A stretch of 64,000 nucleotides of DNA. It comes from an uncultured Clostridia bacterium (lineage in GTDB: Bacteria; Bacillota; Clostridia; Christensenellales; Borkfalkiaceae). Under the pieces are notes generated by a model. It ran no database searches and had not been told where the DNA came from. It worked only from the letters and a program-made list of their open reading frames with translations. Below are positions 1-64,000 of the stretch, piece after piece; the first letter of the stretch is position 1; the number at the start of each line of letters is the position of its first letter. The translations under genes and the position numbers were made by a program. The stretch spans positions 48,687-112,686 of the forward strand of contig CANQBW010000001.1 of NCBI GenBank assembly GCA_947589565.1. Reading direction: 5' to 3'.

Positions 1-787
1 CGGCCGCATAGCGCGGCAGAACGTTAAGGTAAGAAAGAGGCGGCTCCGAAAAGAGGACATCCCCCTCGGGCGGCGTTCCGAAGCAGCGGGCATAGGCGAA
101 CATCGCCCGCGGCGCGGCGTTATTGAACCAGCCGCAGTCGACAATTTCCTCGGGCTCACATGCCCCCATGAAGTGCCAGCCGTCCGAAAAGAGCACTTCC
201 ACCCAGGCATGATTGTCGTCGCAATGCGACCAGAGGGGCGCATAGACCTGTCTTGCGGGGATCCCGACCGCCCGAAGCGCATTGACCGCAAAGACGGACT
301 CCTCCCCGCATCTTCCCGTTGCGGAGAGATATGCGGAGAGCGCGGAGCGCGTCCTCTCGTCGCTGCCGTGATAGGAGACGTGCTCGGCGCAGAACTCGTT
401 GACGGCGAGGGCGGCATTTTCCAAGGAAAGTCCCTCGAGTCTCTCCTCTAAAAGGGAGAAAAAGAGTTCGCGGCAGTCGGAGAGCGCCTCGTCGTTGACG
501 CGCGGGTGCAGAACATAGGACAAAAAGACCCGCTCGGGCAAATCTTTGGCAAAGGGAGAATGTTCCCGCAAATAGAGCCCGTGCTCTGCGAACTTCAAAA
601 AGAGGGAAAAGTCGTACCTTCCCCAATCGGCTGCGGGACTGTTTGCATAGAGCCACTTGAGAAGGAATTGAAGTTCCCCCCTCTGCGCTTCGATTTGAGA
701 GGAAATTTCCAAGAAAAGTCCCTCTCCGACCTTGGATTTGCAGCCCGCAAATTCTTCTGTTGTCTTTGTGATGAGTGTTGAAGTCAT
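1..787 (-). CDS. transglutaminase-like (Cys-His-Asp core) domain protein; 3' end runs off the window
   Basis: Absent from the ORF track because there is no stop inside the window. Manual minus-strand translation from ATG 787 gives MTSTLITKTTEEF...SATGRCGEESVFAVNALRAVGIPARQVYAPLWSHCDDNHAWVEVLFSDGWHFMGACEPEE. The Cys (GRCGEES), His (DNHAW) and Asp (SDGW) spacing is the transglutaminase-core signature. Confidence 0.7.
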   Translation of the reverse strand, partial: MTSTLITKTTEEFAGCKSKVGEGLFLEISSQIEAQRGELQFLLKWLYANSPAADWGRYDFSLFLKFAEHGLYLREHSPFAKDLPERVFLSYVLHPRVNDEALSDCRELFFSLLEERLEGLSLENAALAVNEFCAEHVSYHGSDERTRSALSAYLSATGRCGEESVFAVNALRAVGIPARQVYAPLWSHCDDNHAWVEVLFSDGWHFMGACEPEEIVDCGWFNNAAPRAMFAYARCFGTPPEGDVLFSEPPLSYLNVLPRYAA

Positions 788-810
788 AGGTGGTTTTTCT
801 TTTCTATACT

Positions 811-1247
811 TGACAGTGGTAAAAAGCGATGTCATTCCGAGCGTAGTCGACGACGCGCCCATTCTATTGTTTTTCCAAGCGCGGCGCACGAGCCGTAGGC
901 GAAGTATGAATCCCCTTAGCAAGCGACGGGACGTTTTTAAAATCGCTTTACAACATTCTATCGACCGAGGGGATCCATTCGACTTCGCGGCTTAAGCCGC
1001 TCCGCTCAGGATGACAAGTGGAATAACATGTCATTCTGAGCAGGCACCCGCAGGGTGCCGTCGTCGAAGAATCTCGCTTTTTGTTCTAAAATCCCTCGGT
1101 GCGAGCAGGGTTTCCCTGCGCTGCACGACTCAATTAGCCGAGCCTCGGCTTCTTGTTAAACAAGGCGACCGCGAGGACGTGGCATGTGAAGGCGCAAAAG
1201 TCAATTTCCTCGACGATAAATATTGCGCAGCAAGATTTTCGTCGAAA
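811..1247. repeat. modular intergenic repeat block R1 (modules A, B, C-inverted, F hairpin)
   Basis: 831-915 closely matches 18850-18929 and 31981-32065. 1078-1127 matches 17677-17723. 1205-1247 is the terminal hairpin module and directly abuts the cutC stop. Contains the local palindromes GCGGCTTAAGCCGC and CACCCGCAGGGTG. Confidence 0.85.
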
Positions 1248-1988
1248 TTAAAACCCATGTACGATTTTAGAACATTCGGAAAATTCCCCCTCGTCGGTGA
1301 AAAAGAGAGTGTCCTCGCGGACATTCGCAAAGCCCATGTTGACTTCTTCGCGCAAGAATTTCATCTTGCTCTTGATCGGTCTCTTGCAGGAGGCGTGAAA
1401 GACGTTGATCCCGCACGTTTCATGCAGATACACAATATTGCTCCGTCCGATTCCTCCGCCCGCCATGATGTCGAGCTCTTCCCCCGCCCGAAGGACGAGT
1501 TCCTTTAAAAGTCCCGCCCCCTCGCGGGCGGTGGGACGCTGTCCCGAGGTCAGAATGGTGTCAAAGCCGAGCGACTTCGCTGCTTTGAGCGCTTCAAAGG
1601 GGTCTCGGCACTTGTCGAAGGCACGGTGGAGCGTCATCTGTCCCCCTCCCGCGCGCTCACAGACCTGCAATAAAAACTCCCCGTCGAGGTCGCCGTCCTC
1701 CGTCAGGGCGCCGACGACGATTCCGTCCGCCCCGTAGCTGTCAAAGAGCTCGATCTCCCGCAAAATCTGCTCGCGCTCCTTTTTTCCATAGAGAAAATCC
1801 CCGCCGCGGGGCCGAATGAGCACGCGAATGGGGATGGGAAAATCCCTCCTCACCTGTTCGAAGAGGGCGATCGAGGGGGTGACGCCTCCGATTGAGAGCT
1901 GTCCGCACAGTTCGAGCCGGTCCGCGCCGCCCCGTACCGCGGCCGCCGCCGAACGATAGGAATCCACACATGCTTCGATGATCGCCAT
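1248..1988 (-). CDS. cutC: copper homeostasis protein CutC family
   Basis: ORF 1248..2021, with the start moved to ATG 1988 (MAIIEACVDS) behind a GGAGGGG SD. CutC-like blocks present: ADRLELC, IRPRGGDF, HRAFD, ILTSGQ, MAGGGI. Confidence 0.85.
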   Translation of the reverse strand: MAIIEACVDSYRSAAAAVRGGADRLELCGQLSIGGVTPSIALFEQVRRDFPIPIRVLIRPRGGDFLYGKKEREQILREIELFDSYGADGIVVGALTEDGDLDGEFLLQVCERAGGGQMTLHRAFDKCRDPFEALKAAKSLGFDTILTSGQRPTAREGAGLLKELVLRAGEELDIMAGGGIGRSNIVYLHETCGINVFHASCKRPIKSKMKFLREEVNMGFANVREDTLFFTDEGEFSECSKIVHGF

Positions 1989-2050
1989 ATTTTTCCCCTC
2001 CTTTTGACACGATTTTACCACAGCCGAGAAGAGAAGTCAAACGCTCGCGG

Positions 2051-2221
2051 TCAATTTTCCTCCTTTTCCCCTTCCTCCGCCCCCTCTTCGATCATTTCGT
2101 CAAATCCTTTCAGCGCGGCAAAGGGCGCAAACTGCGCCGCCCGCTCGGCGCGGGGCATTCGGGGATGATTCTTCGGCTCATAGTGCGGAAGATTTAAGAT
2201 GTCGTCGTAATTCTTTTCCAT
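2051..2221 (-). CDS. small protein coupled to the Y-family polymerase (possibly YolD-like)
   Basis: A 56-aa ORF below the track cutoff, found by hand: MEKNYDDILNLPHYEPKNHPRMPRAERAAQFAPFAALKGFDEMIEEGAEEGEKEEN. Its ATG shares one base with the polymerase TAA (TAATG). The RAAQFAPFAAL motif resembles small partners of Firmicute Y-family polymerases; this assignment is from memory and tentative. Confidence 0.5.
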   Translation of the reverse strand: MEKNYDDILNLPHYEPKNHPRMPRAERAAQFAPFAALKGFDEMIEEGAEEGEKEEN

Positions 2222-3690
2222 TATTTTTTATGCCCCCCGATCGTATTGTTCCGCTCGATCGCCGTCGCCCCCTCCTCGAGGTCGAGCCCCTTGACAAGAG
2301 AGTTTTTTCCGAACTTCTCTTGAATTTTGAGAACCGTCTCCTGAAGCGCCTGCTCCTTTTGCTCCTTGGCGCTCTCCTTGGGGGAGAGAGAGGTAAAGAT
2401 GTCGAGCTGCCTCGGCGCATTTTCGCCGCGCAGCCTGCAATAGGTGAGGTTGAGTCTTCTCACGGTCAGATCGGGAGAGACGATTTTTTTGTAGAGCTCG
2501 GCTGCGGCTTTTGTGAGTTTTGCAGAGAGCGAAGTGTACTCCCCCACATGTGCGGTGCCGTGCGCATGTTTGGGAATCTCCCTGCCGTATCGGTCGAAGA
2601 CGACCTCTCCCGTGTATTTTTTTCTTCTTGCGGGGTCCTTGAGATTTTCTCGGTCATATCCCACCGTGAGGACGATCTGATCGGTCATAAGTCCCTTCTT
2701 TTCGAGGTCGAGGGCGAGCGAAGTCGCCATTTCTTTTAAGACAAGCAGCCCTTTTTCAAAGGAGTACGGCTCGGAGAGGACCTGTCCCGAGGCGAGCGAA
2801 GTCTCCCGCGGGCGGTATGCCTTGATCTCTGCGATCGTGCAGGGCTCCCACCCCCAGGCGTGGTCGATGAGAAGTTCCGCATTCACCCCGAAGAGGGAAT
2901 AGAGCAGATCTTCGTTTCTCAAAGAACAGCGGGCGACGTCCCCCATGGTCGTCATGCCGCGGGAGAGAAGACGCTTCTGATACCCCTTCCCCACCCGCCA
3001 GAAGTCGGTGATCGGCTCATGCGCCCAGAGGGTCTTTCGATAGGAAAATTCGTCAAGTTCTGCAATGCGTACGCCGTTTTCGTCGGCGGGCACATGTTTT
3101 GCGACGATATCCATCGCCACCTTTGCAAGATAGAGGTTGGGACCGATCCCCGCCGTCGCCGTGATCCCCGTCTTTTGGAAGACCTCGAGTATGATCTTCA
3201 TGGCAAGCTCTTTCGGGGAAATTTTATAGAGGTTGAGATATGCGGTGACGTCAAAGAAGACTTCGTCGATCGAATAGATATGCATGTCCTCGGGCGCGAC
3301 AAACTGACGGTAGATGTCCACGATCTTGGAGGAATATTCAAGGTAGAACGCCATTCTCGGCGGCGCAGCGATGAAATCGAGCTCGAGCGAAGGGTCCTTC
3401 TCCAACTTTTCAAAAATATAGGACTTTCCCGAAAATTTTCCCCCGGGCGCACGGCGGCGGCGAGCGGAATTGATCTCCTTGACCTTCTCCAGAACCTCGA
3501 AGAGGCGGGGTCTTCCGGGGATCCCATACGCCTTGAGGGCGGGAGAGACGGCGAGGCAGATCGTCTTTTCGGTGCGCGACTCGTCCGCGACGACAAGATT
3601 GACCTTTAAAGGGTCAAGCCCCCGTTCGACGCATTCGACGGAGGCATAAAAGGATTTTAAATCGATTGCAAGATAAACTTTGTCCATCAA
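2221..3690 (-). CDS. Y-family DNA polymerase (UmuC/ImpB/DinB superfamily, UvrX/YqjW-like)
   Basis: 489-aa ORF. The N-terminal YLAIDLKSFYASVE is the Y-family catalytic motif (compare DMDAFYASVE in DinB). Length is typical for the family. Confidence 0.85.
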   Translation of the reverse strand: MMDKVYLAIDLKSFYASVECVERGLDPLKVNLVVADESRTEKTICLAVSPALKAYGIPGRPRLFEVLEKVKEINSARRRRAPGGKFSGKSYIFEKLEKDPSLELDFIAAPPRMAFYLEYSSKIVDIYRQFVAPEDMHIYSIDEVFFDVTAYLNLYKISPKELAMKIILEVFQKTGITATAGIGPNLYLAKVAMDIVAKHVPADENGVRIAELDEFSYRKTLWAHEPITDFWRVGKGYQKRLLSRGMTTMGDVARCSLRNEDLLYSLFGVNAELLIDHAWGWEPCTIAEIKAYRPRETSLASGQVLSEPYSFEKGLLVLKEMATSLALDLEKKGLMTDQIVLTVGYDRENLKDPARRKKYTGEVVFDRYGREIPKHAHGTAHVGEYTSLSAKLTKAAAELYKKIVSPDLTVRRLNLTYCRLRGENAPRQLDIFTSLSPKESAKEQKEQALQETVLKIQEKFGKNSLVKGLDLEEGATAIERNNTIGGHKK

Positions 3691-4427
3691 ACATTCTCCG
3701 CGGGCGTTTCCTTTTCCCGCAGAATTTCCGCAACGCGGAAGATCGACTTTGCCTGAGCAGTCACCTTCCCCTTGGAAATGTACAAATCGTCTTTGTTTTT
3801 CTTGTTCAGCACGAGTTTTCCCTCACAGGCGAAGTTGAGGCGAAGGAGAGAAATTTCCTGTCCGCGCTCCTTACAGTGTTCCAAGAAAGGGAGCAGGGAG
3901 GAGAGCAGGAAGGCGTCGATCCAGCCCTCCAAAAGGTCCTTCCAGCCCTCCATCTCGATGATCGATGAGAATCCCTCGAACGCGGGGTCTCCGCGGGAGA
4001 GTTTGAGCTCTTTCAAAAAGAGAACTTTGCCGTTTTCGCCGTAGGAATAGACATGATCGACGGTTACGATCATCTCTTCCCCTTTGAGAAAATTCTCCCA
4101 AGGAATGGGATGTTCCTGCCAGAAGAGCATGACTGCCTTCCTTAGCAGCTTTGCGGACTTTTGGATCATATTTTGCGCAAGGAGCTGAAGGGAGAAGAGG
4201 AAGATGAGGGAAAATACCCCGACTCCCAAAGAGACATAGAAAATGATGTCATAGACGGGGTTTTCCGACCCCTCCGGCTCGAGTTCCGAGGCGACCTCGA
4301 CGATCAGACAGATCACCATCAGAACGATGGAGACGATCGCCAAAGCTGCCGCGATCTTTTTGCGCCTTTTGAATTGATCGACGCGGAATTTTCCGTCGTC
4401 CGATCTCATGTACTCTTCGAACGTCAT
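3687..4427 (-). CDS. hypothetical membrane protein
   Basis: 246-aa ORF whose stop overlaps the polymerase start by 4 nt. Two hydrophobic helices (AAALAIVSIVLMVICLIV, IIFYVSLGVGVFSLIFLFSL) precede a soluble C-terminal domain. No family recognised. Confidence 0.6.
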   Translation of the reverse strand: MTFEEYMRSDDGKFRVDQFKRRKKIAAALAIVSIVLMVICLIVEVASELEPEGSENPVYDIIFYVSLGVGVFSLIFLFSLQLLAQNMIQKSAKLLRKAVMLFWQEHPIPWENFLKGEEMIVTVDHVYSYGENGKVLFLKELKLSRGDPAFEGFSSIIEMEGWKDLLEGWIDAFLLSSLLPFLEHCKERGQEISLLRLNFACEGKLVLNKKNKDDLYISKGKVTAQAKSIFRVAEILREKETPAENV

Positions 4428-4430
4428 AAT

Positions 4431-5171
4431 TTACCCCATGACAAGATTGACTCTGTGCGTCAAGATATGGCGGATCGCAAAGAAACTTCCCACATCGAAC
4501 GCCGCATAGATCCCAATGAGCGTCCACATGACGGCGTGCACATTGTTGACCTGCACGAAGGACATGACCGCGACGTAAGCATAGGACAGCACAAAGGAGA
4601 CGCCGAAGAAGAGCAAGACCGTGACAAGCTTTCTCTTATTCGTGAAGAGCTGTCCGATCGAGAGAATGAGATAGAAATAGAAGAACCCCGACGGGATCGT
4701 GAGAATGCCGTACAAGATAAACTCGAACGTCACGAGCGGGTCTGCAATGAGCAGCTCATAGAGTGCGGGAAAGGCATCTTGAAGAAGTCCCATGATCCCA
4801 AACTCCAGCAGAGGAGTTGCAATGAGAAAACTCACCAAGGAGACGACCGCGCAAGCGGCGGAGACGATGAGTGCGGAGAGAAGTTTCGCCCAGATGAGCT
4901 GCGCGGCAGTCACGGGCAGCGAGAAAGTCAGATACCCCTCCCCCGTAAACATCGACTTATAGAACCGTTCGGCGCTGACGACGACGGGCACAGCGCTCAA
5001 AATGATTGCGCAAAACAGAAAGAGAATATAGAGCAGCACGAAGAGCGGACTCTCCGCGGCGATCGCAAAGGTGATGCGGGTGAGGATCGCAAGCAGCAGA
5101 ATGGCACCCGCAAAGAAGGCGAGCGTGCGAAAGAGTGCGATGAACTCGTGTTTCATGAGTTTTCCTACCAT
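4431..5171 (-). CDS. putative ABC exporter permease (multi-TM)
   Basis: Start moved to ATG 5171 (MVGKLMKHEF) behind GGGAGG; it overlaps the upstream ATPase stop. About six hydrophobic segments. The call rests on position directly after an ABC ATPase. Confidence 0.65.
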   Translation of the reverse strand: MVGKLMKHEFIALFRTLAFFAGAILLLAILTRITFAIAAESPLFVLLYILFLFCAIILSAVPVVVSAERFYKSMFTGEGYLTFSLPVTAAQLIWAKLLSALIVSAACAVVSLVSFLIATPLLEFGIMGLLQDAFPALYELLIADPLVTFEFILYGILTIPSGFFYFYLILSIGQLFTNKRKLVTVLLFFGVSFVLSYAYVAVMSFVQVNNVHAVMWTLIGIYAAFDVGSFFAIRHILTHRVNLVMG

Positions 5172-5863
5172 TTGAATACCTCCCGGAAGAGCGCATCGAT
5201 GCTCTTTCCCTCTTTGACGCGCGTCTCGTCGACGTTGCCGCTCCTGACGACGCAGCCTCTCTCCAAAAAGATGAAGTGAGAGAGGGTGCGCTCGATGTCG
5301 CTGATCAGGTGGGTGCACAGAAAGATGGTCGCCCCCTCGGGTTTGTTGAGCATGATCGTGTCGAGAATAAAATCCCGCGCCGCGGGATCCACGCCCGCGA
5401 TCGGTTCATCCAAGATAAAGAGCTTCGCATTCCTCGACATCGTGCAGATGAGCCCGAGTTTTTCCTGATTGCCCTTCGAAAGGGTCTTGATCTTCTGATT
5501 CGGGCTGACGCCGAGCCGCGAGAGCATGGATTCCGCCCGATTCCGATCGAAATCTTCGAAGAAGTCCGCAAAATACTTGACTTGCTCCTCGACGCGCATC
5601 CACTTGCAGAGGTAATTCGCGTCGGGAAGATAGGCAGTCACAGCCTTCGTCTTCGGTGAGGGCCTCTCCCCGTCGATGAGGATCTCCCCCCGTTCGGGCT
5701 GAAGCATTCCCATAGCGAGCTTTATGAGCGTCGTCTTCCCGCTCCCGTTGGGGCCCAAGAGCCCCACGATCCCGCCCGGCTCCACGGAAAGATCCACGTC
5801 GCAGAGCGCGATCATGGAGCCGTAGCGGAAACACAGTTTTCTACATTCCAAGATAGGTTTCAT
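5165..5863 (-). CDS. ABC transporter ATP-binding protein
   Basis: Start moved to ATG 5863 (MKPILECRKL) behind AAAGGAGGGG. Walker A GPNGSGKT, signature LSKGNQEK, Walker B LFILDEP. The upstream part of the 370-aa track ORF overlaps the next gene. Confidence 0.9.
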   Translation of the reverse strand: MKPILECRKLCFRYGSMIALCDVDLSVEPGGIVGLLGPNGSGKTTLIKLAMGMLQPERGEILIDGERPSPKTKAVTAYLPDANYLCKWMRVEEQVKYFADFFEDFDRNRAESMLSRLGVSPNQKIKTLSKGNQEKLGLICTMSRNAKLFILDEPIAGVDPAARDFILDTIMLNKPEGATIFLCTHLISDIERTLSHFIFLERGCVVRSGNVDETRVKEGKSIDALFREVFKW

Positions 5864-5886
5864 ATTCCCCTCCTTTTGATTTTTTG

Positions 5887-6213
5887 TTATGCGACCACCC
5901 GTTCGATGGGCTTTCCCCCCGCAAGCGCCTCCGCCTTGGGCGAGAACCCGAAGCGGATACGGATCAAAACTTCCTCCCCCTCGAAGGGCGCCCTGAGCAT
6001 ACAGCGGCGGACATTCGTCCCCGAAAACTCGTCGACTAAATTTCCGTCCAGATAGAGTTTGGCGCTTCTGATCTTCACTTCCGCGACGAGAAGTTTTCCG
6101 CGGTACAGCCAGGTGAAGCGCTTCTTCATCAAATTCAGATAGATACAATTTATGAGCGCGATGACAAACAGCACGCCGCCGAAGCCGAGCGGCAAATACA
6201 AGCTCCAATCCAT
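5887..6213 (-). CDS. small hypothetical membrane protein
   Basis: 108-aa ORF with one N-terminal TM helix (LPLGFGGVLFVIALINCIYL). First gene after 30-bp element A, co-oriented with the ABC genes. Confidence 0.5.
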   Translation of the reverse strand: MDWSLYLPLGFGGVLFVIALINCIYLNLMKKRFTWLYRGKLLVAEVKIRSAKLYLDGNLVDEFSGTNVRRCMLRAPFEGEEVLIRIRFGFSPKAEALAGGKPIERVVA

Positions 6214-6234
6214 AATTTATCCTCAATATCCATA

Positions 6235-6264
6235 TGTTATGTCTGACATAATACTTCGCAAAAT
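6235..6264 (-). promoter_or_regulatory. 30-bp palindrome-containing element, copy A (promoter/operator candidate)
   Basis: Minus strand reads ATTTTGCGAAGTATTATGTCAGACATAACA, with core palindrome TATGTCAGACATA. It can be read as TTGCGA-16 nt-TAACAT. Lies 22 nt upstream of the 5887..6213 ORF. Confidence 0.5.
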
Positions 6265-6273
6265 AGCAAAAAA

Positions 6274-6465
6274 TCAATTTTCGCCGTTCGAATCTCCGTG
6301 TTTCCGCTCTTCCTTTGTGCCCTTTCGTCGTCTGACGGACTCGGTGAGCAAAAATTCGATCTGCCCGTTGAGCGAGCGGAAGTCCTCTTCCGCCCAGCGG
6401 GAGAGTTCGGAAAACAGCGTCGGCGAGAGGCGCAATGGTACTTGTTTCTTTTCGTTATCCTTCAT
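6274..6465 (-). CDS. ribbon-helix-helix (Arc/CopG-like) DNA-binding protein
   Basis: 63 aa. KKQVPLRLSPTLFSELSRWAEEDFRSLNGQIEFLL fits the strand-helix-helix pattern of Arc/MetJ/CopG repressors. Confidence 0.6.
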   Translation of the reverse strand: MKDNEKKQVPLRLSPTLFSELSRWAEEDFRSLNGQIEFLLTESVRRRKGTKEERKHGDSNGEN

Positions 6466-6480
6466 GAGCCCTCCTTAAAA

Positions 6481-7608
6481 TTATTTTCCGAACATGATCT
6501 TTTCACTCGACAGCATCCTTGATATGAGCAGTACGAGCAGCGCGGAATAGACGAGATTCAGTCCGAACGCCGCGAGCGTCAACAGAACCGGCGCACCACC
6601 CGCGAGGATCTCTTCCATCACAAACACGCTGTTGAACACGGGCACGACTACCGCCCAGTCCCCCACGTTGGAGACAAAGGACGTGATGAGGGAGAGCACC
6701 ATCATGAGGATCATGACGACGCTCGTAAACGCCGACGCCTCCTTGACGCTCCGCGAGAACGCCGAGACGGTGGAGATCATCGAGACGATCAGGGGCACAA
6801 GCCCCATAATCGAGAGGAAGAGCAGCAGATAGCTGACAAAGCCATAGCTTTGGAAGAAGACGGAGAAGCTGATCCCCATCATTTTCGGCAGCGAGAATGC
6901 GATGCCGAGAAAGCTCGAAGCAGCTCCCAGAGATGCAATGCAGCAGAGGGGCAGAATCTTGCCGAGCGCGATATCCGACCGTCTGACCGAAGTCGCGAGA
7001 ATGGTCGTGAGCGTCCCCCGCTCCTTCTCCCCGGCGACCGATTCGAGTGTCACGCTCATGCACGCCGAGAAGATAAAGGTGACGACGAGCATGGGAAGCA
7101 CGCTCTTCATGATCATCTTGCCCAAGCTCTCCTGGGTGAGGAAGCTGTGCGGCACGATCGAAAATCTCATTCCGCAGGTCTGAAGAACGGAGTTTGCGAG
7201 GGCGTAAAAGGATTCCCCGGTGCCCTCATCGACGTCGCTCGAGGTATAATAGATGTCCACCGTTGCTCCCGCGTCGAACGAGGCGTCGAAATTCTCCGAA
7301 AAGATGAGATAGGCGTTCGCCTCTCCCTTTTCGACCGCATCGATCGCCTCTTCCGAAGAGGAAACCTCGAGAAATTCAATGCTCGAGCCCGTCCCGATCA
7401 CGGTATTTTCGAGGATCGAGACGATCTGCGACTGCCCCGAAAGATAGACTTTGTAGTCATATTTTGCGGGCTCCGTCTCGTGAATGACCTCTCCGAGCAC
7501 GCTGTAGAGCAAAAAGATGAAGAGTCCCGGCATGAGGAGGGTCATGATCAGCCGCGGATCGTGGAAAAAGCGGTGAAATTCCTTCCGCATGAGCGCAGCA
7601 AGTTTCAT
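6481..7608 (-). CDS. ABC-2 type transporter permease (NatB-like architecture)
   Basis: 375 aa with an N-terminal TM, a large loop of about 150 aa, then five TM helices. The start overlaps the upstream ATPase stop by 4 nt. Confidence 0.75.
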   Translation of the reverse strand: MKLAALMRKEFHRFFHDPRLIMTLLMPGLFIFLLYSVLGEVIHETEPAKYDYKVYLSGQSQIVSILENTVIGTGSSIEFLEVSSSEEAIDAVEKGEANAYLIFSENFDASFDAGATVDIYYTSSDVDEGTGESFYALANSVLQTCGMRFSIVPHSFLTQESLGKMIMKSVLPMLVVTFIFSACMSVTLESVAGEKERGTLTTILATSVRRSDIALGKILPLCCIASLGAASSFLGIAFSLPKMMGISFSVFFQSYGFVSYLLLFLSIMGLVPLIVSMISTVSAFSRSVKEASAFTSVVMILMMVLSLITSFVSNVGDWAVVVPVFNSVFVMEEILAGGAPVLLTLAAFGLNLVYSALLVLLISRMLSSEKIMFGK

Positions 7609-8399
7609 AACACGTCCCCCTTGATCCCGTGATAGATTTCAAAAAATTTCTCTTCGAGAGAGAGGTCCCCGCAGAGGTCTTCAAGCGTCCCCTCGGCGAT
7701 CATTCTCCCGTCGATGATGATCCCCGCGCGATCGCAGAGCTTTTCAACGAGCGAAAAGATGTGCGTGGAGAGAAGAATACTCTTCCCCATCGCCTTGAGT
7801 TCAAGCAAGAAGTCAGTGACGACTTTCGCCGTGAGTACATCCAAGCCGTTGGTCGGCTCGTCGAAGATGACGACTTCGGGGTCGTGCACGATGGAGACGA
7901 CGAGGGAAATTTTTTGCGCCATGCCCGTGGAGAGGTCGGCAACGCGCACTTCTGCAAACCTGTCGATCCCGAACCGCGTAAAAAGCTCCTTCTTTCTCGC
8001 TGCGAGCGTAGCTTTGTCCACGCCGTGCATCGCACCGAAGAAATCGAAGAGATAGTCGGGAGTAAAGAATCCCTCTAATTTGAGCTCCCCCGTCATGAAC
8101 CCCATGCAGTCGCGCACCCGCGCGGCCTCTTTGCAGACGGAGTGTCCCATTACGAACGCATCCCCCTCATCCGGTTTGATGAGAGTCGAGAGCATTCGAA
8201 GAGTCGTCGTCTTGCCCGCGCCGTTGGGCCCGAGCAAGCCGTATATTTCGCCGCCGTAAGCGGAAAAAGAGAGTCCGTTTACGGCGACCTTGCGCGTGAG
8301 ATCGGTCTTTTCGATCCTGCGCTGTTTTCGTGAAATCGAGAAGGTTTTCTTGAGATTTTCCGCTCGGACGATCTCTTTTAACCCGTTTATGTCTGACAT
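7605..8399 (-). CDS. ABC transporter ATP-binding protein (NatA-like)
   Basis: Walker A GPNGAGKTT, signature LSTGMAQK, Walker B VIFDEPTNGLD. The track ORF begins at TTG 8411. The first ATG is 8399 (MSDINGLKEI) and lies inside 30-bp element B. Confidence 0.85.
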   Translation of the reverse strand: MSDINGLKEIVRAENLKKTFSISRKQRRIEKTDLTRKVAVNGLSFSAYGGEIYGLLGPNGAGKTTTLRMLSTLIKPDEGDAFVMGHSVCKEAARVRDCMGFMTGELKLEGFFTPDYLFDFFGAMHGVDKATLAARKKELFTRFGIDRFAEVRVADLSTGMAQKISLVVSIVHDPEVVIFDEPTNGLDVLTAKVVTDFLLELKAMGKSILLSTHIFSLVEKLCDRAGIIIDGRMIAEGTLEDLCGDLSLEEKFFEIYHGIKGDVL

Positions 8400-8414
8400 A
8401 GTACCTCGCAAAAG
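8385..8414 (-). promoter_or_regulatory. 30-bp palindrome-containing element, copy B
   Basis: Minus strand reads CTTTTGCGAGGTACTATGTCAGACATAAAC. It overlaps the start codon of the NatA-like ATPase; the ATG of the palindrome is the candidate start. Confidence 0.45.
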
Positions 8415-8443
8415 GGTAATTTTTAATGTATGATCTTAAAAAA

Positions 8444-9379
8444 TCAGTAAATGCTGCCCGTCCCCACCACCGGCTGCGCGTCTCTGTTGCCGCAGAGAAC
8501 GACAAGAAGATTGGAGACCATCTGCGCCTTGCGCTCGTCGTCGAGTTCGACGATGTTGTCCTCGGAAAGGCGATTGAGCGCCATCTGCACCATGGAGACG
8601 GCCCCCTCGACGATCTTCTGCCGTGCCGCAATGATCGCGGACGCCTGCTGGCGTTGGAGCATTGCCGCGGCGATCTCGGGCGCATAGGCAAGGTGGGAAA
8701 TGCGAGCCTCCAAAATTTCGATGCCCGCCATGTCCGCACGCATCTGGATCTCCCCTTTGAGGACGTCTGCGATCTCCTGTGCACTGCCGCGGAGAGATTT
8801 TTCATCCCCGCTCGAGGAAACGTCGTAAGGATACTGCCGTGCGACCTGACGGATCGCCGCGTCACACTGTGTCGAAAGATAAGCGGCGTAGTTGTTGACA
8901 TTGAAGACGGCACGCGCCGTATTTGTGATCCTCCAGATGACGACAACGGAAATTTCGATGGGATTGCCCTCCTCATCGTTGACCTTCTGGCGGTCGTTGT
9001 TGAGGGTCATTGCCTTCAAAGAGAGCTTTCTGGCGATCCCGACCGTTCCCCGCGCGGGGTTGACCGCCGAGCAGAAGGGATTCACCCAATAGAATCCGTC
9101 GCGCTTGATCGTCCCGTAATATTTCCCGAAAAGGGTCAGGACATATGCCTCGTTGGGCTGAAGCAGCTTGAAGCCGGGGATCATCAAAACACCCGCAATA
9201 ATCAACACCACAGTGAGCGCGACAAACGCAGAATGAATTGCCCATAAAAGCGGAATCGAGGCGGCAGCAGCCGCAAAGATCAAGATCACGACAAAGAGCA
9301 TCGCCCATCCGTTCTTTTCGCGTGCGCTTCTTTCGTCCACGGAATGATCAAACGAAAGAACGTTGTTATTTTGTTCCAT
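8444..9379 (-). CDS. SPFH/Band 7 (stomatin/prohibitin-like) domain membrane protein
   Basis: Start moved to ATG 9379 (MEQNNN) 5 nt after GGAGGG; the track start is a TTG inside the SD. Two N-terminal TM helices, then an SPFH-type body ([30 protein letters not shown] ... [14 protein letters not shown]). Confidence 0.85.
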
Positions 9380-9395
9380 GTTTCCCTCCAAAAAG

Positions 9396-9445
9396 TGATA
9401 TCATTTTGATATCATTATAATAGCACTTTCAAAGAAAGCTGTCAA
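9396..9445 (-). promoter_or_regulatory. sigma-A type promoter of the SPFH gene with a tandem TGATATCATT repeat downstream of the -10
   Basis: Minus strand reads TTGACA (9445-9440), 17-nt spacer, TATTAT (9422-9417). A 10-bp direct repeat at 9396-9405 and 9407-9416 has 11-bp phasing, and each copy contains GATATC. Confidence 0.55.
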
Positions 9446-9457
9446 GCGTTTGAAGGC

Positions 9458-9494
9458 AAAAAAAGGCCCGAAACGGAAAAATTTTCCGCTCGGG
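9458..9494 (-). terminator. intrinsic terminator after ynbB
   Basis: Minus strand reads CCCGAGCGGAAAA / TTTTCCGTTTCGGG, an imperfect stem followed by CCTTTTTTT. Confidence 0.55.
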
Positions 9495-9508
9495 TCGGGT
9501 GTTTTCAA

Positions 9509-10732
9509 TCAGAGAAGCTTTTTGAGGATCTCCCGACAGGCAAGTTTGCAGTGCTCATAGGTGAGTCCCCCCTGAAAATAGGCGGTGTACGGCTCGCGGA
9601 TCGGGGCATCCGCGCTCAATTCGATGCTCGCCCCCGCGACGAAGGTGCCTGCCGCCATGATGACCTTGCAGTCGTAGCCGGGCATATCCCATGCCTCGAG
9701 GCGGACAAAGGAGTCCACCGGGGAGCACTCCTGCACCGATTGAATGAAATCGGTGAGCTGCTTTTCCGTTTTGAATGTAATCGCACGCGTGATGTCCGCG
9801 GGAATTACATCGAGTTTTGGAAAATTCTCGTAGCCGAGCGCGTCCATGCAGCCGCCGATGAGAAGTCCCCCTTTCAGCGCCTGCGCGACGACGTGCGGCG
9901 CGAGGAAAAATCCCTGATAATATGGTTGATAGCCGTAGGCATAGGAGCCGATCTCCCCGCCGACGGAGGGCGCGGTGAGACGGTTCTCGCAAAGAGCGAT
10001 ATACCTTTCTTTTCCCGCAAGATAGCCGCCCGTGGGCGCAAGACCGCCCCCGGGGTTCTTGATGAGAGAGCCGACGATCATGTCCGCGCCGACTTCGGTC
10101 GGCTCTTTTATTTCTACAAATTCGCCGTAGCAGTTGTCCACGAAGAGACACCCCTCAAACCCGCAACCGCGGCAGAAAAAACACATCTTTTGGATTTCCT
10201 CGACGGAGAAGGCGTCGCGAAGTTCATATCCGCGCGAGCGCTGCATGTAGACCATCGCATACTTTTGCCCTTTGAGAAGGTTTTCCGCCTTTTTCAGATC
10301 GGGTTTTCCGTCGGGCAAGAGCGGAAGAATTTCCGCCGTAATTCCGAAATCCAAAAGAGAGCCGTTGCCCTTTCCCCAAACGACGCCGCGGAGGGTATCG
10401 TAGGGCTCCCCCGTCAGAAATAAAATTTTGTCCCCGGGACGTAAGATCCCGAACAGTGCGACCGTCAACGCGTGCGTTCCAGAGAGAATCGAGGGCGAGA
10501 CGATGGCGCGCTCCGCGCCGAAGGTCCGCGCATAGATGCGTGCGAGGGTCTCTCTCCCCTCGTCCCCGTAGCCGTAGCCGGTAGAGCCGTTGAAATGACG
10601 CAGCGCGACCCGCTCCTCCTTGAACGCGCGAAGAACTTTCTCTTGGTTGAAGAGTGCGATCTCGTCGATCCGCGCAAAATTTTCTTTGAGTTTTCCCTCT
10701 TGCTCCGCGATAAATTCCTCAATTTTGTCCAT
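9509..10732 (-). CDS. ynbB: PLP-dependent YnbB / 'aluminium resistance' family protein (Cys/Met-metabolism lyase fold)
   Basis: 407 aa. Contains FNGSTGYGYGDEGRETLARIYARTF...SGTHALTVALFGILRPGDKILFLTGEPYDTL, typical of the YnbB family, which commonly follows miaA in Firmicutes. Confidence 0.8.
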   Translation of the reverse strand: MDKIEEFIAEQEGKLKENFARIDEIALFNQEKVLRAFKEERVALRHFNGSTGYGYGDEGRETLARIYARTFGAERAIVSPSILSGTHALTVALFGILRPGDKILFLTGEPYDTLRGVVWGKGNGSLLDFGITAEILPLLPDGKPDLKKAENLLKGQKYAMVYMQRSRGYELRDAFSVEEIQKMCFFCRGCGFEGCLFVDNCYGEFVEIKEPTEVGADMIVGSLIKNPGGGLAPTGGYLAGKERYIALCENRLTAPSVGGEIGSYAYGYQPYYQGFFLAPHVVAQALKGGLLIGGCMDALGYENFPKLDVIPADITRAITFKTEKQLTDFIQSVQECSPVDSFVRLEAWDMPGYDCKVIMAAGTFVAGASIELSADAPIREPYTAYFQGGLTYEHCKLACREILKKLL

Positions 10733-11627
10733 AAATCTCTATGACCTCCCGCGCCGCAGGTTTGACGTCCTTGGGCGTGATCCAATGCAAATTCTGCGTC
10801 TTTTTGAAAAAAGTCAGCTGTCTTTTGGCATAATTGCGGGTATTTTTCTTGATTATGTCTGACATAGTACTATGCAAATCGCCGTTTTTCAAAGATTCGA
10901 TGACTTCTTTGTACCCAATCCCCTGCATACACTGCGCAGTTTCCTTCACGCCGCTTGCAAGAAGCCCCCTCACCTCTTCGACGAGTCCCGCCTCTATCAT
11001 CTCGTCCACGCGGCGGTCGATCCGCACATAGAGCTCCTCTCGCGGGAAGGAAAAGGCAAAGGCGGAGAAGGGATAGCGGGGAATGGGCAAATCGTGCTGT
11101 TCGGACTTCTTTTTGCCCGTTGCTTCAAAAATTTCGAGCGCACGAATGACCCGTTTTTCGTCGTTGGGGTGCAATTTTTCCGCGCTCTCGGGGTCCACTT
11201 CCTTCAGCTTTTCATAGAGAAATTGCTGCCCCTTTTCGCGGGAGAGCGCCTCGAGGCGGGCGCGGATATTTTCGTCCTTGGGGGTATTTCCGTAGGAATT
11301 GCGATAGAGCAGCGCATTCAGATAGAATCCTGTTCCGCCGCAAAGGATCGGCGTCTTCCCGCGCGACAAAATGTCCTCTAAGATGGGAAGCGCCATCTTT
11401 TCGTAGTCACCGACGGAGAAATTTTGGGTGGGTTCAACGACGTCGATCATGTGGTGGACGACTCCCCCGCGCTCTTTTAACGTTGGCTTTGCCGTCCCGA
11501 TATTCAATCCTTTATAAACAAGAAGGGCGTCGACGGAGATAATTTCTCCATTTAAAAGTTTTGCGCACTCGACAGAGAGGGCGGTCTTCCCCGAGGCGGT
11601 GGGCCCGCAGATGACGAGAATTTTCAT
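10719..11627 (-). CDS. miaA: tRNA dimethylallyltransferase
   Basis: P-loop GPTASGKT, ISVDALLVYKGLNIGTAKP, and C-terminal NTRNYAKRQLTFF. Confidence 0.92.
   Translation of the reverse strand: MKILVICGPTASGKTALSVECAKLLNGEIISVDALLVYKGLNIGTAKPTLKERGGVVHHMIDVVEPTQNFSVGDYEKMALPILEDILSRGKTPILCGGTGFYLNALLYRNSYGNTPKDENIRARLEALSREKGQQFLYEKLKEVDPESAEKLHPNDEKRVIRALEIFEATGKKKSEQHDLPIPRYPFSAFAFSFPREELYVRIDRRVDEMIEAGLVEEVRGLLASGVKETAQCMQGIGYKEVIESLKNGDLHSTMSDIIKKNTRNYAKRQLTFFKKTQNLHWITPKDVKPAAREVIEIYGQN
10851..10880 (-). promoter_or_regulatory. 30-bp palindrome-containing element, copy C (inside the miaA 3' region)
   Basis: Minus strand reads GATTTGCATAGTACTATGTCAGACATAATC. It encodes DLHSTMSDII of MiaA and lies 119-148 nt upstream of the ynbB ATG. 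Confidence 0.45.
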
Positions 11628-13459
11628 ACGATGCGCTTGAAGAGCTTCTCAAGCTCCGATTTTTTCATCTTGACGCAGGCGGGTCTGCCGTGCGGGCACT
11701 TGATGCCCATGTCCCCGTCCATGCCCTCGAGGAGGGCGCGAACTTCCCCGTCCGAAAGCTGCTCGCCGCCCTTGACTGCCGCCTTGCAAGCCATCATTGC
11801 GAGTCTGTCCTTGAAAATTTCGCTGAGTTTGATCGCCCGGAGCGTCTCCAAAGAGGAGAGCACCTCGGAGAAAAATGCTTTGAGGTCGATCCCCGTCAGC
11901 TCCGCGGGATGGGAGGAAATTTTAAAGCTGCTGCCGCCAAATTCCTCGATTTCGAAGCCGAGCTCCCGGAAATTTTGAAGATTTTTCTGCAAAAAGACAA
12001 ATTCCTGCGGATTTACATTCAGAATATAGGGCAAAAGCAGCGACTGCGCCGCAATTTCCCTTTGATCCGCCCGCGCCTTCAACTTGTCGTAGAGCAGCCG
12101 CTCATGCGCGGCATGTTGGTCGACGAAGTAGGCAGCGTCCCCCATTTCATAGATGAGATAGGTGTGAAAGAGCTCCCCCTTGTAGACGAGAAGGTGCGGA
12201 TCGACCCTGTCCTGCCGAGGAGCTTGGCGCAGAAGACGCTGATTCTCCGCGAAGACGTCCTCTTCGGGGGCTTCGTATTCGCTCGAGGCCAAGGTATAGG
12301 CGCTCTGCGTGCGGCGCTGCTCGAAGGGAAGATTTTTTCCCACTTCCGAGACGACGAAATGAAGTTCTTCCCTCGCCTCGCGGTAGCTCATTTGGGGAGA
12401 GGGCGTATTTTGAACGATTTCTGCTTCTTTCGGCGCGGGCTCTTCCTTCAATGCGGGAAGTTCCGCCAGAAATTCAAGCGCCTTGGAACTTCCGTCGAGC
12501 ACAGAGGAGACAACAGAATAGACGCTCCCATAGACGACCTGATTGTCCGCAAAGCGGACGTCTGCCTTGTTGGGATGGACGTTGACGTCCACGATCTCGG
12601 GCGGAAGGGAGAGGGAGAGAATATAAAAGGGATACTGCCGCTTCATGAGGTAGCGGGAGTAGGCGTTTAAAATGGCGAGCGAAACCGTCTGGTTGACAAC
12701 ATAACGCCCGTTGACAAACAGGGACTGGTAGGTCCTGTTCGACTTGTAGAAATTGGTATTTCCGAGAAAGCCCGTGAGGTGCAAGCCGTTCTTTGTCGCG
12801 TCGAGCTCATAACAATTTTCAAGGGCGGACGCGCCGTAGATGATCGCGATCGCGCTCTTGAGCCCGTCGCCGAGGGTCTTGAGACGCAACTTTCCGTTGA
12901 GAAGATAGGTAAAGGAGACCTGCGGCTTCATGAGCGCACAGCGAATGACGACGTTGGTGACGTCCGCCTCCTCCTGCGATTCCGATTTGAGGAATTTTCG
13001 TCTTGCGGGGGTGTTGAAGAAGAGCTCTTCGACGGTCACCTGCGTGCCGTCCGCACCCGCCGAGGGCAGAATCTCCCCCAAAACTCCCCCATCGCAGGAG
13101 AGAGAGAAGCACTCCTCCCCTCTTCTTCTCGATACGATCTTCATGCGGGAGACGGAGGCGATGGAGGCGACCGCCTCGCCGCGGAAGCCGAGGGTCGCGA
13201 TGCGCTCCAAGTCCTCCGCCGAGGAGAGCTTGCTCGTCGCATGGGGAAGAAAGGCCTTTTTGAGGTCACTCTTCTCGATCCCGCAGCCGTTGTCGGTGAC
13301 GCGCAAAAACTTTCCCCCCGCCGTTGTCTCGACGGTGATCTCCGTCGCGCCCGCGTCGAGGGCATTTTCGATGAGCTCCTTGGCGACGGAATAGGGCCGG
13401 TCGACGACCTCTCCCGCCGCGATCCGATTGAAGACCTCGGGCGAAAGAATATTGATCAT
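11624..13459 (-). CDS. mutL: DNA mismatch repair protein MutL
   Basis: Start set to ATG 13459 (MINILSPEVFNRIAAGEVV), which overlaps the mutS TGA (ATGA). GHKL ATPase motifs ELIENALDAG and DNGCGI are present. Confidence 0.93.
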   Translation of the reverse strand: MINILSPEVFNRIAAGEVVDRPYSVAKELIENALDAGATEITVETTAGGKFLRVTDNGCGIEKSDLKKAFLPHATSKLSSAEDLERIATLGFRGEAVASIASVSRMKIVSRRRGEECFSLSCDGGVLGEILPSAGADGTQVTVEELFFNTPARRKFLKSESQEEADVTNVVIRCALMKPQVSFTYLLNGKLRLKTLGDGLKSAIAIIYGASALENCYELDATKNGLHLTGFLGNTNFYKSNRTYQSLFVNGRYVVNQTVSLAILNAYSRYLMKRQYPFYILSLSLPPEIVDVNVHPNKADVRFADNQVVYGSVYSVVSSVLDGSSKALEFLAELPALKEEPAPKEAEIVQNTPSPQMSYREAREELHFVVSEVGKNLPFEQRRTQSAYTLASSEYEAPEEDVFAENQRLLRQAPRQDRVDPHLLVYKGELFHTYLIYEMGDAAYFVDQHAAHERLLYDKLKARADQREIAAQSLLLPYILNVNPQEFVFLQKNLQNFRELGFEIEEFGGSSFKISSHPAELTGIDLKAFFSEVLSSLETLRAIKLSEIFKDRLAMMACKAAVKGGEQLSDGEVRALLEGMDGDMGIKCPHGRPACVKMKKSELEKLFKRIV

Positions 13460-15990
13460 AGATACTTCTCCTTCCACTCCGAGAGAATGGTCAGAGCCTG
13501 CATGGGCGAGAGAAGGTCGGGATTGAGTTCCCTCAATTCCCGAATGAGTCCCTCATCGGACTCTTCTTCCTCCTCTTCGGGAAGATTTTTGCGGGTGATC
13601 TCGTTCTTTTCGAGCTGTTTGAGGAGAACTTTGGCGCGGGAAATGACCTCTTCGGGAACCCCTGCAAGGGCGGCAACTTCCACGCCGAAGGAGCGGGAGG
13701 CTCCCCCGCGGACGATCTTCCGCAAAAAGACGACGGAGCCCCCCACTTCGCGCACGCTGATCTTGTAATTTTTGACGCCCGGGAGCTTTCCCTCGAGCTG
13801 GGTGAGTTCATGATAATGGGTGGCGAACAGCGTCTTCGCGCGTACATTCTCATTGAGGTGTTCGATGACAGACCAGGCGATGGAGAGCCCGTCATAGGTA
13901 CTCGTTCCGCGCCCGACTTCGTCCAAGATGAGAAGACTTCTCTTCGTCGCGTTTCTTAAAATGTTTGCAACTTCCGTCATCTCGACCATGAAGGTACTCT
14001 TGTCCGAAATGATGTTGTCGCTCGCGCCGATGCGCGTAAAGATGCGATCGCAGAGGGGTACGGTCGCCTCCTTTGCGGGGACGAAACTGCCCAAATGCGC
14101 CATGAGCACGATGAGGGCATTCTGCCTTAAATAGGTGCTCTTACCCGCCATGTTGGGACCCGTGATGATGAGCGTCCTGTTCTCTCCCCCGTCTAAAGAG
14201 CAGTCGTTGGGGACAAACCGCTCGCGGGAAATCTCCTCCACGACGGGATGTCTCCCCTCTTTGACGGAGAGGGCTCCCTCTTCGACGATGATTGGTCTAA
14301 AGTATTTTTTCTCCTTTGCGATCGTGGCGAGGGCGAGAAAACAGTCGAGCCGCGCGATCGCCTCGGAAATTTTTTGCAGAATGGGGATATTCTTCTCGAG
14401 CATTTCGAAGATCTCCGAAAAGAGCTGCTGTTCGATGGCGTCCGCCTTTTCGGAACTGCCGAGAATGTCGCTCTCGAGGACTTTGAGCTCCTCGGTGAAG
14501 TATCGCTCGCCGTTTGAGATCGTCTGTTTGCGGATATAGCTGTAGGGAACAAGATCGCGGAAGGCATTCGAGACCTCGATATAGTAGCCGAAGACGCGGT
14601 TGAATCCCACCTTGAGGGACTTGATCCCCGTCTTCTCCCGCTCCCGCGCCTCGAGCCGGGAGACGAGCTCCTTGGAGTTCTTGCCCTTCTCGCGCAATTC
14701 GTCGAGCCGCTTGTTGAAGCCCGCCTTGATAAAGTTCCCCTCGCGCAGAAGTCCCGCGTTGTCCGAAAACGCGCTGTCGAGGAGCTCACAAATTTCTTTG
14801 GGATCGACAAGATCGTTCAAGATCTCCTTCAAAAGCGGAGAAGTAAAGCCGGAGAGCTTCATCTTAAGGCCGGGAATCAATGAGAGCGACTTTGAAAGGG
14901 CGACGCAGTCCCGCGGCTGAAGGTTGCCGTTGCCGATCTTTCCCGTCAGCCGTTCGACGTCGTGCATTCCCGAGAGGGATTCGGCGATCCCCATGCGAAT
15001 GACCGAGGCATCGAAGAGCTCCTGCACCGCATCGAGCCGCTCTTCGATCTTTGCCCGATCCAAGAGAGGTTTTAAGATCATGGAACTTAAGAGCCTTGCG
15101 CCCATGCCCGTCTTCGTCTTGTCGAGGAGCCACAAAAGAGAGCCGTACTTCTTGCCGTCCGCGTTGTTGCGCAAAATGTCCAAATTTTTGACCGCGATGG
15201 GATCGAGGACCATATACTCGCCCGCCGTGAAGAGGGTGAGTTTATTGATGTTTTTGATGGAGCGCTTCTGCGTCTCGGTCAGATATTCGAGGAGCGCACC
15301 CGCCGCACGGACGCAGACGGGACGGTCTTCGAGTCCCAACGCCTCCATGCCCGAGACGTTCAGCTGTTCGCGCAGCATTTTTTCGGCATGGGCGCTCTCG
15401 AACGCCCACGGAAGATAGCAGGTGAAGGGCGGAAGACTCTCCTTCTGCGGAAATTTCCCGAAGGTCATCAGAATTTCGCTGTTGCAGACGATCTCCGAGA
15501 CGGAGAGATTATAAAGTTCGGAGAGAAGTTTCTCCGCGCTCTCGACTTCCGAGACGCAGAACTCCCCCGTCGTGATGTCGGCATAGGCGTAGGCAAACTT
15601 CCCCTCACACTCGCAGCAGCAGGCGATGAAGTTGTTTTTCTTCGAATCCAGAAGATCGCTCTCGATGACGGTCCCCGCCGAGACGACGCGCACGACCCCC
15701 CGCTCCACGGGTCCCTTCTTGGGGTCGGTGAGCTGTTCGCAGATGGCGACCTTGCAGCCCGCCTCGACGAGTTTTGCAAGATACCCGTCTACCGCATGGT
15801 AGGGTATACCGCACATGGGCGCACGCTCCTCCTCGCCGCAGTCCCTGCCCGTGAGGGTCAGATCGAGAATTTTCGACGCCTTTTCCGCATCCTCGAAGAA
15901 CATCTCATAAAAGTCCCCCAGCCGAAAGAAGACGATACAGTCGGGATACTCGTCCTTGACCGTTCTCCAATATTTCATCATGCTTGTCAT
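13456..15990 (-). CDS. mutS: DNA mismatch repair protein MutS
   Basis: 844 aa. Contains FFRLGDFYEMF, Walker A GPNMAGKST, DEVGRGTSTYDG and ATHYHEL. Confidence 0.96.
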   Translation of the reverse strand: MTSMMKYWRTVKDEYPDCIVFFRLGDFYEMFFEDAEKASKILDLTLTGRDCGEEERAPMCGIPYHAVDGYLAKLVEAGCKVAICEQLTDPKKGPVERGVVRVVSAGTVIESDLLDSKKNNFIACCCECEGKFAYAYADITTGEFCVSEVESAEKLLSELYNLSVSEIVCNSEILMTFGKFPQKESLPPFTCYLPWAFESAHAEKMLREQLNVSGMEALGLEDRPVCVRAAGALLEYLTETQKRSIKNINKLTLFTAGEYMVLDPIAVKNLDILRNNADGKKYGSLLWLLDKTKTGMGARLLSSMILKPLLDRAKIEERLDAVQELFDASVIRMGIAESLSGMHDVERLTGKIGNGNLQPRDCVALSKSLSLIPGLKMKLSGFTSPLLKEILNDLVDPKEICELLDSAFSDNAGLLREGNFIKAGFNKRLDELREKGKNSKELVSRLEAREREKTGIKSLKVGFNRVFGYYIEVSNAFRDLVPYSYIRKQTISNGERYFTEELKVLESDILGSSEKADAIEQQLFSEIFEMLEKNIPILQKISEAIARLDCFLALATIAKEKKYFRPIIVEEGALSVKEGRHPVVEEISRERFVPNDCSLDGGENRTLIITGPNMAGKSTYLRQNALIVLMAHLGSFVPAKEATVPLCDRIFTRIGASDNIISDKSTFMVEMTEVANILRNATKRSLLILDEVGRGTSTYDGLSIAWSVIEHLNENVRAKTLFATHYHELTQLEGKLPGVKNYKISVREVGGSVVFLRKIVRGGASRSFGVEVAALAGVPEEVISRAKVLLKQLEKNEITRKNLPEEEEEESDEGLIRELRELNPDLLSPMQALTILSEWKEKYL

Positions 15991-17306
15991 AGCCTGTTCT
16001 CCTCCGTGCCGTAAAGAGAGACGCCGTTCGCTTGCCCAATCCTGAGCGTGACGAACTCGCCGATCAAATTCTTATCGCTTGCAAAATAGCCCATTCTGCC
16101 CTCCTCGTTCCTGCCGAGGTAGAGTTTTTTCTTCTCATCGAAGTCCTCGCAGAGAATTTCCGTCCTCTTTCCGACGAAGCGCGCGCTCTTTTTCCGCGTG
16201 TTCTCGTTGACCTTCTCCACGAGGCGCATGATGCGGTCCTTTGCGGTCTCCTCGTCGATCTTTCCCTCCATTGCGGCGGCCTTGGTCCCCGTGCGGGGGG
16301 AATAGATGAAGGTGAACGCCGAGGAAAAGTCCGCCTCTTCGACGAGGGAGAGGGTGTCTTGAAACTCCTCCTCCGTCTCCGTGGGAAAGCCCACGATGAG
16401 GTCGCTCGTCACATCGCAGCCGGGGATCATCTCCCGCAGCATGGCGATCTCTTCCAGATATTTTTCGCGGGTGTAGCGCCTGTTCATGAGGGAGAGAATA
16501 CGATTGTTTCCCGACTGCGCGGGAAGGTGCAGAAGGTTGCAGACGTTCTCTCTTTTTGCCATGACGGAGGCAAGCTCCCGCGTGAAGTCCTTGGGATGAG
16601 AGGTCATGAACCGCACCCGATACTTTCCCCCGAAGGAAGCGCAGGCGGAGAGAAGCTCGGGAAAGCTCATTTCCCCCCTTCCGTCGCTGTTGAAGGAGTT
16701 GACGTTCTGCCCGAGAAGCGTAATTTCCTTATAGCCCTCTTCTAAGAGTCCCTCAACTTCGCGCAAAATATCTTTGGCGCTTCTCGAACGCTCCCTGCCC
16801 CGAACATAGGGCACAATGCAGTAGGTGCAGAAGTTGTTGCAGCCGTAGGTGATGTTCACCCAGGCGTTGGGATAGCTTGTCCGAACGGGACTTATCCCGT
16901 CCTCCGTCTCTCCCCGCTCATCATGCACGGAGAGCAGGAATTTTTTGACTCTTCTCCTCTGTTCGATGAGAGAGGAGAGCTCCCCCAAATTGTGGGTGCC
17001 GAAGATGATATCGATGAAGGGAAACTTCTTTTTGAGGATTTCCGCTTTTCCCGCCTCCTGCGTCATACAGCCGCCGACGGCGATGAGAAGATACTTCTTC
17101 TCCCGCTTGAGCTTTTTGAGTGCGCCGATGTTTCCGAAGGCGTGATTTTCGGCGTTTTCGCGGATACAGCAGGTGTTGAAGACGATGATGTCCGCCTCTT
17201 CGAGGGGAACTTCCTTTTCGTAGCCGAGCCCCTTCAAAACGCCCGCGATCTTCTCCGACTCATGCAGATTCATCTGACAGCCGTATGTGACGATGTGATA
17301 GTTCAT
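15987..17306 (-). CDS. miaB: tRNA-2-methylthio-N6-dimethylallyladenosine synthase
   Basis: Start moved to ATG 17306 (MNYHIVTYGCQMN) behind AAAGGGA. Radical-SAM motif CNNFCTYCIVP. The 35-codon upstream extension in the track lies inside repeat block R2. Confidence 0.9.
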   Translation of the reverse strand: MNYHIVTYGCQMNLHESEKIAGVLKGLGYEKEVPLEEADIIVFNTCCIRENAENHAFGNIGALKKLKREKKYLLIAVGGCMTQEAGKAEILKKKFPFIDIIFGTHNLGELSSLIEQRRRVKKFLLSVHDERGETEDGISPVRTSYPNAWVNITYGCNNFCTYCIVPYVRGRERSRSAKDILREVEGLLEEGYKEITLLGQNVNSFNSDGRGEMSFPELLSACASFGGKYRVRFMTSHPKDFTRELASVMAKRENVCNLLHLPAQSGNNRILSLMNRRYTREKYLEEIAMLREMIPGCDVTSDLIVGFPTETEEEFQDTLSLVEEADFSSAFTFIYSPRTGTKAAAMEGKIDEETAKDRIMRLVEKVNENTRKKSARFVGKRTEILCEDFDEKKKLYLGRNEEGRMGYFASDKNLIGEFVTLRIGQANGVSLYGTEENRL

Positions 17307-17324
17307 AAATAATCCCTTTAATAT

Positions 17325-17943
17325 TTCGAACGAAATCTTCCTACGGAATCTTTCGTTCGAGGAAATGAGCTTGTTTGCCTTGATTTTTTTGGTCGTCTCG
17401 TTCGCTTTCACAACAATGTGCGTCCTGTGGGGCGCCTATTGAGTACTGCAGCGCAAAAGCGTGGTTTTGCTCGCACACATTATTTTTTAAAACAAAGGAC
17501 TGATTTCTGCTTGCTTAGGGGATTCCCGTTCGCTGCGCTCACTTTACTTCGCCTACGGCTCGTGCGCCGCGTATGGATTCTCAATAGAACGACGCGTCGT
17601 CGACTTCGCTCAGGATGACAGATCAAAAAGCGTTGTCATGTTGAGCGGAACGAAGTGAAGTCGAAACATCTCGCCCTTTGTTCTAAATCCATCGGTGCGA
17701 GCAGGGTTTCCCTGCGCTGCACGCCCCTGTTTGCGAGCCACCGCACGCTTCTTGTCGTTTGAAACGAATGAGAGTGGAGCGTTGCATTCCTGCTCAACAG
17801 CCCGGTGGGCTGTGAGTGCAACGCGACAGCCGAGCTGGTGGCGAGGCGTGGTGAGGCGGGCGCTACCGCCGAACCGGGCTATGGGAACTCGAAAGCTCAT
17901 TTCCTCGACGATAAATATTCCGAAGGAAGATTTTCGTCGAAAT
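17325..17943. repeat. modular repeat block R2: foldback element with inverted ~45-nt hairpin termini
   Basis: The left end 17325-17372 (TTTCGAACGAAATCTTCC..CGAGGAAATGAGC) is the inverted counterpart of the right end 17898-17943. Internal modules: C (17391-17425), A inverted (17518-17620), B (17677-17723). Fills the whole cobB-miaB spacer. Confidence 0.85.
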
Positions 17944-18639
17944 TCAAGACAGTACTTTTCCCACTTTTTCATGCAGGACGAGGTCGCAGCGGTCGTCGTA
18001 GGGTGTCGCGTCGCGGTTGATGAGGACGGAATATCTGCCGCGGAAGTAGTCGATGAATCCCGCCGCGGGATAGACGGAGAGAGAAGTCCCCGCAACGATG
18101 AGCATGTCCGCATGTCTGATCGCGTCGATCGCGCCGCGGACGGTGTCCTCGTCGAGCGGCTCACCGTAGAGGACGACGTCGGGCTTGATAAGTCCCCCGC
18201 AGGGACACTTGGGAACTCCGGAACTTTTCGCAATTTCCTCCGCCGAGAAGAATTTTCCGCATTTGAGGCAGTGATTTCTGTGAATGCTGCCGTGCAGCTC
18301 ATAGACTCGCTTGCTCCCCGCCTTTTGGTGGAGTCCGTCGATGTTCTGGGTGACGATCGCAAGGAGTTTCCCCTCTCTCTCCCACTCGGCGAGCTTTTTG
18401 TGCGCGGCGTTGGGCTGCGCCCAAAGCGGGAGCATCTTGTCCCGATAAAATTTATAAAATTCCTCGGTATGCGAGAAAAAGTAGTCGCTCGAGAGAATGG
18501 TCTCGGGCGGAACATCGTATTTTTGCCGATAGAGCCCGTCCTCCGAACGAAAGTCGGGAATGCCGCTCTCCGTCGAGACCCCCGCCCCGCCGAAAAAGAC
18601 GATCTTCGAGCTCTCTTCGATCATTTCTTGAAAAGTCAT
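17944..18639 (-). CDS. cobB: NAD-dependent protein deacylase (Sir2 family)
   Basis: GAGVSTESGIPDFRS, TQNIDGLH, and the Zn ribbon CLKC...CPCGG. Confidence 0.9.
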   Translation of the reverse strand: MTFQEMIEESSKIVFFGGAGVSTESGIPDFRSEDGLYRQKYDVPPETILSSDYFFSHTEEFYKFYRDKMLPLWAQPNAAHKKLAEWEREGKLLAIVTQNIDGLHQKAGSKRVYELHGSIHRNHCLKCGKFFSAEEIAKSSGVPKCPCGGLIKPDVVLYGEPLDEDTVRGAIDAIRHADMLIVAGTSLSVYPAAGFIDYFRGRYSVLINRDATPYDDRCDLVLHEKVGKVLS

Positions 18640-18669
18640 ATATTTCTCCCGATTTCTACGAAAAGCATC

Positions 18670-18945
18670 CTTCTGTCATTCTGAGTGGAGCGAAGCGGAA
18701 TCGAAGAATCCCCCCGGTCATTATACAAGAAGTATTGCGCTTCCCTACGCCGCTCTATTTTCCCTATTATAACATATCCAACCAAAAATTTCAACAAAAA
18801 TCACGGGTTACTTTTTCGTTTTCCCCTGTCATCCTGAGCGGAGTGGCGTAGCCACGAAGTCGACGACGCGCCATTCTATTGTTTTTCCAAGCGCGGCGCA
18901 CGAGCCGTAAGCGAGTAATGGATCCCCCCGATCGTTAGATTGTTG
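18670..18945. repeat. modular repeat block R3
   Basis: 18673-18713 reads TGTCATTCTGAGTGGAGCGAAGCGGAATCGAAGAATCCCC. 18828-18929 is a module A copy with an extra GTGGCGTAGCCAC hairpin, and from 18850 on it is near-identical to 831-915. Confidence 0.8.
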
Positions 18946-19013
18946 TATTTTTCTTCACTCTCCCGAACATTTCCTGCGGGATAATTTCTTTTTCAAGGAA
19001 AATACTGTTTTTG

Positions 19014-21362
19014 ATGAAAAAATCTATCAAAATTCTTTTGATCGCGCTCGGCGTGCCGCTTTTGATCTTGATTGGGGCTGTCATCTTTTACTGTTCGGTG
19101 ACGGCGGGCGTCAAGCTCGATTTGAGCAAGCTCACATTGAACCAAACCACCGTCGAAATTTTCGATCGCCACGGCGATCCCGTCGAAAAGGAGAGCGCGG
19201 GAGAGATCGTCCCCTTCGACGAACTCCCCAAGTCCGCTCCCCTCGCCTTTGTCGCCGTCGAGGACAAACGGTTTTACGAGCACAACGGTCTCGACTATAA
19301 GCGCATTGCAAAGGCAGCCCTCATCAACCTGAAGAGTTTCTCCTTCCGCGAGGGAGCCTCGACCATCTCCCAGCAGCTCATCAAAAACACCCATCTCTCC
19401 AACGAAAAGACCCTCACGCGGAAGCTCAAGGAAATGAAACTCACCCGTCAGATGGAGAAGACGCTCTCAAAGGACGAAATTTTAGAGCTCTATCTCAACA
19501 CGATCTACTTCGGGCACAGCGCCTTCGGCATTGAAAATGCGGCAAACTTCTACTTCGGACACAGTGCAAGAGAACTTCTTCCCGCGGAGAGCGCGACGCT
19601 CGCCGCCCTCGTCAAATCCCCCAACCGCTATTCCCCCTTCCAGGATCCCGAAAAATGCCTCTCCCGCAGAAATTTTGTCTTGAAGCTCATGAAGGAGCAG
19701 CAAATTCTCTCCGAGGAAGAGTACAAAACGGCAAAACAAGTCCCCCTTCCCACGGAGCCGACCCTCTCGAAAAAGAGGAGCTTTTATCTGACCTACGTCT
19801 TTGAGGAGCTCTCCGAAATTTTCCCCGACTTTCGATCGGGCGATTCGCTGCGCGTCTACACCTATCTCGACAAAAATTTGCAGGAAACGCTCGAACGGGA
19901 GGAGACGACAAGCGACGTCATTCGCCTTGTGCGGGGAAATGCGGACAACTCCATCAAGGCGATCCATTCGACCTGCGGGATCCCCAAGCGGCTGCCCGCC
20001 TCCACCATCAAGCCGCTCGCAGTCTACGCGCCCGCGATCGAGGAAGACCTGCTCTCCCCCGCGACTCCCATTCTCGACGAGAAAATTTCCTTCTCGGACT
20101 ACTCCCCCAAAAATTACTCGGGAAACTACGAGGGCTACATGAGCGCACGCTACGCCCTCTCGCGGAGCGTCAATGTGCCCGCCGTGAAAGTTTTAAATTC
20201 TCTCGGGATCGACAAGGCGGCAAAATATCTCGAAAAGATGGGACTTTCGATTCCGGAAGAGGACAAGACGCTCGCCCTCGCCCTCGGCGGCATGAAAGAA
20301 GGGTTCTCCCTTCCCGCCCTCGCGGACGCCTATTCGGTCTTTGCAAGGGAGGGAGCATTCTCCTCCTCTTCGACGATCGCGAAAGTGGAAAACAAGGCGG
20401 GCGAACTTCTCTATGACAGAAGGACGCTCTCTGCCACCAAAAACGGAGAGGGCGAAAACAAAGTTTTTTCGGAAGAGACCTGCGTTCTCATCAACGACAT
20501 GCTCAAGACCGCAGCAAAGGAGGGAACGGCGAGAAAGCTCAAAAGTCTCCCCTTTTCGGTGTGCGCCAAGACGGGCACGGCGGGAAACGATCGCGGAAAC
20601 ACCGACGCTTACACGATCGCCTACACCTATGAGGACGTCGTCGCCGTCTGGCTGGGAAACAGGGACAATTCCCCCATTCAAGAGACAGGCGGGGGTGCGG
20701 CGGCAAATGAGACGCTCCGCATTTTAAAGGCGCTCTATAAAGAGCATTCGCCCGAGGAATTTCCCGCTTCGGAGAATGTCGTCACCGTCGCCTTAGACCG
20801 CGAGGAATATGAGGAAAATCATCGGCTGCTCGTCATGGACCCGACCGCGCCCGACTATCTTGCCCTGCATGAGCTCTTCAAAAAGTCGGCGATCCCCGAG
20901 GGCACGAGCACCAAGTTCCATGCGCCGAAAATACAAAAACCGCTCATTTCTGTGAAAAATGGAGCGGTTGAGATAATACTATGTCAGACATATTACTATG
21001 ATTACGAGGTAAAAAGAGAAAGTGAAGGTCAAATTTCCGTCATTTACAGGGGAAGTTACCGAAAAAACATCGTAGATAACTCCGTGCAGGGCGGAAAGCG
21101 CTACACCTATACGATCACCCCCTTCTATCAGGGGATCGAGGGCGAGAGCATCACACTCCCCTCCGTCTTTGTCGAAAGCAAAGAGGAACTTCCCGACGAT
21201 TGGTGGGAAACTTACAATTTGAACTCCTCTTTGGATTTCAATGCTTCTTCGATCAATTCCTTTACAGGGAGCTTATTCTCCTCTTCTTCCACAAAGCGAA
21301 GGTTCGGCTTGATCGCGGGAAAGTCGGGCAGAAAGACCGTGCAGCAGTCCTCAAACGGCTGA
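19014..21362 (+). CDS. class A penicillin-binding protein (glycosyltransferase + transpeptidase)
   Basis: The track ORF starts at TTG 19011; ATG 19014 gives MKKSIKILL. GT51 motifs EDKRFYEHNG and GASTISQQ. Transpeptidase motifs STIKP, SRS.N and KTGT. The last ~50 codons overlap thiI on the opposite strand. Confidence 0.9.
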   Translation: MKKSIKILLIALGVPLLILIGAVIFYCSVTAGVKLDLSKLTLNQTTVEIFDRHGDPVEKESAGEIVPFDELPKSAPLAFVAVEDKRFYEHNGLDYKRIAKAALINLKSFSFREGASTISQQLIKNTHLSNEKTLTRKLKEMKLTRQMEKTLSKDEILELYLNTIYFGHSAFGIENAANFYFGHSARELLPAESATLAALVKSPNRYSPFQDPEKCLSRRNFVLKLMKEQQILSEEEYKTAKQVPLPTEPTLSKKRSFYLTYVFEELSEIFPDFRSGDSLRVYTYLDKNLQETLEREETTSDVIRLVRGNADNSIKAIHSTCGIPKRLPASTIKPLAVYAPAIEEDLLSPATPILDEKISFSDYSPKNYSGNYEGYMSARYALSRSVNVPAVKVLNSLGIDKAAKYLEKMGLSIPEEDKTLALALGGMKEGFSLPALADAYSVFAREGAFSSSSTIAKVENKAGELLYDRRTLSATKNGEGENKVFSEETCVLINDMLKTAAKEGTARKLKSLPFSVCAKTGTAGNDRGNTDAYTIAYTYEDVVAVWLGNRDNSPIQETGGGAAANETLRILKALYKEHSPEEFPASENVVTVALDREEYEENHRLLVMDPTAPDYLALHELFKKSAIPEGTSTKFHAPKIQKPLISVKNGAVEIILCQTYYYDYEVKRESEGQISVIYRGSYRKNIVDNSVQGGKRYTYTITPFYQGIEGESITLPSVFVESKEELPDDWWETYNLNSSLDFNASSINSFTGSLFSSSSTKRRFGLIAGKSGRKTVQQSSNG
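20966..20995. promoter_or_regulatory. 30-bp palindrome-containing element, copy E (inside the PBP gene)
   Basis: Plus strand reads GGTTGAGATAATACTATGTCAGACATATTA. It has the perfect TATGTCAGACATA core. The flanks are themselves partly symmetric (ATAATAC / GTATTAT-like), so orientation is ambiguous. Confidence 0.4.
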
Positions 21363-22363
21363 ATGGACGTCTCGTAGGAGCCGATCTTTTTGGAGAGCTC
21401 GATGATCTCATCCTTGTCGAATCCGATGAGCGGACGAAGGACGGGAAGGGTTACGACCGCATTCGACGAGGTGATCCCCTCGATCGTCTGGCTTGCGACC
21501 TGTCCCAAACTCTCCCCCGTTATGAGGCAGTTTGCGCACGTTTCCTTTGCGACGATCTCGGCGATGCGGAACATGAATCTCCTTAAAAGCGTTACATTGA
21601 GTTCCTTTGCGCAGGTCTTATGAATTTCTTCCTGAATGTGGGCGACGTTGACCGTGATGAGGCTCTCCGAGAGGGAGTATCCCGACAGAATTTTGCTCAA
21701 CGTCTTGACCTTTTCCTTCGCGCCGTCGTTGGTGTAAGGGTAGCTGTGGAAGTGCAAAAGTTTTACGCCCATGCCGCGCTTTGCCATCATGTAGCCCGCG
21801 ACGGGAGAGTCGATCCCCCCCGAAATGAGAAGGAGCCCCTTCCCGGAAGTTCCGACGGGCATTCCGCCCGCCCCCTTTTCGTAGGAGCCGAAGACGAGCG
21901 CGGTGCCGTTTTCGCGGATATCGAGATACACTGTGTGTTCGGGGGTGTGAACGTCCACTTTCAAAGAGGGAAAATCGTGCAGCAGTCTTCCCCCGATCGC
22001 AGCGCTCAGCTCCATGCTCGTCATGGGGTATTTTTTATCGGCGCGATGGGTGTCCACCTTGAAAGTGCCGTCTTGTGGTGCAAACAGCTTTGCCGCCGCA
22101 TAAATTTCGTCGAGAGAATTTCCGACGACCAGCCCCCGCGAATAGGAATGAATGCCGAACACCCGTTTAAGGCGGGACATAATTTCCTCTTCCAACTCCT
22201 CGGGATAGCCTGCAAGCAGATATCTGCCGCTCGTGCGGTGCAGTTCATGGCGAATGCCGCGCATCGCACGCTCCAAATTGACCATAAAAATTCGCTCGAA
22301 GAAGCCGCGGTTCTTTCCCTTCAGATGAATTTCAGAATATCGAATGATGATGACTCTCTCCAT
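21212..22363 (-). CDS. thiI: tRNA 4-thiouridine synthase ThiI (no rhodanese domain)
   Basis: Start set to ATG 22363 (MERVIIIRYSEIHLKGKNR), which shares one base with the nifS TGA. PP-loop motif LLISGGIDSPVA. Confidence 0.9.
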   Translation of the reverse strand: MERVIIIRYSEIHLKGKNRGFFERIFMVNLERAMRGIRHELHRTSGRYLLAGYPEELEEEIMSRLKRVFGIHSYSRGLVVGNSLDEIYAAAKLFAPQDGTFKVDTHRADKKYPMTSMELSAAIGGRLLHDFPSLKVDVHTPEHTVYLDIRENGTALVFGSYEKGAGGMPVGTSGKGLLLISGGIDSPVAGYMMAKRGMGVKLLHFHSYPYTNDGAKEKVKTLSKILSGYSLSESLITVNVAHIQEEIHKTCAKELNVTLLRRFMFRIAEIVAKETCANCLITGESLGQVASQTIEGITSSNAVVTLPVLRPLIGFDKDEIIELSKKIGSYETSIQPFEDCCTVFLPDFPAIKPNLRFVEEEENKLPVKELIEEALKSKEEFKL

Positions 22364-23469
22364 CAGAGTTTCTCCTTCCACTCCCGTGCGCACGCATTCA
22401 ATGCGTCTGCCGCGGTCAAAATTTCCTTCTCCGTGATCTCGGGGAAAAAGCTCATGCGAAGGACGCCGTCAAGTACGTCCTCGGGATACCCGCACGCCTT
22501 TAAAATGCGGCTGTGGGGGTGCTTTGAGGAACACGCGCTCCCCGTTCCGACGATGACGCCGTTTAAATCAAGCATTCTCTGTAAAACTTCCCCCCTCATG
22601 CCCCGCGCCGAGACCGTCAAAATATACGGCGAGCCCGCTTCCGTCGAAATGCGGGTGAAAATTTCCGGGTCGAGGGAGGAAAAGAGCAATTCCCGAAGTT
22701 TTAAAAACTTCTCCGCGCGCACTTTCAGATCCTTCAGCTCCTGCGCCGCATAGAAAAAGCACAAAATTCCGAGTACATTCTCGGTGCCGCTCCTGAGATT
22801 CCCCTCCTGTCCGCCGCCGAACAGGTAGCTTTGCGGAAGGGTCCCCTTGCGAAAGAGCAGCGCCCCCGTCCCCTTGATCCCGCCGATCTTGTGGGCGCTG
22901 ACGGAATAGAGGTCGATCTCCTTTCCGAGCCGAACCGGGATCTTTCCGAACGCCTGAACGCCGTCGCTGTGAAATTTGCAGCGCGGATTTTTGCGCTTGA
23001 CCGCCTTGGCGAGAGCATTGATGTCGTTGACCGCCCCCGTCTCGCTGTTGACATGGACGACGGAGACGAGGGAAGTCTTCTCATCCACCAGGGAGAGAAG
23101 CTCCTCTTCCGTCACGCTTCCGTCCTTTTCCACCCTTGCAAATCTCGGCTCCACGCCGAAATCCTTACATTTTTTAAAACAATTCTCCACGGCGGGGTGC
23201 TCCCCCATCGTTGTGACGGCGTTTCCGCGCCGCGCAAAGGAGAAGATCGCCTGATTGTCCGCCTCGGTGCCCCCCGAGGTGAAGAGGAGCGAGAACTCGG
23301 GAAATAACTCCGTGAAAAATTCCCGCGCCCGCTCGATCTCTCTTCGAACATTCACCGCCTCCGCGTACTGCGCGGAGGGATTGAAATAGTTTTCGGCATA
23401 GAACTTCTCCGCCCGCTCAAGCGCTTCTTTCACGGGCGCAGTCGTTGCCGCATTGTCAAGATAGATCAT
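22363..23469 (-). CDS. nifS: cysteine desulfurase (NifS/IscS class V aminotransferase)
   Basis: MIYLDNAATT, SAHKIGGIKGTG (PLP lysine), and GSACSS (active-site Cys loop). Confidence 0.9.
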   Translation of the reverse strand: MIYLDNAATTAPVKEALERAEKFYAENYFNPSAQYAEAVNVRREIERAREFFTELFPEFSLLFTSGGTEADNQAIFSFARRGNAVTTMGEHPAVENCFKKCKDFGVEPRFARVEKDGSVTEEELLSLVDEKTSLVSVVHVNSETGAVNDINALAKAVKRKNPRCKFHSDGVQAFGKIPVRLGKEIDLYSVSAHKIGGIKGTGALLFRKGTLPQSYLFGGGQEGNLRSGTENVLGILCFFYAAQELKDLKVRAEKFLKLRELLFSSLDPEIFTRISTEAGSPYILTVSARGMRGEVLQRMLDLNGVIVGTGSACSSKHPHSRILKACGYPEDVLDGVLRMSFFPEITEKEILTAADALNACAREWKEKL

Positions 23470-26400
23470 TAAAATTCCACTCTGCCTTCATAGACCTTCT
23501 GCACGGCGCCCTCGAGGATAACTCTGCCGTCCGAGGTGTAGCGCACGATGAGGTCGCCCCCCTTGACTTTGACGGTGACGTCGACGTCCCGTTTGCAGAG
23601 CCCCTTCTCGACGCAAGCGACGACTGCCGCCGCCGCGCCCGTTCCGCAGGCATAGGTCTCCCCCGTGCCCCGCTCGAAGGCGCGCATCTTGATCGTCGCC
23701 TCGTTGACAAGACGAATGAAGACGACGCTCGCCTCGTGCGGGAAGTATTTGCTCGAACCGATCTTGGTGCCGAGCTCCTCGACGTCGACGTCCTCCACCC
23801 TGTCGCAGAACATGACGCAGTGGGGCGTTCCGACGCGGACGGGGGTGACGAGGTAGGTGACTTCGTCGATCGTGATGGGAAGATCGAAGTTTCTGTCCCC
23901 CTTGGGAAGTTTCTCAAAGCCGAGAACGGGCGCACCGAGGTCCGCGCTCGCGGATGCGACCGCGCCGCCGAACCGATAGACGCGCACCTCGCGAATGCCG
24001 CCGATCGTCTCGATCTTCATCGCCTCCTTCTTGACTCTTCCCGTCTCATAGAGGTACTTTGCGACGCAGCGCACGGCGTTTCCGACCATGTCGCTCTCCA
24101 TGCCGTCGTGGTCGAAGATGCGCATCCGCGCGTCCGCCTGTTCGGACTTCTCGATGAGGACGATCCCGTCCCCGCCGATCCCATAATGACGGTTTGCAAA
24201 GTTGACCGCGAGGGACTCGGGGCAGGTGATCTCCCCGTTTCCGTCCTCAAACAGGATATAGTCGTTCCCGCAGGACTGCATCTTGACGAAGGAGAGCTGC
24301 AATTTATGCTTGCGGAGACGGTTGATGTCCACGAGCTCGGTGTTGTACTGGGTGAATTTGCTCGCGATGATGTCGCAGAGGGCGTTTGCCGTATCGAGAG
24401 AAGTCAAAACGGTCACGCCGAGCAGCACCGCATGATGATGCAATTCGATATAGTCGTTGATGGAGTCGACGTCCGTCTTTCCCGTGTAGATGATGTAGTC
24501 GATCTTGCCTTGGTCCATGAGCTCGGAGACCTGCTTGGTCGCCTTGAGCCGCTCGACGACCGTGACGTCGATGCCGAGCGCGGAGATCACCTTCGCGGTG
24601 CCCGCCGTCGCATACAGATTGCAGCCGAGGTCGGAGAACTTCTTCGCGATCGAGACGATCTCGAACTTATCCTGGTCGTTGACGGTGAAATACACGCCGA
24701 CGGGGTGCTGTTTGGTCGGATGGCACATCTTGAATCCCGCCGAGACAAGTCCCTTGAAGAGGGCCTCCTCGATCGTCTTGCCGATGCCGAGGACCTCCCC
24801 CGTCGACTTCATCTCGGGGCCGAGTTGGGAGTTGACGTCGTTGAGCTTTTCGAAGCTGAAGACGGGCACCTTGACGGCGACATAGGGAGAATCGGGATAC
24901 AGCCCCGTGCCGTAGCCGAGTCTCTTGAGCTTTGCGCCCGCCATGATCCTGGTCGCAAGCTCCACCATCGGCACCCCCGTGACCTTGGAAATGTAGGGGA
25001 TCGTCCGCGAAGCGCGGGGATTTACCTCAATGACGTACAATTCATTGTGATAAATGAGATATTGAATGTTGATGAGCCCCTTCGTCTTGAGCTCGAGCGC
25101 GAGCTGCGTCGAGACTTCGACGATGCGCTCCTTCATCGCGTCGCTCAAGTGATAAGGCGGGTATACTGCGATGGAGTCCCCCGAGTGGACGCCCGCCCGC
25201 TCCACATGCTGCATGATGCCGGGGATCAGAACGTCCACGCCGTCCGAAATGGCGTCGACTTCGAGCTCCGTGCCCATCAGATACTTGTCGCAGAGGACTG
25301 GATTTTCAATGTGCTGCGACAAAATCACGTCCATATAGCGGGAGATGTCGTTCTCGGTGAAGGCGATCGTCATGTTCTGCCCGCCGATGACATAGGAGGG
25401 CCGCAGAAGGACGGGATAGCCGAGCTTTTCGGCGGCCTCGAAGGCCTGTTCCTTGGTCATGACCGTGAGCCCCTTGGGACGGGCGATGTGATACTGCTCC
25501 AAAAGTTCGTCGAACCGCTCCCTGTCCTCGGCGATGTCGACGCTGTCCGCGCTCGTTCCCAAAATGCGGACTCCCTTCTTGGCAAGGTACCCGCAGAGCT
25601 TGATCGCGGTCTGCCCGCCGAAGGTGATGACGACGCCGTAGGGCTTCTCCACGTCGATGACGTTCTGCACGTCCTCGGGAGTCAAGGACTCGAAGTACAG
25701 CCTGTCCGCCGTATCGAAGTCGGTGGAGACCGTCTCGGGATTGTTGTTGATGATGATGACCTCATAACCGAGGGATTTGAGGGTCCACACGCAGTGGACG
25801 GAGGAATAGTCGAACTCGATGCCCTGTCCGATGCGGATGGGACCGGAGCCGATGACGATGACCCTCTTTTTCTGCGATTTTTTCACGAAGGAGACCGCCT
25901 CGTCGTGCTCCAAGGGGTCGTAGGTCGAATAGAAATAGGGCGTCTGCGCCGAGAACTCGGCGGCGCAGGTGTCGACCATCTTGAAACATGCCCTGCGATG
26001 GGTGACTTTGTTCCCCGTGAGCATCTCGAGGGCAAAGTCGGTGTAGCCGAGCTTCTTCGCCGCAAGATACTCCGCGCGGGTGAGCTTCTTTCCCTTGATA
26101 CTCTGCTCGAAATCCACCAAATTTTTGAGCTTATTTAAAAACCAGCGGTCGATCTTCGTGATGTGGAAAATCTCGTCGGGCGTGATCCCCGCATGAAGAG
26201 CGGCGAAGACGACAAAGAGCCGCTCGTCCGTCATCTTTTCAAGTTCTTGATAGAGCTCCTCTTTGGTGAGCTTGGAGAATTTGGGCGCGTTGAGGGTGGA
26301 CAGAGAAATTTCCGCGCCGCGGACCGCCTTCATGATCGCCTGCTCGAAGGAGGAGCCGATCGCCATGACCTCGCCCGTCGCCTTCATGCGCGAGCCCAAG

Positions 26401-27512
26401 TCCCGCTTCGCATACAAGAATTTATCGAAGGGCCACTTGGGGAGTTTGACGACGACATAGTCGAGCGCGGGCTCGAGGCAGGCGTAGGTCTTGCCCGTGA
26501 CGTCGTTTCTGATCTCGTCGAGGGTATAGCCGAGCGCGATCTTGGTCGCGACCTTTGCGATGGGATAGCCCGTCGCCTTGCTCGCAAGCGCGGAGGAGCG
26601 CGACACGCGCGGATTGACTTCGATGACGGCGTACTCGAAACTGTCGGGATTCAAAGCAAACTGGCAGTTGCATCCCCCCTCGATGCCGAGCTCCGAAATG
26701 ATGTTGATGGAGGCGGTGCGGAGCATCTGATACTCCTTGTCCGAGAGCGTCACGGCGGGCGCGATGACGATGGAATCCCCCGTGTGAATGCCGACGGGGT
26801 CGAAGTTCTCCATGGAACAGACGGTGATAACGTTCCCCGCGCTGTCCCTGATCACTTCGAACTCGATCTCCTTCCATCCGCCGATGTATTTTTCGATGAG
26901 GACCTGCGTGATCGGGGAGAGCATGAGCCCGTTGTGGGCGATGAGACGAAGCTCCTCCTCCGTCCGCGCGACACCCCCTCCCGCGCCGCCCAAGGTAAAG
27001 GCGGGACGCACGATGACGGGATAGCCGAGGCTCTCTGCGATCTTGACGCAGTCCTCTACATGATATGCAATGTCCGAGGGAACGACGGGCTGACCGATCT
27101 TCTTCATCGTCTCCTTGAAGAGTTCCCGGTCCTCGGCACGGTCGATGGCGTCGAGGTTGGCGCCGATGAGTTTGACCCCCCACTCGTCCAAAAATCCGCT
27201 CTTTGCGAGCGTACAGCCCATGGTAAGGCCCGTCTGTCCGCCCAAGGAGGCGAGAAGGGAATCGGGCCTCTCCTTGATGATCACCCGCTTTAAGGAATCC
27301 TCCGTCAGAGGTTCCAAATAAATTTCATCTGCGAGCATTCTGTCCGTCATGATGGTGGCGGGATTGCTGTTGCAGAGCACGACGTTGACCCCCGCGTCCT
27401 TCAGAACGCGGCACGCCTGTGCGCCCGCATAGTCGAACTCGGCGGCTTGTCCGATCACGATGGGACCGGAGCCGATCACCAATACCTTTTTGATCTCACT
27501 TTTCTTGGGCAT
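23469..27512 (-). CDS. carB: carbamoyl-phosphate synthase large subunit fused in frame to diaminopimelate epimerase
   Basis: A single 1347-codon ORF. Residues 1 to about 1070 are canonical CarB: two ATP-grasp halves and an MGS-like tail ending VLTSLDTANAL...INRLRK. The last ~277 aa are DapF: FVKMQSCGNDYI, GNAVRC and ETYACGTGAAAA, with both catalytic Cys present. Confidence 0.85.
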   Translation of the reverse strand: MPKKSEIKKVLVIGSGPIVIGQAAEFDYAGAQACRVLKDAGVNVVLCNSNPATIMTDRMLADEIYLEPLTEDSLKRVIIKERPDSLLASLGGQTGLTMGCTLAKSGFLDEWGVKLIGANLDAIDRAEDRELFKETMKKIGQPVVPSDIAYHVEDCVKIAESLGYPVIVRPAFTLGGAGGGVARTEEELRLIAHNGLMLSPITQVLIEKYIGGWKEIEFEVIRDSAGNVITVCSMENFDPVGIHTGDSIVIAPAVTLSDKEYQMLRTASINIISELGIEGGCNCQFALNPDSFEYAVIEVNPRVSRSSALASKATGYPIAKVATKIALGYTLDEIRNDVTGKTYACLEPALDYVVVKLPKWPFDKFLYAKRDLGSRMKATGEVMAIGSSFEQAIMKAVRGAEISLSTLNAPKFSKLTKEELYQELEKMTDERLFVVFAALHAGITPDEIFHITKIDRWFLNKLKNLVDFEQSIKGKKLTRAEYLAAKKLGYTDFALEMLTGNKVTHRRACFKMVDTCAAEFSAQTPYFYSTYDPLEHDEAVSFVKKSQKKRVIVIGSGPIRIGQGIEFDYSSVHCVWTLKSLGYEVIIINNNPETVSTDFDTADRLYFESLTPEDVQNVIDVEKPYGVVITFGGQTAIKLCGYLAKKGVRILGTSADSVDIAEDRERFDELLEQYHIARPKGLTVMTKEQAFEAAEKLGYPVLLRPSYVIGGQNMTIAFTENDISRYMDVILSQHIENPVLCDKYLMGTELEVDAISDGVDVLIPGIMQHVERAGVHSGDSIAVYPPYHLSDAMKERIVEVSTQLALELKTKGLINIQYLIYHNELYVIEVNPRASRTIPYISKVTGVPMVELATRIMAGAKLKRLGYGTGLYPDSPYVAVKVPVFSFEKLNDVNSQLGPEMKSTGEVLGIGKTIEEALFKGLVSAGFKMCHPTKQHPVGVYFTVNDQDKFEIVSIAKKFSDLGCNLYATAGTAKVISALGIDVTVVERLKATKQVSELMDQGKIDYIIYTGKTDVDSINDYIELHHHAVLLGVTVLTSLDTANALCDIIASKFTQYNTELVDINRLRKHKLQLSFVKMQSCGNDYILFEDGNGEITCPESLAVNFANRHYGIGGDGIVLIEKSEQADARMRIFDHDGMESDMVGNAVRCVAKYLYETGRVKKEAMKIETIGGIREVRVYRFGGAVASASADLGAPVLGFEKLPKGDRNFDLPITIDEVTYLVTPVRVGTPHCVMFCDRVEDVDVEELGTKIGSSKYFPHEASVVFIRLVNEATIKMRAFERGTGETYACGTGAAAAVVACVEKGLCKRDVDVTVKVKGGDLIVRYTSDGRVILEGAVQKVYEGRVEF
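23472..24302 (-). other. dapF: DapF (diaminopimelate epimerase) domain portion of the carB ORF
   Basis: The junction reads ...NRLRKHK|LQLSFVKMQSCGNDYILF at about 24300-24311. There is no stop, and no SD precedes the internal Met codon at 24281. Confidence 0.8.
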
Positions 27513-28578
27513 TTTGTTTCTCCTTTTTCATGCGTGAAAGAAACCCGTCGAAGAGGTAGTTTGCGTCGTGCGGACCGCCGCAGGCTTCGGGATGGAACTG
27601 TACGGTCTCCGCATCGAGGTCGGGATAGCTCATCCCCTCGCAGGTCCCGTCGTTGGCGTTGACGAAGGTCTCTCTTCCGCAAGAGACCGTCTCCGACAGC
27701 ACTTCATAGCCGTGGTTCTGGCTCGTGACGAACACCTTTCCGCTTGCAAGCTCCTTGACGGGCTGGTTGGCGCCGCGGTGTCCGTACTTCATCTTTCGCG
27801 TCTTTCCGCCCATCGCGAGGGCGAAGAGCTGATGCCCGAGGCAGATGCCGAAGATCGGCTTTTTGCCCGCAAGTTCTCTGATGATTTTGATCTCCGCTTC
27901 ATCGTCTGCGGGATCTCCGGGACCGTTCGTCAGCATGATGCCGTCGGGATGAAGGGCAAGCGCCTGTTCCGCAGGATACTCCGCGGGCACGACCGCGACC
28001 TTGCAGCCGCGGCGGACAAGTTCCCGCACAATGTTCTCCTTTGCGCCGTAGTCATAGAGGACGACAAAGTACTCCCCGCCCTCATTGAGAATGTGAACAT
28101 TCTTACAGGTGACAGCCTGCAGTGCCCCGCTCACCCGATATCTTTTCAGCGCGTCGAAATCGGTGAAGGGGCGGAAGGAGATCGCCGCATTCATGACGCC
28201 GTGTTCGCGGACGATCTTCGTAAGCTCCCGCGTGTCCACGCCGTAGATCGCGGGAATATTACTTTTCTTTAAAAAATCCTCAATGGTTCCCTCCGAGCGG
28301 AAGTTCGAGGGAGCCTCACAGCGCTCCCGCACGACATAGCCGAAGACATGGCTCCTGTCCCCCTCCTTGTCGGGCGTCACCCCGTAGTTTCCGATGAGCG
28401 GAAAGGTCTGCGTGACGATCTGTCCATAGTAGCTCGGATCGGTGAGCGTCTCGAGGTAGCCGGTCATGCCCGTCGTAAAGACGAGTTCGCCGATGGTTTC
28501 GCGCTCCGCGCCGAAGGATATGCCCTCGAACACCCTTCCGTCTTCCAGCGTGAGATAAGCCTTTTTTTTCATTTTCAT
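27496..28578 (-). CDS. carA: carbamoyl-phosphate synthase small (glutaminase) subunit
   Basis: TGMTGYLETLTDPSY, ICLGHQL (catalytic Cys), and HRGANQPV. The start could be ATG 28578 or 28572. Overlaps the carB start by 17 nt. Confidence 0.92.
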   Translation of the reverse strand: MKMKKKAYLTLEDGRVFEGISFGAERETIGELVFTTGMTGYLETLTDPSYYGQIVTQTFPLIGNYGVTPDKEGDRSHVFGYVVRERCEAPSNFRSEGTIEDFLKKSNIPAIYGVDTRELTKIVREHGVMNAAISFRPFTDFDALKRYRVSGALQAVTCKNVHILNEGGEYFVVLYDYGAKENIVRELVRRGCKVAVVPAEYPAEQALALHPDGIMLTNGPGDPADDEAEIKIIRELAGKKPIFGICLGHQLFALAMGGKTRKMKYGHRGANQPVKELASGKVFVTSQNHGYEVLSETVSCGRETFVNANDGTCEGMSYPDLDAETVQFHPEACGGPHDANYLFDGFLSRMKKEKQNAQEK

Positions 28579-28611
28579 CCCTTAGCCCTGTATTTTTTCA
28601 TATTTTTCAGA

Positions 28612-28641
28612 TAGTATGTCAGACATAATACTATGCAAATC
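28612..28641 (-). promoter_or_regulatory. 30-bp palindrome-containing element, copy D (candidate carA promoter/operator)
   Basis: Minus strand reads GATTTGCATAGTATTATGTCTGACATACTA. It can be read as TTGCAT-16 nt-TACTAT. It begins at the thioesterase TGA and ends 33 nt before the carA ATG. Confidence 0.5.
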
Positions 28642-29395
28642 ACGTTTTTTCGGGGTCTCGACTCCCGAATTTTAAGAAAAAACGGGAAATCGCCTCTGCT
28701 CCGCACCACGCTTCGCAGACAGTCGATTCCCCTTCCGTCTTTTTGAAAAAGGAAAGCTCCGCGCCTTCCTTTGCTTGATTGATATATGCAATTTGAAAAT
28801 TCTTGATGGGACGGTCGAGCTCTTGAAGAGAAAAACAATCGGTGAAGAGATCGGCGTAGTAGGTATTGTTCAAATGGAAATAATGGTCGAGACGGGAGAA
28901 GCCGACCGACGTCTTGAACACAAGCTGCTTTTCTTGATCGAGTTTTTTGATCTGCCAATTCACCGAGGGAAAGATCTTTCTCGGATTGTAGGGGCACTTC
29001 TCGTTCGCCTCGCCAAGATAGTCGGGCGTGAGAAGCGAAAAGCTCTTCAAATCAACAAGGCACCAGCGGGAAGCCATGTCGCATACACGCTCTCCCCTCT
29101 GATTTTTCATCGCATAGTCCCGCTCGAAGATGACGTGACGGGGCGGCAGCGGCCAGGTCTCCACGGTAATCGTATCCCCGATTTTTACGGGGGCATAGAG
29201 CTCGCCCACGGTGTGAACGGTGATAAAAGCGAGCCCTTTCGGCTTTAAATCATCGTAGCCGAACTGCAGCTCGTCCGCACTCGAACACGCCGACTCCTGC
29301 GCCAAAGAGAGCAGCGTCGAGAGTCTGATGCGATCATACGCGTCAAAATCCGTGTAGCGGATCTGAAATTCCCGTCTGTGGCAGTACTCGTTCAT
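28640..29395 (-). CDS. acyl-ACP thioesterase
   Basis: 251 aa with a double hot-dog layout. REFQIRYTDFDAYDRIRLSTLL...TVETWP...RDY resembles the FatA/B-type acyl-ACP thioesterase family. Confidence 0.8.
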   Translation of the reverse strand: MNEYCHRREFQIRYTDFDAYDRIRLSTLLSLAQESACSSADELQFGYDDLKPKGLAFITVHTVGELYAPVKIGDTITVETWPLPPRHVIFERDYAMKNQRGERVCDMASRWCLVDLKSFSLLTPDYLGEANEKCPYNPRKIFPSVNWQIKKLDQEKQLVFKTSVGFSRLDHYFHLNNTYYADLFTDCFSLQELDRPIKNFQIAYINQAKEGAELSFFKKTEGESTVCEAWCGAEAISRFFLKFGSRDPEKT

Positions 29396-29404
29396 ATCCT
29401 TTTG

Positions 29405-29433
29405 ATTATAGCACCATTTTCAAGGAAAGTCAA
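29405..29433 (-). promoter_or_regulatory. sigma-A promoter of the thioesterase gene (very short leader)
   Basis: Minus strand reads TTGACT (29433-29428), 17 nt, TGC-TATAAT (29410-29405). The ATG is only 9 nt after the -10. Confidence 0.6.
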
Positions 29434-29451
29434 CGAGAATTTAGCCCTTTT

Positions 29452-30150
29452 TCAAACGGAAGAGGACAAAAATCCGATCGCGCCCGAAAAGATCGCCTGA
29501 ACGAGCTTTCCCCGGTATTCGTCGCTCAAAAGGAGCTTTTCGTCCTCGGCATTGGACAAAAATCCGCACTCGACGATGACGGCGGGATAGCGGTTGCAGT
29601 TGAGAATGAAGTAGTCCCCGACGAGCGCCTGCGATTTCTTGACGCACTCGGGCATATTGTTCAATTTGCTTTGAATATTTTCTGCAAGCGCACGGCTGCT
29701 CTCCGAGTTCGCGCGGTAGAAGACCTGACCGCCCCGGCGGCTCTTTTGCGTGAAAAAATTCTGGTGGATGGAGATGACGACGGCGGGGTCGCTCTCGTTG
29801 ATGATCTCTGCGCGCTTTTGCATGTCGCGCTTTTTGTAGCCGGGGGTCGCCGCGCCGTAGAGTCCCGCCTCCGTCTTTCGCGTCAGAATGACGTTGAATC
29901 CCGCCTCTTCGAACCTTTGCTGCAACAAAAAGGTGATCTCGAGGTTGAACTCGCTCTCCTTTTTCTTGGAATTGACGCCGAGCACCCCGCCGTCGATGCC
30001 GCCGTGTCCCGCGTCGAGGACGATGGTCAGCCGCTGGGCGGAGGCCGCCGTGCGGGAGAGCGCGAAGAAGCAGAAGACAAGCGTCAAAATCACGGTCAGC
30101 GTGAGCGCCGCCGCGCCGAGAAGCACTCTGTGCCGATAAAAAACATTCAT
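29452..30150 (-). CDS. cwlD: N-acetylmuramoyl-L-alanine amidase (Amidase_3, CwlD-like)
   Basis: N-terminal TM, then LDAGHGGIDGG, ESEFNLEI and ISIHQN. Size and architecture match CwlD. Confidence 0.8.
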   Translation of the reverse strand: MNVFYRHRVLLGAAALTLTVILTLVFCFFALSRTAASAQRLTIVLDAGHGGIDGGVLGVNSKKKESEFNLEITFLLQQRFEEAGFNVILTRKTEAGLYGAATPGYKKRDMQKRAEIINESDPAVVISIHQNFFTQKSRRGGQVFYRANSESSRALAENIQSKLNNMPECVKKSQALVGDYFILNCNRYPAVIVECGFLSNAEDEKLLLSDEYRGKLVQAIFSGAIGFLSSSV

Positions 30151-30233
30151 GCCCTATTTTATGTGCGGGACAGGCGGTTTACCCCGAAAATTTTCTTTTT
30201 TGAGGTTTTTTTGACAAAAAATGCTCTCAGTCC

Positions 30234-30262
30234 TTGACCTTTGGTTTTGCCTTTGCTATAAT
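30234..30262 (+). promoter_or_regulatory. sigma-A promoter of the degV-family gene
   Basis: TTGACC (30234-30239), 17 nt, TGC-TATAAT (30257-30262). Confidence 0.6.
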
Positions 30263-30292
30263 AATGTAAAATTTCATATTTGGAGAGTGTTT

Positions 30293-31165
30293 ATGGAACG
30301 CGTAAAAATCGTAACCGATTCGAACAGCGGCATCACTCAGAGGGAAGCGGAAAAACTGGGAATTTCCGTGCTCCCGATGCCCTTTCTGATCGACGGAAAA
30401 CAGTTCTTCGAGGACATCGACCTGAGCCAGGAGGAATTTTACAAACACCTCACGCTCGACGCCTCTGTTTCGACCTCGCAGCCCTCGGTCGGCGCAGTCA
30501 CAGATCTTTGGGACAGTCTTCTCAAAGAGGAAGACTGCAAGATCATTCACATTCCCATGTCGAGCGGACTCTCGGAGTCCTGCCACACGGCGATGGGACT
30601 TGCAAAGTCCTACGAGGGAAAAGTGCTCGTCGTCGACAACCAAAGAATCTCCGTCACGCAGAAGCGGAGCGTCTACGACGCGATCGCCCTTCGGGACAGA
30701 GGGCTCTCCGCGGAGGAGATCAAAGACGCGCTGATGGGGAGCAAGTTCGACAGCTCCATCTATATTTCCCTCGACACCTTGAAATACCTCAAGAAGGGCG
30801 GACGGCTCACGCCCGCGGCTGCCCTCATCGGCACCATTTTAAAGATCAAGCCCGTCTTGCAGATCCAGGGTGAAAAACTCGACGCCTTCAAGAAGGTCAA
30901 CACCCTGAAAAAGGCGAAGGAAGTCATGATCGAGGCCATAAAGCACGACTTTGAGACGAGGTTCAAGGAGTTTTGCGACAGAGGCGAAATGTCCCTCTTC
31001 ATCGCGCACACGGCGATCGAGGAGGAGGCAAATCATTTTGCCGAAGAAATTCGCGCGGCGTTCCCGAACGTCCCCCTCACCTTCATCGATCCCCTCTCGC
31101 TGAGCGTGTCCTGCCACATCGGCCCCGGCGCCCTCGCCATCGCCTGCGCAAGAACGCTGAAATGA
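30293..31165 (+). CDS. DegV family fatty-acid-binding protein
   Basis: Start moved to ATG 30293 (MERVKIVTDSNSGI) behind GGAGAG. DegV blocks TSQPS, LKYLKKGGR and HIGPGA are present. Confidence 0.9.
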   Translation: MERVKIVTDSNSGITQREAEKLGISVLPMPFLIDGKQFFEDIDLSQEEFYKHLTLDASVSTSQPSVGAVTDLWDSLLKEEDCKIIHIPMSSGLSESCHTAMGLAKSYEGKVLVVDNQRISVTQKRSVYDAIALRDRGLSAEEIKDALMGSKFDSSIYISLDTLKYLKKGGRLTPAAALIGTILKIKPVLQIQGEKLDAFKKVNTLKKAKEVMIEAIKHDFETRFKEFCDRGEMSLFIAHTAIEEEANHFAEEIRAAFPNVPLTFIDPLSLSVSCHIGPGALAIACARTLK

Positions 31166-31179
31166 TTTATTTTGAACCT

Positions 31180-31213
31180 GCGCCCCGCGGCCATCGCCGC
31201 GGGGCGCCTTTTG
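31180..31213 (+). terminator. intrinsic terminator after degV
   Basis: GCGCCCCGCGGC-CATC-GCCGCGGGGCGC (12-bp stem) followed by CTTTTG. Confidence 0.65.
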
Positions 31214-31221
31214 AATGACGG

Positions 31222-31399
31222 TAAAATTCCAAATAAAAGGCGCGTTGGAAAATCACACTTTTCCATAAGCGCACTCAAGTTGCCGAACCCTTTCGGCTTA
31301 TTGTCGTTTGAAACGAACGAGACGACCAGGCTGTGGGAACTCGAGAGCTCATTTCCTCGAACGTAAATATTTCCGTAGGAAAGATTTCGTTCGAAAAAT
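31222..31399. repeat. modular repeat block R4 (lone 'right arm', ends in the F hairpin)
   Basis: Collinear with the reverse complement of 31757-31921 (GCGCGTTGGRAAATC..TTTTCCATAAGCGCACTCAA..ATTGTYGT..GAACGAGACGACC..CATTTCCTCGA..). The hairpin at 31352-31396 lies 6 nt beyond the XRE stop. Confidence 0.85.
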
Positions 31400-31402
31400 T
31401 TT

Positions 31403-31612
31403 CTACCAATCCTTCTTCCCGCAAAGTTCATCGATGGAAACAGAGAAGAGATCGGAGAGCAGCCAAAGGCAGGAGAGAGTCGGCTCCGTCTTTTTTTGCT
31501 CCCATTCGCTGACACACTGCTGCGTCACCCCTATCTTTTTGGCGAGCGCAGCCTGCGACATTTTATTCTCTATGCGGAAAGCCCTTAAATTTTCCGCAAA
31601 TTTGGTTTCCAT
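31403..31612 (-). CDS. XRE-family helix-turn-helix transcriptional regulator
   Basis: Start moved to ATG 31612 (METKFAENLRAFRIENKMSQAALAKKIGVTQQCVSEWEQKKTEP). This is a canonical HTH_3 domain. No purine-rich SD precedes the ATG. Confidence 0.8.
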   Translation of the reverse strand: METKFAENLRAFRIENKMSQAALAKKIGVTQQCVSEWEQKKTEPTLSCLWLLSDLFSVSIDELCGKKDW

Positions 31613-31645
31613 AAAAATAATATACAATTATTCTTGTATTTTTAC

Positions 31646-31674
31646 TTGACAAACAAGTTTAATTGTGATAATAT
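31646..31674 (+). promoter_or_regulatory. near-consensus extended -10 promoter, divergent from the XRE gene
   Basis: TTGACA (31646-31651), 17 nt, TGA-TAATAT (31666-31674). Confidence 0.65.
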
Positions 31675-31700
31675 TTTGATGGACAAGGTGAGGCTGTCTG

Positions 31701-31754
31701 ATGAGGAAGAAAATGCGCGGTGGGTTCAACTCGCCGCGCATTTACTTGTTTTAG
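31701..31754 (+). CDS. candidate 17-codon sORF (MRKKMRGGFNSPRIYLF)
   Basis: GGTGAGG (31687-31693) lies 7 nt before the ATG, about 20 nt downstream of the predicted TSS. The 3' half is embedded in a hairpin. No homology is known to me. Confidence 0.25.
   Translation: MRKKMRGGFNSPRIYLF
31713..31752 (+). terminator. hairpin plus T-rich tail (weak terminator or attenuator)
   Basis: ATGCGCGG (31713-31720) pairs perfectly with CCGCGCAT (31734-31741), followed by TTACTTGTTTT. Confidence 0.4.
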
Positions 31755-31756
31755 GT

Positions 31757-32075
31757 TTCGGCAAAAATCTTGCTGCGCAATATTTTTGTCGAGGAAATGG
31801 ACTTTTCTGCCTTGATTAGTTTGGTCGTCTCGGTCGCTTTCACAACAATGTGCGTCCCGTGGGGCGCAAATTGAGTGCGCTTATGGAAAATGCGATTTCC
31901 CAACGCGCAGTTTATTTAGAACTAAGGGCGAGATGTTTCGACTCCGCTTCGCTCCGCTCAACATGACAGCGGATAACGATGTCATTCCGAGCGCAGTCGA
32001 CGACGCGCCGTTCTATTACTTATCAAAGCGCGACGCACGAGCCGTAAGGCGAGTATGAATCCCCTTGGTCATTAG
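31757..32075. repeat. modular repeat block R5 ('left arm' plus module A)
   Basis: F-hairpin variant at 31757-31798, module C at 31823-31857, the inverted counterpart of R4 up to about 31921, and module A at 31981-32065. Confidence 0.85.
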
Positions 32076-32105
32076 AATGCCCATATTACGAAAAGCGTTG
32101 CGGGG

Positions 32106-32140
32106 TCCGGGACACATCGCAAGTGTCCCGGAATTTTTTT
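32106..32140 (+). terminator. strong plus-strand intrinsic terminator with no annotated plus-strand gene upstream
   Basis: TCCGGGACAC-ATCGCAA-GTGTCCCGGA (10-bp stem) followed by ATTTTTTT. It is followed by a second hairpin, GCTACTTTTTT..AAAAAAGTAGC (32142-32172). Confidence 0.65.
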
Positions 32141-32221
32141 GCGCTACTTTTTTGTATTCGTAAAAAAGTAGCAAACGCTCGTCATGCGGAAACGACAATC
32201 AAAAGCGGATTGACGCAAAAC

Positions 32222-32254
32222 AGAAAATTTAAAAAAGGTTTTTTCGAAACCTTT
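32222..32254 (-). terminator. intrinsic terminator after recG
   Basis: Minus strand reads AAAGGTTT-CGAAA-AAACCTTT followed by TTTAAATTTTC. The first arm overlaps the stop codon. Confidence 0.5.
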
Positions 32255-34259
32255 AATTTAGTACCACATCCTTCAAGCTCTCGAATTTTTCGAGGGCGGA
32301 AGTTTTAATCTCCTCGAGGTTCAGCTTTTGGGCGAACGCCTCGTCGGAGAGCTTCTTTGCGAGAAAGATCATCTCGGTGGAGTACTTTAAATTTTCGATA
32401 TCCTTTAAAATTCTGCCGCTCTGGCGGGTCCCGAAGAAGTCGCCGCTTCCGCGAAGCTCTAAATCCTTCTCCGCGAGGGCGAAGCCGTCGGAAGTCGTCT
32501 TCAGAATCCCAAGCCGCTCCCGCGCCGTCTCGCTGTCGCTGTCTGTCAATAAAAAGCAATAGCTCTTCTCGCTCCCCCGCCCCACTCTGCCGCGCAGCTG
32601 GTGCAATTGGGAGAGCCCGAACCGCTCCGCATTGTAGATGACCATGATGGTGGCGTCGGGAACGTCGATCCCGACCTCGATGACCGTCGTCGAGACGAGG
32701 CAATCGTAAACTTTTCTCTTAAAGTCCTCCATGATCTGCGCCTTTTCCTTCTCCTTCATTCTGCCGTGGAGAAGGGCAAAGCGGACAGTCGGAAGTCTCC
32801 CCTTCAACTCCTCGAAGAGCTCGGTCACCGAGGTGATCTCCCCCTCCGCCTCGTCGATCTTGGGGCAGACGAAGTAAGCCTGCTTTCCGCTCTTCGTCTC
32901 GCGGGCGATGTAGGAAAGCATGTCCTCATACTTATAGGCGGGAATGATCGAAGTGGAAATCTCCTGCCGCGCCTTGGGCTTGTCGGGGATCGTCGTGATG
33001 TCGAGGTCGCCGTAGAAAATGAGAGAGAGCGTCCGCGGAATGGGCGTCGCGGACATGACGAGAACGTCGGGAGAGTCCCCCTTTTCACTGAGCGCGTTGC
33101 GCTGGCTGACGCCAAAGCGGTGCTGTTCGTCGCAGACGCAGAAGGCAAGTTCACGGAAATGAACGTCCCCCTGCAAAACCGCATGGGTGCCGCAGAGGAT
33201 GTCGATCTCCCCCTTTTTGAGTTTTTCCTTGATCTCCCGCTTCTCTTTTGCCGTACAGCCCCCCGAAAGATACCCTACCCGGTATTCGGGAAAGACATTT
33301 TTGAGGACGGAATAGTTCTGCGCCGCCAAAACTTCGGTCGGAGAGAGGTAGACCGCCTGGAATCCCGACCTCACTGCCATGTAAATTCCCGTCAAGGCGA
33401 CTGCCGTCTTTCCGCTGCCGACGTCCCCCTGCAACAGGCGGTTCATGCAGTGGGGAGAGGTCAGATTGTCGTAGATTTCTTTGACGGCGTTCTGCTGTCC
33501 CTCCGTAAATTCGAAGCGGAAACGCTTTTGAAATTCGGCAACTTCGCGGCGGGTCACCGTGTACTTCCGCGAGCGCACCTGATTTTTGTCCCCTTTGATG
33601 AGCTTGAACGCGCTGATGAGGATAAAGTACTCCTCGAGCGCGACGCGGTTGCTGCACTCGCTCAACTCCCGCTGCGACTGCGGCTGATGGACGCCGAGAA
33701 ACGCCTCCCGGAGGGAGGAGAGCTTGTATTTTTCGCAAAGCGTCTTCGGAATGACCGTCCCGATCGGCTCCAATGTGAGCGCCGTGCGGATGCTCTCCCG
33801 CACCACCCGCTGGGTGAGTCCCCCTTTCAGCGGATAGACAGGAACCATTCCCCGCAGGTTTTTGCTGCGCCAGACCGATTCGAAGGAGGGATTGACGAGG
33901 CAGATCTGATGTCCGTACTTGTTCTGCACTCTGCCATAGAAGAGGTACTCTCCCGGTTTCAATCGAGCGGCAAGATAGGGCATATTGAACCAGACCGCCG
34001 AGAAGGTGACGCCGTCCTGTTCGAGCCAGGCGCGGAAGTACTTGAGTTTTCCCGCAAAGCGCATGGCGTCCACCTTGACGAGACGGCATAAAAAAAGACC
34101 GCTATCATTGTGGAGAACATCTCTGACCGATAGACGGTTCGTCATATCCAGATAACCGCGGGGAAAATAGCGGACGAGCTGTTTGCTGTCCGTCACTCCC
34201 GCTTTTTGAAAGTCCTTCGCGTACTTCTCGCCGATGCCGCGTATCAATTTGAGATCCAT
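32253..34259 (-). CDS. recG: ATP-dependent DNA helicase RecG
   Basis: 668 aa. Wedge domain, then Walker A GDVGSGKT, DEQHRFG, SATPIPRT and QLHQLRGRVGRG. Confidence 0.95.
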   Translation of the reverse strand: MDLKLIRGIGEKYAKDFQKAGVTDSKQLVRYFPRGYLDMTNRLSVRDVLHNDSGLFLCRLVKVDAMRFAGKLKYFRAWLEQDGVTFSAVWFNMPYLAARLKPGEYLFYGRVQNKYGHQICLVNPSFESVWRSKNLRGMVPVYPLKGGLTQRVVRESIRTALTLEPIGTVIPKTLCEKYKLSSLREAFLGVHQPQSQRELSECSNRVALEEYFILISAFKLIKGDKNQVRSRKYTVTRREVAEFQKRFRFEFTEGQQNAVKEIYDNLTSPHCMNRLLQGDVGSGKTAVALTGIYMAVRSGFQAVYLSPTEVLAAQNYSVLKNVFPEYRVGYLSGGCTAKEKREIKEKLKKGEIDILCGTHAVLQGDVHFRELAFCVCDEQHRFGVSQRNALSEKGDSPDVLVMSATPIPRTLSLIFYGDLDITTIPDKPKARQEISTSIIPAYKYEDMLSYIARETKSGKQAYFVCPKIDEAEGEITSVTELFEELKGRLPTVRFALLHGRMKEKEKAQIMEDFKRKVYDCLVSTTVIEVGIDVPDATIMVIYNAERFGLSQLHQLRGRVGRGSEKSYCFLLTDSDSETARERLGILKTTSDGFALAEKDLELRGSGDFFGTRQSGRILKDIENLKYSTEMIFLAKKLSDEAFAQKLNLEEIKTSALEKFESLKDVVLN

Positions 34260-34278
34260 AGGCGTTCCCTTAGGGTAA

Positions 34279-34312
34279 GGAAATCAAAATAGAGCGGGCA
34301 TTTCGCCCGCCC
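34279..34312 (-). terminator. intrinsic terminator after yloV
   Basis: Minus strand reads GGGCGGGC-GAAAT-GCCCGCTC followed by TATTTTGATTT. Confidence 0.5.
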
Positions 34313-34317
34313 TTTTC

Positions 34318-35970
34318 TCATTCCAAAGACAAGATATAATAGTAGACGGGCTGTCCGCCGTTGTGGTAATCGACGTCGCAGTCGGGGAATGCCGCGGAGA
34401 CCTTTTCCGCGAGCGCGGCAGCGTCTTCCTCGGTGACGTTCTCGCCGTAGTAGAGGGTGATGACCTCGTGCGAGTCCTCTTTGAGCTTATCCAACAAGGC
34501 AAGAACCGTCTCTTCGATGTTGTTGCTCTTTGCGAGGATCTTCTTGTCGTCGAGGCCGATGATGTCCCCCTCTTCGATGTTGAAACCGTTGACATTCGTC
34601 GTGCGGACGGCGTAGGTGACCTGTCCCGCCTTGACGTTGTCGAGCGCGTGGATCATGTTCGTCTTGTTCTCCTCGAGACTTGCATCGGGAGAGAAGGCGA
34701 GCGCAGCGGCAAAGCCCTGCGGCACGTTCTTGGTCGGAATGACGTGGATCGTGCGGTTCTCGACGAGCGCCTTTGCCTGCTCCGCCGCGAGAATGATGTT
34801 CTTGTTGTTGGGGAAGACGAAGACGTTGTCGGCGTTGATCTTCTGCACCGCCGTCGCGATGTCCGAGGCGGAGGGGTTCATCGTCTGCCCGCCCTCGATG
34901 ACGCGGTCGACGAAGAGGTCCTTGAAAATTTCCGAGATCCCCTCTCCCGCGCAGATGGCGAGCATTCCCTGCTCCTTCTTCTCCGCGGCGATCTTAGCCT
35001 TGAGCGCCCTGTTCTGTTCGAGCATGTTCTCGATCTTGGGTCTGTCCAATTCGCCGAGGGCGAGGGCATAGGTGAGCGCGACGCCGGGCGCATTCGTGTG
35101 GACATGGACTTTGATGAGCTCCAAGTCTCCGATACAGATGACGGAGTCGCCGATGCTCATGAGGTTTTCACGCAATTTGTCGATGTCGGCAAGGGTCGTG
35201 CTCTTCTTCAAGTTGATGACGAAAAATTCGGTGCAGTAGGCGAACTGGATTTCGCCGAGGTCCATGTTGATGATGTCGGAGTTGTCTCCGAAATCCGCGT
35301 CGAGGGAGGCATGGGACTTCGCCGCCTCCGTCTGCACCTCCGAGACGATCTCCTCTCCCATGAGGGCGGCCTGGAAGCCGCGCATGATCGTCATGAGCCC
35401 GACGCCGCCCGAGTCGACGACGCCCGCTTTCTTTAAGACGGGGAGAAGTTCGGGAGTCTTTGCAAGCGCACGGTCCCCCTCTTCGATGATGGCGGGAAGA
35501 AACTCCTCGAAGTCGCGGTACTTGCCCGCGTTCTTCATCGCAAACTCGCTCATCATGCGGACGACGGTCAGAATGGTGCCCTCTTTCGGGATCGCGACGG
35601 CGTTGTAGGCGACCTTGGTGCCCGACTCCATCGCCTTGGCAAAGGTGCGGGTATCCACCTCGGGCTTGCTCTGCCGCAAGATGAGACAGATCCCGCGGAA
35701 GATCTGCGAGAGAATGACGCCCGAATTGCCGCGCGCACCGCGCAGCGCACCCTTCGAGACGACGTCGCAGACTTCCATAAAATTATTGGAGGATGTTCCT
35801 TTGAGCTCCTTGACGGCGGATTGCAGGGTGAGAGACATATTCGTCCCTGTATCGCCGTCCGGAACGGGGAAGACGTTCAGCGCGTCCACCTTTGCGCGAT
35901 TGTTCTCGAGCATCTTTGCGCTCACGAGAACCATCTTCCGGAACATCGCGCAGTTTATCGTTTTCTGCAT
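34318..35970 (-). CDS. yloV: DAK2 domain fusion protein YloV
   Basis: 550 aa. Contains VFPVPDGDTGTNM. Size and position (asp23-yloV-recG) match B. subtilis. Confidence 0.9.
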   Translation of the reverse strand: MQKTINCAMFRKMVLVSAKMLENNRAKVDALNVFPVPDGDTGTNMSLTLQSAVKELKGTSSNNFMEVCDVVSKGALRGARGNSGVILSQIFRGICLILRQSKPEVDTRTFAKAMESGTKVAYNAVAIPKEGTILTVVRMMSEFAMKNAGKYRDFEEFLPAIIEEGDRALAKTPELLPVLKKAGVVDSGGVGLMTIMRGFQAALMGEEIVSEVQTEAAKSHASLDADFGDNSDIINMDLGEIQFAYCTEFFVINLKKSTTLADIDKLRENLMSIGDSVICIGDLELIKVHVHTNAPGVALTYALALGELDRPKIENMLEQNRALKAKIAAEKKEQGMLAICAGEGISEIFKDLFVDRVIEGGQTMNPSASDIATAVQKINADNVFVFPNNKNIILAAEQAKALVENRTIHVIPTKNVPQGFAAALAFSPDASLEENKTNMIHALDNVKAGQVTYAVRTTNVNGFNIEEGDIIGLDDKKILAKSNNIEETVLALLDKLKEDSHEVITLYYGENVTEEDAAALAEKVSAAFPDCDVDYHNGGQPVYYYILSLE

Positions 35971-36004
35971 GAGAGATTTCTACTCCTTTTCTCCGCAAAC
36001 GCTC

Positions 36005-36355
36005 TCACAGCTTTAAGCCCATAACGTTTACGTTTACGGTGTCCACAAACATACCCGTGAACCGTTCGACCTTGTATTTGATGGCTTCCTTCAGCGACTC
36101 CGCAACTGCTTCGATGGAGACGCCGTACTTTATCAGAACATAGATATCGATATAGATGCGGTTGCCGCTCGTCGTCACTTTGACGCCCTTGCCGCCCGCC
36201 TCTTTTCCGAACAGCCCCGCAAGCGTGTCCGTAAAGCGGCGCGCAACGGTATCCACGATGCCATAGCTCTCCATCGCGGCTTGTTGTACGATCTTTGCGA
36301 TCGCCAGGTCGGAAATTGAAATTTTTCCGTATGCGTTACTCGTGCTGACAGACAT
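36005..36355 (-). CDS. Asp23/Gls24 family envelope stress protein (YloU-like)
   Basis: 116 aa. [25 protein letters not shown]...[16 protein letters not shown] is the typical Asp23 pattern. Confidence 0.9.
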
Positions 36356-36475
36356 TTCTTTTTTCCCGTTTGATTCCTACTTCCTATTTTATCCTATTAT
36401 TCCACATTTGGCAAGCATTATTAGAAAAATTTTTTGATTCCGACCAAAAAAAAACAATTTCCGCCCCTTTTTTAA

Positions 36476-36504
36476 TTGCTTTTTTTCATGAAAAATGTTA
36501 TGAT
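36476..36504 (+). promoter_or_regulatory. sigma-A promoter of rpmB
   Basis: TTGCTT (36476-36481), 17 nt, TGT-TATGAT (36499-36504). Confidence 0.55.
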
Positions 36505-36546
36505 ACCTTTAGTTTGATTCGCAATAACCCTATCGGAGGTGATAAT

Positions 36547-36735
36547 ATGTCGAGAGTATGCAGCGTATGCGGAAAGGGCCGCGCTTCGGGAAACAACGTG
36601 AGCCATTCCAACCGCAAGACGAAGAGAACGTTTGAAGCCAATGTGCAGAAGGTCACTTACAAGGCGGACGGAAAAGTCACGACCGACTATGTCTGCGCAA
36701 GATGCTTGAAGAGCAACAAGATCGAGCGCGTTTAA
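36547..36735 (+). CDS. rpmB: 50S ribosomal protein L28
   Basis: Start moved to ATG 36547 behind [41 protein letters not shown] is canonical L28. Confidence 0.95.
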
Positions 36736-36747
36736 CCGCACAAAAAA

Positions 36748-36777
36748 GACGGTTCGGCAATCTGCCGAGCCGTTTTT
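36748..36777. terminator. bidirectional intrinsic terminator (rpmB / dipeptidase)
   Basis: GACGGTTCGGCA-ATC-TGCCGAGCCGT, with TTTTC on the plus strand and CTTTTTTG on the minus strand. Confidence 0.65.
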
Positions 36778-37677
36778 CTATTCCAAAACATCTTTGAAGA
36801 AGCGAAGGGCGTTTCCTTTCGCGATCTTTTCCGCAACGCGCGGGGAAAATTCTTTTTCGAAGCGCGATAAAAGGCGCGGAACGTCCTTTGGACCCTTTAT
36901 AAAAGCATTTTCCTCTGTGCCGTCGAAGTCGCTGCCGAGGCACAAAATATCCTCGCCGCCGACGTTTAAAAGATGCCTCGCATGTCGAAGAAGTCCCTCT
37001 CTCTGCTCCTCGGGGGTGCGGTCGGAGGAGATAAAATCCATGCAGAAGGGAAGGCCGATCACCCCGCCGCTGTCCGCAATCAAGCGAATCTGCCTGTCCT
37101 CTAAATTCCGCGCGTGGGAAAGGACCGCCTCTGCCCCCGAATGACTCGCGAGAAAGGGTTTCCCCCGCTCTTTACAGACAGAAGCGACGTCTTCGACAAG
37201 CTTGTCGCTCCCGTGGGAGACGTCGACCGCCATGGAAAGATCGCACATTTTTGCGACGACTTCTCTTCCGAAGGCTGTCAGTCCCCTCTCCTTTTCGCGG
37301 AACTTGGGATCGCCGCGGAAGTTGGGACTTCCGATCTCGTTGTCAAAATTCCAGGTCAGGGTGATGAGCCGCACCCCCCGCGCATGGAAATATGCGAGTT
37401 TTTCAAGGCTCCCCTCGAGCGCACCGCCCTCCTCCACCGAGAGAAGGGCGTTGATTTTTTCGGATTGAATGTCCGAAAACTTCCGCACGGGAGAAATGCC
37501 GCCTTTTGAAAGTTCGTCAAACTTTTCGAAGAGGGCGTTCGCCTTGTCAAAGAGACGCTCGCCCGAAACGAACGCCGCAAAGACCTGCATTAGACAGTCC
37601 CCCTCTTCGAGGTTCTCTCTTTTGACGCATGGCTTCGGACTCAAAAGCGCGTCGCAGTGCAAATCGATATATTTCAT
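36778..37677 (-). CDS. membrane dipeptidase (peptidase M19 family)
   Basis: Start moved to ATG 37677 (MKYIDLHCDALL). DVSHGSDK and ASHSGA blocks fit the renal-dipeptidase-like fold. Confidence 0.75.
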   Translation of the reverse strand: MKYIDLHCDALLSPKPCVKRENLEEGDCLMQVFAAFVSGERLFDKANALFEKFDELSKGGISPVRKFSDIQSEKINALLSVEEGGALEGSLEKLAYFHARGVRLITLTWNFDNEIGSPNFRGDPKFREKERGLTAFGREVVAKMCDLSMAVDVSHGSDKLVEDVASVCKERGKPFLASHSGAEAVLSHARNLEDRQIRLIADSGGVIGLPFCMDFISSDRTPEEQREGLLRHARHLLNVGGEDILCLGSDFDGTEENAFIKGPKDVPRLLSRFEKEFSPRVAEKIAKGNALRFFKDVLE

Positions 37678-37735
37678 TTCCGATAGAAGAGCCGCACGAT
37701 GCAGCCCAAAACCTTCGGCAGTTTCAAGCAAATAA

Positions 37736-38347
37736 TCATATTATCTCCCGATTAAAAATCACAAGCAAAAAGCCTTCTTTCACGCGGAAGGAGCATTCTT
37801 CCCCCTCCGCGAGATTGGAAATTCCGCGCGTGGAGCCCGTTTTCAGCCAAAGATCCTCCTCCGCATACTTGAGCCCCCGCATTTCCATGATATGCGCGTC
37901 CCCGCCGAAGGGCAACAGGGAAACCGTCTGTCCGCTTTTTGCGGCAAAGCGATATTCTCCCTCGCCGAGAAGGGAAATTTGGGAGTCATTGTTGACCATC
38001 GTCGCCCGAACGCCCGCCTTCGCCGCTCTGTAAAGAAGGTGAAGGTTTCCGAGAAAATGATCCTCCCGCCTTCCCCCGCCGCCGAAGATGAGAATTTCTT
38101 CGGGAGAGAGCGAGACCGCGCGGTCGAGGGCGATCTCCCCGTCCGTCATGTCCTTTTCGGAAGGGTAGATTTTGCTCGGCGGAGGGTCGGGAGTTCCCAC
38201 GACGGAGTCGAAGTCGCCGACGTTTTCATCGATGCGGACTCTCCCCTTCGCCCAATTGTAGGCGCCGTCGCAGCAGATGACATAGGCGTCTTTAACGTCG
38301 ATCTTCCCGCGGTAGGGCTCGCCGTTTAGAAGAATGACCGCTCTCAT
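37736..38347 (-). CDS. thiN: thiamine pyrophosphokinase
   Basis: ILLNGE, CCDGAYNW, GDFDSV and C-terminal beta-domain motifs. Follows rpe as in B. subtilis (yloS). Confidence 0.85.
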   Translation of the reverse strand: MRAVILLNGEPYRGKIDVKDAYVICCDGAYNWAKGRVRIDENVGDFDSVVGTPDPPPSKIYPSEKDMTDGEIALDRAVSLSPEEILIFGGGGRREDHFLGNLHLLYRAAKAGVRATMVNNDSQISLLGEGEYRFAAKSGQTVSLLPFGGDAHIMEMRGLKYAEEDLWLKTGSTRGISNLAEGEECSFRVKEGFLLVIFNREII

Positions 38348-38988
38348 CCGCGCAGCCTCGCGATCGTCTTTTTCATATCGGGGGAGCGGAACACGGCGCT
38401 GCCCGCCACGATGACGTTTGCGCCCGCCTCTCTGATCTCCTTTACGTTCTCCTCGGTCACGCCGCCGTCGATCTCGATGTCGGGCGTAAAGCCGTGGGAA
38501 ATACAGAAATTTTTGAGTTTTTCGAGCTTTTCAAGGCTCTCGGGGATAAACTTTTGTCCGCCCCAGCCGGGGTGAACGCTCATCACGAGGAGCATGTCCG
38601 CCTCTTCCGCGGCGGGGAAGAGTTTTTCGATCGCGGTCTCGGGGTTGACGACTGCGCCCGCCTTGACCCCGAGCGATTTGATCATTCTCATGACCTTCAA
38701 AACGTCGCACGCCTCCGCATGGACGGTGATATAGTCCGCCCCCGCCTTGGCGAAGTCCTCGATATGCGTCTCGGGGTGCAGGACCATGAGATGACAATCG
38801 AGGGGAAGACGGGTGTGCGGGCGAAGATTTTTCACCATCTGTGCCCCGAAGGTGATGGGCGGGACGAAATTTCCGTCCATGACGTCGCAGTGCACGAGGT
38901 CGGCGCCGCTCTTTTCGAGTTTTTCGACCGCCTCCCCCGCCGCGGAAAAGTCGCACGACAGAATGGACGGCGCAATTTTCATGTTCAT
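38344..38988 (-). CDS. rpe: ribulose-phosphate 3-epimerase
   Basis: MNMKIAPSILSCDF, HCDVMDGNFVP, MSVHPGWGGQKF. The start could be 38988 or 38982. Confidence 0.92.
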   Translation of the reverse strand: MNMKIAPSILSCDFSAAGEAVEKLEKSGADLVHCDVMDGNFVPPITFGAQMVKNLRPHTRLPLDCHLMVLHPETHIEDFAKAGADYITVHAEACDVLKVMRMIKSLGVKAGAVVNPETAIEKLFPAAEEADMLLVMSVHPGWGGQKFIPESLEKLEKLKNFCISHGFTPDIEIDGGVTEENVKEIREAGANVIVAGSAVFRSPDMKKTIARLRG

Positions 38989-38995
38989 AGTTTCT

Positions 38996-39592
38996 CTACT
39001 CATAGAAAAATTCCTCTGCAAGTTGATGGTTCGTTTTATAGTACAGTCTGCCGTCTTCGGCGTAGAAGGTCTCGTTCTCCTCGTTTACCGTGAAGGAGTA
39101 GACGACCTTAAAGAGAACGTCGAACGTCTCCCCCTCGGGATCGAGGTCGCGGATCCCCCAAAAACAGTCGTCAATGTAGGTCAGTTCCTTGAGGTTTTTG
39201 CCGATATGGACGGTCAGAACGATCGTCTCGTACTCGTCTCCTTGCGGAACGGTGACATCGTGACAGCCGTAGACGTCCTCTCCCCCATCGACCCAAAGGG
39301 AGAAGGGACAGGGAAACCCCCTTCCGATGTATCCGCCGAGCATAGTGACGGGAATGCCCTCGAAGGTATCGGGGATCGTAAACTCCCTCTTTTCCCCCGC
39401 CTCGCAGCCGTAGCAGAACGCCTTCTTGGTCAATTTATTGTATCCGATGTTCATGCCGTCCTCCGTCACGGCGTCCTCGTACTGCGCGAGGATAAACACC
39501 AAGATGAGGACGAACGGAAAGATCAGAAGCGCCATAAGGATACAGGTGAACGAGATCGCGATGACTTTGATCGCCTTTGCATTTTTTTTCAC
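38996..39592 (-). CDS. hypothetical membrane-anchored protein
   Basis: The track ORF (303 aa) overlaps rlmN. Trimmed to GTG 39592 behind GGGGGAGAAAG (VKKNAKAIKVIAISFTCILMALLIFPFVLILVFILA), and that GTG overlaps the rlmN TGA. One TM, then a Cys-rich soluble domain of about 160 aa. No family recognised. Confidence 0.55.
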   Translation of the reverse strand: MKKNAKAIKVIAISFTCILMALLIFPFVLILVFILAQYEDAVTEDGMNIGYNKLTKKAFCYGCEAGEKREFTIPDTFEGIPVTMLGGYIGRGFPCPFSLWVDGGEDVYGCHDVTVPQGDEYETIVLTVHIGKNLKELTYIDDCFWGIRDLDPEGETFDVLFKVVYSFTVNEENETFYAEDGRLYYKTNHQLAEEFFYE

Positions 39593-40635
39593 GGTCTTTC
39601 TCCCCCGAGGAACCTTGCCCTCAGCTGCCCGCAGGCGCCGCCGATGTCGGAGCCCATGCTGCGGCGGAAGGTCGCGGAGATGCCCTCTTCTTCTAAAAAT
39701 TTTAAAAACCGTTGCGCCTCTTGGTCGGAGGCGGAAAGGAGCGTCCGCTCCTTCACCTCGTTGAGTTTGATGAGATTGACATGGCAGGGCCTGCCTTTCA
39801 GGAGTTTTGCAAGGGCGCGGGCATGATCTTCGTCGCTGTTCTCCCCCGTGATGAGGGTGTATTCGAAGATGTATCTTCTTCCCGTCGCCTCGAAGTAGGC
39901 GGAACACGCCTTTAAAATTTCCGAAATCGAGTATTTTGCGGCGATCGGCATGGTGCGGCGGCGCTCCTCGTCGGTGACGGCGTGCAGAGAGATCGCAAGG
40001 GTCAGAGGAATGCCCTCGTCCTTGAATTTGTAAATTTCGGGCACGATCCCGCAGGTCGAGAGGCTGATATTGCGCGCGCCGATGTTGATCCCCCCCTCCG
40101 CGGTGACATTTTTCAAGAATTTGACGACATTTTCATAGTTGTCGAAGGGCTCGCCGCTCCCCATGAGGACGAGATTTTTGACGGCTCTGTTCTTTAAATT
40201 TCCCCCTTCGAGGCGGTTGACCGTCGTAACCTGAGCAAGAATTTCCCCCGCCGTGAGATTTCTTTTGAGTCCGCCTAACGTCGAGGCGCAGAATTTACAG
40301 CCCATTCTGCACCCGACCTGCGTGGAGACGCACTGCGAATTTCCGTAGTCGTGGCGCATGAAGACGCCTTCGATGAGGTTTCCGTCCGAAAGAGAGAACA
40401 GAAATTTTTCTGTCTCTCCGTCTGAAGAAGAAAATTTCTCGACGACTTTCACAGGCTCGTCCTCAAACCGTTCGAGAAGTTTTTCTCGGAAAGCGGAAGA
40501 CACGGGAAGAGCGGAAATTTTCTTCCCCTGCATGAGCCCTAAATAAATTTGTTCCGCGCGGAACTTCTTTTCCCCCATTCTCTCGACGAGAGAAAAAATT
40601 TCCTCGCGCGTAAGATCTTGCAAAATTTCCTTCAT
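39589..40635 (-). CDS. rlmN: 23S rRNA/tRNA A2503 C2-methyltransferase (radical SAM)
   Basis: FRAEQIY, CVSTQVGCRMGCKFCAST, GSGEPFDNY, and the C-terminal GSDIGGACGQL. Confidence 0.95.
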   Translation of the reverse strand: MKEILQDLTREEIFSLVERMGEKKFRAEQIYLGLMQGKKISALPVSSAFREKLLERFEDEPVKVVEKFSSSDGETEKFLFSLSDGNLIEGVFMRHDYGNSQCVSTQVGCRMGCKFCASTLGGLKRNLTAGEILAQVTTVNRLEGGNLKNRAVKNLVLMGSGEPFDNYENVVKFLKNVTAEGGINIGARNISLSTCGIVPEIYKFKDEGIPLTLAISLHAVTDEERRRTMPIAAKYSISEILKACSAYFEATGRRYIFEYTLITGENSDEDHARALAKLLKGRPCHVNLIKLNEVKERTLLSASDQEAQRFLKFLEEEGISATFRRSMGSDIGGACGQLRARFLGGERP

Positions 40636-41858
40636 ACTCTCCTCATTTTGGCGACGAAAAATCCCGCGCCGAACGCCCTATCCGGCAAGAATTGAATGCC
40701 GCACTTCGTCTTTTCATGGGGAAGGGGCGAAGTGAGCGGTAAACCGCTAAATTCTTTATTTTCCTTTAAAAAATCCTCTGCCGCACCGTCGTTCTCCTCT
40801 TCCAAAATCGAACAAGTCGAATAGTACAAAGTTCCGCCCGGTTTTACATAGCGGGCACAATTGCTTAAAATCGCCCGTTGAATTTTTAAAAGCGCGGGAA
40901 AATCCTCCTCTTTTTTGCGCAAGGGAAGGTCGGGATTCTCCGCAACCGTTCCAAGTCCCGTACAGGGAACATCGCACAGAACTCCGTCGAAAAAGCTCTC
41001 CCATTCGGGCCTATAAACCGAGGAATCTTCCTCGAAAATTTGAATATTTTGGACGTTCATGCGCTTTGCATAGCTTCCGATGAGCTCCGCGCGATGGGGA
41101 TAAACTTCCGCGGCGTACACTTCCCGGCATTTTTCGGACAAAAGCACGCTCTTGCCGCCGGGAGCCGCGCAGGCGTCGAGAAGTTTGTCACAAGGGTCGA
41201 TACAGCCGCAGATCGCGACGCTCCCGACCGACTGAAAGGTGTAATTCCCCTTGAAAAAGTTCTCGTCCCTCGTGAAATTGGGAAAGAGAAAGACCTTTTC
41301 AAAGGGCGTATTCTCATGCGGAAGGGTGAGATACTCCTCCTCTCCCCTTAAAAAGCGCACGCTGACGCCGCGGCTTCTTGCAAGCAGAATGGACTCCGCC
41401 CGCTCACCGTATTGAGCCCTGATTTTCTTCACCGCAAAGAGCGGAAAGTTCGAAAGGAGCGCAAGTTTTTCGTCCCCTTCGGGAAGGACGATCTTCTCTT
41501 CGTCGAAGGAGCGAAGGAAGGCATTGACGAATCCCCCCATACCCCCCTTCCCCATGCGTTTGAGAAGGTCGACCGCCGTGTCCGTGACCATGTAGCGAGG
41601 TTTCTTTAAAAATATCAGATGATAGAGCGATATTTTGAGCAAGATGCGCACGGGCTGTTTGGGACTCTTTTGCGCAAAGGTTTTGATCGCGAGGGACAGA
41701 TATCCGTCGTTTTCAAGCACGCCGTAAACTGTTTTTACAGTGTGGGCGCGATTCGAAGGCTCCAGATCGACCTCGCTCAAAGCAATTTTGAGGTGTGCGC
41801 CCTGCGCATAGATTTTGTTCAAGACGCGGTAGGCGTCATAGAAGGGATTGCTTTTCAA
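40632..41858 (-). CDS. rsmB: 16S rRNA m5C967 methyltransferase RsmB/Sun
   Basis: NusB-like N-terminus, DACAAPGGK, DGVLCDVPCTGLGT and YSTCS. Confidence 0.88.
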   Translation of the reverse strand: MKSNPFYDAYRVLNKIYAQGAHLKIALSEVDLEPSNRAHTVKTVYGVLENDGYLSLAIKTFAQKSPKQPVRILLKISLYHLIFLKKPRYMVTDTAVDLLKRMGKGGMGGFVNAFLRSFDEEKIVLPEGDEKLALLSNFPLFAVKKIRAQYGERAESILLARSRGVSVRFLRGEEEYLTLPHENTPFEKVFLFPNFTRDENFFKGNYTFQSVGSVAICGCIDPCDKLLDACAAPGGKSVLLSEKCREVYAAEVYPHRAELIGSYAKRMNVQNIQIFEEDSSVYRPEWESFFDGVLCDVPCTGLGTVAENPDLPLRKKEEDFPALLKIQRAILSNCARYVKPGGTLYYSTCSILEEENDGAAEDFLKENKEFSGLPLTSPLPHEKTKCGIQFLPDRAFGAGFFVAKMRRV

Positions 41859-42753
41859 ACTTCTGCCCCTTGGAAAGTTTTCTTCCGTTGAGATAGTCCC
41901 GTGCGGACATGACCCTTCCGCCCGCGGGCTGCAAAGATAAAATTTCGACGGCGCCCTTCCCGCACTTGATAACGAGCCCCTCTTTGGGCGACGCGGAGAG
42001 AATTTCCCCGCACTCCCCCTCCATTGCGGAAACTTCTTTCGCTAAATAAAAATTTAAGGTCTGTCCCCCGACGGTCGCATAGGCGAGCGGGGCGGGAGAG
42101 AGCCCGCGAATGAGCCCGCTCACTTCTTTTGCGGGCTTTGTAAAATCCACCTCGGTGCGGGAAACCTTTTTGCAGACAAAGCCCTCCCCCTGTCTTTGAA
42201 GGGAAATTTCGCCGCGCGCGATTCTGTCGATCGCCTCGCCGATCATCTCCCCCGCAAGATGGGAGAGTTTTTCGCCGAGCGTGCCCGCCGTATCGTCCTC
42301 CGCGATGGGGATTTTTCGGGAAAAGAGAATGTCGCCCGTGTCGAGGCCGAGCTCCGTCTTCATGATCGTAATTCCCGTCTCCTTCTCCCCTTCCATGATG
42401 GCGCGGGCGATGGGCGCAGCTCCCCTGTAGCGCGGAAGAAGGGAAGCGTGGATGTTCCAAACGCCCAAGGGGAAGAGGTTTAAGATATCCTCTCTCAAAA
42501 TTTTCCCGTAGGCGCAGGTGACCATGAGGTCGGCTTTGAGCGCCTCGAGCTCCTCTCGGTGCGCGCTCAAGTCCTCAAATTGAAAGACTTTGAGCCCCTC
42601 TGCCGCAACTTTGACGGGGGGCGGCGTCAAAATGCCCTTCCTTCCCTGCTTTTTGTCGGGCTGGGTGAGGACGGCGACGACCTCTCCCCGCTCCATGAGC
42701 TTTTTTAAGGGGCAGAGGGCAAATTCGGGAGTTCCCGCAAACAGAATCTTCAT
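41836..42753 (-). CDS. fmt: methionyl-tRNA formyltransferase
   Basis: MKILFAGTPEFA, NIHASLLPRYRGAAPI. Confidence 0.95.
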   Translation of the reverse strand: MKILFAGTPEFALCPLKKLMERGEVVAVLTQPDKKQGRKGILTPPPVKVAAEGLKVFQFEDLSAHREELEALKADLMVTCAYGKILREDILNLFPLGVWNIHASLLPRYRGAAPIARAIMEGEKETGITIMKTELGLDTGDILFSRKIPIAEDDTAGTLGEKLSHLAGEMIGEAIDRIARGEISLQRQGEGFVCKKVSRTEVDFTKPAKEVSGLIRGLSPAPLAYATVGGQTLNFYLAKEVSAMEGECGEILSASPKEGLVIKCGKGAVEILSLQPAGGRVMSARDYLNGRKLSKGQKFEKQSLL

Positions 42754-43209
42754 TTAATCCTCCGCGTCGTGCACGTCTTTGGAAAGATCGGTATAGAGAA
42801 TGCCGTCCAAGTGGTCGAGTTCATGGCAGACGGCGCGGGCGAAGAAATCGCGGGCGACGAGGGAATACTTGTCCCCGTTCCTGTCCTGAAAGATGATCTT
42901 GACCTTGTCGGGACGGGTGACGGTGCCCGCCTTTCCCTTGACGGAGAGACACCCTTCGGGACCCGTCTGCTCCCCCTTCTTCCAGATGAATTTGGGGTTG
43001 ATGAACTCGAAGTAGCCCTCCTCGACGTCGACGACGACGGCGCGAATGGGAACGCCCACCTGGGGAGCCGCAAGTCCCGCCCCCTTCGCCTCTTTCAAGG
43101 TCTCCTTCATGTTGTCGAGAAGCTCACAAAGCGCCGGGTCGAAGCGGGTGACCGTCTTGCATGTCTCCCGCAAGACGGGACTTCCCACCTGTAAAATTTC
43201 CAATAGCAT
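42754..43209 (-). CDS. def: peptide deformylase
   Basis: GAGLAAPQVG, EGCLS, HELDHL. Confidence 0.95.
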   Translation of the reverse strand: MLLEILQVGSPVLRETCKTVTRFDPALCELLDNMKETLKEAKGAGLAAPQVGVPIRAVVVDVEEGYFEFINPKFIWKKGEQTGPEGCLSVKGKAGTVTRPDKVKIIFQDRNGDKYSLVARDFFARAVCHELDHLDGILYTDLSKDVHDAED

Positions 43210-43219
43210 ACCTTTTCTC

Positions 43220-45385
43220 CTAATTTAAATTCGCGGGATTTTCTTCCACATAGATCAAGACGTTCTTGAATTTCGCCGAGGTCGCGACCTCGTAAATATC
43301 TTTTAAAACCGATCCATCCAACAGGCGCATGAGCACCTGAAAGCGGTATTTTCTCTGAATGCGCCCCACGGGCGCACGCATCCGATTGAAAAAGAGAAAT
43401 TTTTCTCTGTTCTTTTCGTAGATTAAAGAAAGTTTTCCATAGACCTCGCGCAAAGCTTCGATGGTCTCCGCCTCCGTCTCGCCGACCGCCATGACGCGCA
43501 CGATCTTCGAAAAGGGCGGAAAGGACATGCTCTCCCGGATCGCAATTTCGTTTTGATAAAAGCCCTCGAAGTCGTAGTTTGCCGCAAAGCGCAGGATATA
43601 ATTTTCGGGCTCGTAGGTCTGCAAGATGACCGTGCCGGGGCTCTCCGCCCTTCCGCTCCTGCCGCCGACCTGCGTCACGAGCTGAAAGGTCCTCTCCCCG
43701 CTCCGATAGTCGGAGAAGTGCAGGCTCATGTCCGCGTCGAGAATGCCGACGAGGGTGACATGGGGAAAGTCATGGCCCTTGGCGACCATCTGCGTGCCGA
43801 CGAGAATGTCCCCCTCCCGCCTTGCAAAGGCGCTCAAAATTTTATAATGTCCCTCCTTTTGGGAGGCGGTGTCGTTGTCGAGGCGCAGAATGCGTGCAGA
43901 GGGGAAAAGCGTCTGAAGTTCCTTTTCGACGCGCTGCGTGCCCGTCCCCTTATAGCCGAAGTGAAGTCCCCCGCACTCGGGACAGGCCCTTGGGACATGA
44001 TATTTCGTCCCGCAGTAGTGGCATTTGAGACAATTTTCCTCGCTGTGATAGGTGAGGGAGACGTCGCAGTTCTCGCACTTTGCGGCATACCCGCAGTCGC
44101 GGCAGATGAGGCTCTGCGAATATCCCCTGCGGTTGAGGAACAAAATCGCCTGGTCCCCCTTCTTGAGGCACTCCCGAAGACTCTCCCTCAAGTGCATTGA
44201 GAAGGGCGAAGGATTTCCGCGGCGGGTCTCAAGGCGCATGTCCACGATCTTGACTTCGGGCATGGGCCTCTTTAAGATGCGCTCATCAAGGCGCACGAGC
44301 TGATATTCTCCCGCAAGCGCGGAGCGGAAGCTCTCCACCGAGGGGGTCGCACTCCCCATCACGATCTTACAATTATGATAGTGCGCTCTCAGTTTTGCGA
44401 TCTCCGCCGTCGAATAGCGGGGGGCGCTCTCCTGGCGGTAACTTCCGTCGTGCTCCTCGTCGATCACGATGATCCCGAGCTCTTCGATGGGTGCAAAGAC
44501 CGCGGAGCGTGCGCCGACGGCGATCTTTGCGCTCCCCTCTCTCAGGCGCATCCACTCGTCGTAGCGCTCTCCCGCAGAGAGCCTGCTGTGCAGGATCGCC
44601 ACATCGTTTCCAAATCTTCCTCTAAGTTTCCTTAACATTTGCGGGGTGAGAGAGATCTCGGGGACGAGGAAGATCGCCCCTTTCCCTCTTTGGAGGGACT
44701 CCTCGATGAGGCGAAGATAAATTTCCGTCTTGCCGCTCCCCGTCACGCCGAAGAGAAGGCTGACCTGCTTTTTTGTTTTTTCGATCTCTCTCAGCGCCCT
44801 CTCCTGCGCCTCGGTGAGGGTGGGACGGACGTCCTCTCCCTCTGCCCGCTTGTAGGGCTCCCGAAGAACGCTCTTTTCTTGAAAAGAGAGAAGTCCCCTC
44901 TCTTTGAGGGCATTGACGGCTCCCCCGAAGCGTTCGCGGAGAAGGGGCGCGGGCGTCTCCCCGTTTTCTTTTAAAAAGTCTGCAAGTTCCCGCTGCTTTT
45001 GGGCGCGGGGGGGAATTTCAGCGGGGTCTCCCGAAAGAGAGACGATCGTGATCAACTTCTCATGCACCTTTCCGCTGCGCATTTCGGCGGGCAGAAAGAG
45101 CCGCAAAGAGAGCGCGAGCGGGCAGAAGTATCTTGCCGAAATTTTTTGGCTTAAGGAGACGCACTCCTCGGGAAGAGACCCCTCTTCCACGCGATAAATT
45201 TGTTTGAGTTTGCTCTTTTCGAAGACGCTCTCCGACTTGACACGCATGACAAAGCCCGTCTCCGTCCGTCTCCCGAAGGGAACGGTGACGCGCATTCCCG
45301 CCTTTACGGTATCCTCGCAGATGTATTCGAAAATTTTGTCCACATCGCTGTGCGCGATGTCGACGATGACCTCACAAATCTTCAT
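43220..45385 (-). CDS. priA: primosomal protein N' (replication restart helicase)
   Basis: Walker A GVTGSGKT, DEEHD, and the Cys4 Zn-binding insert CRDCGY..CENC..CHYCG..CPECG. Confidence 0.95.
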   Translation of the reverse strand: MKICEVIVDIAHSDVDKIFEYICEDTVKAGMRVTVPFGRRTETGFVMRVKSESVFEKSKLKQIYRVEEGSLPEECVSLSQKISARYFCPLALSLRLFLPAEMRSGKVHEKLITIVSLSGDPAEIPPRAQKQRELADFLKENGETPAPLLRERFGGAVNALKERGLLSFQEKSVLREPYKRAEGEDVRPTLTEAQERALREIEKTKKQVSLLFGVTGSGKTEIYLRLIEESLQRGKGAIFLVPEISLTPQMLRKLRGRFGNDVAILHSRLSAGERYDEWMRLREGSAKIAVGARSAVFAPIEELGIIVIDEEHDGSYRQESAPRYSTAEIAKLRAHYHNCKIVMGSATPSVESFRSALAGEYQLVRLDERILKRPMPEVKIVDMRLETRRGNPSPFSMHLRESLRECLKKGDQAILFLNRRGYSQSLICRDCGYAAKCENCDVSLTYHSEENCLKCHYCGTKYHVPRACPECGGLHFGYKGTGTQRVEKELQTLFPSARILRLDNDTASQKEGHYKILSAFARREGDILVGTQMVAKGHDFPHVTLVGILDADMSLHFSDYRSGERTFQLVTQVGGRSGRAESPGTVILQTYEPENYILRFAANYDFEGFYQNEIAIRESMSFPPFSKIVRVMAVGETEAETIEALREVYGKLSLIYEKNREKFLFFNRMRAPVGRIQRKYRFQVLMRLLDGSVLKDIYEVATSAKFKNVLIYVEENPANLN

Positions 45386-45390
45386 TCTCT

Positions 45391-45428
45391 TTGGAAAAAA
45401 GCAAAATACCCCGCCTTTTTTGCGGGGT
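45391..45428 (-). terminator. intrinsic terminator between rpoZ and priA
   Basis: Minus strand reads CCCCGC-AAAAAAG-GCGGGG followed by TATTTTGCTTTTTT. It ends only ~6 nt before the priA ATG. Confidence 0.6.
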
Positions 45429-45491
45429 AGTTGAGCGTTAAAGGTGACAGAGTTCGTCGCCTAAGGCGACGGAAATTGAACCCCCGTCGCC

Positions 45492-45713
45492 TCAATCCTT
45501 TACGCTCTTGACGCGTCCGCTCATGATCTCCTTGCAGGCGAGCACGATCTCCTTCTGCTTGCCGGGAAGTTCGGTCGTTCCCGTGGACTGCATCTGCTCG
45601 ATGATCTGGCGGGTGCGCTTTGCGGCGACCACGCACAGTTCATAGCGGCTGATCGGCTCTTCCGGCGTGCCGAGTTTTCTGACCAAATCGTCTACCGAGG
45701 GTTCGTTTACCAT
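45492..45713 (-). CDS. rpoZ: DNA-directed RNA polymerase subunit omega
   Basis: 73 aa. SRYELCVVAAKRTRQI is the omega signature. Follows gmk. Confidence 0.88.
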   Translation of the reverse strand: MVNEPSVDDLVRKLGTPEEPISRYELCVVAAKRTRQIIEQMQSTGTTELPGKQKEIVLACKEIMSGRVKSVKD

Positions 45714-45724
45714 ATGCTATCTCC

Positions 45725-46282
45725 TTATCCGATGGATTTTTCTTTCTTTACGATCTCCAGAAGCCCTTTTTCGGCATCCTTCAGATCGGCGTTGACGAGA
45801 GTATAGTCGAACAAATTGCCCTTTTCAAGTTCGAACTTTGCGCGGGCAATGCGCTCCTTGAGGGAATCCTCCTCTTCCGTGCCGCGGCCCTTGAGTCTTC
45901 TTTCAAGTTCCTCTTCGCTGGGCGGTGCGATCATGACGAGCACCGCAGAGGGATAATTTTTCTTGACGTTTAAAGCTCCCACGACGTCGATCTCGAGAAG
46001 GACGGAGCTTTTTTTCAGCGTCTCCTCGACGAAACTTCGGGGAGTTCCGTAGTAGTTTCCGAAATGCTCGTCGTACTCCAGAAACTCGCCGCGGGAAATT
46101 TTCGTTTCAAACTCCTCTCTTGAGAGAAAGAAATAGCTCTTCCCTTCTGATTCACCCGGTCTCGGCTTTCTCGTCGTGCAGGAGACGGAGAGGGCGAACT
46201 GCCCGCTTCTCATCAGCCGCTCCACGAGCGTGCCCTTGCCCACGCCCGACGGGCCCGAGACGACCAAAAGAATATTTTTCAT
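45725..46282 (-). CDS. gmk: guanylate kinase
   Basis: Start moved to ATG 46282 (MKNILLVVSGPSGVGKGT), overlapping the yicC stop. Also TTRKPRPGE. Confidence 0.95.
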   Translation of the reverse strand: MKNILLVVSGPSGVGKGTLVERLMRSGQFALSVSCTTRKPRPGESEGKSYFFLSREEFETKISRGEFLEYDEHFGNYYGTPRSFVEETLKKSSVLLEIDVVGALNVKKNYPSAVLVMIAPPSEEELERRLKGRGTEEEDSLKERIARAKFELEKGNLFDYTLVNADLKDAEKGLLEIVKKEKSIG

Positions 46283-47151
46283 TCGAGGTTCTGGATCTGC
46301 TCGCGAATCTTTTCGATCTCGTTCTTCATCGCAAGGGCGCTCTTTGTGAGGAGAACGTCGTTCGACTTGCTGCAGATCGTATTGCACTCCCTGTTAAATT
46401 CCTGCACCAGAAAATCAAGCTTTCTTCCGACAAGCTCCTCTGTGCAGATCTTATAAAATTGCGCGATATGGCTCTCGAGGCGCGTGAGTTCCTCGTCGAT
46501 GTTGCACTTGTCGGCAAAGAGGGCGGCCTCCGTCAGAATGCGGCTCTCGTCCGCCTTGCCCTCCAAGTATTCGTTCATGCGATCGAGAAGTTTCTTTTGA
46601 TAGTTCTCCGAAACGAGGGGCGCCCGCGCGGAAATTTCCGTCCGAAGTTCCTCAATGCACTTCAGGCGCACGAGGATGTCCTCTTTGAGACGCTCCCCCT
46701 CCCTCTTTCTCATCGCCTTGAGATTTTCGACGGCAAGAAGAAGGGCCTTTTCAACGCCCTTTTCAAACGCCTCGTCGGGAGTTTTCTCCTCCTCCTGCGT
46801 CAGAACATCGGGCGCACGGAGAAGTCCGCTCAAAGTAAGATCGTCCGAGAGGGCGGGAAATCTCTCCTTGAGCTCCGTGTAAGCGTTGAAGTAGGCGGAA
46901 GCTGCGGCATGATCCACATAGAACTGCTTACCCTTTTCACGCTTGTCGAGAAATCCGACGAAGGCTTCGACGTGTCCGCGCGAGAGATGGGTGCGAAGGG
47001 TCTCGCGAATTTTCTCCTCAAAGGGAGAGAGAAGATGGGGCGTTTTAAGCGAAAGGTCCAAAAAGCGGTTGTTCACCGACTTGAGCTCCACCCAGATGTC
47101 GAGCCCGTTCTCGCTGTATTCTCCCCTGCCGAAGCCGGTCATGCTGTACAT
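46279..47151 (-). CDS. yicC: YicC/YloC family endoribonuclease
   Basis: MYSMTGFGRGE, SVNNRFLD, and the C-terminal DEELTRL...EFNRE..TI.SK. Confidence 0.9.
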   Translation of the reverse strand: MYSMTGFGRGEYSENGLDIWVELKSVNNRFLDLSLKTPHLLSPFEEKIRETLRTHLSRGHVEAFVGFLDKREKGKQFYVDHAAASAYFNAYTELKERFPALSDDLTLSGLLRAPDVLTQEEEKTPDEAFEKGVEKALLLAVENLKAMRKREGERLKEDILVRLKCIEELRTEISARAPLVSENYQKKLLDRMNEYLEGKADESRILTEAALFADKCNIDEELTRLESHIAQFYKICTEELVGRKLDFLVQEFNRECNTICSKSNDVLLTKSALAMKNEIEKIREQIQNLE

Positions 47152-47192
47152 TCCCGTATCCCCCTCGTAGAAATTTCCGTCTATTCTACATG

Positions 47193-47221
47193 ATTATAGC
47201 ACAACTTTTCCGAATTTTCAA
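47193..47221 (-). promoter_or_regulatory. near-consensus sigma-A promoter of yicC-gmk-rpoZ
   Basis: Minus strand reads TTGAAA (47221-47216), 17 nt, TGC-TATAAT (47198-47193). Confidence 0.65.
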
Positions 47222-47234
47222 GCCGTTTGTGTGA

Positions 47235-51456
<4,222 letters not shown>

Positions 51457-51469
51457 AATTTCTTTTGAG

Positions 51470-51936
51470 TAGGTTTCGTCGAAAAGCTCGCTTCGCGATC
51501 TTTCTCGACGAGGAAATAGACCATTTTGCCTTGAATTGCTTGGTCGTCTCGTTCGCTTTCACGACAATAAGCGTGCGGTGGCTCGCAAACAGGGGCGTGC
51601 AGCGCAGGGAAACCCTGCTCGCACCATGGGATTGCAAAAACGTCCCGTCGATAGCTTAGGGGATCCATTACTCGCCTTAAGGCTCGTGCGCCGCGTATGG
51701 ATTCTCAATAAAACGACGCGTCGTCGACTGCGCTCGGAATGACATCGCTTTTTACATGCCCTTCTAAATTTTACTGCGCGGAGCAAAACCACGCTTTTGC
51801 GGCAGCGCCCTCAATTTGCGCGACCCTTCGCGCTTATTGTCGTGAAAGCGACCGTGAGAGTGACTTAATCAAGGCAAAAAGGCAAGTTTCCTCGAACGTA
51901 AATATTTCCGAAGGAAAGATTTCGTTCGAAAATAGA
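51470..51936. repeat. modular repeat block R6: foldback element with inverted hairpin termini
   Basis: Left terminus 51474-51516 (an F variant) and right terminus 51887-51931 (F inverted). Internal modules: C (51542-51575), B inverted (51596-51625), A inverted (51658-51743), and an inverted arm at 51790-51886. Fills the whole spacer between the 51938 ORF and pcrA. Confidence 0.85.
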
Positions 51937-51937
51937 G

Positions 51938-52333
51938 TTATACTCTTCCCTTTATCTCAAACTCATACTCCCGCTTGAAGCGCTCGAGTGCCTTTAAGTA
52001 CTTGTCCGAGAGTTCGAGCATGTATCTCTGCTTTTCGGAATAGCTGAGGGTCGCGTAATATTCCTTGTCGGTGAGCCTTCCGATCGCGTCGGACACTTCC
52101 CCCTCGCAGAGAAGAAGATCGCGGACTTTGAGGTAGAACTCGTCTTTGGTGTCGTCGCCTCTGATCTCGGTGACGACCTTCTGCTGGAAATAGCGCTCCA
52201 TCTTGCTTTCGTTGATCCCTTGCTGCTTGGCATGATTGCGTTCGTTGTCCAGTTTCGCTTCACATTCCTTCCAGAACCCCTTCTTCATGCGCTGCTTCGC
52301 CTCTTTTGCAAGCATCTTTAGCGTTCTTTCCAT
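51938..52333 (-). CDS. hypothetical protein (charged, helical)
   Basis: Start moved to ATG 52333 (MERTLKMLAKEAK) behind GGAGGAG. 131 aa and K/E-rich. No family recognised. Follows rpsU. Confidence 0.5.
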   Translation of the reverse strand: MERTLKMLAKEAKQRMKKGFWKECEAKLDNERNHAKQQGINESKMERYFQQKVVTEIRGDDTKDEFYLKVRDLLLCEGEVSDAIGRLTDKEYYATLSYSEKQRYMLELSDKYLKALERFKREYEFEIKGRV

Positions 52334-52417
52334 TTCTCCTCCTTTTTTTCGTCGGCTTTCGCCCCGAATCGACATTCTTGAGAAAAAAATTCCGTAACAA
52401 AGCGTTACGGAATTTCC

Positions 52418-52594
52418 TTAGTTTCTGCTTCTCTTTCTCGCTGCTTCGGATTTCTTTCTCTTTTTCACGGAAGGCTTCTCGTAAAATTCCTTTTTACGAA
52501 GATCCCCGATGATCCCGTCGCGGGAGCACTTTCTCTTGAAACGGCGAAGCGCGCTCTCCAAATTTTCATTTTCACCGACTCTGATCGTGGACAT
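52418..52594 (-). CDS. rpsU: 30S ribosomal protein S21
   Basis: Start moved to ATG 52594 behind [36 protein letters not shown] is canonical S21. Confidence 0.95.
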
Positions 52595-52634
52595 TCTCTC
52601 TACCCTCCTTCGCCGAAGCACTTAGTTCTCTATT

Positions 52635-52663
52635 ATTATAGCAAATACCGGCTTCGCTGTCAA
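52635..52663 (-). promoter_or_regulatory. consensus sigma-A promoter of rpsU
   Basis: Minus strand reads TTGACA (52663-52658), 17 nt, TGC-TATAAT (52640-52635). Confidence 0.7.
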
Positions 52664-52698
52664 TTTTTTTTACGGAGGATTTTTTATTTTTTTGCCTT

Positions 52699-54471
52699 TT
52701 ATTTCTTCTTCCCGATAAGCTTCTTCACGAAGTCGGGAAGCTTCTGGTCGGGCATGTCGATGTCGGCGTCGTCGTCCTCTGCTTCCGCATGGGGAGCGGG
52801 AGGATTGTTCTTATAGGGATCGTATCCGGGCACAGACTCCTGCCGGGAATAGTTGTACTCCTGCTGCGGCTGCTGCTGGGGATATCCCTGCTGAGGCTGC
52901 TGCGGATAATTCTGCGGCTGCTGTTGAGGATATTGCGCCTGCCGGGGATAATTCTGACCCTGCGGATATCCCTGCTGCGGCTGCTGGTAGCCCTGCCCCT
53001 GCTGTTGAGGATAGCCCTGCGTGCGGGGGTCATAGTAGCCCTGCTGGGGCGCACCACGCTGCACCGAGCTTGCGGGGGGCATATCCGAGAAATTCTTCTG
53101 CGGCTGCGCGGGCTGACGGTAGCGGTCCGCGGGCGGGTTCTGCGGAAGACCGTCCTGACGGTACTGCGTCGGCGGGTTCTGTCTCGGCTGTCCATAGGGA
53201 TCCGCGGGATTTTGCCTCGGCTGCGCGTAAGGATCCGCGGGCGGATTCTGGCGATACTGTCCGTCCGGACGGTAGTCTGCGGGCGGATTCTGGCGGGGCG
53301 GCTGCCCATAGGGATCAACAGGCGGATTCTGGCGGGGCGGCTGCGGCGCAAAGGGACTGCGCGAAGTCGTCTGCTGCTGATTGGAGACCTGGTTGAGGTT
53401 GTAGGCAGGCTGGCGGGAAATTCTCGCCCCCTTCTGAAGTTCGGGATGGATGCCCGAGGAAGGGAATCCCGTCGCGATGACCGTCACTTCCACTTCGTCG
53501 CGGATATTTTCGTCGATACATGCGCCGAAGATGATGTTCGCGGAGTAGTCGACGACACTGTGAATGAGGTTTGCGGCAAGGCGGACCTCGTCAAAGGTGA
53601 GGTCATTCCCGCCGACGATGTTTAAAATGACGCCCGTCGCGCCCTCGATGGTCGTCTCGAGCAAGGGGCAGCTGACCGCGAGGCGGACTGCCTCGATGAT
53701 CCTGTTCTCCCCCTTTGCGACGCCGACGCCCATGTGCGCAAGTCCCCTGTCCTTGAGGACGGCTTTGACGTCCGCAAAGTCGAGGTTGATGAGCGCGGGC
53801 GTGACGATGAGGTCCGCGATCCCGCGGATGCCCTGCTTCAAGACTTCATCAGCGACGCGGAGAGCCTCCTGCATCGGTGCGTTCTTGGGAACGACGTCGC
53901 CGATCTTTTCGTTGGGAATGATGATGAGGGTATCGACATATTTTTTGAGGTTGTCGAGCCCCTTTGCGGTGTTGTCCATGCGGTGCTTTCCCTCGAAGGA
54001 GAAGGGCTCCGTGACGACCGCGACCGTCAGAATTTTGAGGTCCTTGGCGATCTTGGCGATGACGGGAGCCGCGCCCGTTCCGGTGCCGCCTCCCATGCCC
54101 GCCGTGATGAAGAGAAGATCGGTGTTTTCGACCGCCTTGACGAGGACGTCCTTGTCCTCCTCCGCAGCCATGCGCCCGATCTCGGGATCCGCGCCCGCGC
54201 CGAGTCCCTTGGTGAGCTTTGCGCCGATCTGGATCTTCGTCTCCGCCTTGTTGCAGGCGAGGATCTGCGCGTCGGTATTCACGGCGACGTATTTCGCGCT
54301 CGTGATTCCCGCATCGATCATGCGGTTGACGGCGTTGTTGCCCGCGCCGCCCACGCCGATGACCTTGATCCGCGCCTTGCCGTTGAGCTCGGGCTCCTGA
54401 TGGGTGTCCGCAGGGCGATCGTTCGGAATATTTTCTCTCCCCCACATGGAAGAATTGTTGTCGTTATACAT
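52699..54471 (-). CDS. ftsZ: cell division protein FtsZ with an unusually long repetitive C-terminal linker
   Basis: GVGGAGNNAVNRM and GMGGGTGTGAAPVIA. The globular core ends near residue 345. A P/Q/Y/G-rich stretch of about 225 aa follows, then the conserved C-terminal peptide DIDMPDQKLPDFVKKL. Confidence 0.95.
   Translation of the reverse strand: MYNDNNSSMWGRENIPNDRPADTHQEPELNGKARIKVIGVGGAGNNAVNRMIDAGITSAKYVAVNTDAQILACNKAETKIQIGAKLTKGLGAGADPEIGRMAAEEDKDVLVKAVENTDLLFITAGMGGGTGTGAAPVIAKIAKDLKILTVAVVTEPFSFEGKHRMDNTAKGLDNLKKYVDTLIIIPNEKIGDVVPKNAPMQEALRVADEVLKQGIRGIADLIVTPALINLDFADVKAVLKDRGLAHMGVGVAKGENRIIEAVRLAVSCPLLETTIEGATGVILNIVGGNDLTFDEVRLAANLIHSVVDYSANIIFGACIDENIRDEVEVTVIATGFPSSGIHPELQKGARISRQPAYNLNQVSNQQQTTSRSPFAPQPPRQNPPVDPYGQPPRQNPPADYRPDGQYRQNPPADPYAQPRQNPADPYGQPRQNPPTQYRQDGLPQNPPADRYRQPAQPQKNFSDMPPASSVQRGAPQQGYYDPRTQGYPQQQGQGYQQPQQGYPQGQNYPRQAQYPQQQPQNYPQQPQQGYPQQQPQQEYNYSRQESVPGYDPYKNNPPAPHAEAEDDDADIDMPDQKLPDFVKKLIGKKK
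52762..53436 (-). repeat. low-complexity / degenerate tandem-repeat coding region (FtsZ linker)
   Basis: Repeated PRQNPPADPYGQ-like units, then QGYPQQQ-like units. At the DNA level there are reiterated GGCGGATTCTGGCGGGGCGGCTGC and CTGCTG-rich tracts. Confidence 0.8.
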
Positions 54472-54473
54472 GC

Positions 54474-55619
54474 TTAACCTCCGAATAAACTTGAAAATGC
54501 TCCTCCGCTTGCGCGGTTGTCTTTGCAGGCCATGTCGATGAGCGCAATGCGCGAACTCATGGACGGTTTATTGTAATAGGGCAGATCGGGCGCAAGTTGC
54601 TCGCAGACCGTATTCAGCCGCCTTGACATATGTTCGAGTGCGCCGCGGATGCCGTCGAGCCCCTCTCCCGTCACAAAGATGGGCTTTGAAGAGAGTTCGT
54701 CGCTCTCGCAGCTCTCCAGAAAGAGAGCGACTTGCTCGCACAGCTCGTCCAATCCCGCCTTGACCTCTTCGACGAACGCCCCGGCGGGTACCTCGTAGTA
54801 CCTCCCCTTCCATCCGACCTCACGCGCTTTCGCGTCTCTTTTGAGATACAGATTGGAGCGGGTGAGCAAGGTGACCGCAGCCTCGTAGGGAAGATGGAAC
54901 CTCTCCATGAGCCTGACCGCGATCTGACCCTGTCCCGCCCAGAAGGTGCGCTGCTGTAAGATCGCCCCTCCCATGACGATGCCGATCGTCGAAGAGAGAT
55001 ATCCCACATCGAGGAAGATCGCGCATTCGTCGCGCTGGTCGGCGGTGAGAAGATTCATCGCCATCGCGTAGTCTGTGGGAAGATATTTGAGTAAGATTTT
55101 CTGACCGCCGAACACCTGTTCCATGGCGCTCGTAAAATAATCGGAACAGTAGAAATAGGACAAAATTCCCGTCAAAGACGAGGAGTAGATGCCCACGGGA
55201 TCGACAATACGGCGGTTGTCCGAGGTAAAGAAGATGGCGCTCGAAACGCGGATGAGCCGATAGCCGTCGAGATTTTCGACGCCGCTGTCGTAAAGTGCGT
55301 CGATCTCCCGCTCCCCCAACTTTTTGCGCTTGGGGAAGGAGAGAGACTGCTCCTTCAAAACCACCCGCATGAACTCCCCGGGGACCCCGATGTAGAGCGT
55401 CTTGAAACGCTTTCCGCAGATGCGCTCCACGCCCTCGAGCGCGCGCAGGGCGGCATGAGTAAATTCTTCGATGTTGAAAAATTCGCCCTTCTGATAGCCG
55501 CCGTACGGCTCCGTCTTGCTCGCCTTGAATGCAAACGTGCTGTTTACGCCCATTTCGCCCACAAAAACGGCGACTTCCGACGACCGCACGTCCATGACCG
55601 CTACACTCTTGCCCGCCAA
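54474..55619 (-). CDS. ftsA: cell division protein FtsA-like (actin/ASKHA fold)
   Basis: TTG start 55619, 6 nt after GGAGGAG. VAVMDVRSSEVAVFVGE, IGVPGEF, IFLDVGY. Sits immediately upstream of ftsZ, and the ftsZ SD lies in its last codons. Confidence 0.75.
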   Translation of the reverse strand: MAGKSVAVMDVRSSEVAVFVGEMGVNSTFAFKASKTEPYGGYQKGEFFNIEEFTHAALRALEGVERICGKRFKTLYIGVPGEFMRVVLKEQSLSFPKRKKLGEREIDALYDSGVENLDGYRLIRVSSAIFFTSDNRRIVDPVGIYSSSLTGILSYFYCSDYFTSAMEQVFGGQKILLKYLPTDYAMAMNLLTADQRDECAIFLDVGYLSSTIGIVMGGAILQQRTFWAGQGQIAVRLMERFHLPYEAAVTLLTRSNLYLKRDAKAREVGWKGRYYEVPAGAFVEEVKAGLDELCEQVALFLESCESDELSSKPIFVTGEGLDGIRGALEHMSRRLNTVCEQLAPDLPYYNKPSMSSRIALIDMACKDNRASGGAFSSLFGG

Positions 55620-55649
55620 TTGCTTCTCCTCCGTAAATACTCATTTATA

Positions 55650-55678
55650 ATTGTAACAAAAATCACGGCGAATGTCAA
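55650..55678 (-). promoter_or_regulatory. sigma-A promoter of ftsA-ftsZ, embedded in a hairpin
   Basis: Minus strand reads TTGACA (55678-55673), 17 nt, TACAAT (55655-55650). The arms AATCACGGC (55661-55669) and GCCGTGATT (55685-55693) flank the -35 and are followed by TTTTG on the minus strand, so this may also terminate the upstream gene. Confidence 0.55.
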
Positions 55679-55725
55679 GGATTTGCCGTGATTTTTTCAA
55701 AACAGCGAAAACTTTTTCTAAAACA

Positions 55726-55769
55726 ACTTTCCTCGAGCGAAAGATTCCGCAGGAAGATTTCGTTCGAAA
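55726..55769. repeat. solitary F hairpin module (R7)
   Basis: TTTCCTCGAGCGAAAGATTCC-GCA-GGAAGATTTCGTTCGAAA, directly abutting the lipoprotein stop (55770). Confidence 0.8.
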
Positions 55770-57257
55770 TTACGTTAAACTGATTTTTACCGTGATTTGA
55801 TTGCTCTCGGTAAGGATCTCCTTCCACTCCTCCGCGGAAAGGCCCTGTATGTGTCCGAGTTTGGTATAGCTCCAGGAGTTACTGCCGTAGAAGAGGACGA
55901 TCTGATTTCCCGAGTAGAGAATGACGTCCCCCGCCTCGGTCGTCATTTGCGTGTCGCTCCGCGGAAGGGTATGCCCCAAATTTCCGACTTTCTCAAAACC
56001 GCCGTAGTCGCTCGCGGTATAGGTAATGTCCCCCTCTTTCAGAAGTTCGATCAGGGCCTCTACTGCGGCGTTTTGTTCGAGCTTCACCGAAATTTTATGG
56101 TCGTTGATGAAAAGGAAAATTTCGTCCTTCATCTCTTCCTCCTCTTGCGCACCCCCTTCGTCGAACAATTTTAGTCTGAGCGCGGGAACAACGCCGAGCG
56201 AAGTGAAATACACATATTGATTGTACTCGGAATATCCGCCGCCGTCCACATAACGGGCGTAAAAATCATATCGGTCGTTGGAAGATCGCAGCCACCAGCG
56301 TGCGCCTCCGTCCATGTTCAATCCCTGCGCCTTTGCGTAGTCGGTCGCATCGAGCGCTCTCTCTTCGTCGGAGGAAAAATACGCCGCGTTCGTCGCTTCA
56401 TCATAACTCAAGAGGTAGAGTTTGTCGCCGTCTCCGAAGAGATTTTTCTGTTCCCCTTCCGAGAACGCCGTCCGATAGAAGTCACCGTTCAAAAATTCCC
56501 GAACAGAGCTTGCCTCATAGTCGTTTGCCTTGTGTCCGTTCTCCCCCTTTGCCGCGGGAAAAAACTCATGACTGTCAAGGACTTTCTCGCTTAAGAGGAG
56601 AGCATACCCGTCCGCCTTTTCCAAGACGCGCCAGGAGAGCGTTTCATACAAAAACCAATATGTTTCGTTTATGGAATAGCCGTTTTCGTCCTGATAGCTG
56701 CGGTTTTCCGTGCCCTCGCTCCTCGTATCGTTGGGACGATAGCTCGAAAAGCGCACCCCTCGGTACCTGTTTGATCGATATTCAACATCGACATACTCCA
56801 TAAACTCGGAAACTTCCCCGCCGATGTAATATTGGTAAGAGGTCCGCTCTTCCGTTTCGCCGAGAGCATTGAGATCGGTTATAAGACCGCTATCCGTCAC
56901 CCGCGACTGCGGGTAGCTTCCGAAATAGACCGTCTTTCCGTCCTCACTCACCTTGTACGCCTGATCCGATTCGGAAGATTCCGTCTCTGGATCGTCGGGA
57001 TTAGCCGGCGTTGACGGCTCTTCGATCGGCTCACTCGGTGTTTGCTGCTGATTCCCGTTTTGACTGCCCTCCTCTTTTTCGCCGCCGCCTGCGTCGGACT
57101 CGTTTTCACGATCGGATCCTTCGGGGGCAGGCGTCTCGCCGCCACTGATTTCGGAACCATTTCCTTGAACGGAACTTTCGCGGTTTTCTCCGCACGCCGC
57201 AAAGGCAAGACAAAATACGAAGATGATCGCCGTCAAAACCGTCAAAAATTTCCGCAT
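55770..57257 (-). CDS. lipoprotein with a C-terminal cyclophilin-like domain
   Basis: Signal peptide with lipobox LAFAAC, then an acidic S/E/G/P-rich linker. The central domain has a VYFGSYPQ motif. The C-terminal ~120 aa (IFLFINDHKISVKLEQN...VILYSGNQIVLFYGSNSWSYTKLG) resembles cyclophilin-like fold proteins; that assignment is from memory. Confidence 0.7.
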   Translation of the reverse strand: MRKFLTVLTAIIFVFCLAFAACGENRESSVQGNGSEISGGETPAPEGSDRENESDAGGGEKEEGSQNGNQQQTPSEPIEEPSTPANPDDPETESSESDQAYKVSEDGKTVYFGSYPQSRVTDSGLITDLNALGETEERTSYQYYIGGEVSEFMEYVDVEYRSNRYRGVRFSSYRPNDTRSEGTENRSYQDENGYSINETYWFLYETLSWRVLEKADGYALLLSEKVLDSHEFFPAAKGENGHKANDYEASSVREFLNGDFYRTAFSEGEQKNLFGDGDKLYLLSYDEATNAAYFSSDEERALDATDYAKAQGLNMDGGARWWLRSSNDRYDFYARYVDGGGYSEYNQYVYFTSLGVVPALRLKLFDEGGAQEEEEMKDEIFLFINDHKISVKLEQNAAVEALIELLKEGDITYTASDYGGFEKVGNLGHTLPRSDTQMTTEAGDVILYSGNQIVLFYGSNSWSYTKLGHIQGLSAEEWKEILTESNQITVKISLT

Positions 57258-57268
57258 GGGTCTCTCCT

Positions 57269-58255
57269 TTATAAATTCTTTTGGAAGAACGCCTCGATCT
57301 TGTCGAAGGGAATGATATCCTTTCTGTCGTAGAGGTCGGTATGCACGGCGTTCGGAATGATGAGAAGTTCCTTATTCCCAGCGTATTTGCTGTCCTTGAT
57401 CATCGCGGCGTAGGCGTCCTTCGAGAAGTAACAGGAGTGTGCCTTTTCGCCGTGAATGAGAAGGACTGCGCTCCGAATCTCGTTGCTATATGTCAAAATG
57501 GGCATATTCATAAAGGAGAGCGAGGAGGTCTTGTTCCAGCCGCCGTTGCTGTTGAGACTGCGGACATGGTATCCCCGTTTTGTCTTGTAGTAGTCATAAT
57601 AATCTTTTACGAAGAAAGGAGCGTCCGCGGGAAGCGGATCGACAACTCCCCCGCCGAGCTCGTAATTTCCGTTCTTGTAATCCTTGATACGCTGTTCGTT
57701 GAGGGCTTTTTTCGTCTCGAAGCGCGCCTCTTCGCTGTCTGCCTCGTCGAAATAGCCTTTGGCATTGACGCGGGTCATGTCGTACATGGTAGAAGAAACG
57801 GTCGCCTTGATCCGCGTATCCATCGCGGCGGCATTCAAAGCCATTCCGCCCCAACCGCAGATTCCCAAAATGCCGATTTTTTCGGGATCGACGTCCTCAC
57901 GGCAGGAGAGGTAGTCGACGGCGGCGCAAAAGTCCTCGGTGTTGATGTCGGGAGAGGCGACATAGCGGGGAAGTCCTCCGCTTTCGCCCGTAAAGGAAGG
58001 GTCGAAGGCGATCGCAAGGAAGCCGCGCTCGGCAAGTTCCTGCGCATACAGTCCCGAAGATTGCTCCTTGACCGCACCGAAGGGCCCGCAGACCGCGATC
58101 GCGGGAAGTTTCCCCTTTCTGCCTTTCGGCTGATACACGTCGCAAGCGAGGGTGATCCCATAGCGGTTGTGGAATGTCGCCTTGGAGTGCTCCACCCTAT
58201 CGCTCTTTTTAAATACTTTATCCCATTTTTCCGTCAACTGCAATTTCTCTTCCAT
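57269..58255 (-). CDS. alpha/beta hydrolase (dienelactone-hydrolase-like, Cys at the nucleophile elbow)
   Basis: 328 aa. The G-I-C-G-W-G-G elbow sits where the GxSxG motif normally lies. LIHGEKAH and HTDLYD supply candidate acid/His residues. Confidence 0.75.
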   Translation of the reverse strand: MEEKLQLTEKWDKVFKKSDRVEHSKATFHNRYGITLACDVYQPKGRKGKLPAIAVCGPFGAVKEQSSGLYAQELAERGFLAIAFDPSFTGESGGLPRYVASPDINTEDFCAAVDYLSCREDVDPEKIGILGICGWGGMALNAAAMDTRIKATVSSTMYDMTRVNAKGYFDEADSEEARFETKKALNEQRIKDYKNGNYELGGGVVDPLPADAPFFVKDYYDYYKTKRGYHVRSLNSNGGWNKTSSLSFMNMPILTYSNEIRSAVLLIHGEKAHSCYFSKDAYAAMIKDSKYAGNKELLIIPNAVHTDLYDRKDIIPFDKIEAFFQKNL

Positions 58256-58381
58256 TTTTTATCTCCTCCTTGCCATATCATAACTCTTTTGCTTTCATAT
58301 GTCAAATACTTATATTTTATAGATAAATATGCTTTACAGTTATACTTTTTCGTGCTATGATTTTTTGAGAAGGAGAAAAAC

Positions 58382-59278
58382 ATGGAACTGAGGGAACTCA
58401 AATATTTTTTGGCGGTCGCGCGGGAAGAGAGCATTCTGAAGGCTTCGGAAAAGCTCTATGTCTCCCAGCCCAATCTCTCGCGGCAGATGAAGGGATTGGA
58501 AGAGGAACTCGGGCAGCAGCTCTTTCTTCGCGGGAGCAGAAAGATCACACTCACCGAGGCGGGGGAACTTCTCAAAAAACGCGCAGAGGAGCTTTTGGAA
58601 CTGTATGAAAAGACGAGAGCGGAACTCTCCTCCCCCATCACGGAAGTTGCGGGCGACGTCTGGATCGGCGGGGGCGAAAGCCATGCCATGAGGCTCATTG
58701 CAAGGACTGCGCAGACGGTGCACCGGAAATTTCCGGACGTGCATGTCCGTCTCTTCAGCGGAGACGTTGCGGGAACGACGGAAAAATTGGACAAGGGTTT
58801 GCTCGACTTCGGCGTCCTCATCGAGCCCGCCGATCTATCGAAATATGACTCTCTGCGACTCCCCCTCACGGACACTTGGGGAGTTCTCATGAGGAGGGAC
58901 AGCCTCCTCGCGGAGAGAGACTTCGTTACGCCGAAGGACCTGTGGGACAAGCCGCTCATATGCTCCGAACATTCCCTTGAAAAGAGCATGATCTCCGACT
59001 GGTTTCAAAAAAAGGTGGGCGAGCTCAACGTCATCGGCACATACAACCTGCTCTACAACGCCTCCTTGCTCGTGCGGGAAGGATTCGGCTACGCCGTCTG
59101 TCTTGACAAGATCATTCCGAGCGATGAAGAAATTACCTTCCGTCCCCTGTTCCCGCAAGTCGTCTCTCATCTCGATCTCGTCCGGAAGAAGAACCAAATC
59201 TTCCCCAAATGCTGCGAAGTCTTTTTGAAGGAACTGAAAAGCATCCTCGATTTACCCTCAATGAAACAGTGCAATTAA
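58382..59278 (+). CDS. LysR family transcriptional regulator
   Basis: MELRELKYFLAVAREESILKASEKLYVSQPNLSRQMKGLEEELG is a canonical LysR wHTH. Divergent from the hydrolase gene. Confidence 0.92.
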   Translation: MELRELKYFLAVAREESILKASEKLYVSQPNLSRQMKGLEEELGQQLFLRGSRKITLTEAGELLKKRAEELLELYEKTRAELSSPITEVAGDVWIGGGESHAMRLIARTAQTVHRKFPDVHVRLFSGDVAGTTEKLDKGLLDFGVLIEPADLSKYDSLRLPLTDTWGVLMRRDSLLAERDFVTPKDLWDKPLICSEHSLEKSMISDWFQKKVGELNVIGTYNLLYNASLLVREGFGYAVCLDKIIPSDEEITFRPLFPQVVSHLDLVRKKNQIFPKCCEVFLKELKSILDLPSMKQCN

Positions 59279-59284
59279 GTAGTA

Positions 59285-59738
59285 TCGCCGCGCTACTTTC
59301 GTAGCGCGGCGCACTGGACTTTGTTCTGAATTGCTCTTTAATAAGGACGAGATTCTTACTCGCCCCTTTCCTTTAAGGACGAGATTCTTCAACTGCGCAA
59401 CGCGTTGCGTTGCTCCGTTCAGAATGACAGGAAAGGTGCTCGTGCGCCGCGCTTCGATAAGCAATAGAACGGCGCGTCGTCGACTCCACTTCGTTCCGCT
59501 CAACATGACAGGAAAGGGGCTCGTGCGCCGCGCTACTTTCGTAGCGCGGCGCATCGCTCTTTGTTCTGAAATTACTGCGCGGAGCAGAATCGCCATTCTG
59601 CGGCAGCGCACCCTATACGCGCCCCACCGGACGCACATTGTTAAACAAGGCGACCGTGAGAGTGAGCAAGTGAAGGTACGGCGGTTCATTTCCTCGACAA
59701 AAATATTGCGCAGCAAGATTTTTGCCGAAACAAAATTT
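59285..59738. repeat. modular repeat block R8
   Basis: GC hairpin CGCCGCGCTACTTTCGTAGCGCGGCG at about 59289-59314, repeated at about 59527-59552. AAGGACGAGATTCTT occurs twice. A partial inverted module A lies at 59436-59510, an inverted arm at 59570-59688, and an F variant at 59689-59730, 8 nt from the lipoprotein stop. Confidence 0.85.
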
Positions 59739-61547
59739 TTACATTTCCACTTTATGATCCCCGCACAGGATACAAATTTCGCGCGTGGAGCCGTCCTCCT
59801 CCTTCTCAACGTCCTTTGCGCCGAGAAGAGAACTTGTATACATGCTGAAGACGTAAGTCGTTTCATGAACGACTGTTCCGTTCGCGTCCTTTTGTGTGAA
59901 CGTGACGATGAAATAGTCCTCGTCCGCAAAATAATTTGCATCATAGTTCGCCCTTCCGGTGTAGACGTCCGAGGCGTAGGTCATAAGCAGCTCTAAGACG
60001 TCTTCGTAATCGTCCTCAAAGTCATCGTAGAACTCCTCGACGAGGCTCGCGCCCTCCGTCTTCTTTCCGCCCTTTTCGGTGACGCTCTTCGTTCCGTCTG
60101 TTGTGACGGTCTCCCCGTCCTTGACCCTCTTGATGCGGATCCCCTCCGTATTGTAGAGGTCGAGGACCATCTCGCATTCCTCTTTGCCGTCGACCGAGGT
60201 CTTGATATGATAGTTGTTGTTTGCAAAGACCGCTTCCAAGCCTCCGCTCGCCCTTGTGCGCGTGATAGAGATCAGAGAGCCGAACATGTTCTGAGCCGTA
60301 GTTGACTCGATGGGACCGACTTCCTTGTCGAAGATCGATTCGTCGGGGTAGACTTCAAAATCCAACCATGTGGGCTGTCCTTCCATCTCGGTCACGTCCA
60401 CGGGATCGGGAATTTCGATGGGATAGTTCCCGACGAGCACTCTCACGGTAGCGTCCTCTCCCGCAGCGGGGGGCTGGGAAATGTCGTACATCAGCTGGCT
60501 CTGAGAATTATAATTCAATCCCGCGATCTTGTTGCCGAGAAGGGCATATTCCACAGTGATATTTTCGGTGAGCACACCGCCGTAGCCCATTCCGTAATCA
60601 ACGTTGTTGACGAGTGTGACCTCGAGCTTGAGCACAGTATATTCTCCCTCCGTGCGGTAGGAGACCCTGATATCATGTCCGAACAGGCTCGGCGCGATGG
60701 AGAAGGTTCCCCAGAGGTTGTAGACGGCATTTTCGGCGAGCGACAGGCCGCTGTCCTTGAAGTTGTAGCCGTAGATGACGCTCTCATACTCCTCATACGC
60801 TGCGTCCCCCTCCGCAATGTAATTGATGGGATCCGTCTCTCCCGTGTTGGGCTCCCGCAGGTTGATCTGACATTTCAGATCCTTGCTCGACTTGAGATCT
60901 TCCTCCAAGCCCGAGAGCTTATAGCTCCACAGAACGGAACCCCCCTGAATGACGCGGAATGAGATGTCGCCCTCCGCAAAGCCGCAGCCGATACCGAGTT
61001 TTCGGGTCGCAGCGTCCACAAAATCCTCCACACGGTCGATATCATTCTCCGAAGTGACAGCGGTGAAATTCCCCTCGAAGATATCGTCGGTCAAGTTGTC
61101 CTTGTCGGGATCATCTGCTGAAGGTTTGTCCGTTCCGGGATCCTCTGTTCCCGGATCGTCTGTGCCGGGATCCTCTGTTCCCGGATCGTCTGTGCCGGGA
61201 TCGCCTGTGTCGGGTTTATCCTTGCCGGGATCGCCCGTATCCGGTTTCTCTTTATCCGTATCACCTGTGTCGGGTTTATCCTTGCCGGGATCGCCCGTAT
61301 CGGGTTTAGAATAATCGGGGTCGGGATAGCCGCAGACGACGCATTTTCCCTCCTCAAAGAGATGGGGCTGTTTCCCCGAGATCTCGTCCGTGTGTTCGCA
61401 GGTCGCCTTGTGCCAGTGATCGGTCGAGTTCTTGCTCCACTCCTCCGAAAATGTATGCGTATGCGCAGTCTCTCCGCAGGCAGACATCGCAAAGACAGCC
61501 GCCGACAGTAGCGCACAGACGGAGAAGAGCGTTTTTTTATGCTTCAT
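59739..61547 (-). CDS. lipoprotein with a His/Cys-rich module and a PDTGDPGKDK tandem repeat
   Basis: Start moved to ATG 61547 (MKHKKTLFSVCALLSAAVFAMSAC lipobox). Contains HTHTFSEEWSKNSTDHWHKATCEHTD...CVVCGY, then D/P/G/T/K repeats, then a domain of about 430 aa with no family recognised. Confidence 0.7.
   Translation of the reverse strand: MKHKKTLFSVCALLSAAVFAMSACGETAHTHTFSEEWSKNSTDHWHKATCEHTDEISGKQPHLFEEGKCVVCGYPDPDYSKPDTGDPGKDKPDTGDTDKEKPDTGDPGKDKPDTGDPGTDDPGTEDPGTDDPGTEDPGTDKPSADDPDKDNLTDDIFEGNFTAVTSENDIDRVEDFVDAATRKLGIGCGFAEGDISFRVIQGGSVLWSYKLSGLEEDLKSSKDLKCQINLREPNTGETDPINYIAEGDAAYEEYESVIYGYNFKDSGLSLAENAVYNLWGTFSIAPSLFGHDIRVSYRTEGEYTVLKLEVTLVNNVDYGMGYGGVLTENITVEYALLGNKIAGLNYNSQSQLMYDISQPPAAGEDATVRVLVGNYPIEIPDPVDVTEMEGQPTWLDFEVYPDESIFDKEVGPIESTTAQNMFGSLISITRTRASGGLEAVFANNNYHIKTSVDGKEECEMVLDLYNTEGIRIKRVKDGETVTTDGTKSVTEKGGKKTEGASLVEEFYDDFEDDYEDVLELLMTYASDVYTGRANYDANYFADEDYFIVTFTQKDANGTVVHETTYVFSMYTSSLLGAKDVEKEEDGSTREICILCGDHKVEM
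61135..61307 (-). repeat. in-frame tandem repeat (15/30/60-nt periodicity) inside the lipoprotein gene
   Basis: CCGGGATCCTCTGTTCCCGGATCGTCTGTG is perfectly duplicated at 61135-61164 and 61165-61194. GTCGGGTTTATCCTTGCCGGGATCGCCCGTATC recurs at 61210 and 61270. Confidence 0.9.
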
Positions 61548-61620
61548 GAATGTTTTCCCCCTCATACTTGTACTGTCCCTATTTTATCACCTATGGCGTG
61601 ATTTGTCAATACCTATATTT

Positions 61621-61985
61621 TAGTTTCGAACGAAATCTTCCCTTCGGGAATATTTACGTTCGAGGAAATGAGCTTGTTTGCCTTGATTAAGTTGTCCTCT
61701 CGTTCGCTTTCACAACAATGTGCGTCCCATGGGGCGACTTCGCTACGCTCCGCTCAACATGACAGTGGTAAAAAACATGTCATTCTGAGCGAAGTGGCTT
61801 AAGCCACGGAGTCGAAAGTGAGCGCAGCGAACGTGAATCCCCTAAGCAAGCGACGGGACGTTCCTAAAATCGTAATACCACATTCTAACGACCGGGGGGA
61901 TTCATACTCACCTAAAGGCTCGTGCGCCGCATATGGATTCTCAATAGAACGGCGCGTCGTCGACTGCGCTCAGAATGACAACGTT
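61621..61985. repeat. modular repeat block R9
   Basis: F hairpin at 61624-61668, module C at 61692-61727, TGACAGTGGTAAAAA (as at 811-825), the GTGGCTTAAGCCAC hairpin, AAGCGACGGGACGTT (as at 920-934), and inverted module A at 61895-61980. Confidence 0.85.
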
Positions 61986-61992
61986 TTTTAAA

Positions 61993-63228
61993 TCACCGCA
62001 AAAATCGTCGGGTATATAAAAGGTCGACGTCCTCGAAGAGGTGGTTCGGGGTCCAGGGAATGAGGATATCGGGCAAAACGCCCCTGCCGCGCATTCCCTT
62101 CCCCTCGTCGATCGCCCTGCTGCGCGAGGTGGGATAATGCAAAACGTAATCTCCGAAATCGCAATACGCTAAATTCGAATAGTCCAAAAATCCCATCGTC
62201 GGACGGCCGACCACAGTAACTTTGTCGAGTTTTTTGAAAATTTGGACAAAGCTCTCCCCCGAAGAGCCGCAGCCGTCATCCGTCAGAACGACGACCTTTT
62301 CCGGAAGGCAGGTGCCCTGCTCCGCAAAGAAAAGGTTGTCCTCTTTCATGGACACGAAGCCTTTGCCCCTGTTTTCGATCTGCTCCTCGATGCGCTCGGT
62401 TAAATATCGGCGCACCTCTTCGGACGCAGAACTTTCGAGGTAACTTTGATATAATTTGATGCGGTTTTGGGCGTTGCGCTCGGTGCAGAGGATCTCCTCT
62501 TCCGAAGAGAAGATCGGCTTTCCGCAGAGGGGGTCGTCCTCTTTGAGGCAATATTTCAGAAGGGGCAAAAACACCGTGTCGCTGCCGCCGCAGTTTTCCC
62601 GCACGTCGAAGATGAGAAAGCGGGAATGCTCGATCTCCACTCTGTTTCTTTCGAGAAAAGATTGCATTTCCATCTCGTCGAAAAAGTTGAAAAATCGCAA
62701 AAGGAGCGTATTTTCGTCGATTTTTTGCGCCTCAAAAGAGGGTCTCTTTGTCCTTTCGATCCCCGTCTTGACGGGATACGAAGTGCATTTCCCGCCCCTT
62801 CGGACGGTCAGTTCTTTGGAAAAGGAGATGATCTTCTCCCAAGCCTCTCCCTGCCTATCCTCTGCTTCAAAAAAGAAGTCGGGAAACTTCTCTGCGGTTT
62901 CGGGAATGCTCGCGCCGTCGATTTTTAGAATCTCGTCTCCCTTGAGGAGAGTATCTTTTTCGGAATTTGTGACAAAGAGACTGTCTTGAAAGCGCCTTAA
63001 GCGAAAGCCGATCGACCGATCGTCGCCTTTCCGATAAAAATACAGGTGCCCGCGGACGCCGAAAGAGGCAAGATATTGTTCGACGGCAAAGAGAAAGTCC
63101 CTCTCTCCCATTTGACCGGAAATGCCGCGGAGAAACTTTTCCGCATCTCCGCCCGAAAGGTCTCTGCAAAACGAGGCGTCCGTCTTGCAGATTTCAACAA
63201 TTTCCCGTGCAATTTCCGTCTTTTTCAT
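61993..63228 (-). CDS. S41 family peptidase (tail-specific/Tricorn-core-like), cytoplasmic type
   Basis: Start moved to ATG 63228 (MKKTEIAREI) behind GAGGAG. FDVRENCGGSD and DDGCGSSGESF (Ser nucleophile region) fit peptidase S41. Confidence 0.72.
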   Translation of the reverse strand: MKKTEIAREIVEICKTDASFCRDLSGGDAEKFLRGISGQMGERDFLFAVEQYLASFGVRGHLYFYRKGDDRSIGFRLRRFQDSLFVTNSEKDTLLKGDEILKIDGASIPETAEKFPDFFFEAEDRQGEAWEKIISFSKELTVRRGGKCTSYPVKTGIERTKRPSFEAQKIDENTLLLRFFNFFDEMEMQSFLERNRVEIEHSRFLIFDVRENCGGSDTVFLPLLKYCLKEDDPLCGKPIFSSEEEILCTERNAQNRIKLYQSYLESSASEEVRRYLTERIEEQIENRGKGFVSMKEDNLFFAEQGTCLPEKVVVLTDDGCGSSGESFVQIFKKLDKVTVVGRPTMGFLDYSNLAYCDFGDYVLHYPTSRSRAIDEGKGMRGRGVLPDILIPWTPNHLFEDVDLLYTRRFLR

Positions 63229-63311
63229 TGGCTCCTCTTTTGAAAAACAATAAGCCGCAAAATTGCGGCAAATTGTAATAGAATTTATTTCGACAACTCG
63301 CAATATCGCTT

Positions 63312-63575
63312 GTTTGACGACCGGGGGGATCCTTCAACTTCGCTGACGCTTCGTTCAGGATGACGTCGTTTTCTACCACTGTCATGTTGAGCGAAACGAA
63401 GTGGAGTCGAAACATCTCTACCTTATTGTCAGAACAAAGGACGAGATTCTTACTCGCCTAAAGGCTCGTGAGGCGCGTATGGATTCTCTATAGAACGACG
63501 CGCCTTCGACTGCGCTCAGAATGACAATTTTTTTTCCTCGAACGAAAGATTCCGCAGGAAGATTTCGTTCGAAAC
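63312..63575. repeat. modular repeat block R10
   Basis: GACCGGGGGGAT (as at 61890), a CAGGATGAC..GTCATGTTGAGCG hairpin, AAGGACGAGATTCTTACTCGCC (as at 59343), inverted module A at about 63445-63525, and the F hairpin at 63533-63574, 1 nt from the next stop codon. Confidence 0.85.
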
Positions 63576-64000
63576 TTATATCGGCATATCCGTTCTATGT
63601 TCGCTGACGGAGATCTGTCCCTCGGAGCCGGGGGTGATGAGTTCGACGATGTCGAAGAAGCCGCACAGCCGCTCGACGCCCTCGAGAGAGAGGTACTTGT
63701 CGACGGCGGCGTCCGCCTTCTCCTGCGTCAGGTTGCAGGGTTCGTAGATATCGATGCGCACCCCGCCCCGCGTCATGATCTGCATATAGCTTGCGCCCGC
63801 GAGCGCGCTGCCGGGCTCCGCCAGAACGACGGAGCGCACGTCCGAACGCGCCGAGCCGAAAGTCTCCGAAAACGCCTTAACATAGGCGTTTGCCGCGAGA
63901 AAGTTTATATCATTGACCTGTTCCCCCGCACGCAGGGAGAGCGAAAAGCCCTCGAGCAAAATATTTTCGCCCGAGGAACGGTTGACGTTCTCCTCCTTGT
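63576..64000 (-). CDS. hypothetical protein, 5' end outside the window
   Basis: The reading frame stays open to the window edge (…KEENVNRSSGENILLEGFSLSLRAGEQ…SVSEHRTDMPI*). Co-oriented with its neighbours. No family recognised. Confidence 0.45.
   Translation of the reverse strand, partial: KEENVNRSSGENILLEGFSLSLRAGEQVNDINFLAANAYVKAFSETFGSARSDVRSVVLAEPGSALAGASYMQIMTRGGVRIDIYEPCNLTQEKADAAVDKYLSLEGVERLCGFFDIVELITPGSEGQISVSEHRTDMPI

Follow-up and report, generated by a model that had tools for sequence, protein, structure and literature searches.

In BIMEs, units of different subtypes stand in alternating orientation with connector motifs between them, and they bind IHF, gyrase or Pol I; pneumococcal BOX elements are modular, and the EFAR elements of Enterococcus are reported close to stop codons. 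Effects on 3'-end stability or processing have been shown for REP, ERIC and Correia elements. To our knowledge, REP/BIME-type mosaic elements have no prior description in the uncultured Clostridia lineage studied here.

A superfamily of REPs with CGTC or TGTC tags, which includes dRS3 of Neisseria and RPE-4 and RPE-6 of Rickettsia, is treated by Di Nocera, De Gregorio & Rocco 2013 (PMC3733652). In that survey, these REPs have Watson-Crick stems of 8-9 bp and loops of 4-5 nt (exceptions with other loop sizes are noted), a CGTC (or TGTC or CCTC) tag, a stem that almost always opens A-T at positions 1 and 2, and a short unpaired 3' tail, mostly CCA. They form mostly tags-outside ('HH') dimers, tags-inside dimers being rare; the hosts that it lists are Proteobacteria, Chlorobi, Bacteroidetes, Spirochaetes and Thermotogae, with Clostridia absent, and Cyanobacteria absent for this tag (PMC3733652).

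Here we analyse repeats in a stretch of 64,000 nt from an uncultured Clostridia bacterium (the window). At a probability of roughly 60%, we read the ten repeat blocks as clusters of non-autonomous palindromic repeats of the REP/BIME/NIME kind, built of two unit types and spread through the intergenic DNA of this lineage. On this best reading the blocks are a new instance of intergenic repeats of the familiar BIME/NIME type and do not amount to a novel sort of system; they would extend REP/BIME-type mosaic repeats to an uncultured Clostridia lineage, with about 5% of a chromosome segment occupied.

Extent and reality of the repeats

A BLASTN search of the ten blocks against the whole window gave 3,258 nt of repeated DNA, or 5.1% of the window, confined to ten spacers. 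The intervals are 808-1254, 17320-17773, 17873-17947, 18673-18739, 18825-18949, 31227-31400 and 31748-32079 in the 5' part, and 51470-51944, 55724-55781, 59286-59364, 59414-59731, 61618-61993 and 63299-63576 in the 3' part. This bears out a preliminary description of the window, which had counted ten blocks with matching intervals and a total of about 3.4 kb (about 5%); its statement that the family fills almost every inter-operon spacer was overstated, as on the gene map the family is present in about 10 of about 15 spacers longer than 100 nt and missing from the other five (2022-2220, 6214-6480, 9392-9508, 36356-36552 and 58256-58381). The copies are 60-98% identical to each other, mostly around 80-90%, and there is no sign of recent activity.

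The preliminary description would have failed had the similarity been limited to the window, for example through an assembly artefact. The idea that the blocks arose from collapsed or chimeric reads draws on three contigs of the European Nucleotide Archive (ENA) that stop at 17824-17829, within an element, so that the repeats evidently disturb assembly. It is already refuted by independent assemblies: blocks 51470-51944 and 18673-18949 are reproduced at 99.9-100% identity in four other ENA assemblies of the same species from different samples, these including the three broken contigs. The copies have moreover diverged, each lies between unique flanks, and a homologous arm is present in another MAG, so that the similarity is not limited to the window; the chance of an artefact is negligible. 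On the practical side, the repeats break metagenome assemblies of this species.

Two unit types

The repeat modules distinguished earlier collapse to two unit types, an arm of about 180 nt and a TGTC-tagged hairpin, H. Modules B, C and F lie where they had been placed, but are segments of one arm and not separate modules (B is the reverse complement of its inner part). Module A likewise keeps its copies, orientations and coordinates (the core pattern has seven exact copies and none in 100 shuffles; an eighth, at 831, is off by a 1-nt indel) but not its independence, being the long-loop form of the short TGTCAT hairpin, that is, an H unit with an inner domain of about 60 nt. The short inverted GTCATTCTGAGCG / CGCTCAGRATGAC pairs that had been noted do exist, and a covariance model recovers 16 such units. 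The blocks are laid out as follows.

808-1254: block 1, bounded by the cutC stop (1248) and the start of a transglutaminase-like gene (about 796); A (+) 828-915, connector E 916-958, H (-) 972-1016, H (+) 1029-1073, arm (-) 1078-1250 with F hairpin 1205-1247 directly abutting the stop codon
17320-17947: block 2, full two-arm element from the SIR2 stop (17944) to the start of a miaB/rimO-like gene (17306); arm (+) 17320-17491 with F 17324-17365, A (-) 17518-17620, H (+) 17634-17670, second arm (-) 17679-17776 and 17870-17946 with F 17900-17942, interrupted by a 96-nt hairpin insert at 17777-17872
18673-18949 (+): block 3, divergent spacer between SIR2 (-) and PBP1 (+); H 18674-18710 and A 18827-18929, separated by unique DNA that carries a sigma-70-like promoter (18794 to 18766, - strand)
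31227-31399 (-): block 4, single arm with F 31352-31396, 6 nt from the stop of an XRE gene (31403-31627); it comes after the degV terminator hairpin (31180-31207)
31748-32079: block 5; arm (+) 31752-31924 with F 31756-31797, H (-) 31932-31968, A (+) 31978-32065
51470-51944: block 6, full two-arm element from the stop of a 145-aa ORF (51938) to the uvrD start (51456); an arm (+) at 51470-51640 (F at 51474-51516) and an arm (-) at 51760-51937 (F at 51887-51931) enclose A (-) 51658-51744
55728-55769 (-): block 7, solo F hairpin directly abutting a stop codon (55770), then an ordinary terminator/promoter pair for ftsA (55678 to 55650)
59286-59734: block 8, convergent spacer between lysR (+) and a 608-aa gene (-); first G hairpin (+) 59286-59330, terminator-like with a T-rich tail, followed by H (-) at 59383-59429, a partial A core (-) at 59436-59510, the second G hairpin (59521-59554) and an arm (-) at 59555-59734, whose F (59689-59730) lies 8 nt away from the stop
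61618-61993: block 9, which roughly mirrors block 1; a truncated arm (+) at 61620-61739, whose F (61624-61668) is 14 nt away from the -35 box in the promoter of the following gene, then a truncated H (-) at 61733-61764, H (+) at 61778-61840, connector E at 61841-61894 and A (-) at 61895-61980, with 8-12 nt left to the stop at 61993
63299-63576: block 10; H (-) 63328-63365, H (+) 63380-63416, A (-) 63445-63526, F (-) 63533-63574, 1 nt from the stop at 63576

The arm has nine copies in the window, next to two solo end hairpins, and runs F hairpin, linker, C, hairpin 2, AAATTGAG, hairpin 3, TTTAGAACAAAG, its three hairpins being set apart by conserved single-stranded linkers. Arms are found singly or as inverted pairs with the F end facing outward; the partners in such a pair belong to different subtypes and are not mutual copies. 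The F hairpin itself has 11 copies (4 on +, 7 on -; none are expected by chance) and usually follows the upstream gene's stop at a distance of 0-8 nt, the values for seven stop codons being 0, 1, 6, 6, 0, 8 and 1 nt. The sequence outside the 11 F ends has no consensus bases. Random insertion does not account for the tight spacing of F to stop codons, which counts against the REP/BIME/NIME reading. F lacks the U-tract of an intrinsic terminator and is followed by GGAAATGAGC, not by Ts; a loose fit to such terminators is seen only for the G hairpins (59286, 59523) and for some A/H 3' ends with CTTTGTTCT tails.

The arm stems hold their pairing through compensatory changes: 90.8% of cells are paired, compared with 44-55% when partners are slid, and both-side changes occur in 15 of 29 pairs, compared with 0-5 in the slid controls, values reached by none of 500 shuffles (RNAalifold was also used for the arm structure). 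Such changes in palindromes can also come from templated repair within the hairpin, without selection. As to which strand folds, the evidence conflicts, since the outer-to-inner strand folds 7-11 kcal/mol better in five of seven arms (with little difference in the other two), while the G-N-A triloops of F lie on the opposite strand.

H units follow TGTCAT-NN-TGAGCG…AGTCGAA-NN-ATC, with a TGTC tag and a core motif of 37 nt, and there are at least 16 in the window when module A is included. They alternate in orientation and are joined by conserved connectors, of which E (86% identical), the CTTTGTTCTRAA tail and tag-to-tag spacers of 11-14 nt recur. The covariance model was trained only on copies from IMG/VR contigs, and the 16 window units that it recovers all lie within the blocks (E 3e-14 to 0.2). 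The stem has five Watson-Crick pairs, beginning with an A-U and a U-A that are invariant in 24/24 aligned units, then non-canonical internal loops, a 2-pair step and an inner region of at least 13 nt; the internal loops, which lie on either side of a G-U and C-G step, are invariant and purine-rich (GA / CGA and GRA / GRA), whereas the inner mini-hairpin is variable (two or more base pairs, G-N-A triloop). The NN/NN positions are Watson-Crick in 146/151 foreign copies with four pair types, to which the window adds GT/AC, and the inner 2-bp stem covaries too. Window units carry TGTC tags apart from one with CGTC (63358-63365), a variant also seen in Hymenobacter; at the 3' end, ...ATC is followed by CCC, TCG or TCT, a C-rich sequence that differs from CCA. 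A lone H unit, folded with DNA or with RNA parameters, has a minimum free energy of -0.8 to -6.6 kcal/mol and a z-score of at least 0; it is thus not predicted to be stable, and its conservation may reflect a bound partner rather than the free hairpin.

Comparison with described repeats

The earlier likening of the blocks to a BIME- or BOX-like mosaic is supported, as hairpin units alternate with conserved connectors as in BIMEs. With the BIMEs of Escherichia coli and the NIMEs of Neisseria the blocks have in common short palindromic units of different subtypes in alternating orientation, few conserved connectors, the filling of spacers between genes and, probably, transcription together with those genes; H and A units alternate, connectors recur, and the grammar is shared with Planktothrix. 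The sequences, however, are unrelated, and the clusters here have at their outer ends a much longer second unit, the arm of 180 nt with its three hairpins. REPINs and their RAYT enzymes (Bertels & Rainey 2011; Nunvar 2010) offer a parallel in inverted hairpin doublets as the likely replicative unit, in the lack of target duplications and in compensatory stem variants in within-genome families, but a REP of 20-40 nt is a simpler structure than the present units, and there is no GTAG tag and no RAYT gene in the DNA searched.

ERIC/IRU, Correia/NEMIS, Enterococcus EFAR and pneumococcal BOX elements resemble the blocks in their units of 100-200 nt, long hairpins and probable co-transcription; the arms lie near stop codons, as is reported for EFAR, and the blocks are modular like BOX. 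On the other hand, no sequence similarity was found in Rfam, plasmids or phages, and the arms here are single as often as paired. The TA duplication of Correia elements is lacking, and BOX (boxA, tandem boxB, boxC) is set apart by organisation alone, the blocks having no tandem direct units and a variable unit order.

Occupied and empty sites in relatives

In four relatives the spacer upstream of uvrD, from a 130-aa gene, measures 46-61 nt, compared with an element of 481 nt in the window. Relatives L006 and L007 have a promoter (TTGCAA-17-TATAAT) within this short spacer itself, and in L104 and L105 it contains a -10-like box; no such promoter lies within the 481 nt of the window element. L104 in turn has an arm 3' of rlmN (nhmmer E 7e-17) with F within the last codons of rlmN, overlapping the stop codon, whereas the counterpart site in the window is empty, the rlmN stop overlapping the next start. 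The elements are thus extra DNA relative to the relatives, and occupied and empty sites differ between two lineages. Both sites offer natural experiments: upstream of uvrD an element has replaced a promoter-bearing spacer, and in L104 the last codons of rlmN have been rewritten by the end hairpin.

Proposed spread and role of the repeats

The sizeable ORFs searched gave housekeeping Pfam families or no match (genes at 36.8-49.2 kb were identified solely through synteny with L006), so that the earlier report of no transposase in the window holds, and a phmmer search with E. coli RayT detected no RAYT, whether among six-frame ORFs from the window, at the loci of the relatives or at 87 loci from IMG/VR. 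Reading of the sequence revealed no direct duplications of 2-9 nt at the ends of 17320-17947 and 51470-51944. We suggest that the copies would be made in trans by an enzyme encoded elsewhere; one that recognises folded single-stranded DNA (HUH/RAYT-like or another hairpin-binding recombinase) would fit best, because target duplications are lacking and the conserved features are hairpins with unpaired tags. This enzyme is something that we purely infer, since there is no transposase of any kind in the window and no RayT homologue in the loci searched.

A consensus scan placed sigma-70-like promoters outside the blocks, no promoter- or terminator-like sites were found at unit boundaries, and downstream of the element neither uvrD nor the miaB/rimO-like gene has its own promoter. 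As the elements hold no promoter, they would be transcribed jointly with the flanking genes. In the transcript F would then form a stable hairpin just past the stop codon and paired arms a long duplex, with a predicted effect on 3'-end stability or processing; by analogy with REP, ERIC and Correia elements, the cellular role may lie in such 3'-end effects.

The same features could be read as host-selected cis-acting RNA: the units would persist chiefly through what their hairpins do in mRNAs (3'-end protection, attenuation or a site for RNase III), with the repeat copies as a by-product. The position of F just past seven stop codons, and over the stop codon in L104, argues for this, as do the strong covariation, the absence of promoters with the resulting co-transcription, and two genes left without a promoter of their own; REPs, too, are described as mostly downstream of coding regions and plausibly transcribed (PMC3733652). 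Yet relative to transcription the units stand either way round (H/A in the window, 8 on + vs 10 on -; in IMG/VR, 37 sense vs 22 antisense), a divergent promoter spacer is occupied too (block 3), the flanking genes are unrelated in function, close relatives manage with spacers of 46-61 nt, and F, having no U-tract, is not an intrinsic terminator. We consider this account unlikely, although it is compatible with the REP/BIME/NIME reading and does not exclude it.

An origin as classical MITEs is distinctly improbable. The two-arm blocks would then be internally deleted DDE-type insertion sequences moved by cut-and-paste, with the arms as terminal inverted repeats, and indeed 17320-17947 and 51470-51944 have inverted ends of about 105-190 nt and fold as a single long hairpin (z = -12.7 and -7.0, respectively). 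Such ends nonetheless far exceed usual DDE ends, neither complete element shows a target-site duplication, and no transposase was found among the window ORFs searched; five solo arms, one truncated arm and two solo F hairpins occur, the other blocks having one arm or none, and the arms of one element differ in subtype and each fold alone with compensatory changes. The three conserved hairpins, their covariation, the conserved single-stranded linkers and the strongly negative fold z-scores might also suggest multicopy small-RNA genes or a large structured non-coding RNA in several copies, but this we hold to be highly implausible, as the units reassort, truncate and nest in both orientations, their boundaries lack promoter- or terminator-like sites, Rfam has no match, and ten blocks per 64 kb are much denser than known RNA gene families.

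H hairpins beyond this genome

Rfam 15 gave no matches at the gathering threshold over the whole window and, at E up to 10 over 17300-19000, one lone match (E = 7), which falls in coding DNA, not in the blocks, and is put down to chance. No sequence similarity to the blocks was detected in plasmid and phage collections, the F and A patterns had no true matches in GTDB representatives, JGI metagenomes or IMG/VR, and full-text literature searches with core strings of the repeats returned nothing relevant. Rfam lacks the 37-nt H motif, and the searchable literature did not yield it either. The first impression that these sequences belong to no named family thus holds.

Copies of H do occur elsewhere: 151 in IMG/VR contigs, all 151 with TGTC by construction, as the search pattern required it, and others on Hymenobacter and Planktothrix plasmids, as tag-outside dimers and alternating arrays that follow the same grammar as REP dimers and BIMEs. 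H is not private to this genome but a cross-phylum family allied to the CGTC/TGTC-tagged REP superfamily. With that superfamily H shares an unpaired 5' tag, the stem start (A-T then T-A), an arrangement in inverted dimers, heterodimers and clusters, an intergenic position mostly downstream of genes, spread over several phyla and the lack of a known dedicated transposase, and its short unpaired 3' tail, C-rich though not CCA, may correspond to theirs; it differs, in a comparison with four families by description only, in its body of five Watson-Crick pairs, internal loops and inner hairpin.

We tentatively speculate, as a rather unlikely possibility, that H is more than a further REP, namely an undescribed cross-phylum motif whose invariant purine-rich internal loops and G-N-A mini-hairpin are the recognition site of an unknown conserved partner; the arm would be another substrate, directed to the very 3' ends of genes. 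Such a partner might act on single-stranded DNA as a hairpin-specific recombinase, or else bind or process RNA. If so, one machinery would be at work on the intergenic DNA of Clostridia, Bacteroidota and Cyanobacteria, and of the phages of these groups. H is a sharply conserved 37-nt motif with covarying stems, common to distant phyla and phage contigs, and identifying its partner would address how RAYT-less repeats spread, a question raised for CGTC-tagged REPs. Dimers of H in IMG/VR are tags-outside in 20 cases vs tags-inside in 2, and the H junctions in the window, which lie within larger clusters, are tags-outside in 3 and tags-inside in 5.

Repeat content of the window and its reproduction in other assemblies

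When the ten repeat-bearing gene spacers (blocks) were compared with the window by BLASTN, the repeats were confined to those blocks, where they amount to 3,258 nt or 5.1% of the window, in agreement with the preliminary description; a repeat search of the window likewise recovered the module copies and orientations that it had listed. The core of module A, reported there as a recurrent unit, gave seven pattern matches in the window against 0 expected, with an eighth copy that differs by one indel, and the terminal hairpin F gave 11 matches (4 on the plus and 7 on the minus strand), also against 0 expected. Only the wording that the family fills almost every inter-operon spacer was somewhat generous, as about 10 of the ~15 spacers longer than 100 nt in our own gene map hold it. 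The window has a G+C content of ~55%, a negative GC skew throughout and genes that are nearly all on the minus strand; there are no tRNA genes in it. That it contains no transposase is borne out by the sizeable ORFs searched, which either belong to housekeeping Pfam families (cutC, dinB-like, ABC transporters, mutS/mutL, miaA, SIR2, PBP1, thiI, carAB, recG, ftsAZ) or have no match; the identity of uvrD was taken from precomputed Pfam hits on L001, an ENA contig of the same species.

Exact-protein look-ups led to four other ENA assemblies (ERZ27249221, ERZ27059539, ERZ27249206 and ERZ27249211), with contigs 99.9-100% identical to the window that span the blocks at 51470-51944 and 18673-18949; in L001, mismatches to the window occur only at the contig end. 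The repeats are thus reproduced in four further assemblies and are not an assembly artefact. Three of these ENA contigs stop at 17824-17829, within the complete two-arm element 17320-17947, a break of the kind that repeats cause in short-read assemblies. The best non-self matches of UvrD are only 69% identical, and the neighbours that carry a name ('Clostridia bacterium' and 'Candidatus Gallimonas sp.') are at 63-64% or below; the host therefore belongs to an isolated, uncultured Clostridia lineage.

Anatomy of the arm

Alignment of the pieces places modules F, C and B in one unit of ~175-190 nt, the arm, with module B being the reverse complement of its inner part.

Order of parts in the arm, from the outer end inwards
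F hairpin
linker ATGAGCT…GCCTTGATT
C (TCTCGTTCGCTTTCACAACAAT)
hairpin 2
AAATTGAG
hairpin 3
TTTAGAACAAAG

An HMM built from eight arms detects nine arms across the window, including one truncated copy and one that an insert interrupts, together with two solo F hairpins. In the arm hairpins 90.8% of cells are paired, compared to 44-55% when the partners are slid by 1-3 columns, and 15 of 29 pairs are changed on both sides, compared to 0-5 in the slid controls; these values were reached by 0 of 500 shuffles. The three hairpins stay paired while their sequences change. Hairpin variants reassort among arm copies, and each complete element combines two arms of different subtypes; both complete elements, 17320-17947 and 51470-51944, fold as one long imperfect hairpin (z = -12.7 and -7.0, respectively). 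A reading of the F loops as UNCG tetraloops was rejected, as re-registered stems give T-N-C triloops, or G-N-A on the other strand.

The insert that splits one arm (17777-17872) is a single-copy hairpin, and is also the break point of three assemblies. Over 107 nt it is 89.7% identical to a segment of the related-lineage locus L104 (coordinates 4949-5054 and 4590-5410), which is part of a 1.35-kb gene-free array adjoining tRNA-Ser(GGA). In this array the 3' end of the tRNA, TGGCGCAGAGAAGAGGATTCG, occurs several times, next to a direct repeat of 249 nt, and from its sequence the array looks like an accretion of small tRNA-targeting elements.

Anatomy and spread of the H unit

H units are the short hairpins with GTCATTCTGAGCG, built to the scheme TGTC-AT-NN-T-GAGCG-(inner hairpin)-AGTCGA-A-NN-AT-C. 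Module A keeps this frame and has a ~60-nt inner domain of two stems, which carries a compensated stem variant in the copy at 63464-63511. H and A units alternate in orientation, with tag-to-tag junctions of the type ATGACA-N11-14-TGTCAT, and are accompanied by recurring connectors, among them E (with 86% identity between its copies in blocks 1 and 9) and a CTTTGTTCTRAA tail.

Outside the window, IMG/VR has 151 copies of the H pattern in 87 stretches, at most 13 per contig, on contigs of 40-68% G+C. At the NN/NN positions 146 of these 151 copies form Watson-Crick pairs, of four types, and the inner 2-bp stem below the G-N-A triloop covaries (GC, AC/GT, GT/AC, AT). A covariance model made from IMG/VR copies only recovers 16 units in the window, all within blocks (E 3e-14 to 0.2). 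Plasmids of Hymenobacter (Bacteroidota) carry H between atpC and atpD, in a perfect dimer with the tags outside; on those of Planktothrix (Cyanobacteria), two subtypes of H alternate in an array and are set apart by conserved spacers. We consider this cross-phylum motif and the F hairpin hugging stop codons (see below) to be the two features of most follow-up value. Some phage-like contigs are dense in H (e.g. L043, L044, L048 and L079 from IMG/VR), with 13 copies in 14 kb of L048 and 8 in 4.2 kb of L043; about 17-20 small IMG/VR contigs have scaffold and SU10-like capsid genes in common, and thus represent one group of related phages heavily colonised by H.

Outside the window, the arm and module A are far scarcer than H. 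Strict A and F patterns had no true matches in JGI metagenomes or IMG/VR; a loose module A pattern, the only one run on the GTDB representatives (a set without the window's genome), gave just 4 matches, all in G+C-rich genomes and attributable to chance. BLASTN of the repeats against plasmid and phage collections gave no match, twelve 13-mers of the H core retrieved nothing relevant from the searchable full-text literature, and translation across an element gives a 98-aa peptide that has no match among 5.8 billion proteins.

Gain and loss against relatives

The order rpsU, 130-aa gene, uvrD, ligA, yicC and onward is conserved in four relatives, and the spacer before uvrD measures 46-61 nt in them versus 481 nt in the window, where it is occupied by an element from end to end.

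Spacer before uvrD in the window and in four related-lineage loci
Window, 51457-51937
L006, 668-714
L007, 4656-4704
L104, 9940-10000
L105, 9955-10000

In this spacer L006 and L007 have a promoter, TTGCAA-17-TATAAT, and L104 and L105 a -10-like box, neither of which is left in the window. The relatives' promoter lies only ~9 nt before the ATG; given this distance, their uvrD mRNA is possibly leaderless.

One relative does carry an arm, namely L104 (GCA_947627665.1; UvrD 67% identical), where it directly follows rlmN (L104 21840-22060; nhmmer E 7e-17), with F lying within the last ~11 codons and supplying the TGA stop. In the window, rlmN ends with a stop codon that overlaps the start codon of the following gene. 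The C-terminus of RlmN accordingly reads …SRNSSCEEFP in L104, which is repeat-derived, versus …RFLGGERP in the window. No arm and no H unit is found in ~55 kb of L006, L007 and L105. Sites have thus been gained and lost between lineages.

Position relative to genes and transcription

All seven minus-oriented F hairpins abut or closely follow a gene, at 0, 1, 6, 6, 0, 8 and 1 nt from the upstream gene's stop codon. Of the four in plus orientation, two are separated by 17 nt from the start codon that follows, one lies 14 nt from the -35 box of the next gene, and the last is ~128 nt or more upstream of the start of an XRE gene.

Consensus sigma-70-like promoters, outside the repeat units
61609->61581
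55678->55650
18794->18766

Within the blocks there is no consensus sigma-70-like promoter, and the F hairpin has no U-tract; we therefore infer that the elements are transcribed within neighbouring transcripts. The uvrD gene and a miaB/rimO-like gene appear to depend on read-through; for uvrD in the window, this transcription seems to start at the promoter of rpsU (52663->52635) and to cross the element.

On the plus strand at 31646-31752, a strong promoter-like site (TTGACA-17-TAATAT, TG-extended) precedes a hairpin that resembles a terminator (31711-31743), in an arrangement divergent from a short XRE gene (31403-31627); judged by these signals, the segment is a candidate for a small transcript of ~65 nt. 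A short XRE gene adjoins the repeat array in L104 too (~4370-4577).

Relation to known repeat systems and possible mode of spread

The repeat system is real and well supported, and its organisation is that of BIMEs and NIMEs, with alternating palindromic units of different subtypes and few connectors. The closest parallel to H is the CGTC-tagged REP superfamily (PMC3733652), with which it shares the CGTC/TGTC tag, a stem start of A-T and T-A, occurrence in several phyla and the lack of a known dedicated transposase, and which it partly resembles in its short tail and its dimer habits. Members of that superfamily have a stem of 8-9 bp and a loop of 4-5 nt (PMC3733652); H has neither, and is therefore an ally or variant of the CGTC-tagged REPs and not a member. 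The arm has no known relative.

Other assignments fit less well. The repeats differ from GTAG/RAYT and BOX elements and from intrinsic terminators as these are defined, and they differ from MITEs in that target duplication is absent, as was seen for both complete elements. As for RNA families, Rfam returned no match to the repeats, the H motif included, at gathering or permissive thresholds; readings of the H core as a hammerhead or other small ribozyme, a tRNA-like T-arm or a kink-turn were dropped, since by eye its core positions misfit and Rfam was silent. Neither as DNA nor as RNA is a lone H unit predicted to be stable, which suggests that it is bound by a partner and is not a free hairpin.

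The units of these probably mobile, REP/BIME-like palindromic repeats are multicopy, and their pairing is kept by compensatory changes. They might be copied in trans, through an enzyme specific for folded single strands. Such an enzyme would fit the conserved features, which comprise hairpins bearing unpaired tags, internal loops rich in purines, and G-N-A triloops; in DNA, G-N-A triloops are exceptionally stable, as in d(GCGNAGC) mini-hairpins. We regard this as a weak proposal. By phmmer there are no RayT homologues in the window, the relatives' loci or the IMG/VR loci, and clustering of the ORFs near H units in IMG/VR contigs returned phage structural families only (scaffold, SU10-like capsid) and no recombinase. 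The orientation of units relative to genes shows no bias, and by fold energy the arms point to one strand, by their F triloops to the other; gene orientation, two-strand fold energy and G-T versus A-C counts do not clearly single out a strand of action.

Other features of the window

A 1,347-aa ORF at 23469-27512 (minus strand) encodes a complete carbamoyl-phosphate synthase large subunit with a C-terminal diaminopimelate epimerase domain (residues ~1225-1339), an unusual fusion unless a stop or frameshift was missed. FtsZ (52699-54471, minus strand) has 590 aa versus 474 aa in the relative L007, the extra length being a repetitive linker rich in Gln and Pro, for which CAGCAGCCGCAG-type repeats at 52860-53022 code. 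PBP1 (19011-21362, plus strand) and thiI (21212-22393, minus strand) are convergent ORFs that overlap by ~150 nt as called; the overlap is also present in the ENA gene calls, and one end may be mis-set. Finally, the 13-nt palindrome TATGTCWGACATA has five exact copies (6238, 8388, 10854, 20980 and 28615) where 0 are expected by chance, within a longer conserved TTATGTCTGACATAATACT context. At least three of them (6238, 8388 and 28615) lie just upstream of gene starts, those of two ABC transporter operons and carA, and the palindrome looks like a putative operator for one regulator.

Follow-up and report, generated by a model that had tools for sequence, protein, structure and literature searches.

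A short hairpin module, here called F, is phased with stop codons far beyond chance throughout the genome of an uncultured Clostridia species, and we hold with moderate confidence that it is a mobile repeat of the REP/BIME type, in which an insertion bias toward gene ends is combined with purifying selection. The assembly (1.59 Mb, a small gut Clostridia genome) contains about 200 copies of the module (202 score at least 25 bits), while blocks of the F family number about 400 and occupy 6.7% of it. The genome-wide census of module-to-stop distances that the first-pass annotation had proposed confirmed the phasing. For 103 of the 193 full copies, an ORF of at least 80 codons ends 0–9 nt before the TTTCG end of F, where random positions would give 5.4 cases and random non-coding positions 10.5. 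This criterion relies on ORFs only and gives the same phasing result as the gene calls, which come from a crude in-house caller and put 96 of the 125 stop-facing copies 0–9 nt from a called stop. About 100 genes (8%) carry an F hairpin of approximately -15 to -19 kcal/mol 0–9 nt past their stop.

The stretch of DNA in which the module was recognised (64,000 nt, referred to as the window) contains 11 copies, four on the plus strand and seven on the minus strand, and all those claimed previously are present. They are listed here with one intrinsic terminator; distances count the nucleotides between the stop codon and the initial T of TTTCG.

1205–1247, minus strand: F hairpin, 0 nt after the CutC stop (1248–1250); right end of block 808–1256
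17324–17365, plus strand: F hairpin, left end of block 17315–17947; outer end about 20 nt upstream of the miaB-like start (17303)
17900–17942, minus strand: F hairpin, right end of block 17315–17947; 1 nt after the Sir2 stop (TGA, 17944–17946)
31352–31396, minus strand: F hairpin, right end of block 31225–31409; 6 nt after the stop (31403–31405) of a 69-aa HTH/XRE gene
31715–31753, plus strand: intrinsic-terminator hairpin (31715–31739, -26.2 kcal/mol, z -5.9) with U-rich tail; F comes next
31756–31797, plus strand: F hairpin, left end of block 31747–32216; directly behind the terminator tail
51474–51516, plus strand: F hairpin, GTCG variant, left end of block 51465–51934; 17 nt upstream of the pcrA start (51456)
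51887–51931, minus strand: F hairpin, right end of block 51465–51934; 6 nt past the stop of the 131-aa ORF 51938–52333
55728–55769, minus strand: F hairpin, solo, 0 nt past the stop of ORF 55770–57257
59689–59730, minus strand: F hairpin, right end of block 59286–59742; 8 nt past the stop of ORF 59739–61547
61624–61668, plus strand: F hairpin, left end of block 61615–61990
63533–63574, minus strand: F hairpin, right end of block 63325–63582; 1 nt past the stop of ORF 63576–64385

The distances first reported hold for CutC, the XRE gene and the ORFs at 51938, 55770, 59739 and 63576; only that of Sir2 changes, from 0 to 1 nt, the junction reading TGA, A and then TTTCG. What had been taken for the stop of a small ORF at 31754 is the U-rich tail of the terminator, and there F follows the terminator and not a gene. 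The constant orientation of F relative to the gene carries no weight as an argument, because F is what terminates the larger blocks, always facing outward. Pfam confirmed CutC, Sir2, the HTH_3 (XRE-type) protein, the MiaB-like protein and PcrA/UvrD in the window. Sir2 and miaB overlap or abut in 18 relatives, and the gene caller used had over-extended the miaB start into a block. The XRE gene, bracketed by inverted F arms, was considered as a gene encoded by the element and rejected, as it has orthologues 74–81% identical in congeners, including two (G010 and G013) with no F in the pattern census.

The module has the layout TTTCG-stem-loop-stem-CGAGGAAA, in which both termini are invariant, and is 42–46 nt long and A/T-rich. 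The stem of 14–16 bp with a 2-nt mismatch described at first has to be corrected to two G.U pairs followed by 7–11 pairs, an internal mismatch, 4–5 pairs and a 3-nt loop. The mean RNA MFE of the hairpin is -16.9 kcal/mol, and it is predicted to fold in its native sequence context too. The stem covaries, with at least 15 fully complementary variants of a 4-nt stem box across species. At the GAGGAAA end the module enters other repeat modules in 187/193 cases. The composite blocks bearing F measure 170–630 nt, and inside them modules that recur independently are shuffled into mosaics. In most blocks F is found at one end; in 19 of the 133 F-containing blocks it is inverted at both (e.g., 17324–17942 and 51474–51931). 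Rfam had no match in the whole window at gathering thresholds, nor on block 17200–18050 with E up to 1. Half-F remnants (TTTCGTCGAAAAGG), considered as targets split by nested insertion, had no matching remainder at the far ends of the blocks.

A stable hairpin located at gene ends might act as a transcription terminator, serving either the gene upstream of it or antisense transcripts that enter this gene from the block, and on the antisense strand a short T-run does come after the hairpin, within the complement of spacer and stop (e.g., AA-CCTTTTA). In the sense of the gene, however, the stem is followed by GGAAAT(G/A)..., and F is not a canonical terminator because it has no U-tract in this direction. 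Our scan for intrinsic terminators flagged just the inner 5-bp stem of one F copy, F lies downstream of the true terminator where one exists, and the blocks hold separate terminator-like modules (GGGACAC..GTGTCCC followed by T8). Termination of transcription is a very improbable role for F.

The placement of F is non-random even where 60–480 nt of spacer are free. If the blocks were placed uniformly, each in its own collapsed spacer, F would be within 9 nt of a stop in 20.4 ± 2.9 of 106 blocks, and this was found in 70; when only spacers of 60 nt or more were considered, 2.9 ± 1.7 were expected and 41 of 68 observed. The spacers holding a block were 72 of the 118 convergent ones (61%), 156 of 967 tandem (16%) and 20 of 123 divergent (16%). 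Random insertion with survival just past the stops, the element itself having no preference, would suit a genome this compact (85% coding), in which the few nt past a stop would be all the neutral DNA there is and the median repeat-free tandem gap is 12 nt. The distance left on the start side of tandem spacers, typically 60–150 nt, is roughly what a promoter and a 5' UTR take up together, and the copy at 61624–61668 ends 14 nt before the -35 box (61609–61604) of the promoter of ORF 59739–61547. Block ends other than F are also often within 25 nt of stops; the convergent gene 58382–59278, for example, has its stop 8 nt from the non-F end of block 59286–59742. Yet stop and F are adjacent even where a convergent spacer still offers 100–480 nt on the other side, and the solo copy at 55728–55769 leaves about 50 nt of free spacer before the -35 box (55678) of the next promoter.

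The sequence at the junctions is biased as well. The stops next to F are TAA in 64 cases, TAG in 16 and TGA in 16, to be compared with 57, 7.5 and 35%, respectively, in repeat-free, non-overlapping genes. The spacer between stop and F is purine-rich, with only 5 C in 284 nt, and position -1 of F is a purine in 139/170 copies, and the flanking motif is a degenerate A-A-R-G or T-R-R purine run. Even in non-stop contexts, some of which are uncalled genes, 15 of the 74 copies are preceded by TAR plus purines, the background being 5.8%. The depletion of C extends to the last ~10 codons of the F-adjacent genes (4.07 C per 30 nt, compared to 6.82 in their orthologues), control gene ends having 6.46 and 6.39 in orthologues. 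A long leader co-mobilised upstream of F was rejected, given that the anchored flank identity covers only about 8–11 nt. Selective filtering alone predicts neither the TAR stops nor the C-free purine spacer nor the purine at -1, and we regard it as a doubtful explanation.

The comparison of orthologous gene ends, also proposed in the first-pass annotation, was carried out against a relative (G011) that is only ~70–75% identical, so that ancestral states are coarse. The C-terminus of F-adjacent genes was shorter in 22 cases, longer in 2 and equal in 20 (sign test, 3.6e-5), while in control genes it was shorter in 103, longer in 99 and equal in 275. At stop-adjacent ends of repeat blocks other than stop-phased F there were 20 shorter, 17 longer and 25 equal. 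The shortening is thus specific to F ends, which again speaks against a filter without preference. Moreover, the original final codons and stop can still be found on the far side of the block at three resolved junctions. Given these displaced tails and the shortened C-termini, the blocks appear to have entered the genes at or within their final codons, and the stop now in use would often be a new one. The comparison supports that roughly half of the insertions would have taken place inside the last codons and not past a pre-existing stop. A mutational origin of the new stops, ahead of an old tail left intact, was considered and rejected, the spacers (6 nt or less) being too short to hold the old tail. 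A small "cargo gene" present in several copies and flanked by F copies that face inward was also rejected: it corresponds to three paralogous operon junctions (...GMKP-stop / MIKWL...), each with a block. Together with the non-random placement and the junction bias, the shortened C-termini and the three displaced tails bear out the earlier suggestion that the element targets gene ends.

In the displaced cases the new in-frame stop lies within 3–4 nt (TAAA, TGAG, TGAA) that belong neither to the native sequence nor to the F consensus, and this counts against the REP-like reading as we formulate it. F-ended elements might instead bring or create their own stop, entering the last codons with a 3–4-nt T-R-A-R filler, remodelling the 3' ends of ~8% of the genes and being moved by machinery outside the families that we searched, possibly coupled to transcription or translation termination. 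We give this idea little credence.

The expansion of F is a burst in this one species. The F pattern has 167 matches here and 0–9 in 24 sampled genomes of the same genus, and none were found in 16 sampled genomes from other families of the order. A selected RNA function, by which F would be kept past stops to block 3'-5' exonucleases, provide a processed 3' end or tune termination or translation, as has been reported for REPs, is hard to reconcile with a module that hardly occurs beyond one species, being rare or not found among the sampled congeners, since about 100 unrelated genes would need the same requirement simultaneously. In addition, 39 terminal F ends face gene starts, the sense strand is barely more stable than the antisense (-15.5 vs. 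-15.1 kcal/mol), and the shortened proteins and displaced native tails would be left unexplained. A role in RNA does fit the covariation of the stem and the G.U pairs (among them the closing pairs T1.G and T2.G, both invariant), which agree with folding of the gene-sense strand; the start of the hairpin 0–9 nt past the stop, distances at which the REPs of E. coli cause ribosomes to stall; and the C-depleted, G-retaining sequence upstream of F, which would remain unpaired. The stop phasing is also common to several species, with a long ORF ending 0–7 nt upstream in 24 of the 63 F copies in MAGs of other species. On balance, we consider that selection for an RNA function is unlikely to be what keeps F at gene ends.

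A six-frame search of the host MAG (G000, 93% complete) revealed no Y1/RAYT (PF01797), TnpB, IS110, rve or DDE_Tnp_1 domain, although a MAG may lack a gene that the organism has. IS200-like Y1 genes are present in 15 of 61 genomes of the genus, none of them flanked by F save for a truncated copy near two F units (in G005), and this IS200 fragment has its own unrelated hairpin. No parent IS with ends matching F was found, and the search of IMG/VR viral contigs for carriage by phages gave one chance-like match. Target-site duplications or flanking direct repeats were absent at the solo copies, the blocks with F at both ends that were examined and the resolved junctions. Contigs of the same species in five ENA samples were 99.9–100% identical, blocks included, with no presence/absence polymorphism of blocks among them. 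The missing enzyme, the lack of target-site duplication and the lack of strain polymorphism were each counted against the preferred reading.

Among known systems, the REP/BIME repeats of Enterobacteria and Pseudomonas are similar to F in many respects. Both are short imperfect palindromes with hundreds of copies, strictly extragenic, enriched in convergent and tandem spacers and near ORF 3' ends, arranged as pairs in inverted orientation and as mosaic clusters that include linker modules, and in both compensatory changes keep the stem in sequence variants. The analogy drawn at first with these elements was apt, proximity to stops being a published property of REPs (PMC3733652; PMC12306157): they lie under 20 bp from the 3' ends of ORFs and are able to provide the stop codon (Di Nocera et al., 2013, PMC3733652), and about half of the E. 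coli REPs are within 15 nt of the stop and stall ribosomes, according to Liang, Rudd and Deutscher (2015) as reported in PMC12306157. However, REPs are 20–40 nt long, G+C-rich and free-standing, whereas F is longer, A/T-rich and the end piece of composite blocks. REPs carry a conserved tetranucleotide tag (GTAG or CGTC) at one end, which F lacks (CGTC appears only within some stem variants), its ends being TTTCG and CGAGGAAA, and they have a cognate RAYT gene flanked by the repeats, while none was found in the host genome of F. This host belongs to the small-genome gut Clostridia, and Clostridia go unmentioned in these two REP accounts (PMC3733652, PMC12306157). MITEs and foldback elements (Correia, RUP, Nezha) share with F the non-autonomous, intergenic character, the lineage-specific expansion and the inverted terminal repeats, although the latter only in the 19 blocks mentioned above; but MITEs have target-site duplications and a parent IS, neither found for F, which is at one end in most blocks, with shuffled mosaics inside. 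PATEs derived from IS200/IS605 resemble F in the hairpin at the element end, the absence of target-site duplication, the strand-specific folding and the short flanking motif. Unlike in PATEs, this motif is not a fixed tetra- or pentanucleotide in F, some blocks have F inverted at both ends, and no TnpA/TnpB was found in the genome.

In the REP-like reading that we favour, the phasing with stops would arise at the DNA level. A trans-acting enzyme would recognise the folded F strand, and F-ended blocks would insert in the C-poor, purine-rich extreme 3' end of ORFs, roughly half of them a few nt past the native stop and the other half inside the last 1–4 codons (up to 15). Purifying selection would then retain only those copies in which an in-frame stop, mostly TAA or TAG, remains 0–9 nt from the hairpin and in which neither promoters nor ribosome-binding sites are damaged. 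Once there, the hairpin would begin inside the downstream mRNA footprint of the ribosome in about 100 genes, and by analogy with the E. coli REPs located fewer than 16 nt away from the stop, it may slow termination and/or protect the 3' end.

Stop-proximal insertion is already known for the REPs of E. coli and Pseudomonas; the shortening of C-termini is the new result here. The evidence based on orthologues goes beyond repeats merely settling after stops and indicates that they enter the last codons and replace native stops. The stop-hugging, mosaic and convergent-spacer behaviour of REPs is thus found also in uncultured small-genome Clostridia, in repeats without the GTAG/CGTC tag and with no RAYT found, which reopens the question of what mobilises such hairpins. 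On the practical side, the blocks break short-read assemblies and mislead the annotation of starts and stops. Within a single species about 100 protein C-termini and 3' UTRs have been remodelled, and these genes with a stop-proximal hairpin provide a natural test set for termination, ribosome rescue and mRNA decay in Firmicutes.

The phasing of F, the ca. 43-nt terminal hairpin module of the mosaic intergenic repeat blocks, with stop codons is confirmed and holds throughout the genome that contains the window (a MAG of 1.59 Mb in 73 contigs, 93% complete, ca. 55% G+C). All eleven copies named in the first-pass annotation were found in the window, and its gene names (CutC, Sir2, an HTH_3/XRE protein, a MiaB-like protein and PcrA) agree with Pfam. 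At the seven window genes that end at F, the distances from the stop were 0, 1, 6, 6, 0, 8 and 1 nt, as tight as had been claimed, with Sir2 at 1 nt rather than 0. The eighth case, a candidate sORF with its stop at 31754, has to be withdrawn. A strong terminator hairpin stands there (31715–31739, −26.2 kcal/mol, z −5.9), and its U-rich tail had been taken for the stop; this F copy therefore follows a terminator instead of a gene.

An HMM built from the window copies, with a bimodal score distribution, found 202 copies at ≥25 bits in the genome, 193 of them full at the 5′ end. The consensus, TTTCG-N4-AAA(A)YCT..-3-nt loop-..ATMTTT-N4′-CGAGGAAA, folds as a hairpin from the very first base (two G.U pairs, 7–11 pairs, a small internal mismatch, 4–5 pairs and a triloop). 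By self-BLAST we delimited 399 repeat blocks spanning 107 kb (6.7% of the assembly), which occupy 61% of convergent spacers and 16% of both tandem and divergent ones. F is a terminal module: in 187 of the 193 copies the GAGGAAA end runs on into other repeat modules, and the TTTCG end points towards unique DNA. The orientation reported as always the same is indeed constant, but trivially so, because of this arrangement. With our own ORF and codon-usage caller (1280 genes, 85% coding), 125 of the 170 outer ends facing unique DNA looked towards a stop and 45 towards a start; 96 of the 125 lay 0–9 nt from the stop, most commonly 1–4 nt. Observed counts were far above every null. Among the 193 copies, a long ORF ended ≤9 nt from 103 outer ends versus only 2 inner ends (5.4 expected at random positions, 10.5 at random non-coding positions). 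Blocks with a stop-phased F numbered 70, against 20.4 ± 2.9 under uniform placement within their own collapsed spacer, and 41 against 2.9 ± 1.7 where that spacer was ≥60 nt. Copies not adjoining a stop immediately followed the tail of a genuine terminator, lay shortly before a ribosome-binding site or promoter, or came behind a 14-nt half-F remnant that itself abuts a stop. The half-F (TTTCGTCGAAAAGG, a mini-palindrome TTTCG-T-CGAAA) has eleven copies in the genome, each sandwiched directly between a stop or terminator and the full F that follows; its remainder, sought at the far end of blocks, gave no match.

Half-F examples and displaced gene ends (contigs of the MAG)
Half-F: C2:55072; C16:23158; C17, 31460 (reverse complement); C37:8141; C39:236; C67, 3189 (reverse complement)
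Junctions with displaced native tail: C1, 40285; C7, 15960; Sir2

Two explanations had been offered for the phasing, a 3′ end-forming or stabilising hairpin and insertion at gene ends. The second is supported and can be sharpened, since blocks have often gone in within the last codons, giving rise to a new stop. Compared with orthologues in 1.55 Mb of a relative, G011, 44 F-adjacent genes had the same end in 20 cases, were shorter in 22 and longer in 2 (sign test 3.6e-5), whereas among 477 control genes 275 were equal, 103 shorter and 99 longer. Of 62 genes whose stop lay beside a repeat-block end other than a stop-phased F, 25 were equal, 20 shorter and 17 longer. The shortening was of 1–4 codons, at most 15. 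The spacer in shortened genes was ≤6 nt, so that the new stop sits at the junction itself rather than ahead of an old tail kept in place. Past the far end of the block, the native last codons, native stop and downstream sequence could still be recognised at three junctions, indicating that blocks were inserted inside coding tails without deleting them. There the new in-frame stop falls within four nucleotides (TAAA, TGAG, TGAA) that match neither the native sequence nor the F consensus.

The junction also has its own composition. Stops beside F were TAA 64, TAG 16 and TGA 16 (ca. 57%, 7.5% and 35% respectively in repeat-free non-overlapping genes), and at equal ends with TGA in G011 the MAG had TAA or TAG in 4 of 4, while controls retained TGA in 84 of 138. 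The stop-to-F spacer has hardly any C (5 of 284 nt) and is purine-rich (AAAG, AAGG, GGG), and 139 of 170 copies have a purine at position −1. Over the last 30 coding nt, F-adjacent genes had 4.07 C versus 6.82 in their orthologues (controls 6.46 vs. 6.39), and third-position C fell over the last ca. 10 codons from ca. 0.55 to ca. 0.10, compared with 0.40 to 0.16–0.3 in controls. The bodies of F-adjacent genes have C3 of ca. 0.55–0.6 and GC3 of ca. 0.8, above other genes (0.40, 0.70), which hints that blocks lie preferentially after strongly codon-biased, possibly highly expressed, genes.

Sir2 and miaB overlap (ATGA) or abut in 18 congeners. Our MAG has a 633-nt block with F inverted at both ends at this junction, and its two nearest relatives an unrelated block of ca. 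430 nt made of other modules. In G011 and another relative, G013, the place of the F..F block is filled by modules bounded by TGTCATYCTGAGCG ... CGCTCAGRATGACA, which are found throughout the genus, more widely than F. The ORF-based call of the miaB-like gene over-extends 36 codons into the block (17303–17411); alignment to the 18 relatives places the true start at the ATG at 17303, and similar errors are likely in the automatic annotation of this genome. The CarB-DapF fusion ORF noted previously (1347 aa, 23469–27512, minus strand) aligns over residues 1–1347, at 80–81% identity, with a single open frame in each of two relatives from the genus, and is therefore conserved rather than an assembly artefact.

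Other recurrent elements (window coordinates unless a contig is named)
TGTCATYCTGAGCG ... CGCTCAGRATGACA modules: 17634–17678, 18674–18718, 63380–63424, and many blocks
Double-terminator module: 32090–32216; C1:8330–8440, C33:19070–19190, others
Palindrome TATGTCWGACATA: 6237–6263, 8387–8413, 10853–10879, 28614–28640; C1, ca. 39890, beyond a block
Blocks of paralogous operons: C9:7096–7497, C33:8787–9374, C33:18888–19247

The 13-bp palindrome, within ...GCATAGTACTATGTCAGACATAATA, resembles a transcription-factor operator more than a repeat module; one copy is kept beside the same gene end in G011. In three paralogous operons (a glycine/glutamate-rich membrane protein ending ...GYFDGMKP-stop, then a gene whose product begins MIKWLLPLG...), the same stop-to-RBS junction is occupied by a mosaic block that differs from operon to operon.

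A degenerate F pattern gave 167 matches in the MAG, 0–9 in 24 sampled same-genus genomes (five with any) and none in the 16 genomes sampled from other families of the order; other block modules are spread more widely across the genus. A scan of a genome collection recovered this architecture from many rabbit-gut MAGs labelled ‘uncultured Clostridia bacterium’, and several of them agree in contig and coordinates with the same-genus genomes. The 4-nt stem box covaries with its partner across species (GCGG/CCGC, GCAC/GTGC, GTGA/TCAC, others), with at least 15 fully complementary versions among 109 unique sequences, and a long ORF ended 0–7 nt upstream of 24 of 63 copies from other species.

Six-frame searches of the MAG found no Y1/RAYT, TnpB, IS110, rve or DDE_Tnp_1 domain. 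IS200-like Y1 genes occur in 15 of 61 congeners, with no flanking F or other modules of the MAG save one exception in G005. There (C20:2986–6216) an IS200-type Y1 transposase with its HUH motif, truncated at ca. 90 aa with an unrelated ORF behind it, is found ca. 300 nt downstream of two F units; its left-end hairpin, CCCCCAG..CTGGGGG, is its own and unrelated to F. F is not phage-borne, IMG/VR giving a single chance-like hit, and no target-site duplication was seen at the F sites examined. For the XRE gene lying between F arms, close orthologues exist in congeners, among them G010 and G013, in which the pattern census gave no F. Contigs of the same species from five ENA samples were 99.9–100% identical, blocks included, and thus no recent mobility is visible.

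As to 3′ end formation, no U-tract follows F in the sense of the gene, F was not flagged in the terminator scan, and Rfam gave no match for it. The blocks hold separate terminator-like modules. A recurrent one resembles a tandem double terminator (GGGACAC..GTGTCCC, T8, then GTTACTTTTTTTGTATTCGTAAAAAAAGTAAC) and may be the real end point of transcripts reading through F. F behaves as REP/BIME elements do, but lacks the REP terminal tag, and no RAYT was found in the MAG. A hairpin starting 0–9 nt after a stop should fall within the ribosome's downstream footprint. In REP-rich bacteria most REPs lie <20 bp from the 3′ end of an ORF, and those of the GTAG type can provide the stop codon (PMC3733652); according to PMC12306157, which cites Liang, Rudd and Deutscher (2015), about half of the REPs of E. 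coli lie no more than 15 nt from a stop and there cause ribosome stalling and reduced expression. Given this published position and stalling, a side effect of F at 0–9 nt on mRNA or translation is plausible.

Follow-up and report, generated by a model that had tools for sequence, protein, structure and literature searches.

Five exact copies of the 13-bp palindrome TATGTCWGACATA are present in the window, which comprises the whole stretch of 64,000 nt analysed here, and they raise the question of whether such copies mark promoters, binding sites of a regulatory protein, structured RNA or a dispersed repeat. The copies are located at positions 6238-6250, 8388-8400, 10854-10866, 20980-20992 and 28615-28627, compared with 0.00 matches expected from 100 shuffles, and no further copy was detected in the window when two mismatches were allowed (0.24 expected). 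Re-extraction of the five 30-nt copies reproduced the sequences and strands given in a preliminary description of this DNA, and copies A to D share the asymmetric flank TTTGCR-N-RGTAY on the minus strand; copy E has partial flanks only, on both sides of the core. The sites are listed below together with two canonical promoters of the same region, which represent context and not the element.

Site A, 6235..6264 (centre 6244), minus strand: flank TTTTGCGAAGTAT plus core
Site B, 8385..8414 (centre 8394), minus strand: start codon of a NatA-like ABC ATPase (MSDINGLKEIV...) supplied by the core ATG
Site C, 10851..10880 (centre 10860), minus strand: within miaA (302 codons) at codon 256, sense orientation, translated as LHSTMSDII
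Site E, 20966..20995 (centre 20986), no strand assigned: within the C-terminal region of a PBP1A gene, frame ILCQTYYY, two partial flanks
Site D, 28612..28641 (centre 28621), minus strand: flank ATTTGCATAGTAT plus core
Canonical promoter, 9417..9445, minus strand: TTGACA-17-TATTAT (11/12, with TG), ahead of an SPFH gene; context
Canonical promoter, 29405..29433, minus strand: TTGACT-17-TATAAT (11/12, with TG), ahead of a thioesterase gene; context

Site A is located 30 nt past the stop codon of a 63-aa RHH-like ORF and 31 nt ahead of the ATG of a gene encoding a 108-aa membrane protein, which is followed by an ABC transporter; it is accompanied by A/T tracts at ±17 and ±27, and orthologous sites were identified in four relatives (L023, L046, L094 and L108). 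Site B lies 50 nt past the SPFH gene, inside the transcription unit predicted from the promoter at 9417..9445. The earlier assignment of its core ATG as the start of the NatA-like ATPase was confirmed, as no other start codon is present 5' of the conserved N-terminal strand and the ATG is the sole plausible start; the L108 orthologue has the same start (MPDII) at a site with one mismatch, and the flank variant GCGAGG of site B provides a GAGG Shine-Dalgarno sequence. Site C is found 127 nt 5' of an overlapping gene of the Met_gamma_lyase family, and its position in miaA is also filled in at least eight other genomes with unchanged protein length. Between the acyl-ACP thioesterase gene and carA, site D takes up a spacer of 61 nt (19 nt past the stop codon and 42 nt before the ATG), approximately 780 nt downstream of the promoter at 29405..29433 and inside its predicted unit, and has orthologous sites ahead of carA in L001 and L069. 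Two-flank sites homologous to site E, with one mismatch, are present in L073 and L076. The left box is TACT in copies B, C and E and TATT in A and D, while the right box is degenerate. The reading ATG-TCN-GAC-ATA (MSDI) that had been pointed out in all five copies has a trivial cause, since the flanked motif has a single stop-free reading frame per strand; copy E is translated in another frame, at the cost of an altered right flank.

The element is real and under selection. A 22-nt version of it occurs in more than 112 exact copies in metagenome-assembled genomes of Borkfalkia, Gallimonas and 'Christensenella'-like Clostridia, where about four would be expected by our estimate; the contigs of these relatives were read as pieces of 8-20 kb. 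Across genera the same 22-mer often occupies orthologous positions, in intergenic regions (past the T-box terminator of thrS, between thyA and folA, and ahead of carA) as well as in frame within miaA, dxs and spoIIIAE, and it is also embedded in glmS; within genes it forms part of conserved coding sequence and has entailed no insertions. In dxs and miaA, the two genes compared, the length of the protein is unchanged by the embedded site. The clade consensus is GTAC-TATGTCWGACATA-GTAC, which gives TACT-N11-AGTA when Y is C and R is G, and the palindrome can be written in its 13/19-bp form as TAYTATGTC-W-GACATARTA, with near-exact conservation over 22-28 nt. Seven of nine positions of the half-site GACATARTA are reproduced in the flank TGCATAGTA, which overlaps the core by TA. 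According to a scan in which the left flank was required, so that the left-flank statistics are conditioned on it, most sites carry this extra half-site on a single side, and those of L090, L073 and L076 carry it on both. The sites occur at a density of about one per 13-40 kb, in part as arrays of two to five members with spacings of 21-25, 32 or 39-43 bp, and some of these arrays are placed between two terminators. A variant subfamily, TATGCGTGACATA, also recurs among the sites.

That the element is the site of a dimeric DNA-binding protein, as had been suggested, appears very probable from the sequence data, and the position of the palindrome upstream of PadR genes now leads us to propose the PadR-s2 family. 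The palindrome is located 9-130 nt upstream of PadR-family genes in at least seven unrelated lineages. This set includes flank-free palindromes 9-52 nt upstream of PadR genes in L141, L191, L211 and L156/L123, a palindrome in the promoter region of the PadR gene of L153/L170, and separate copies upstream of the long PadR genes of L120 and L174; weaker PadR homologues encoded on contigs with 69% GC are likewise preceded by it. In the clade under study, the long PadR gene has a 12/12 consensus promoter, with the site centred at about -54 relative to it (L055, L059, L102, L105, L031 and L233), and a site ahead of this gene was counted in about 5 of 99 contexts, with fewer than 0.5 estimated by us to arise by chance. 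In short PadR genes the site covers the region of the transcription start. Two hallmarks of a PadR-s2 operator of the cdPadR1 class are found here, namely the TACT(N11-12)AGTA repeat and a location in the promoter of the gene that encodes the regulator.

The long PadR gene is absent from the 64,000-nt window. Its product of 620-780 aa is predicted to consist of an N-terminal PadR domain (PF03551, E = 1e-19; E = 2e-17 against cdPadR1, PDB 5DYM), about 350 aa of coiled coil and four membrane helices at the C terminus; the last ~130 aa contain four hydrophobic segments, and the middle part is composed to 65-70% of E/K/R/Q/A/L. This architecture is kept in contigs with GC contents from 0.28 to 0.58, and the residues K..LYS.LKRLE of the recognition helix do not vary among the eight proteins (8/8). 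Our main reading, to which we assign a probability of roughly 0.55, is that the sites are not promoters and would be bound, as duplex DNA, by members of this PadR subfamily. To the long membrane-anchored PadR protein itself we would give slightly less than an even chance of being the specific binder.

The element acts on DNA and not as an RNA hairpin. Its typical RNA fold reaches only -3.2 kcal/mol (z = -0.8), common sequence variants disrupt the pairing of the stem without compensation, and an Rfam search matched 0 families; a structured RNA element was rejected on these grounds. The core is moreover flanked by A/T tracts that are mirror-symmetric and phased at ±17, 27, 37, 48 and 58 in 68 non-redundant clusters, with a period of about 10.3 bp extending to about ±60 bp, and the copies in the window also carry phased A/T tracts beside the core.

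In the mechanism that we propose, each copy would be a high-affinity DNA site for a winged-helix protein of the PadR-s2 type, in this clade most likely the PadR-coiled-coil protein with a site in its own promoter. One dimer would occupy the palindrome in its 13/19-bp form (class TACT-N11-AGTA), a further subunit or dimer would bind the one-sided extra half-site, whose sequence GCATAGTA agrees with the right half-site GACATARTA at 7/9 positions, and additional copies, or a wrap of the DNA, would make use of the phased A/T tracts. The outcome would be a bent, polar and membrane-tethered nucleoprotein complex of about 120 bp. Sites may have been placed for least harm, namely past stop codons, beside terminators, in tiny intercistronic spacers and in frame within genes, and they would be oriented such that RNA polymerase and the replication fork reach the auxiliary side first. 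With respect to this orientation, 86 of 96 loci have a positive GC skew on the strand that carries the motif, as do 27 loci versus 8 (27/35) within genes of opposite orientation; five conflict cases each speak for transcription and for replication as the source of the bias, and the effect is inseparable from gene direction. The favoured function would be that of a polar roadblock or insulator, or of a tether between chromosome and membrane, an assignment that we regard as speculative and, at about one chance in a few, unlikely to hold as stated; the complex may in addition repress adjacent genes, for instance both ABC-transporter operons at sites A and B. The motif, its conservation throughout the clade, the statistics of its genomic contexts, its link to PadR genes and the architecture of the protein are established by the present analysis; the identity of the actual binder, the oligomeric or wrapped complex and its consequence are inferred. 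Taken to its full extent, the proposal would describe a novel chromosome-level system of Clostridia, in which an autoregulated membrane-anchored PadR-coiled-coil protein, binding some 50-150 oriented sites in each genome of Borkfalkia-like species, would tether gene borders to the membrane through its bent complexes and form polar barriers that let forks and RNA polymerases pass in the co-directional sense and block those arriving from the opposite side; in this complete form it is rather improbable.

Similarly improbable, at roughly one chance in five, is an ordinary repressor regulon, in which a short or long PadR protein would repress its own gene and stress or efflux operons (natAB-like at site B, the second ABC operon at site A) by occlusion of the 5' UTR or as a roadblock, the copies at 3' ends and within genes being weakly functional by-products and the A/T phasing merely assisting the bending. 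Autoregulation and control of ABC exporters are typical of PadR-s2 regulators (PMC3506622, PMC5050560), two of the five sites in the window adjoin ABC operons, the site covers the start region of short PadR genes as described above, and 40 of the 63 co-directional downstream genes begin 17-70 nt from the site centre. The adjoining genes, however, lack a common function (thrS, carA, pyrE, folA, aroQ, rsfS, rsmF, tsaD, dgt, yabP and others). In raw counts that include many orthologous loci, and hence fewer independent observations, the orientation of the sites agrees better with the upstream gene (co-oriented in 83/96) than with the downstream gene (63/90), and 19 sites lie in convergent versus 4 in divergent intergenic regions. 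Exact conservation within miaA, dxs, spoIIIAE and the PBP1A gene, as well as arrays enclosed by two terminators, can hardly be attributed to by-products.

A binder from another protein family is a distinctly less probable explanation. The GTC-N-GAC core resembles a FadR box, and in Bacteroidetes-like contigs the palindrome adjoins a GntR gene of the FadR type, being located between this gene (PF00392) and a SusC-like gene in L139, L154, L215 and L166; because of this pairing the palindrome sequence alone does not name a single family. These contigs are, however, of a different type, and no such GntR homologue was found in 0.83 Mb of clade loci. A small RHH protein next to site A was considered as well, since a 62-63-aa RHH_5-like ORF precedes the site in five genomes, but these represent one orthologous context only and the Pfam match is below threshold (E = 3.5e-4). 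Against both candidates stands the link to PadR genes, which recurs across lineages and includes this clade.

The preliminary description had interpreted the element as a binding site overlapping a sigma-70 promoter, with TTGCAT or TTGCGA as -35, a 16-nt spacer containing the operator and a variable -10; a variant of this model takes TAYTAT as the -10 and places the transcription start in the right arm. The element is indeed directional, its flank (TTGCAT/TTTACA) is -35-like, A/T tracts occur upstream at the positions expected of UP subsites, and a promoter consensus scan yielded weak 9/12 matches at A and C, with TAYTAT serving as the -10, and likewise in 7 of 90 relatives, while no match was obtained at sites B, D and E. 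The proposed -10 nevertheless lacks the conserved final T: counted from the G of GCATAG (x = 0), it spans x = 20-25, and x = 25, corresponding to -7, is T in just 23 of 109 sites. With TAYTAT as -10, the -35 window shows no consensus and has a C at its fifth position in 0 of 109 sites. In the thrS, pyrE and folA orthologues the Shine-Dalgarno sequence begins 1-4 nt past the palindrome, at x = 22-25, so that a transcription start downstream of the palindrome would delete it; judged by sequence positions, the ribosome binding site would be lost from the transcript with the originally proposed -10, and its position is compatible with TAYTAT in that role. Canonical TTGACA-N17-TATAAT promoters are located elsewhere in the same regions, and in thrS leaders the motif lies downstream of the canonical promoter, the T-box and the T-box terminator. 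Placement within operons, in convergent regions, past terminators and in the middle of genes, together with the mirrored A/T phasing on the downstream side, also argues against the claim of overlapping promoters, which we consider quite unlikely in either version.

That the element is a selfish repeat of the REP/MITE kind, or acts at the RNA level as a processing site or 3'-UTR stabiliser, is highly unlikely despite a REP- and terminator-like distribution past genes, with many convergent and few divergent spacers, the recurrence of a variant subfamily and the use of the palindrome as the stem of A-run/T-run terminators in other taxa (16/99 contexts), since identical 22-mers occupy orthologous and intragenic sites across genera without insertions, the hairpin is unstable and shows no covariation or Rfam match, no copy was found in viral contigs, and a phasing of about 10.3 bp makes sense for duplex DNA only.

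If the PadR reading is right, one of the best-conserved non-coding motifs of an entire family of uncultured gut Clostridia can be assigned to a named protein family, with a binder that is open to testing. A winged-helix protein of the PadR type would in that case be put to an unusual use, anchored to the membrane via a long coiled coil and not acting as a local drug-efflux repressor, at dozens of oriented sites at gene borders and within essential genes, which would bear on chromosome organisation and insulation in bacteria without Noc, SlmA, MatP and RTP. The motif is a sharp marker for the clade and must not carry a promoter annotation. Annotators should furthermore expect start codons such as those of natA, the rsmF-like and pflA-like genes and tsaD, and peptides such as the conserved LHSTMSDII, that owe their existence solely to the DNA site.

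Among known systems, cdPadR1 of Clostridioides difficile, a PadR-s2 protein, provides the closest operator for comparison. It binds TACT(N11-12)AGTA in EMSA, its operator being GTACTAT(N2)ATTATA(N)AGTA; it forms higher-order oligomers on longer DNA, and many of its predicted genome matches lie within ORFs or between convergent genes (PMC5050560). The outer boxes and their spacing agree with the present element (GTACTAT...AGTA, 11 nt from TACT to AGTA), 12 nt of box 3/4 (AGAGTACTATGT...ATAGTA) are equal to its flank plus left arm, both sites reside in the promoter of the regulator's own gene, and the protein domains are related in sequence. The inner core, in contrast, is AT-rich in cdPadR1 and GTC-W-GAC here, and the near-exact conservation over more than 20 nt, the one-sided extra half-site and the phased A/T flanks distinguish the present element. 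Moreover, cdPadR1 is a soluble dimer of 109 aa, whereas the likely binder here would be a large membrane-anchored coiled-coil protein.

In the canonical PadR box, ATGT and ACAT are 8-10 nt apart (PMC3506622). Canonical PadR/LmrR operators share with the present element the inverted ATGT/ACAT half-sites, autoregulation and binding by a dimeric wHTH protein, which is predicted in our case; in every copy the half-sites are separated by 3 nt, so that their geometry differs and recognition helices would need to reach different parts of the sequence; the boxes that stand at the canonical distance are TACT and AGTA. The element in part matches a known regulator box, an outcome that the preliminary description had named as counting against its reading.

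RTP-Ter of Bacillus subtilis also has a site in the promoter of the binder's own gene (PMC10331603). As in Ter, a strong core of the present sequence is overlapped on one side by a weaker auxiliary site, and it is this one-sidedness that causes polarity in sites of the RTP-Ter type. About 88% of the present sites would be oriented with the fork meeting the auxiliary side first, which is permissive in RTP-Ter; the effect is inseparable from gene direction. RTP-Ter differs in having 9 sites, compared with tens per genome here, and the binder of the present element is predicted to be membrane-anchored. The sites of Noc (NBS), SlmA (SBS), MatP (matS) and RacA (ram) are palindromes of 12-16 bp that occur in tens of copies, both inside and outside coding sequence, with conservation among related species, and the respective proteins link DNA to the membrane or the division apparatus. 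The present element resembles them in its tens of palindromic sites and in a candidate binder with four predicted membrane helices; it differs in the protein family and in sites that are asymmetric, oriented, biased to gene borders and equipped with long phased A/T flanks. The chromosome-level system outlined above, if true, would represent a functional cross of RTP-Ter and Noc-NBS.

The five copies A to E of the 30-bp element in the window are best regarded, with a probability of roughly 0.55, as binding sites of a PadR subfamily that act on duplex DNA and not as promoters. The 64-kb window (GC content about 55%) contains exactly five copies of the palindromic 13-mer TATGTCWGACATA of the element, starting at positions 6238, 8388, 10854, 20980 and 28615, where none is expected by chance, and a search of the window with two mismatches allowed detected no further copies. 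The strings and strands assigned to the copies in the preliminary description were correct, and the sequence TTTGCR-N-RGTAY (R, A/G; Y, C/T) is common to copies A to D on the minus strand. Neither tRNA genes nor Rfam families at gathering score were found in the window. The gene contexts, placed by an ORF reading with Pfam support and a codon-model gene caller, are as follows (for the sites, start of the 13-mer):

6238, site A: separates a 63-aa RHH-like ORF from the gene of a small membrane protein that heads an ABC transporter
8388, site B: a NatA-like ATPase gene takes its start codon from this site
9417-9445: strong canonical promoter, 11/12 matches, with TG
10854, site C: within miaA, 127 nt ahead of an overlapping Met_gamma_lyase-family gene
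20980, site E: within the PBP1A gene
28615, site D: occupies the spacer (61 nt) that separates carA from an acyl-ACP thioesterase gene
29405-29433: strong canonical promoter, 11/12 matches, with TG

Since the strong canonical promoters lie at these two positions, sites B and D are internal to operons and not at operon heads. On average one site is present about every 13 kb in the window and about every 20-40 kb in DNA unselected for the motif. The window also contains an ORF of 1347 aa (23469-27512, minus strand) in which the large chain of carbamoyl-phosphate synthase is fused at its C-terminus to a diaminopimelate epimerase domain (residues ~1080-1340; PF01678, E = 5e-44). The PBP1A ORF (19011-21362, plus strand) and the convergent thiI-like ORF (21212-22393, minus strand) overlap by about 150 nt. 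Such an overlap is uncommon in a convergent pair; a frameshift, or a PBP that in fact ends earlier, may explain it.

A scan with GCRNRGTAYTATGTCWGACATA of one genome per species yielded at least 112 loci, with about 4 chance matches by our own estimate. All matches listed belong to MAGs of uncultured Clostridia (Borkfalkia, Gallimonas, 'Christensenella sp.' and Pumilibacteraceae), with several per genome; loci from such relatives, here termed the clade, and from metagenome contigs are designated by L numbers. Different species share contexts among the matches listed: sites stand in front of thrS (at least 10 loci), carA, folA, pyrE, aroQ, aroH and rsfS, and arrays of 2-5 sites, with site-to-site spacings of 21-25, 32 or 39-43 bp, precede dgt and metK. 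The matches listed also include in-frame sites within miaA (at least 8), spoIIIAE (at least 10), dxs (at least 4) and glmS. Since MiaA and Dxs are as long across the site as the corresponding proteins of E. coli and B. subtilis, the motif was written into existing codons and not inserted, and the single stop-free frame per strand through the flanked motif accounts for the recurring peptide LHSTMSDII. No match to the strict motif was found in viral contigs, a literature search by the literal motif sequence returned primers only, and papers on Borkfalkia and Gallimonas yielded nothing on cis-elements. The two-base core variant TATGCGTGACATA recurs at non-orthologous loci (L003 1204, L011 7488, L033 5697, L034 4266, L048 1552, L062 7456 and L089 7601), with the changed half always on the side of the flank, the one-sided GCATAG-type sequence beside the palindrome. 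gCATAgagTAgagt, a sigma-E/K-like -10 element, stands ahead of a yabP-like gene downstream of the site in L072, L078 and L111; together with the spoIIIA and ylmC genes, this indicates that the sporulation programme is retained in the clade.

The promoter proposed in the preliminary description is contradicted by the final -10 base, by abutting Shine-Dalgarno sequences, by promoters located elsewhere and by sites between convergent genes. With the G of GCATAG at x=0 and the palindrome centre at x=15, a -35 hexamer TTGCAT places at x=20-25 a -10 hexamer that ends in T at only 23 of 109 sites among the matches listed. The Shine-Dalgarno sequence starts 1-4 nt past the palindrome in thrS, pyrE and folA orthologues. 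At least 10 thrS loci show the order TTGACA-N17-TAcAAT promoter, T-box, terminator U-tract, motif, Shine-Dalgarno sequence and ATG, the T-box being supported in L007 (E = 1.2e-12), and perfect or near-perfect promoters are located 90-170 bp from the motif before metK and ssrA and at seven other loci. Among the matches listed, intergenic sites have a co-oriented upstream gene in 83 of 96 cases and a co-oriented downstream gene in 63 of 90; 19 lie between convergent genes and 4 between divergent ones, and a terminator-like hairpin is found immediately upstream of about one third of the sites and immediately downstream of about one sixth. In its distribution the motif is a 3'-of-gene or boundary element. 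A leaderless promoter would have TTGCAT at -12 to -7 from the motif ATG, but without the -11 A; sigma-54 needs GG at x=-12/-11, where the columns of the site matrix are pure A/T, and for the sporulation sigma factors E, F, G and K the GCATA...CATAATA spacing in that matrix is 4-5 nt too short. The clade thrS T-box leaders (L007 2718-2892 and nine other thrS loci) score 59.6 bits against an Rfam gathering score of 93 and are therefore missed by default Rfam annotation.

The element acts as duplex DNA and not as RNA. The consensus RNA fold amounts to -3.2 kcal/mol (z = -0.8), shuffled sequences fold as well as the window copies, and base pairs are lost without compensation in the frequent variants (T5 to C; TATGCGTGACATA). 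A/T tracts recur in the flanks every ~10.3 bp, at ±17, 27, 37, 48 and 58 from the centre, in a mirror-symmetric profile that is unable to place the dyad, since any half-period shift also scores well. The phasing persists after down-weighting to 68 sequence clusters and is also visible in the window copies, and three flank columns are A/T in 109 of 109 sites among the matches listed. The one-sided flank TGCATAGTA agrees at 7 of 9 positions with the half-site GACATARTA and overlaps the core by TA; because it itself copies the half-site, the element consists of three, rarely four, half-sites, CATA-GTAC-TATG-TCWGA-CATA (W, A/T). G exceeds C on the motif strand in 86 of 96 loci among the matches listed; within oppositely running genes this G-richness holds at 27 loci versus 8, and the AT skew flips with the genes. 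The G-rich motif strand is presumably the leading strand, so that replication forks and most RNA polymerases would meet the auxiliary side, that of the flank, first. The cases in which replication and transcription orientation conflict are split evenly, 5 each way, and single out neither as the cause.

A flank-free metagenome scan with the 19-bp palindrome yielded 120 loci, some of them possibly chance matches, on contigs with GC contents of 0.20-0.69. A PadR-family gene (PF03551) is located 9-52 nt downstream of the palindrome in L141, L191, L211 and L156/L123, and a weaker PadR homologue follows it on two contigs of 69% GC. According to tblastn, close relatives of the L156 protein (62-65% identity in the wHTH) adjoin a motif site in the clade loci L055, L059, L102, L105 and L031 and also in L233, where the PadR gene has a 12/12 consensus promoter and the site centre lies at about -54 relative to it. 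By our own estimate fewer than 0.5 such adjacencies are expected by chance among ~99 contexts. The recognition-helix residues K..LYS.LKRLE are invariant across the PadR proteins compared, and the wHTH is of the PadR-s2 type, with 9QBC/9QBD, 1XMA, LmrR and 5DYM as closest solved relatives. The dimeric regulator suggested in the preliminary description is upheld in kind, as PadR-s2, by the genomic association and a published operator class, the binding itself being predicted. The clade protein (621-776 aa) comprises an acidic N-terminus, the PadR wHTH, a middle part of ~350 aa consisting to 65-70% of E/K/R/Q/A/L, and four C-terminal hydrophobic segments; proteins of matching architecture (565-651 aa) are encoded on contigs of GC 0.28-0.48, and the database name is 'PadR family transcriptional regulator' only. 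This membrane-anchored long form is predicted to be the most likely binder. Its gene lies near rho, encoding the transcription termination factor, in L102, L105, L120, L055 and L233 (0-1 genes between, convergent); other close neighbours are valS, tyrA, a YgjP-like gene and aroA and, in low-GC relatives, a Xer-like recombinase gene, lexA and a ynbB-like gene. Several neighbours of the long PadR gene themselves carry motif sites.

In several other Firmicutes (GC 0.29-0.54) the 19-bp palindrome is found in frame (MSDIV/I...) within an MtaB/MiaB-like radical-SAM gene, ~25 codons before CxxxCxxC (L115, L119, L128, L134, L173, L216, L217 and L221). Of 99 flank-free contexts in other taxa, 16 have it at the top of a longer hairpin between an A-run and a T-run (L132, L138, L147, L175, L199, L214, L222 and others), the stem of a bidirectional intrinsic terminator. 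The Bacteroidetes-like loci L139, L154, L215 and L166 contain TTGTATTATGTCTGACATAATACAA flanked by the genes of a GntR/FadR-type regulator and of a SusC-like TonB-dependent receptor, suggesting convergent use of one sequence by another family. Tandem half-motif repeats (TATTATGTCAGA...) in L125 (~2480-2560, contig GC 0.34) encode MSDI/ISDI runs on both strands.

As operators of the PadR subfamily, the copies would each nucleate a bent, oriented complex of ~120 bp, which may involve oligomerisation or wrapping on the A/T tracts, could be tethered to the membrane and might exert a physiological effect. An ordinary PadR repressor regulon is a serious rival that would suit sites A and B, which adjoin ABC transporters, but it leaves the boundary distribution, the arrays between terminators and the sites retained within essential genes unexplained. 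A strong gyrase or topo IV site would fit the periodic flanks of ~130 bp and the location of sites 3' of genes but not the stagger, because the dyad lies on a base pair and symmetric TAT|G cuts would give 7 nt instead of 4. The motif has its TCWGA centre in common with the CodY box (9/15), but it lacks CodY-like gene neighbours. A tyrosine-recombinase core with a 7-bp overlap is opposed by the central W, which is independent of orientation (71 A, 38 T among the matches listed), and ~100 active sites would be dangerous. An RHH_5-like ORF of 62-63 aa (E = 3.5e-4, below the cut-off), present at 6274-6465 (minus strand) and in L023, L046, L094 and L108, ends the natA-natB(-416-aa) gene group, with a motif site always within ~40 nt after it; as binder, this neighbouring RHH protein was rejected on account of its single orthologous context. 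LexA and Fur 7-1-7 boxes were ruled out from the site matrix, an uptake sequence by a far too low density, and a REP-like repeat was considered and set aside.

Among the characterised proteins, cdPadR1 of C. difficile (5DYM) binds TACT(N11-12)AGTA boxes in its own promoter according to EMSA, box 3/4 being AGAGTACTATGTATTATTATAGTA; on longer DNA its complexes are of higher order, and of the matches predicted for it across the genome about half fall within ORFs or between convergent genes (PMC5050560). In the consensus AGAGTAC-TATGTCWGACATA-GTAC the outer boxes and their spacing are those of the cdPadR1 site, whereas the GC-containing core differs, and the classical PadR spacing ATGT-N8-10-ACAT (PMC3506622) does not apply to the motif. 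The candidate membrane-anchored binder, the polarity, the long phased flanks, the placement at gene borders and the intragenic sites are unusual for a PadR-type operator and leave room for a new chromosome-level function.
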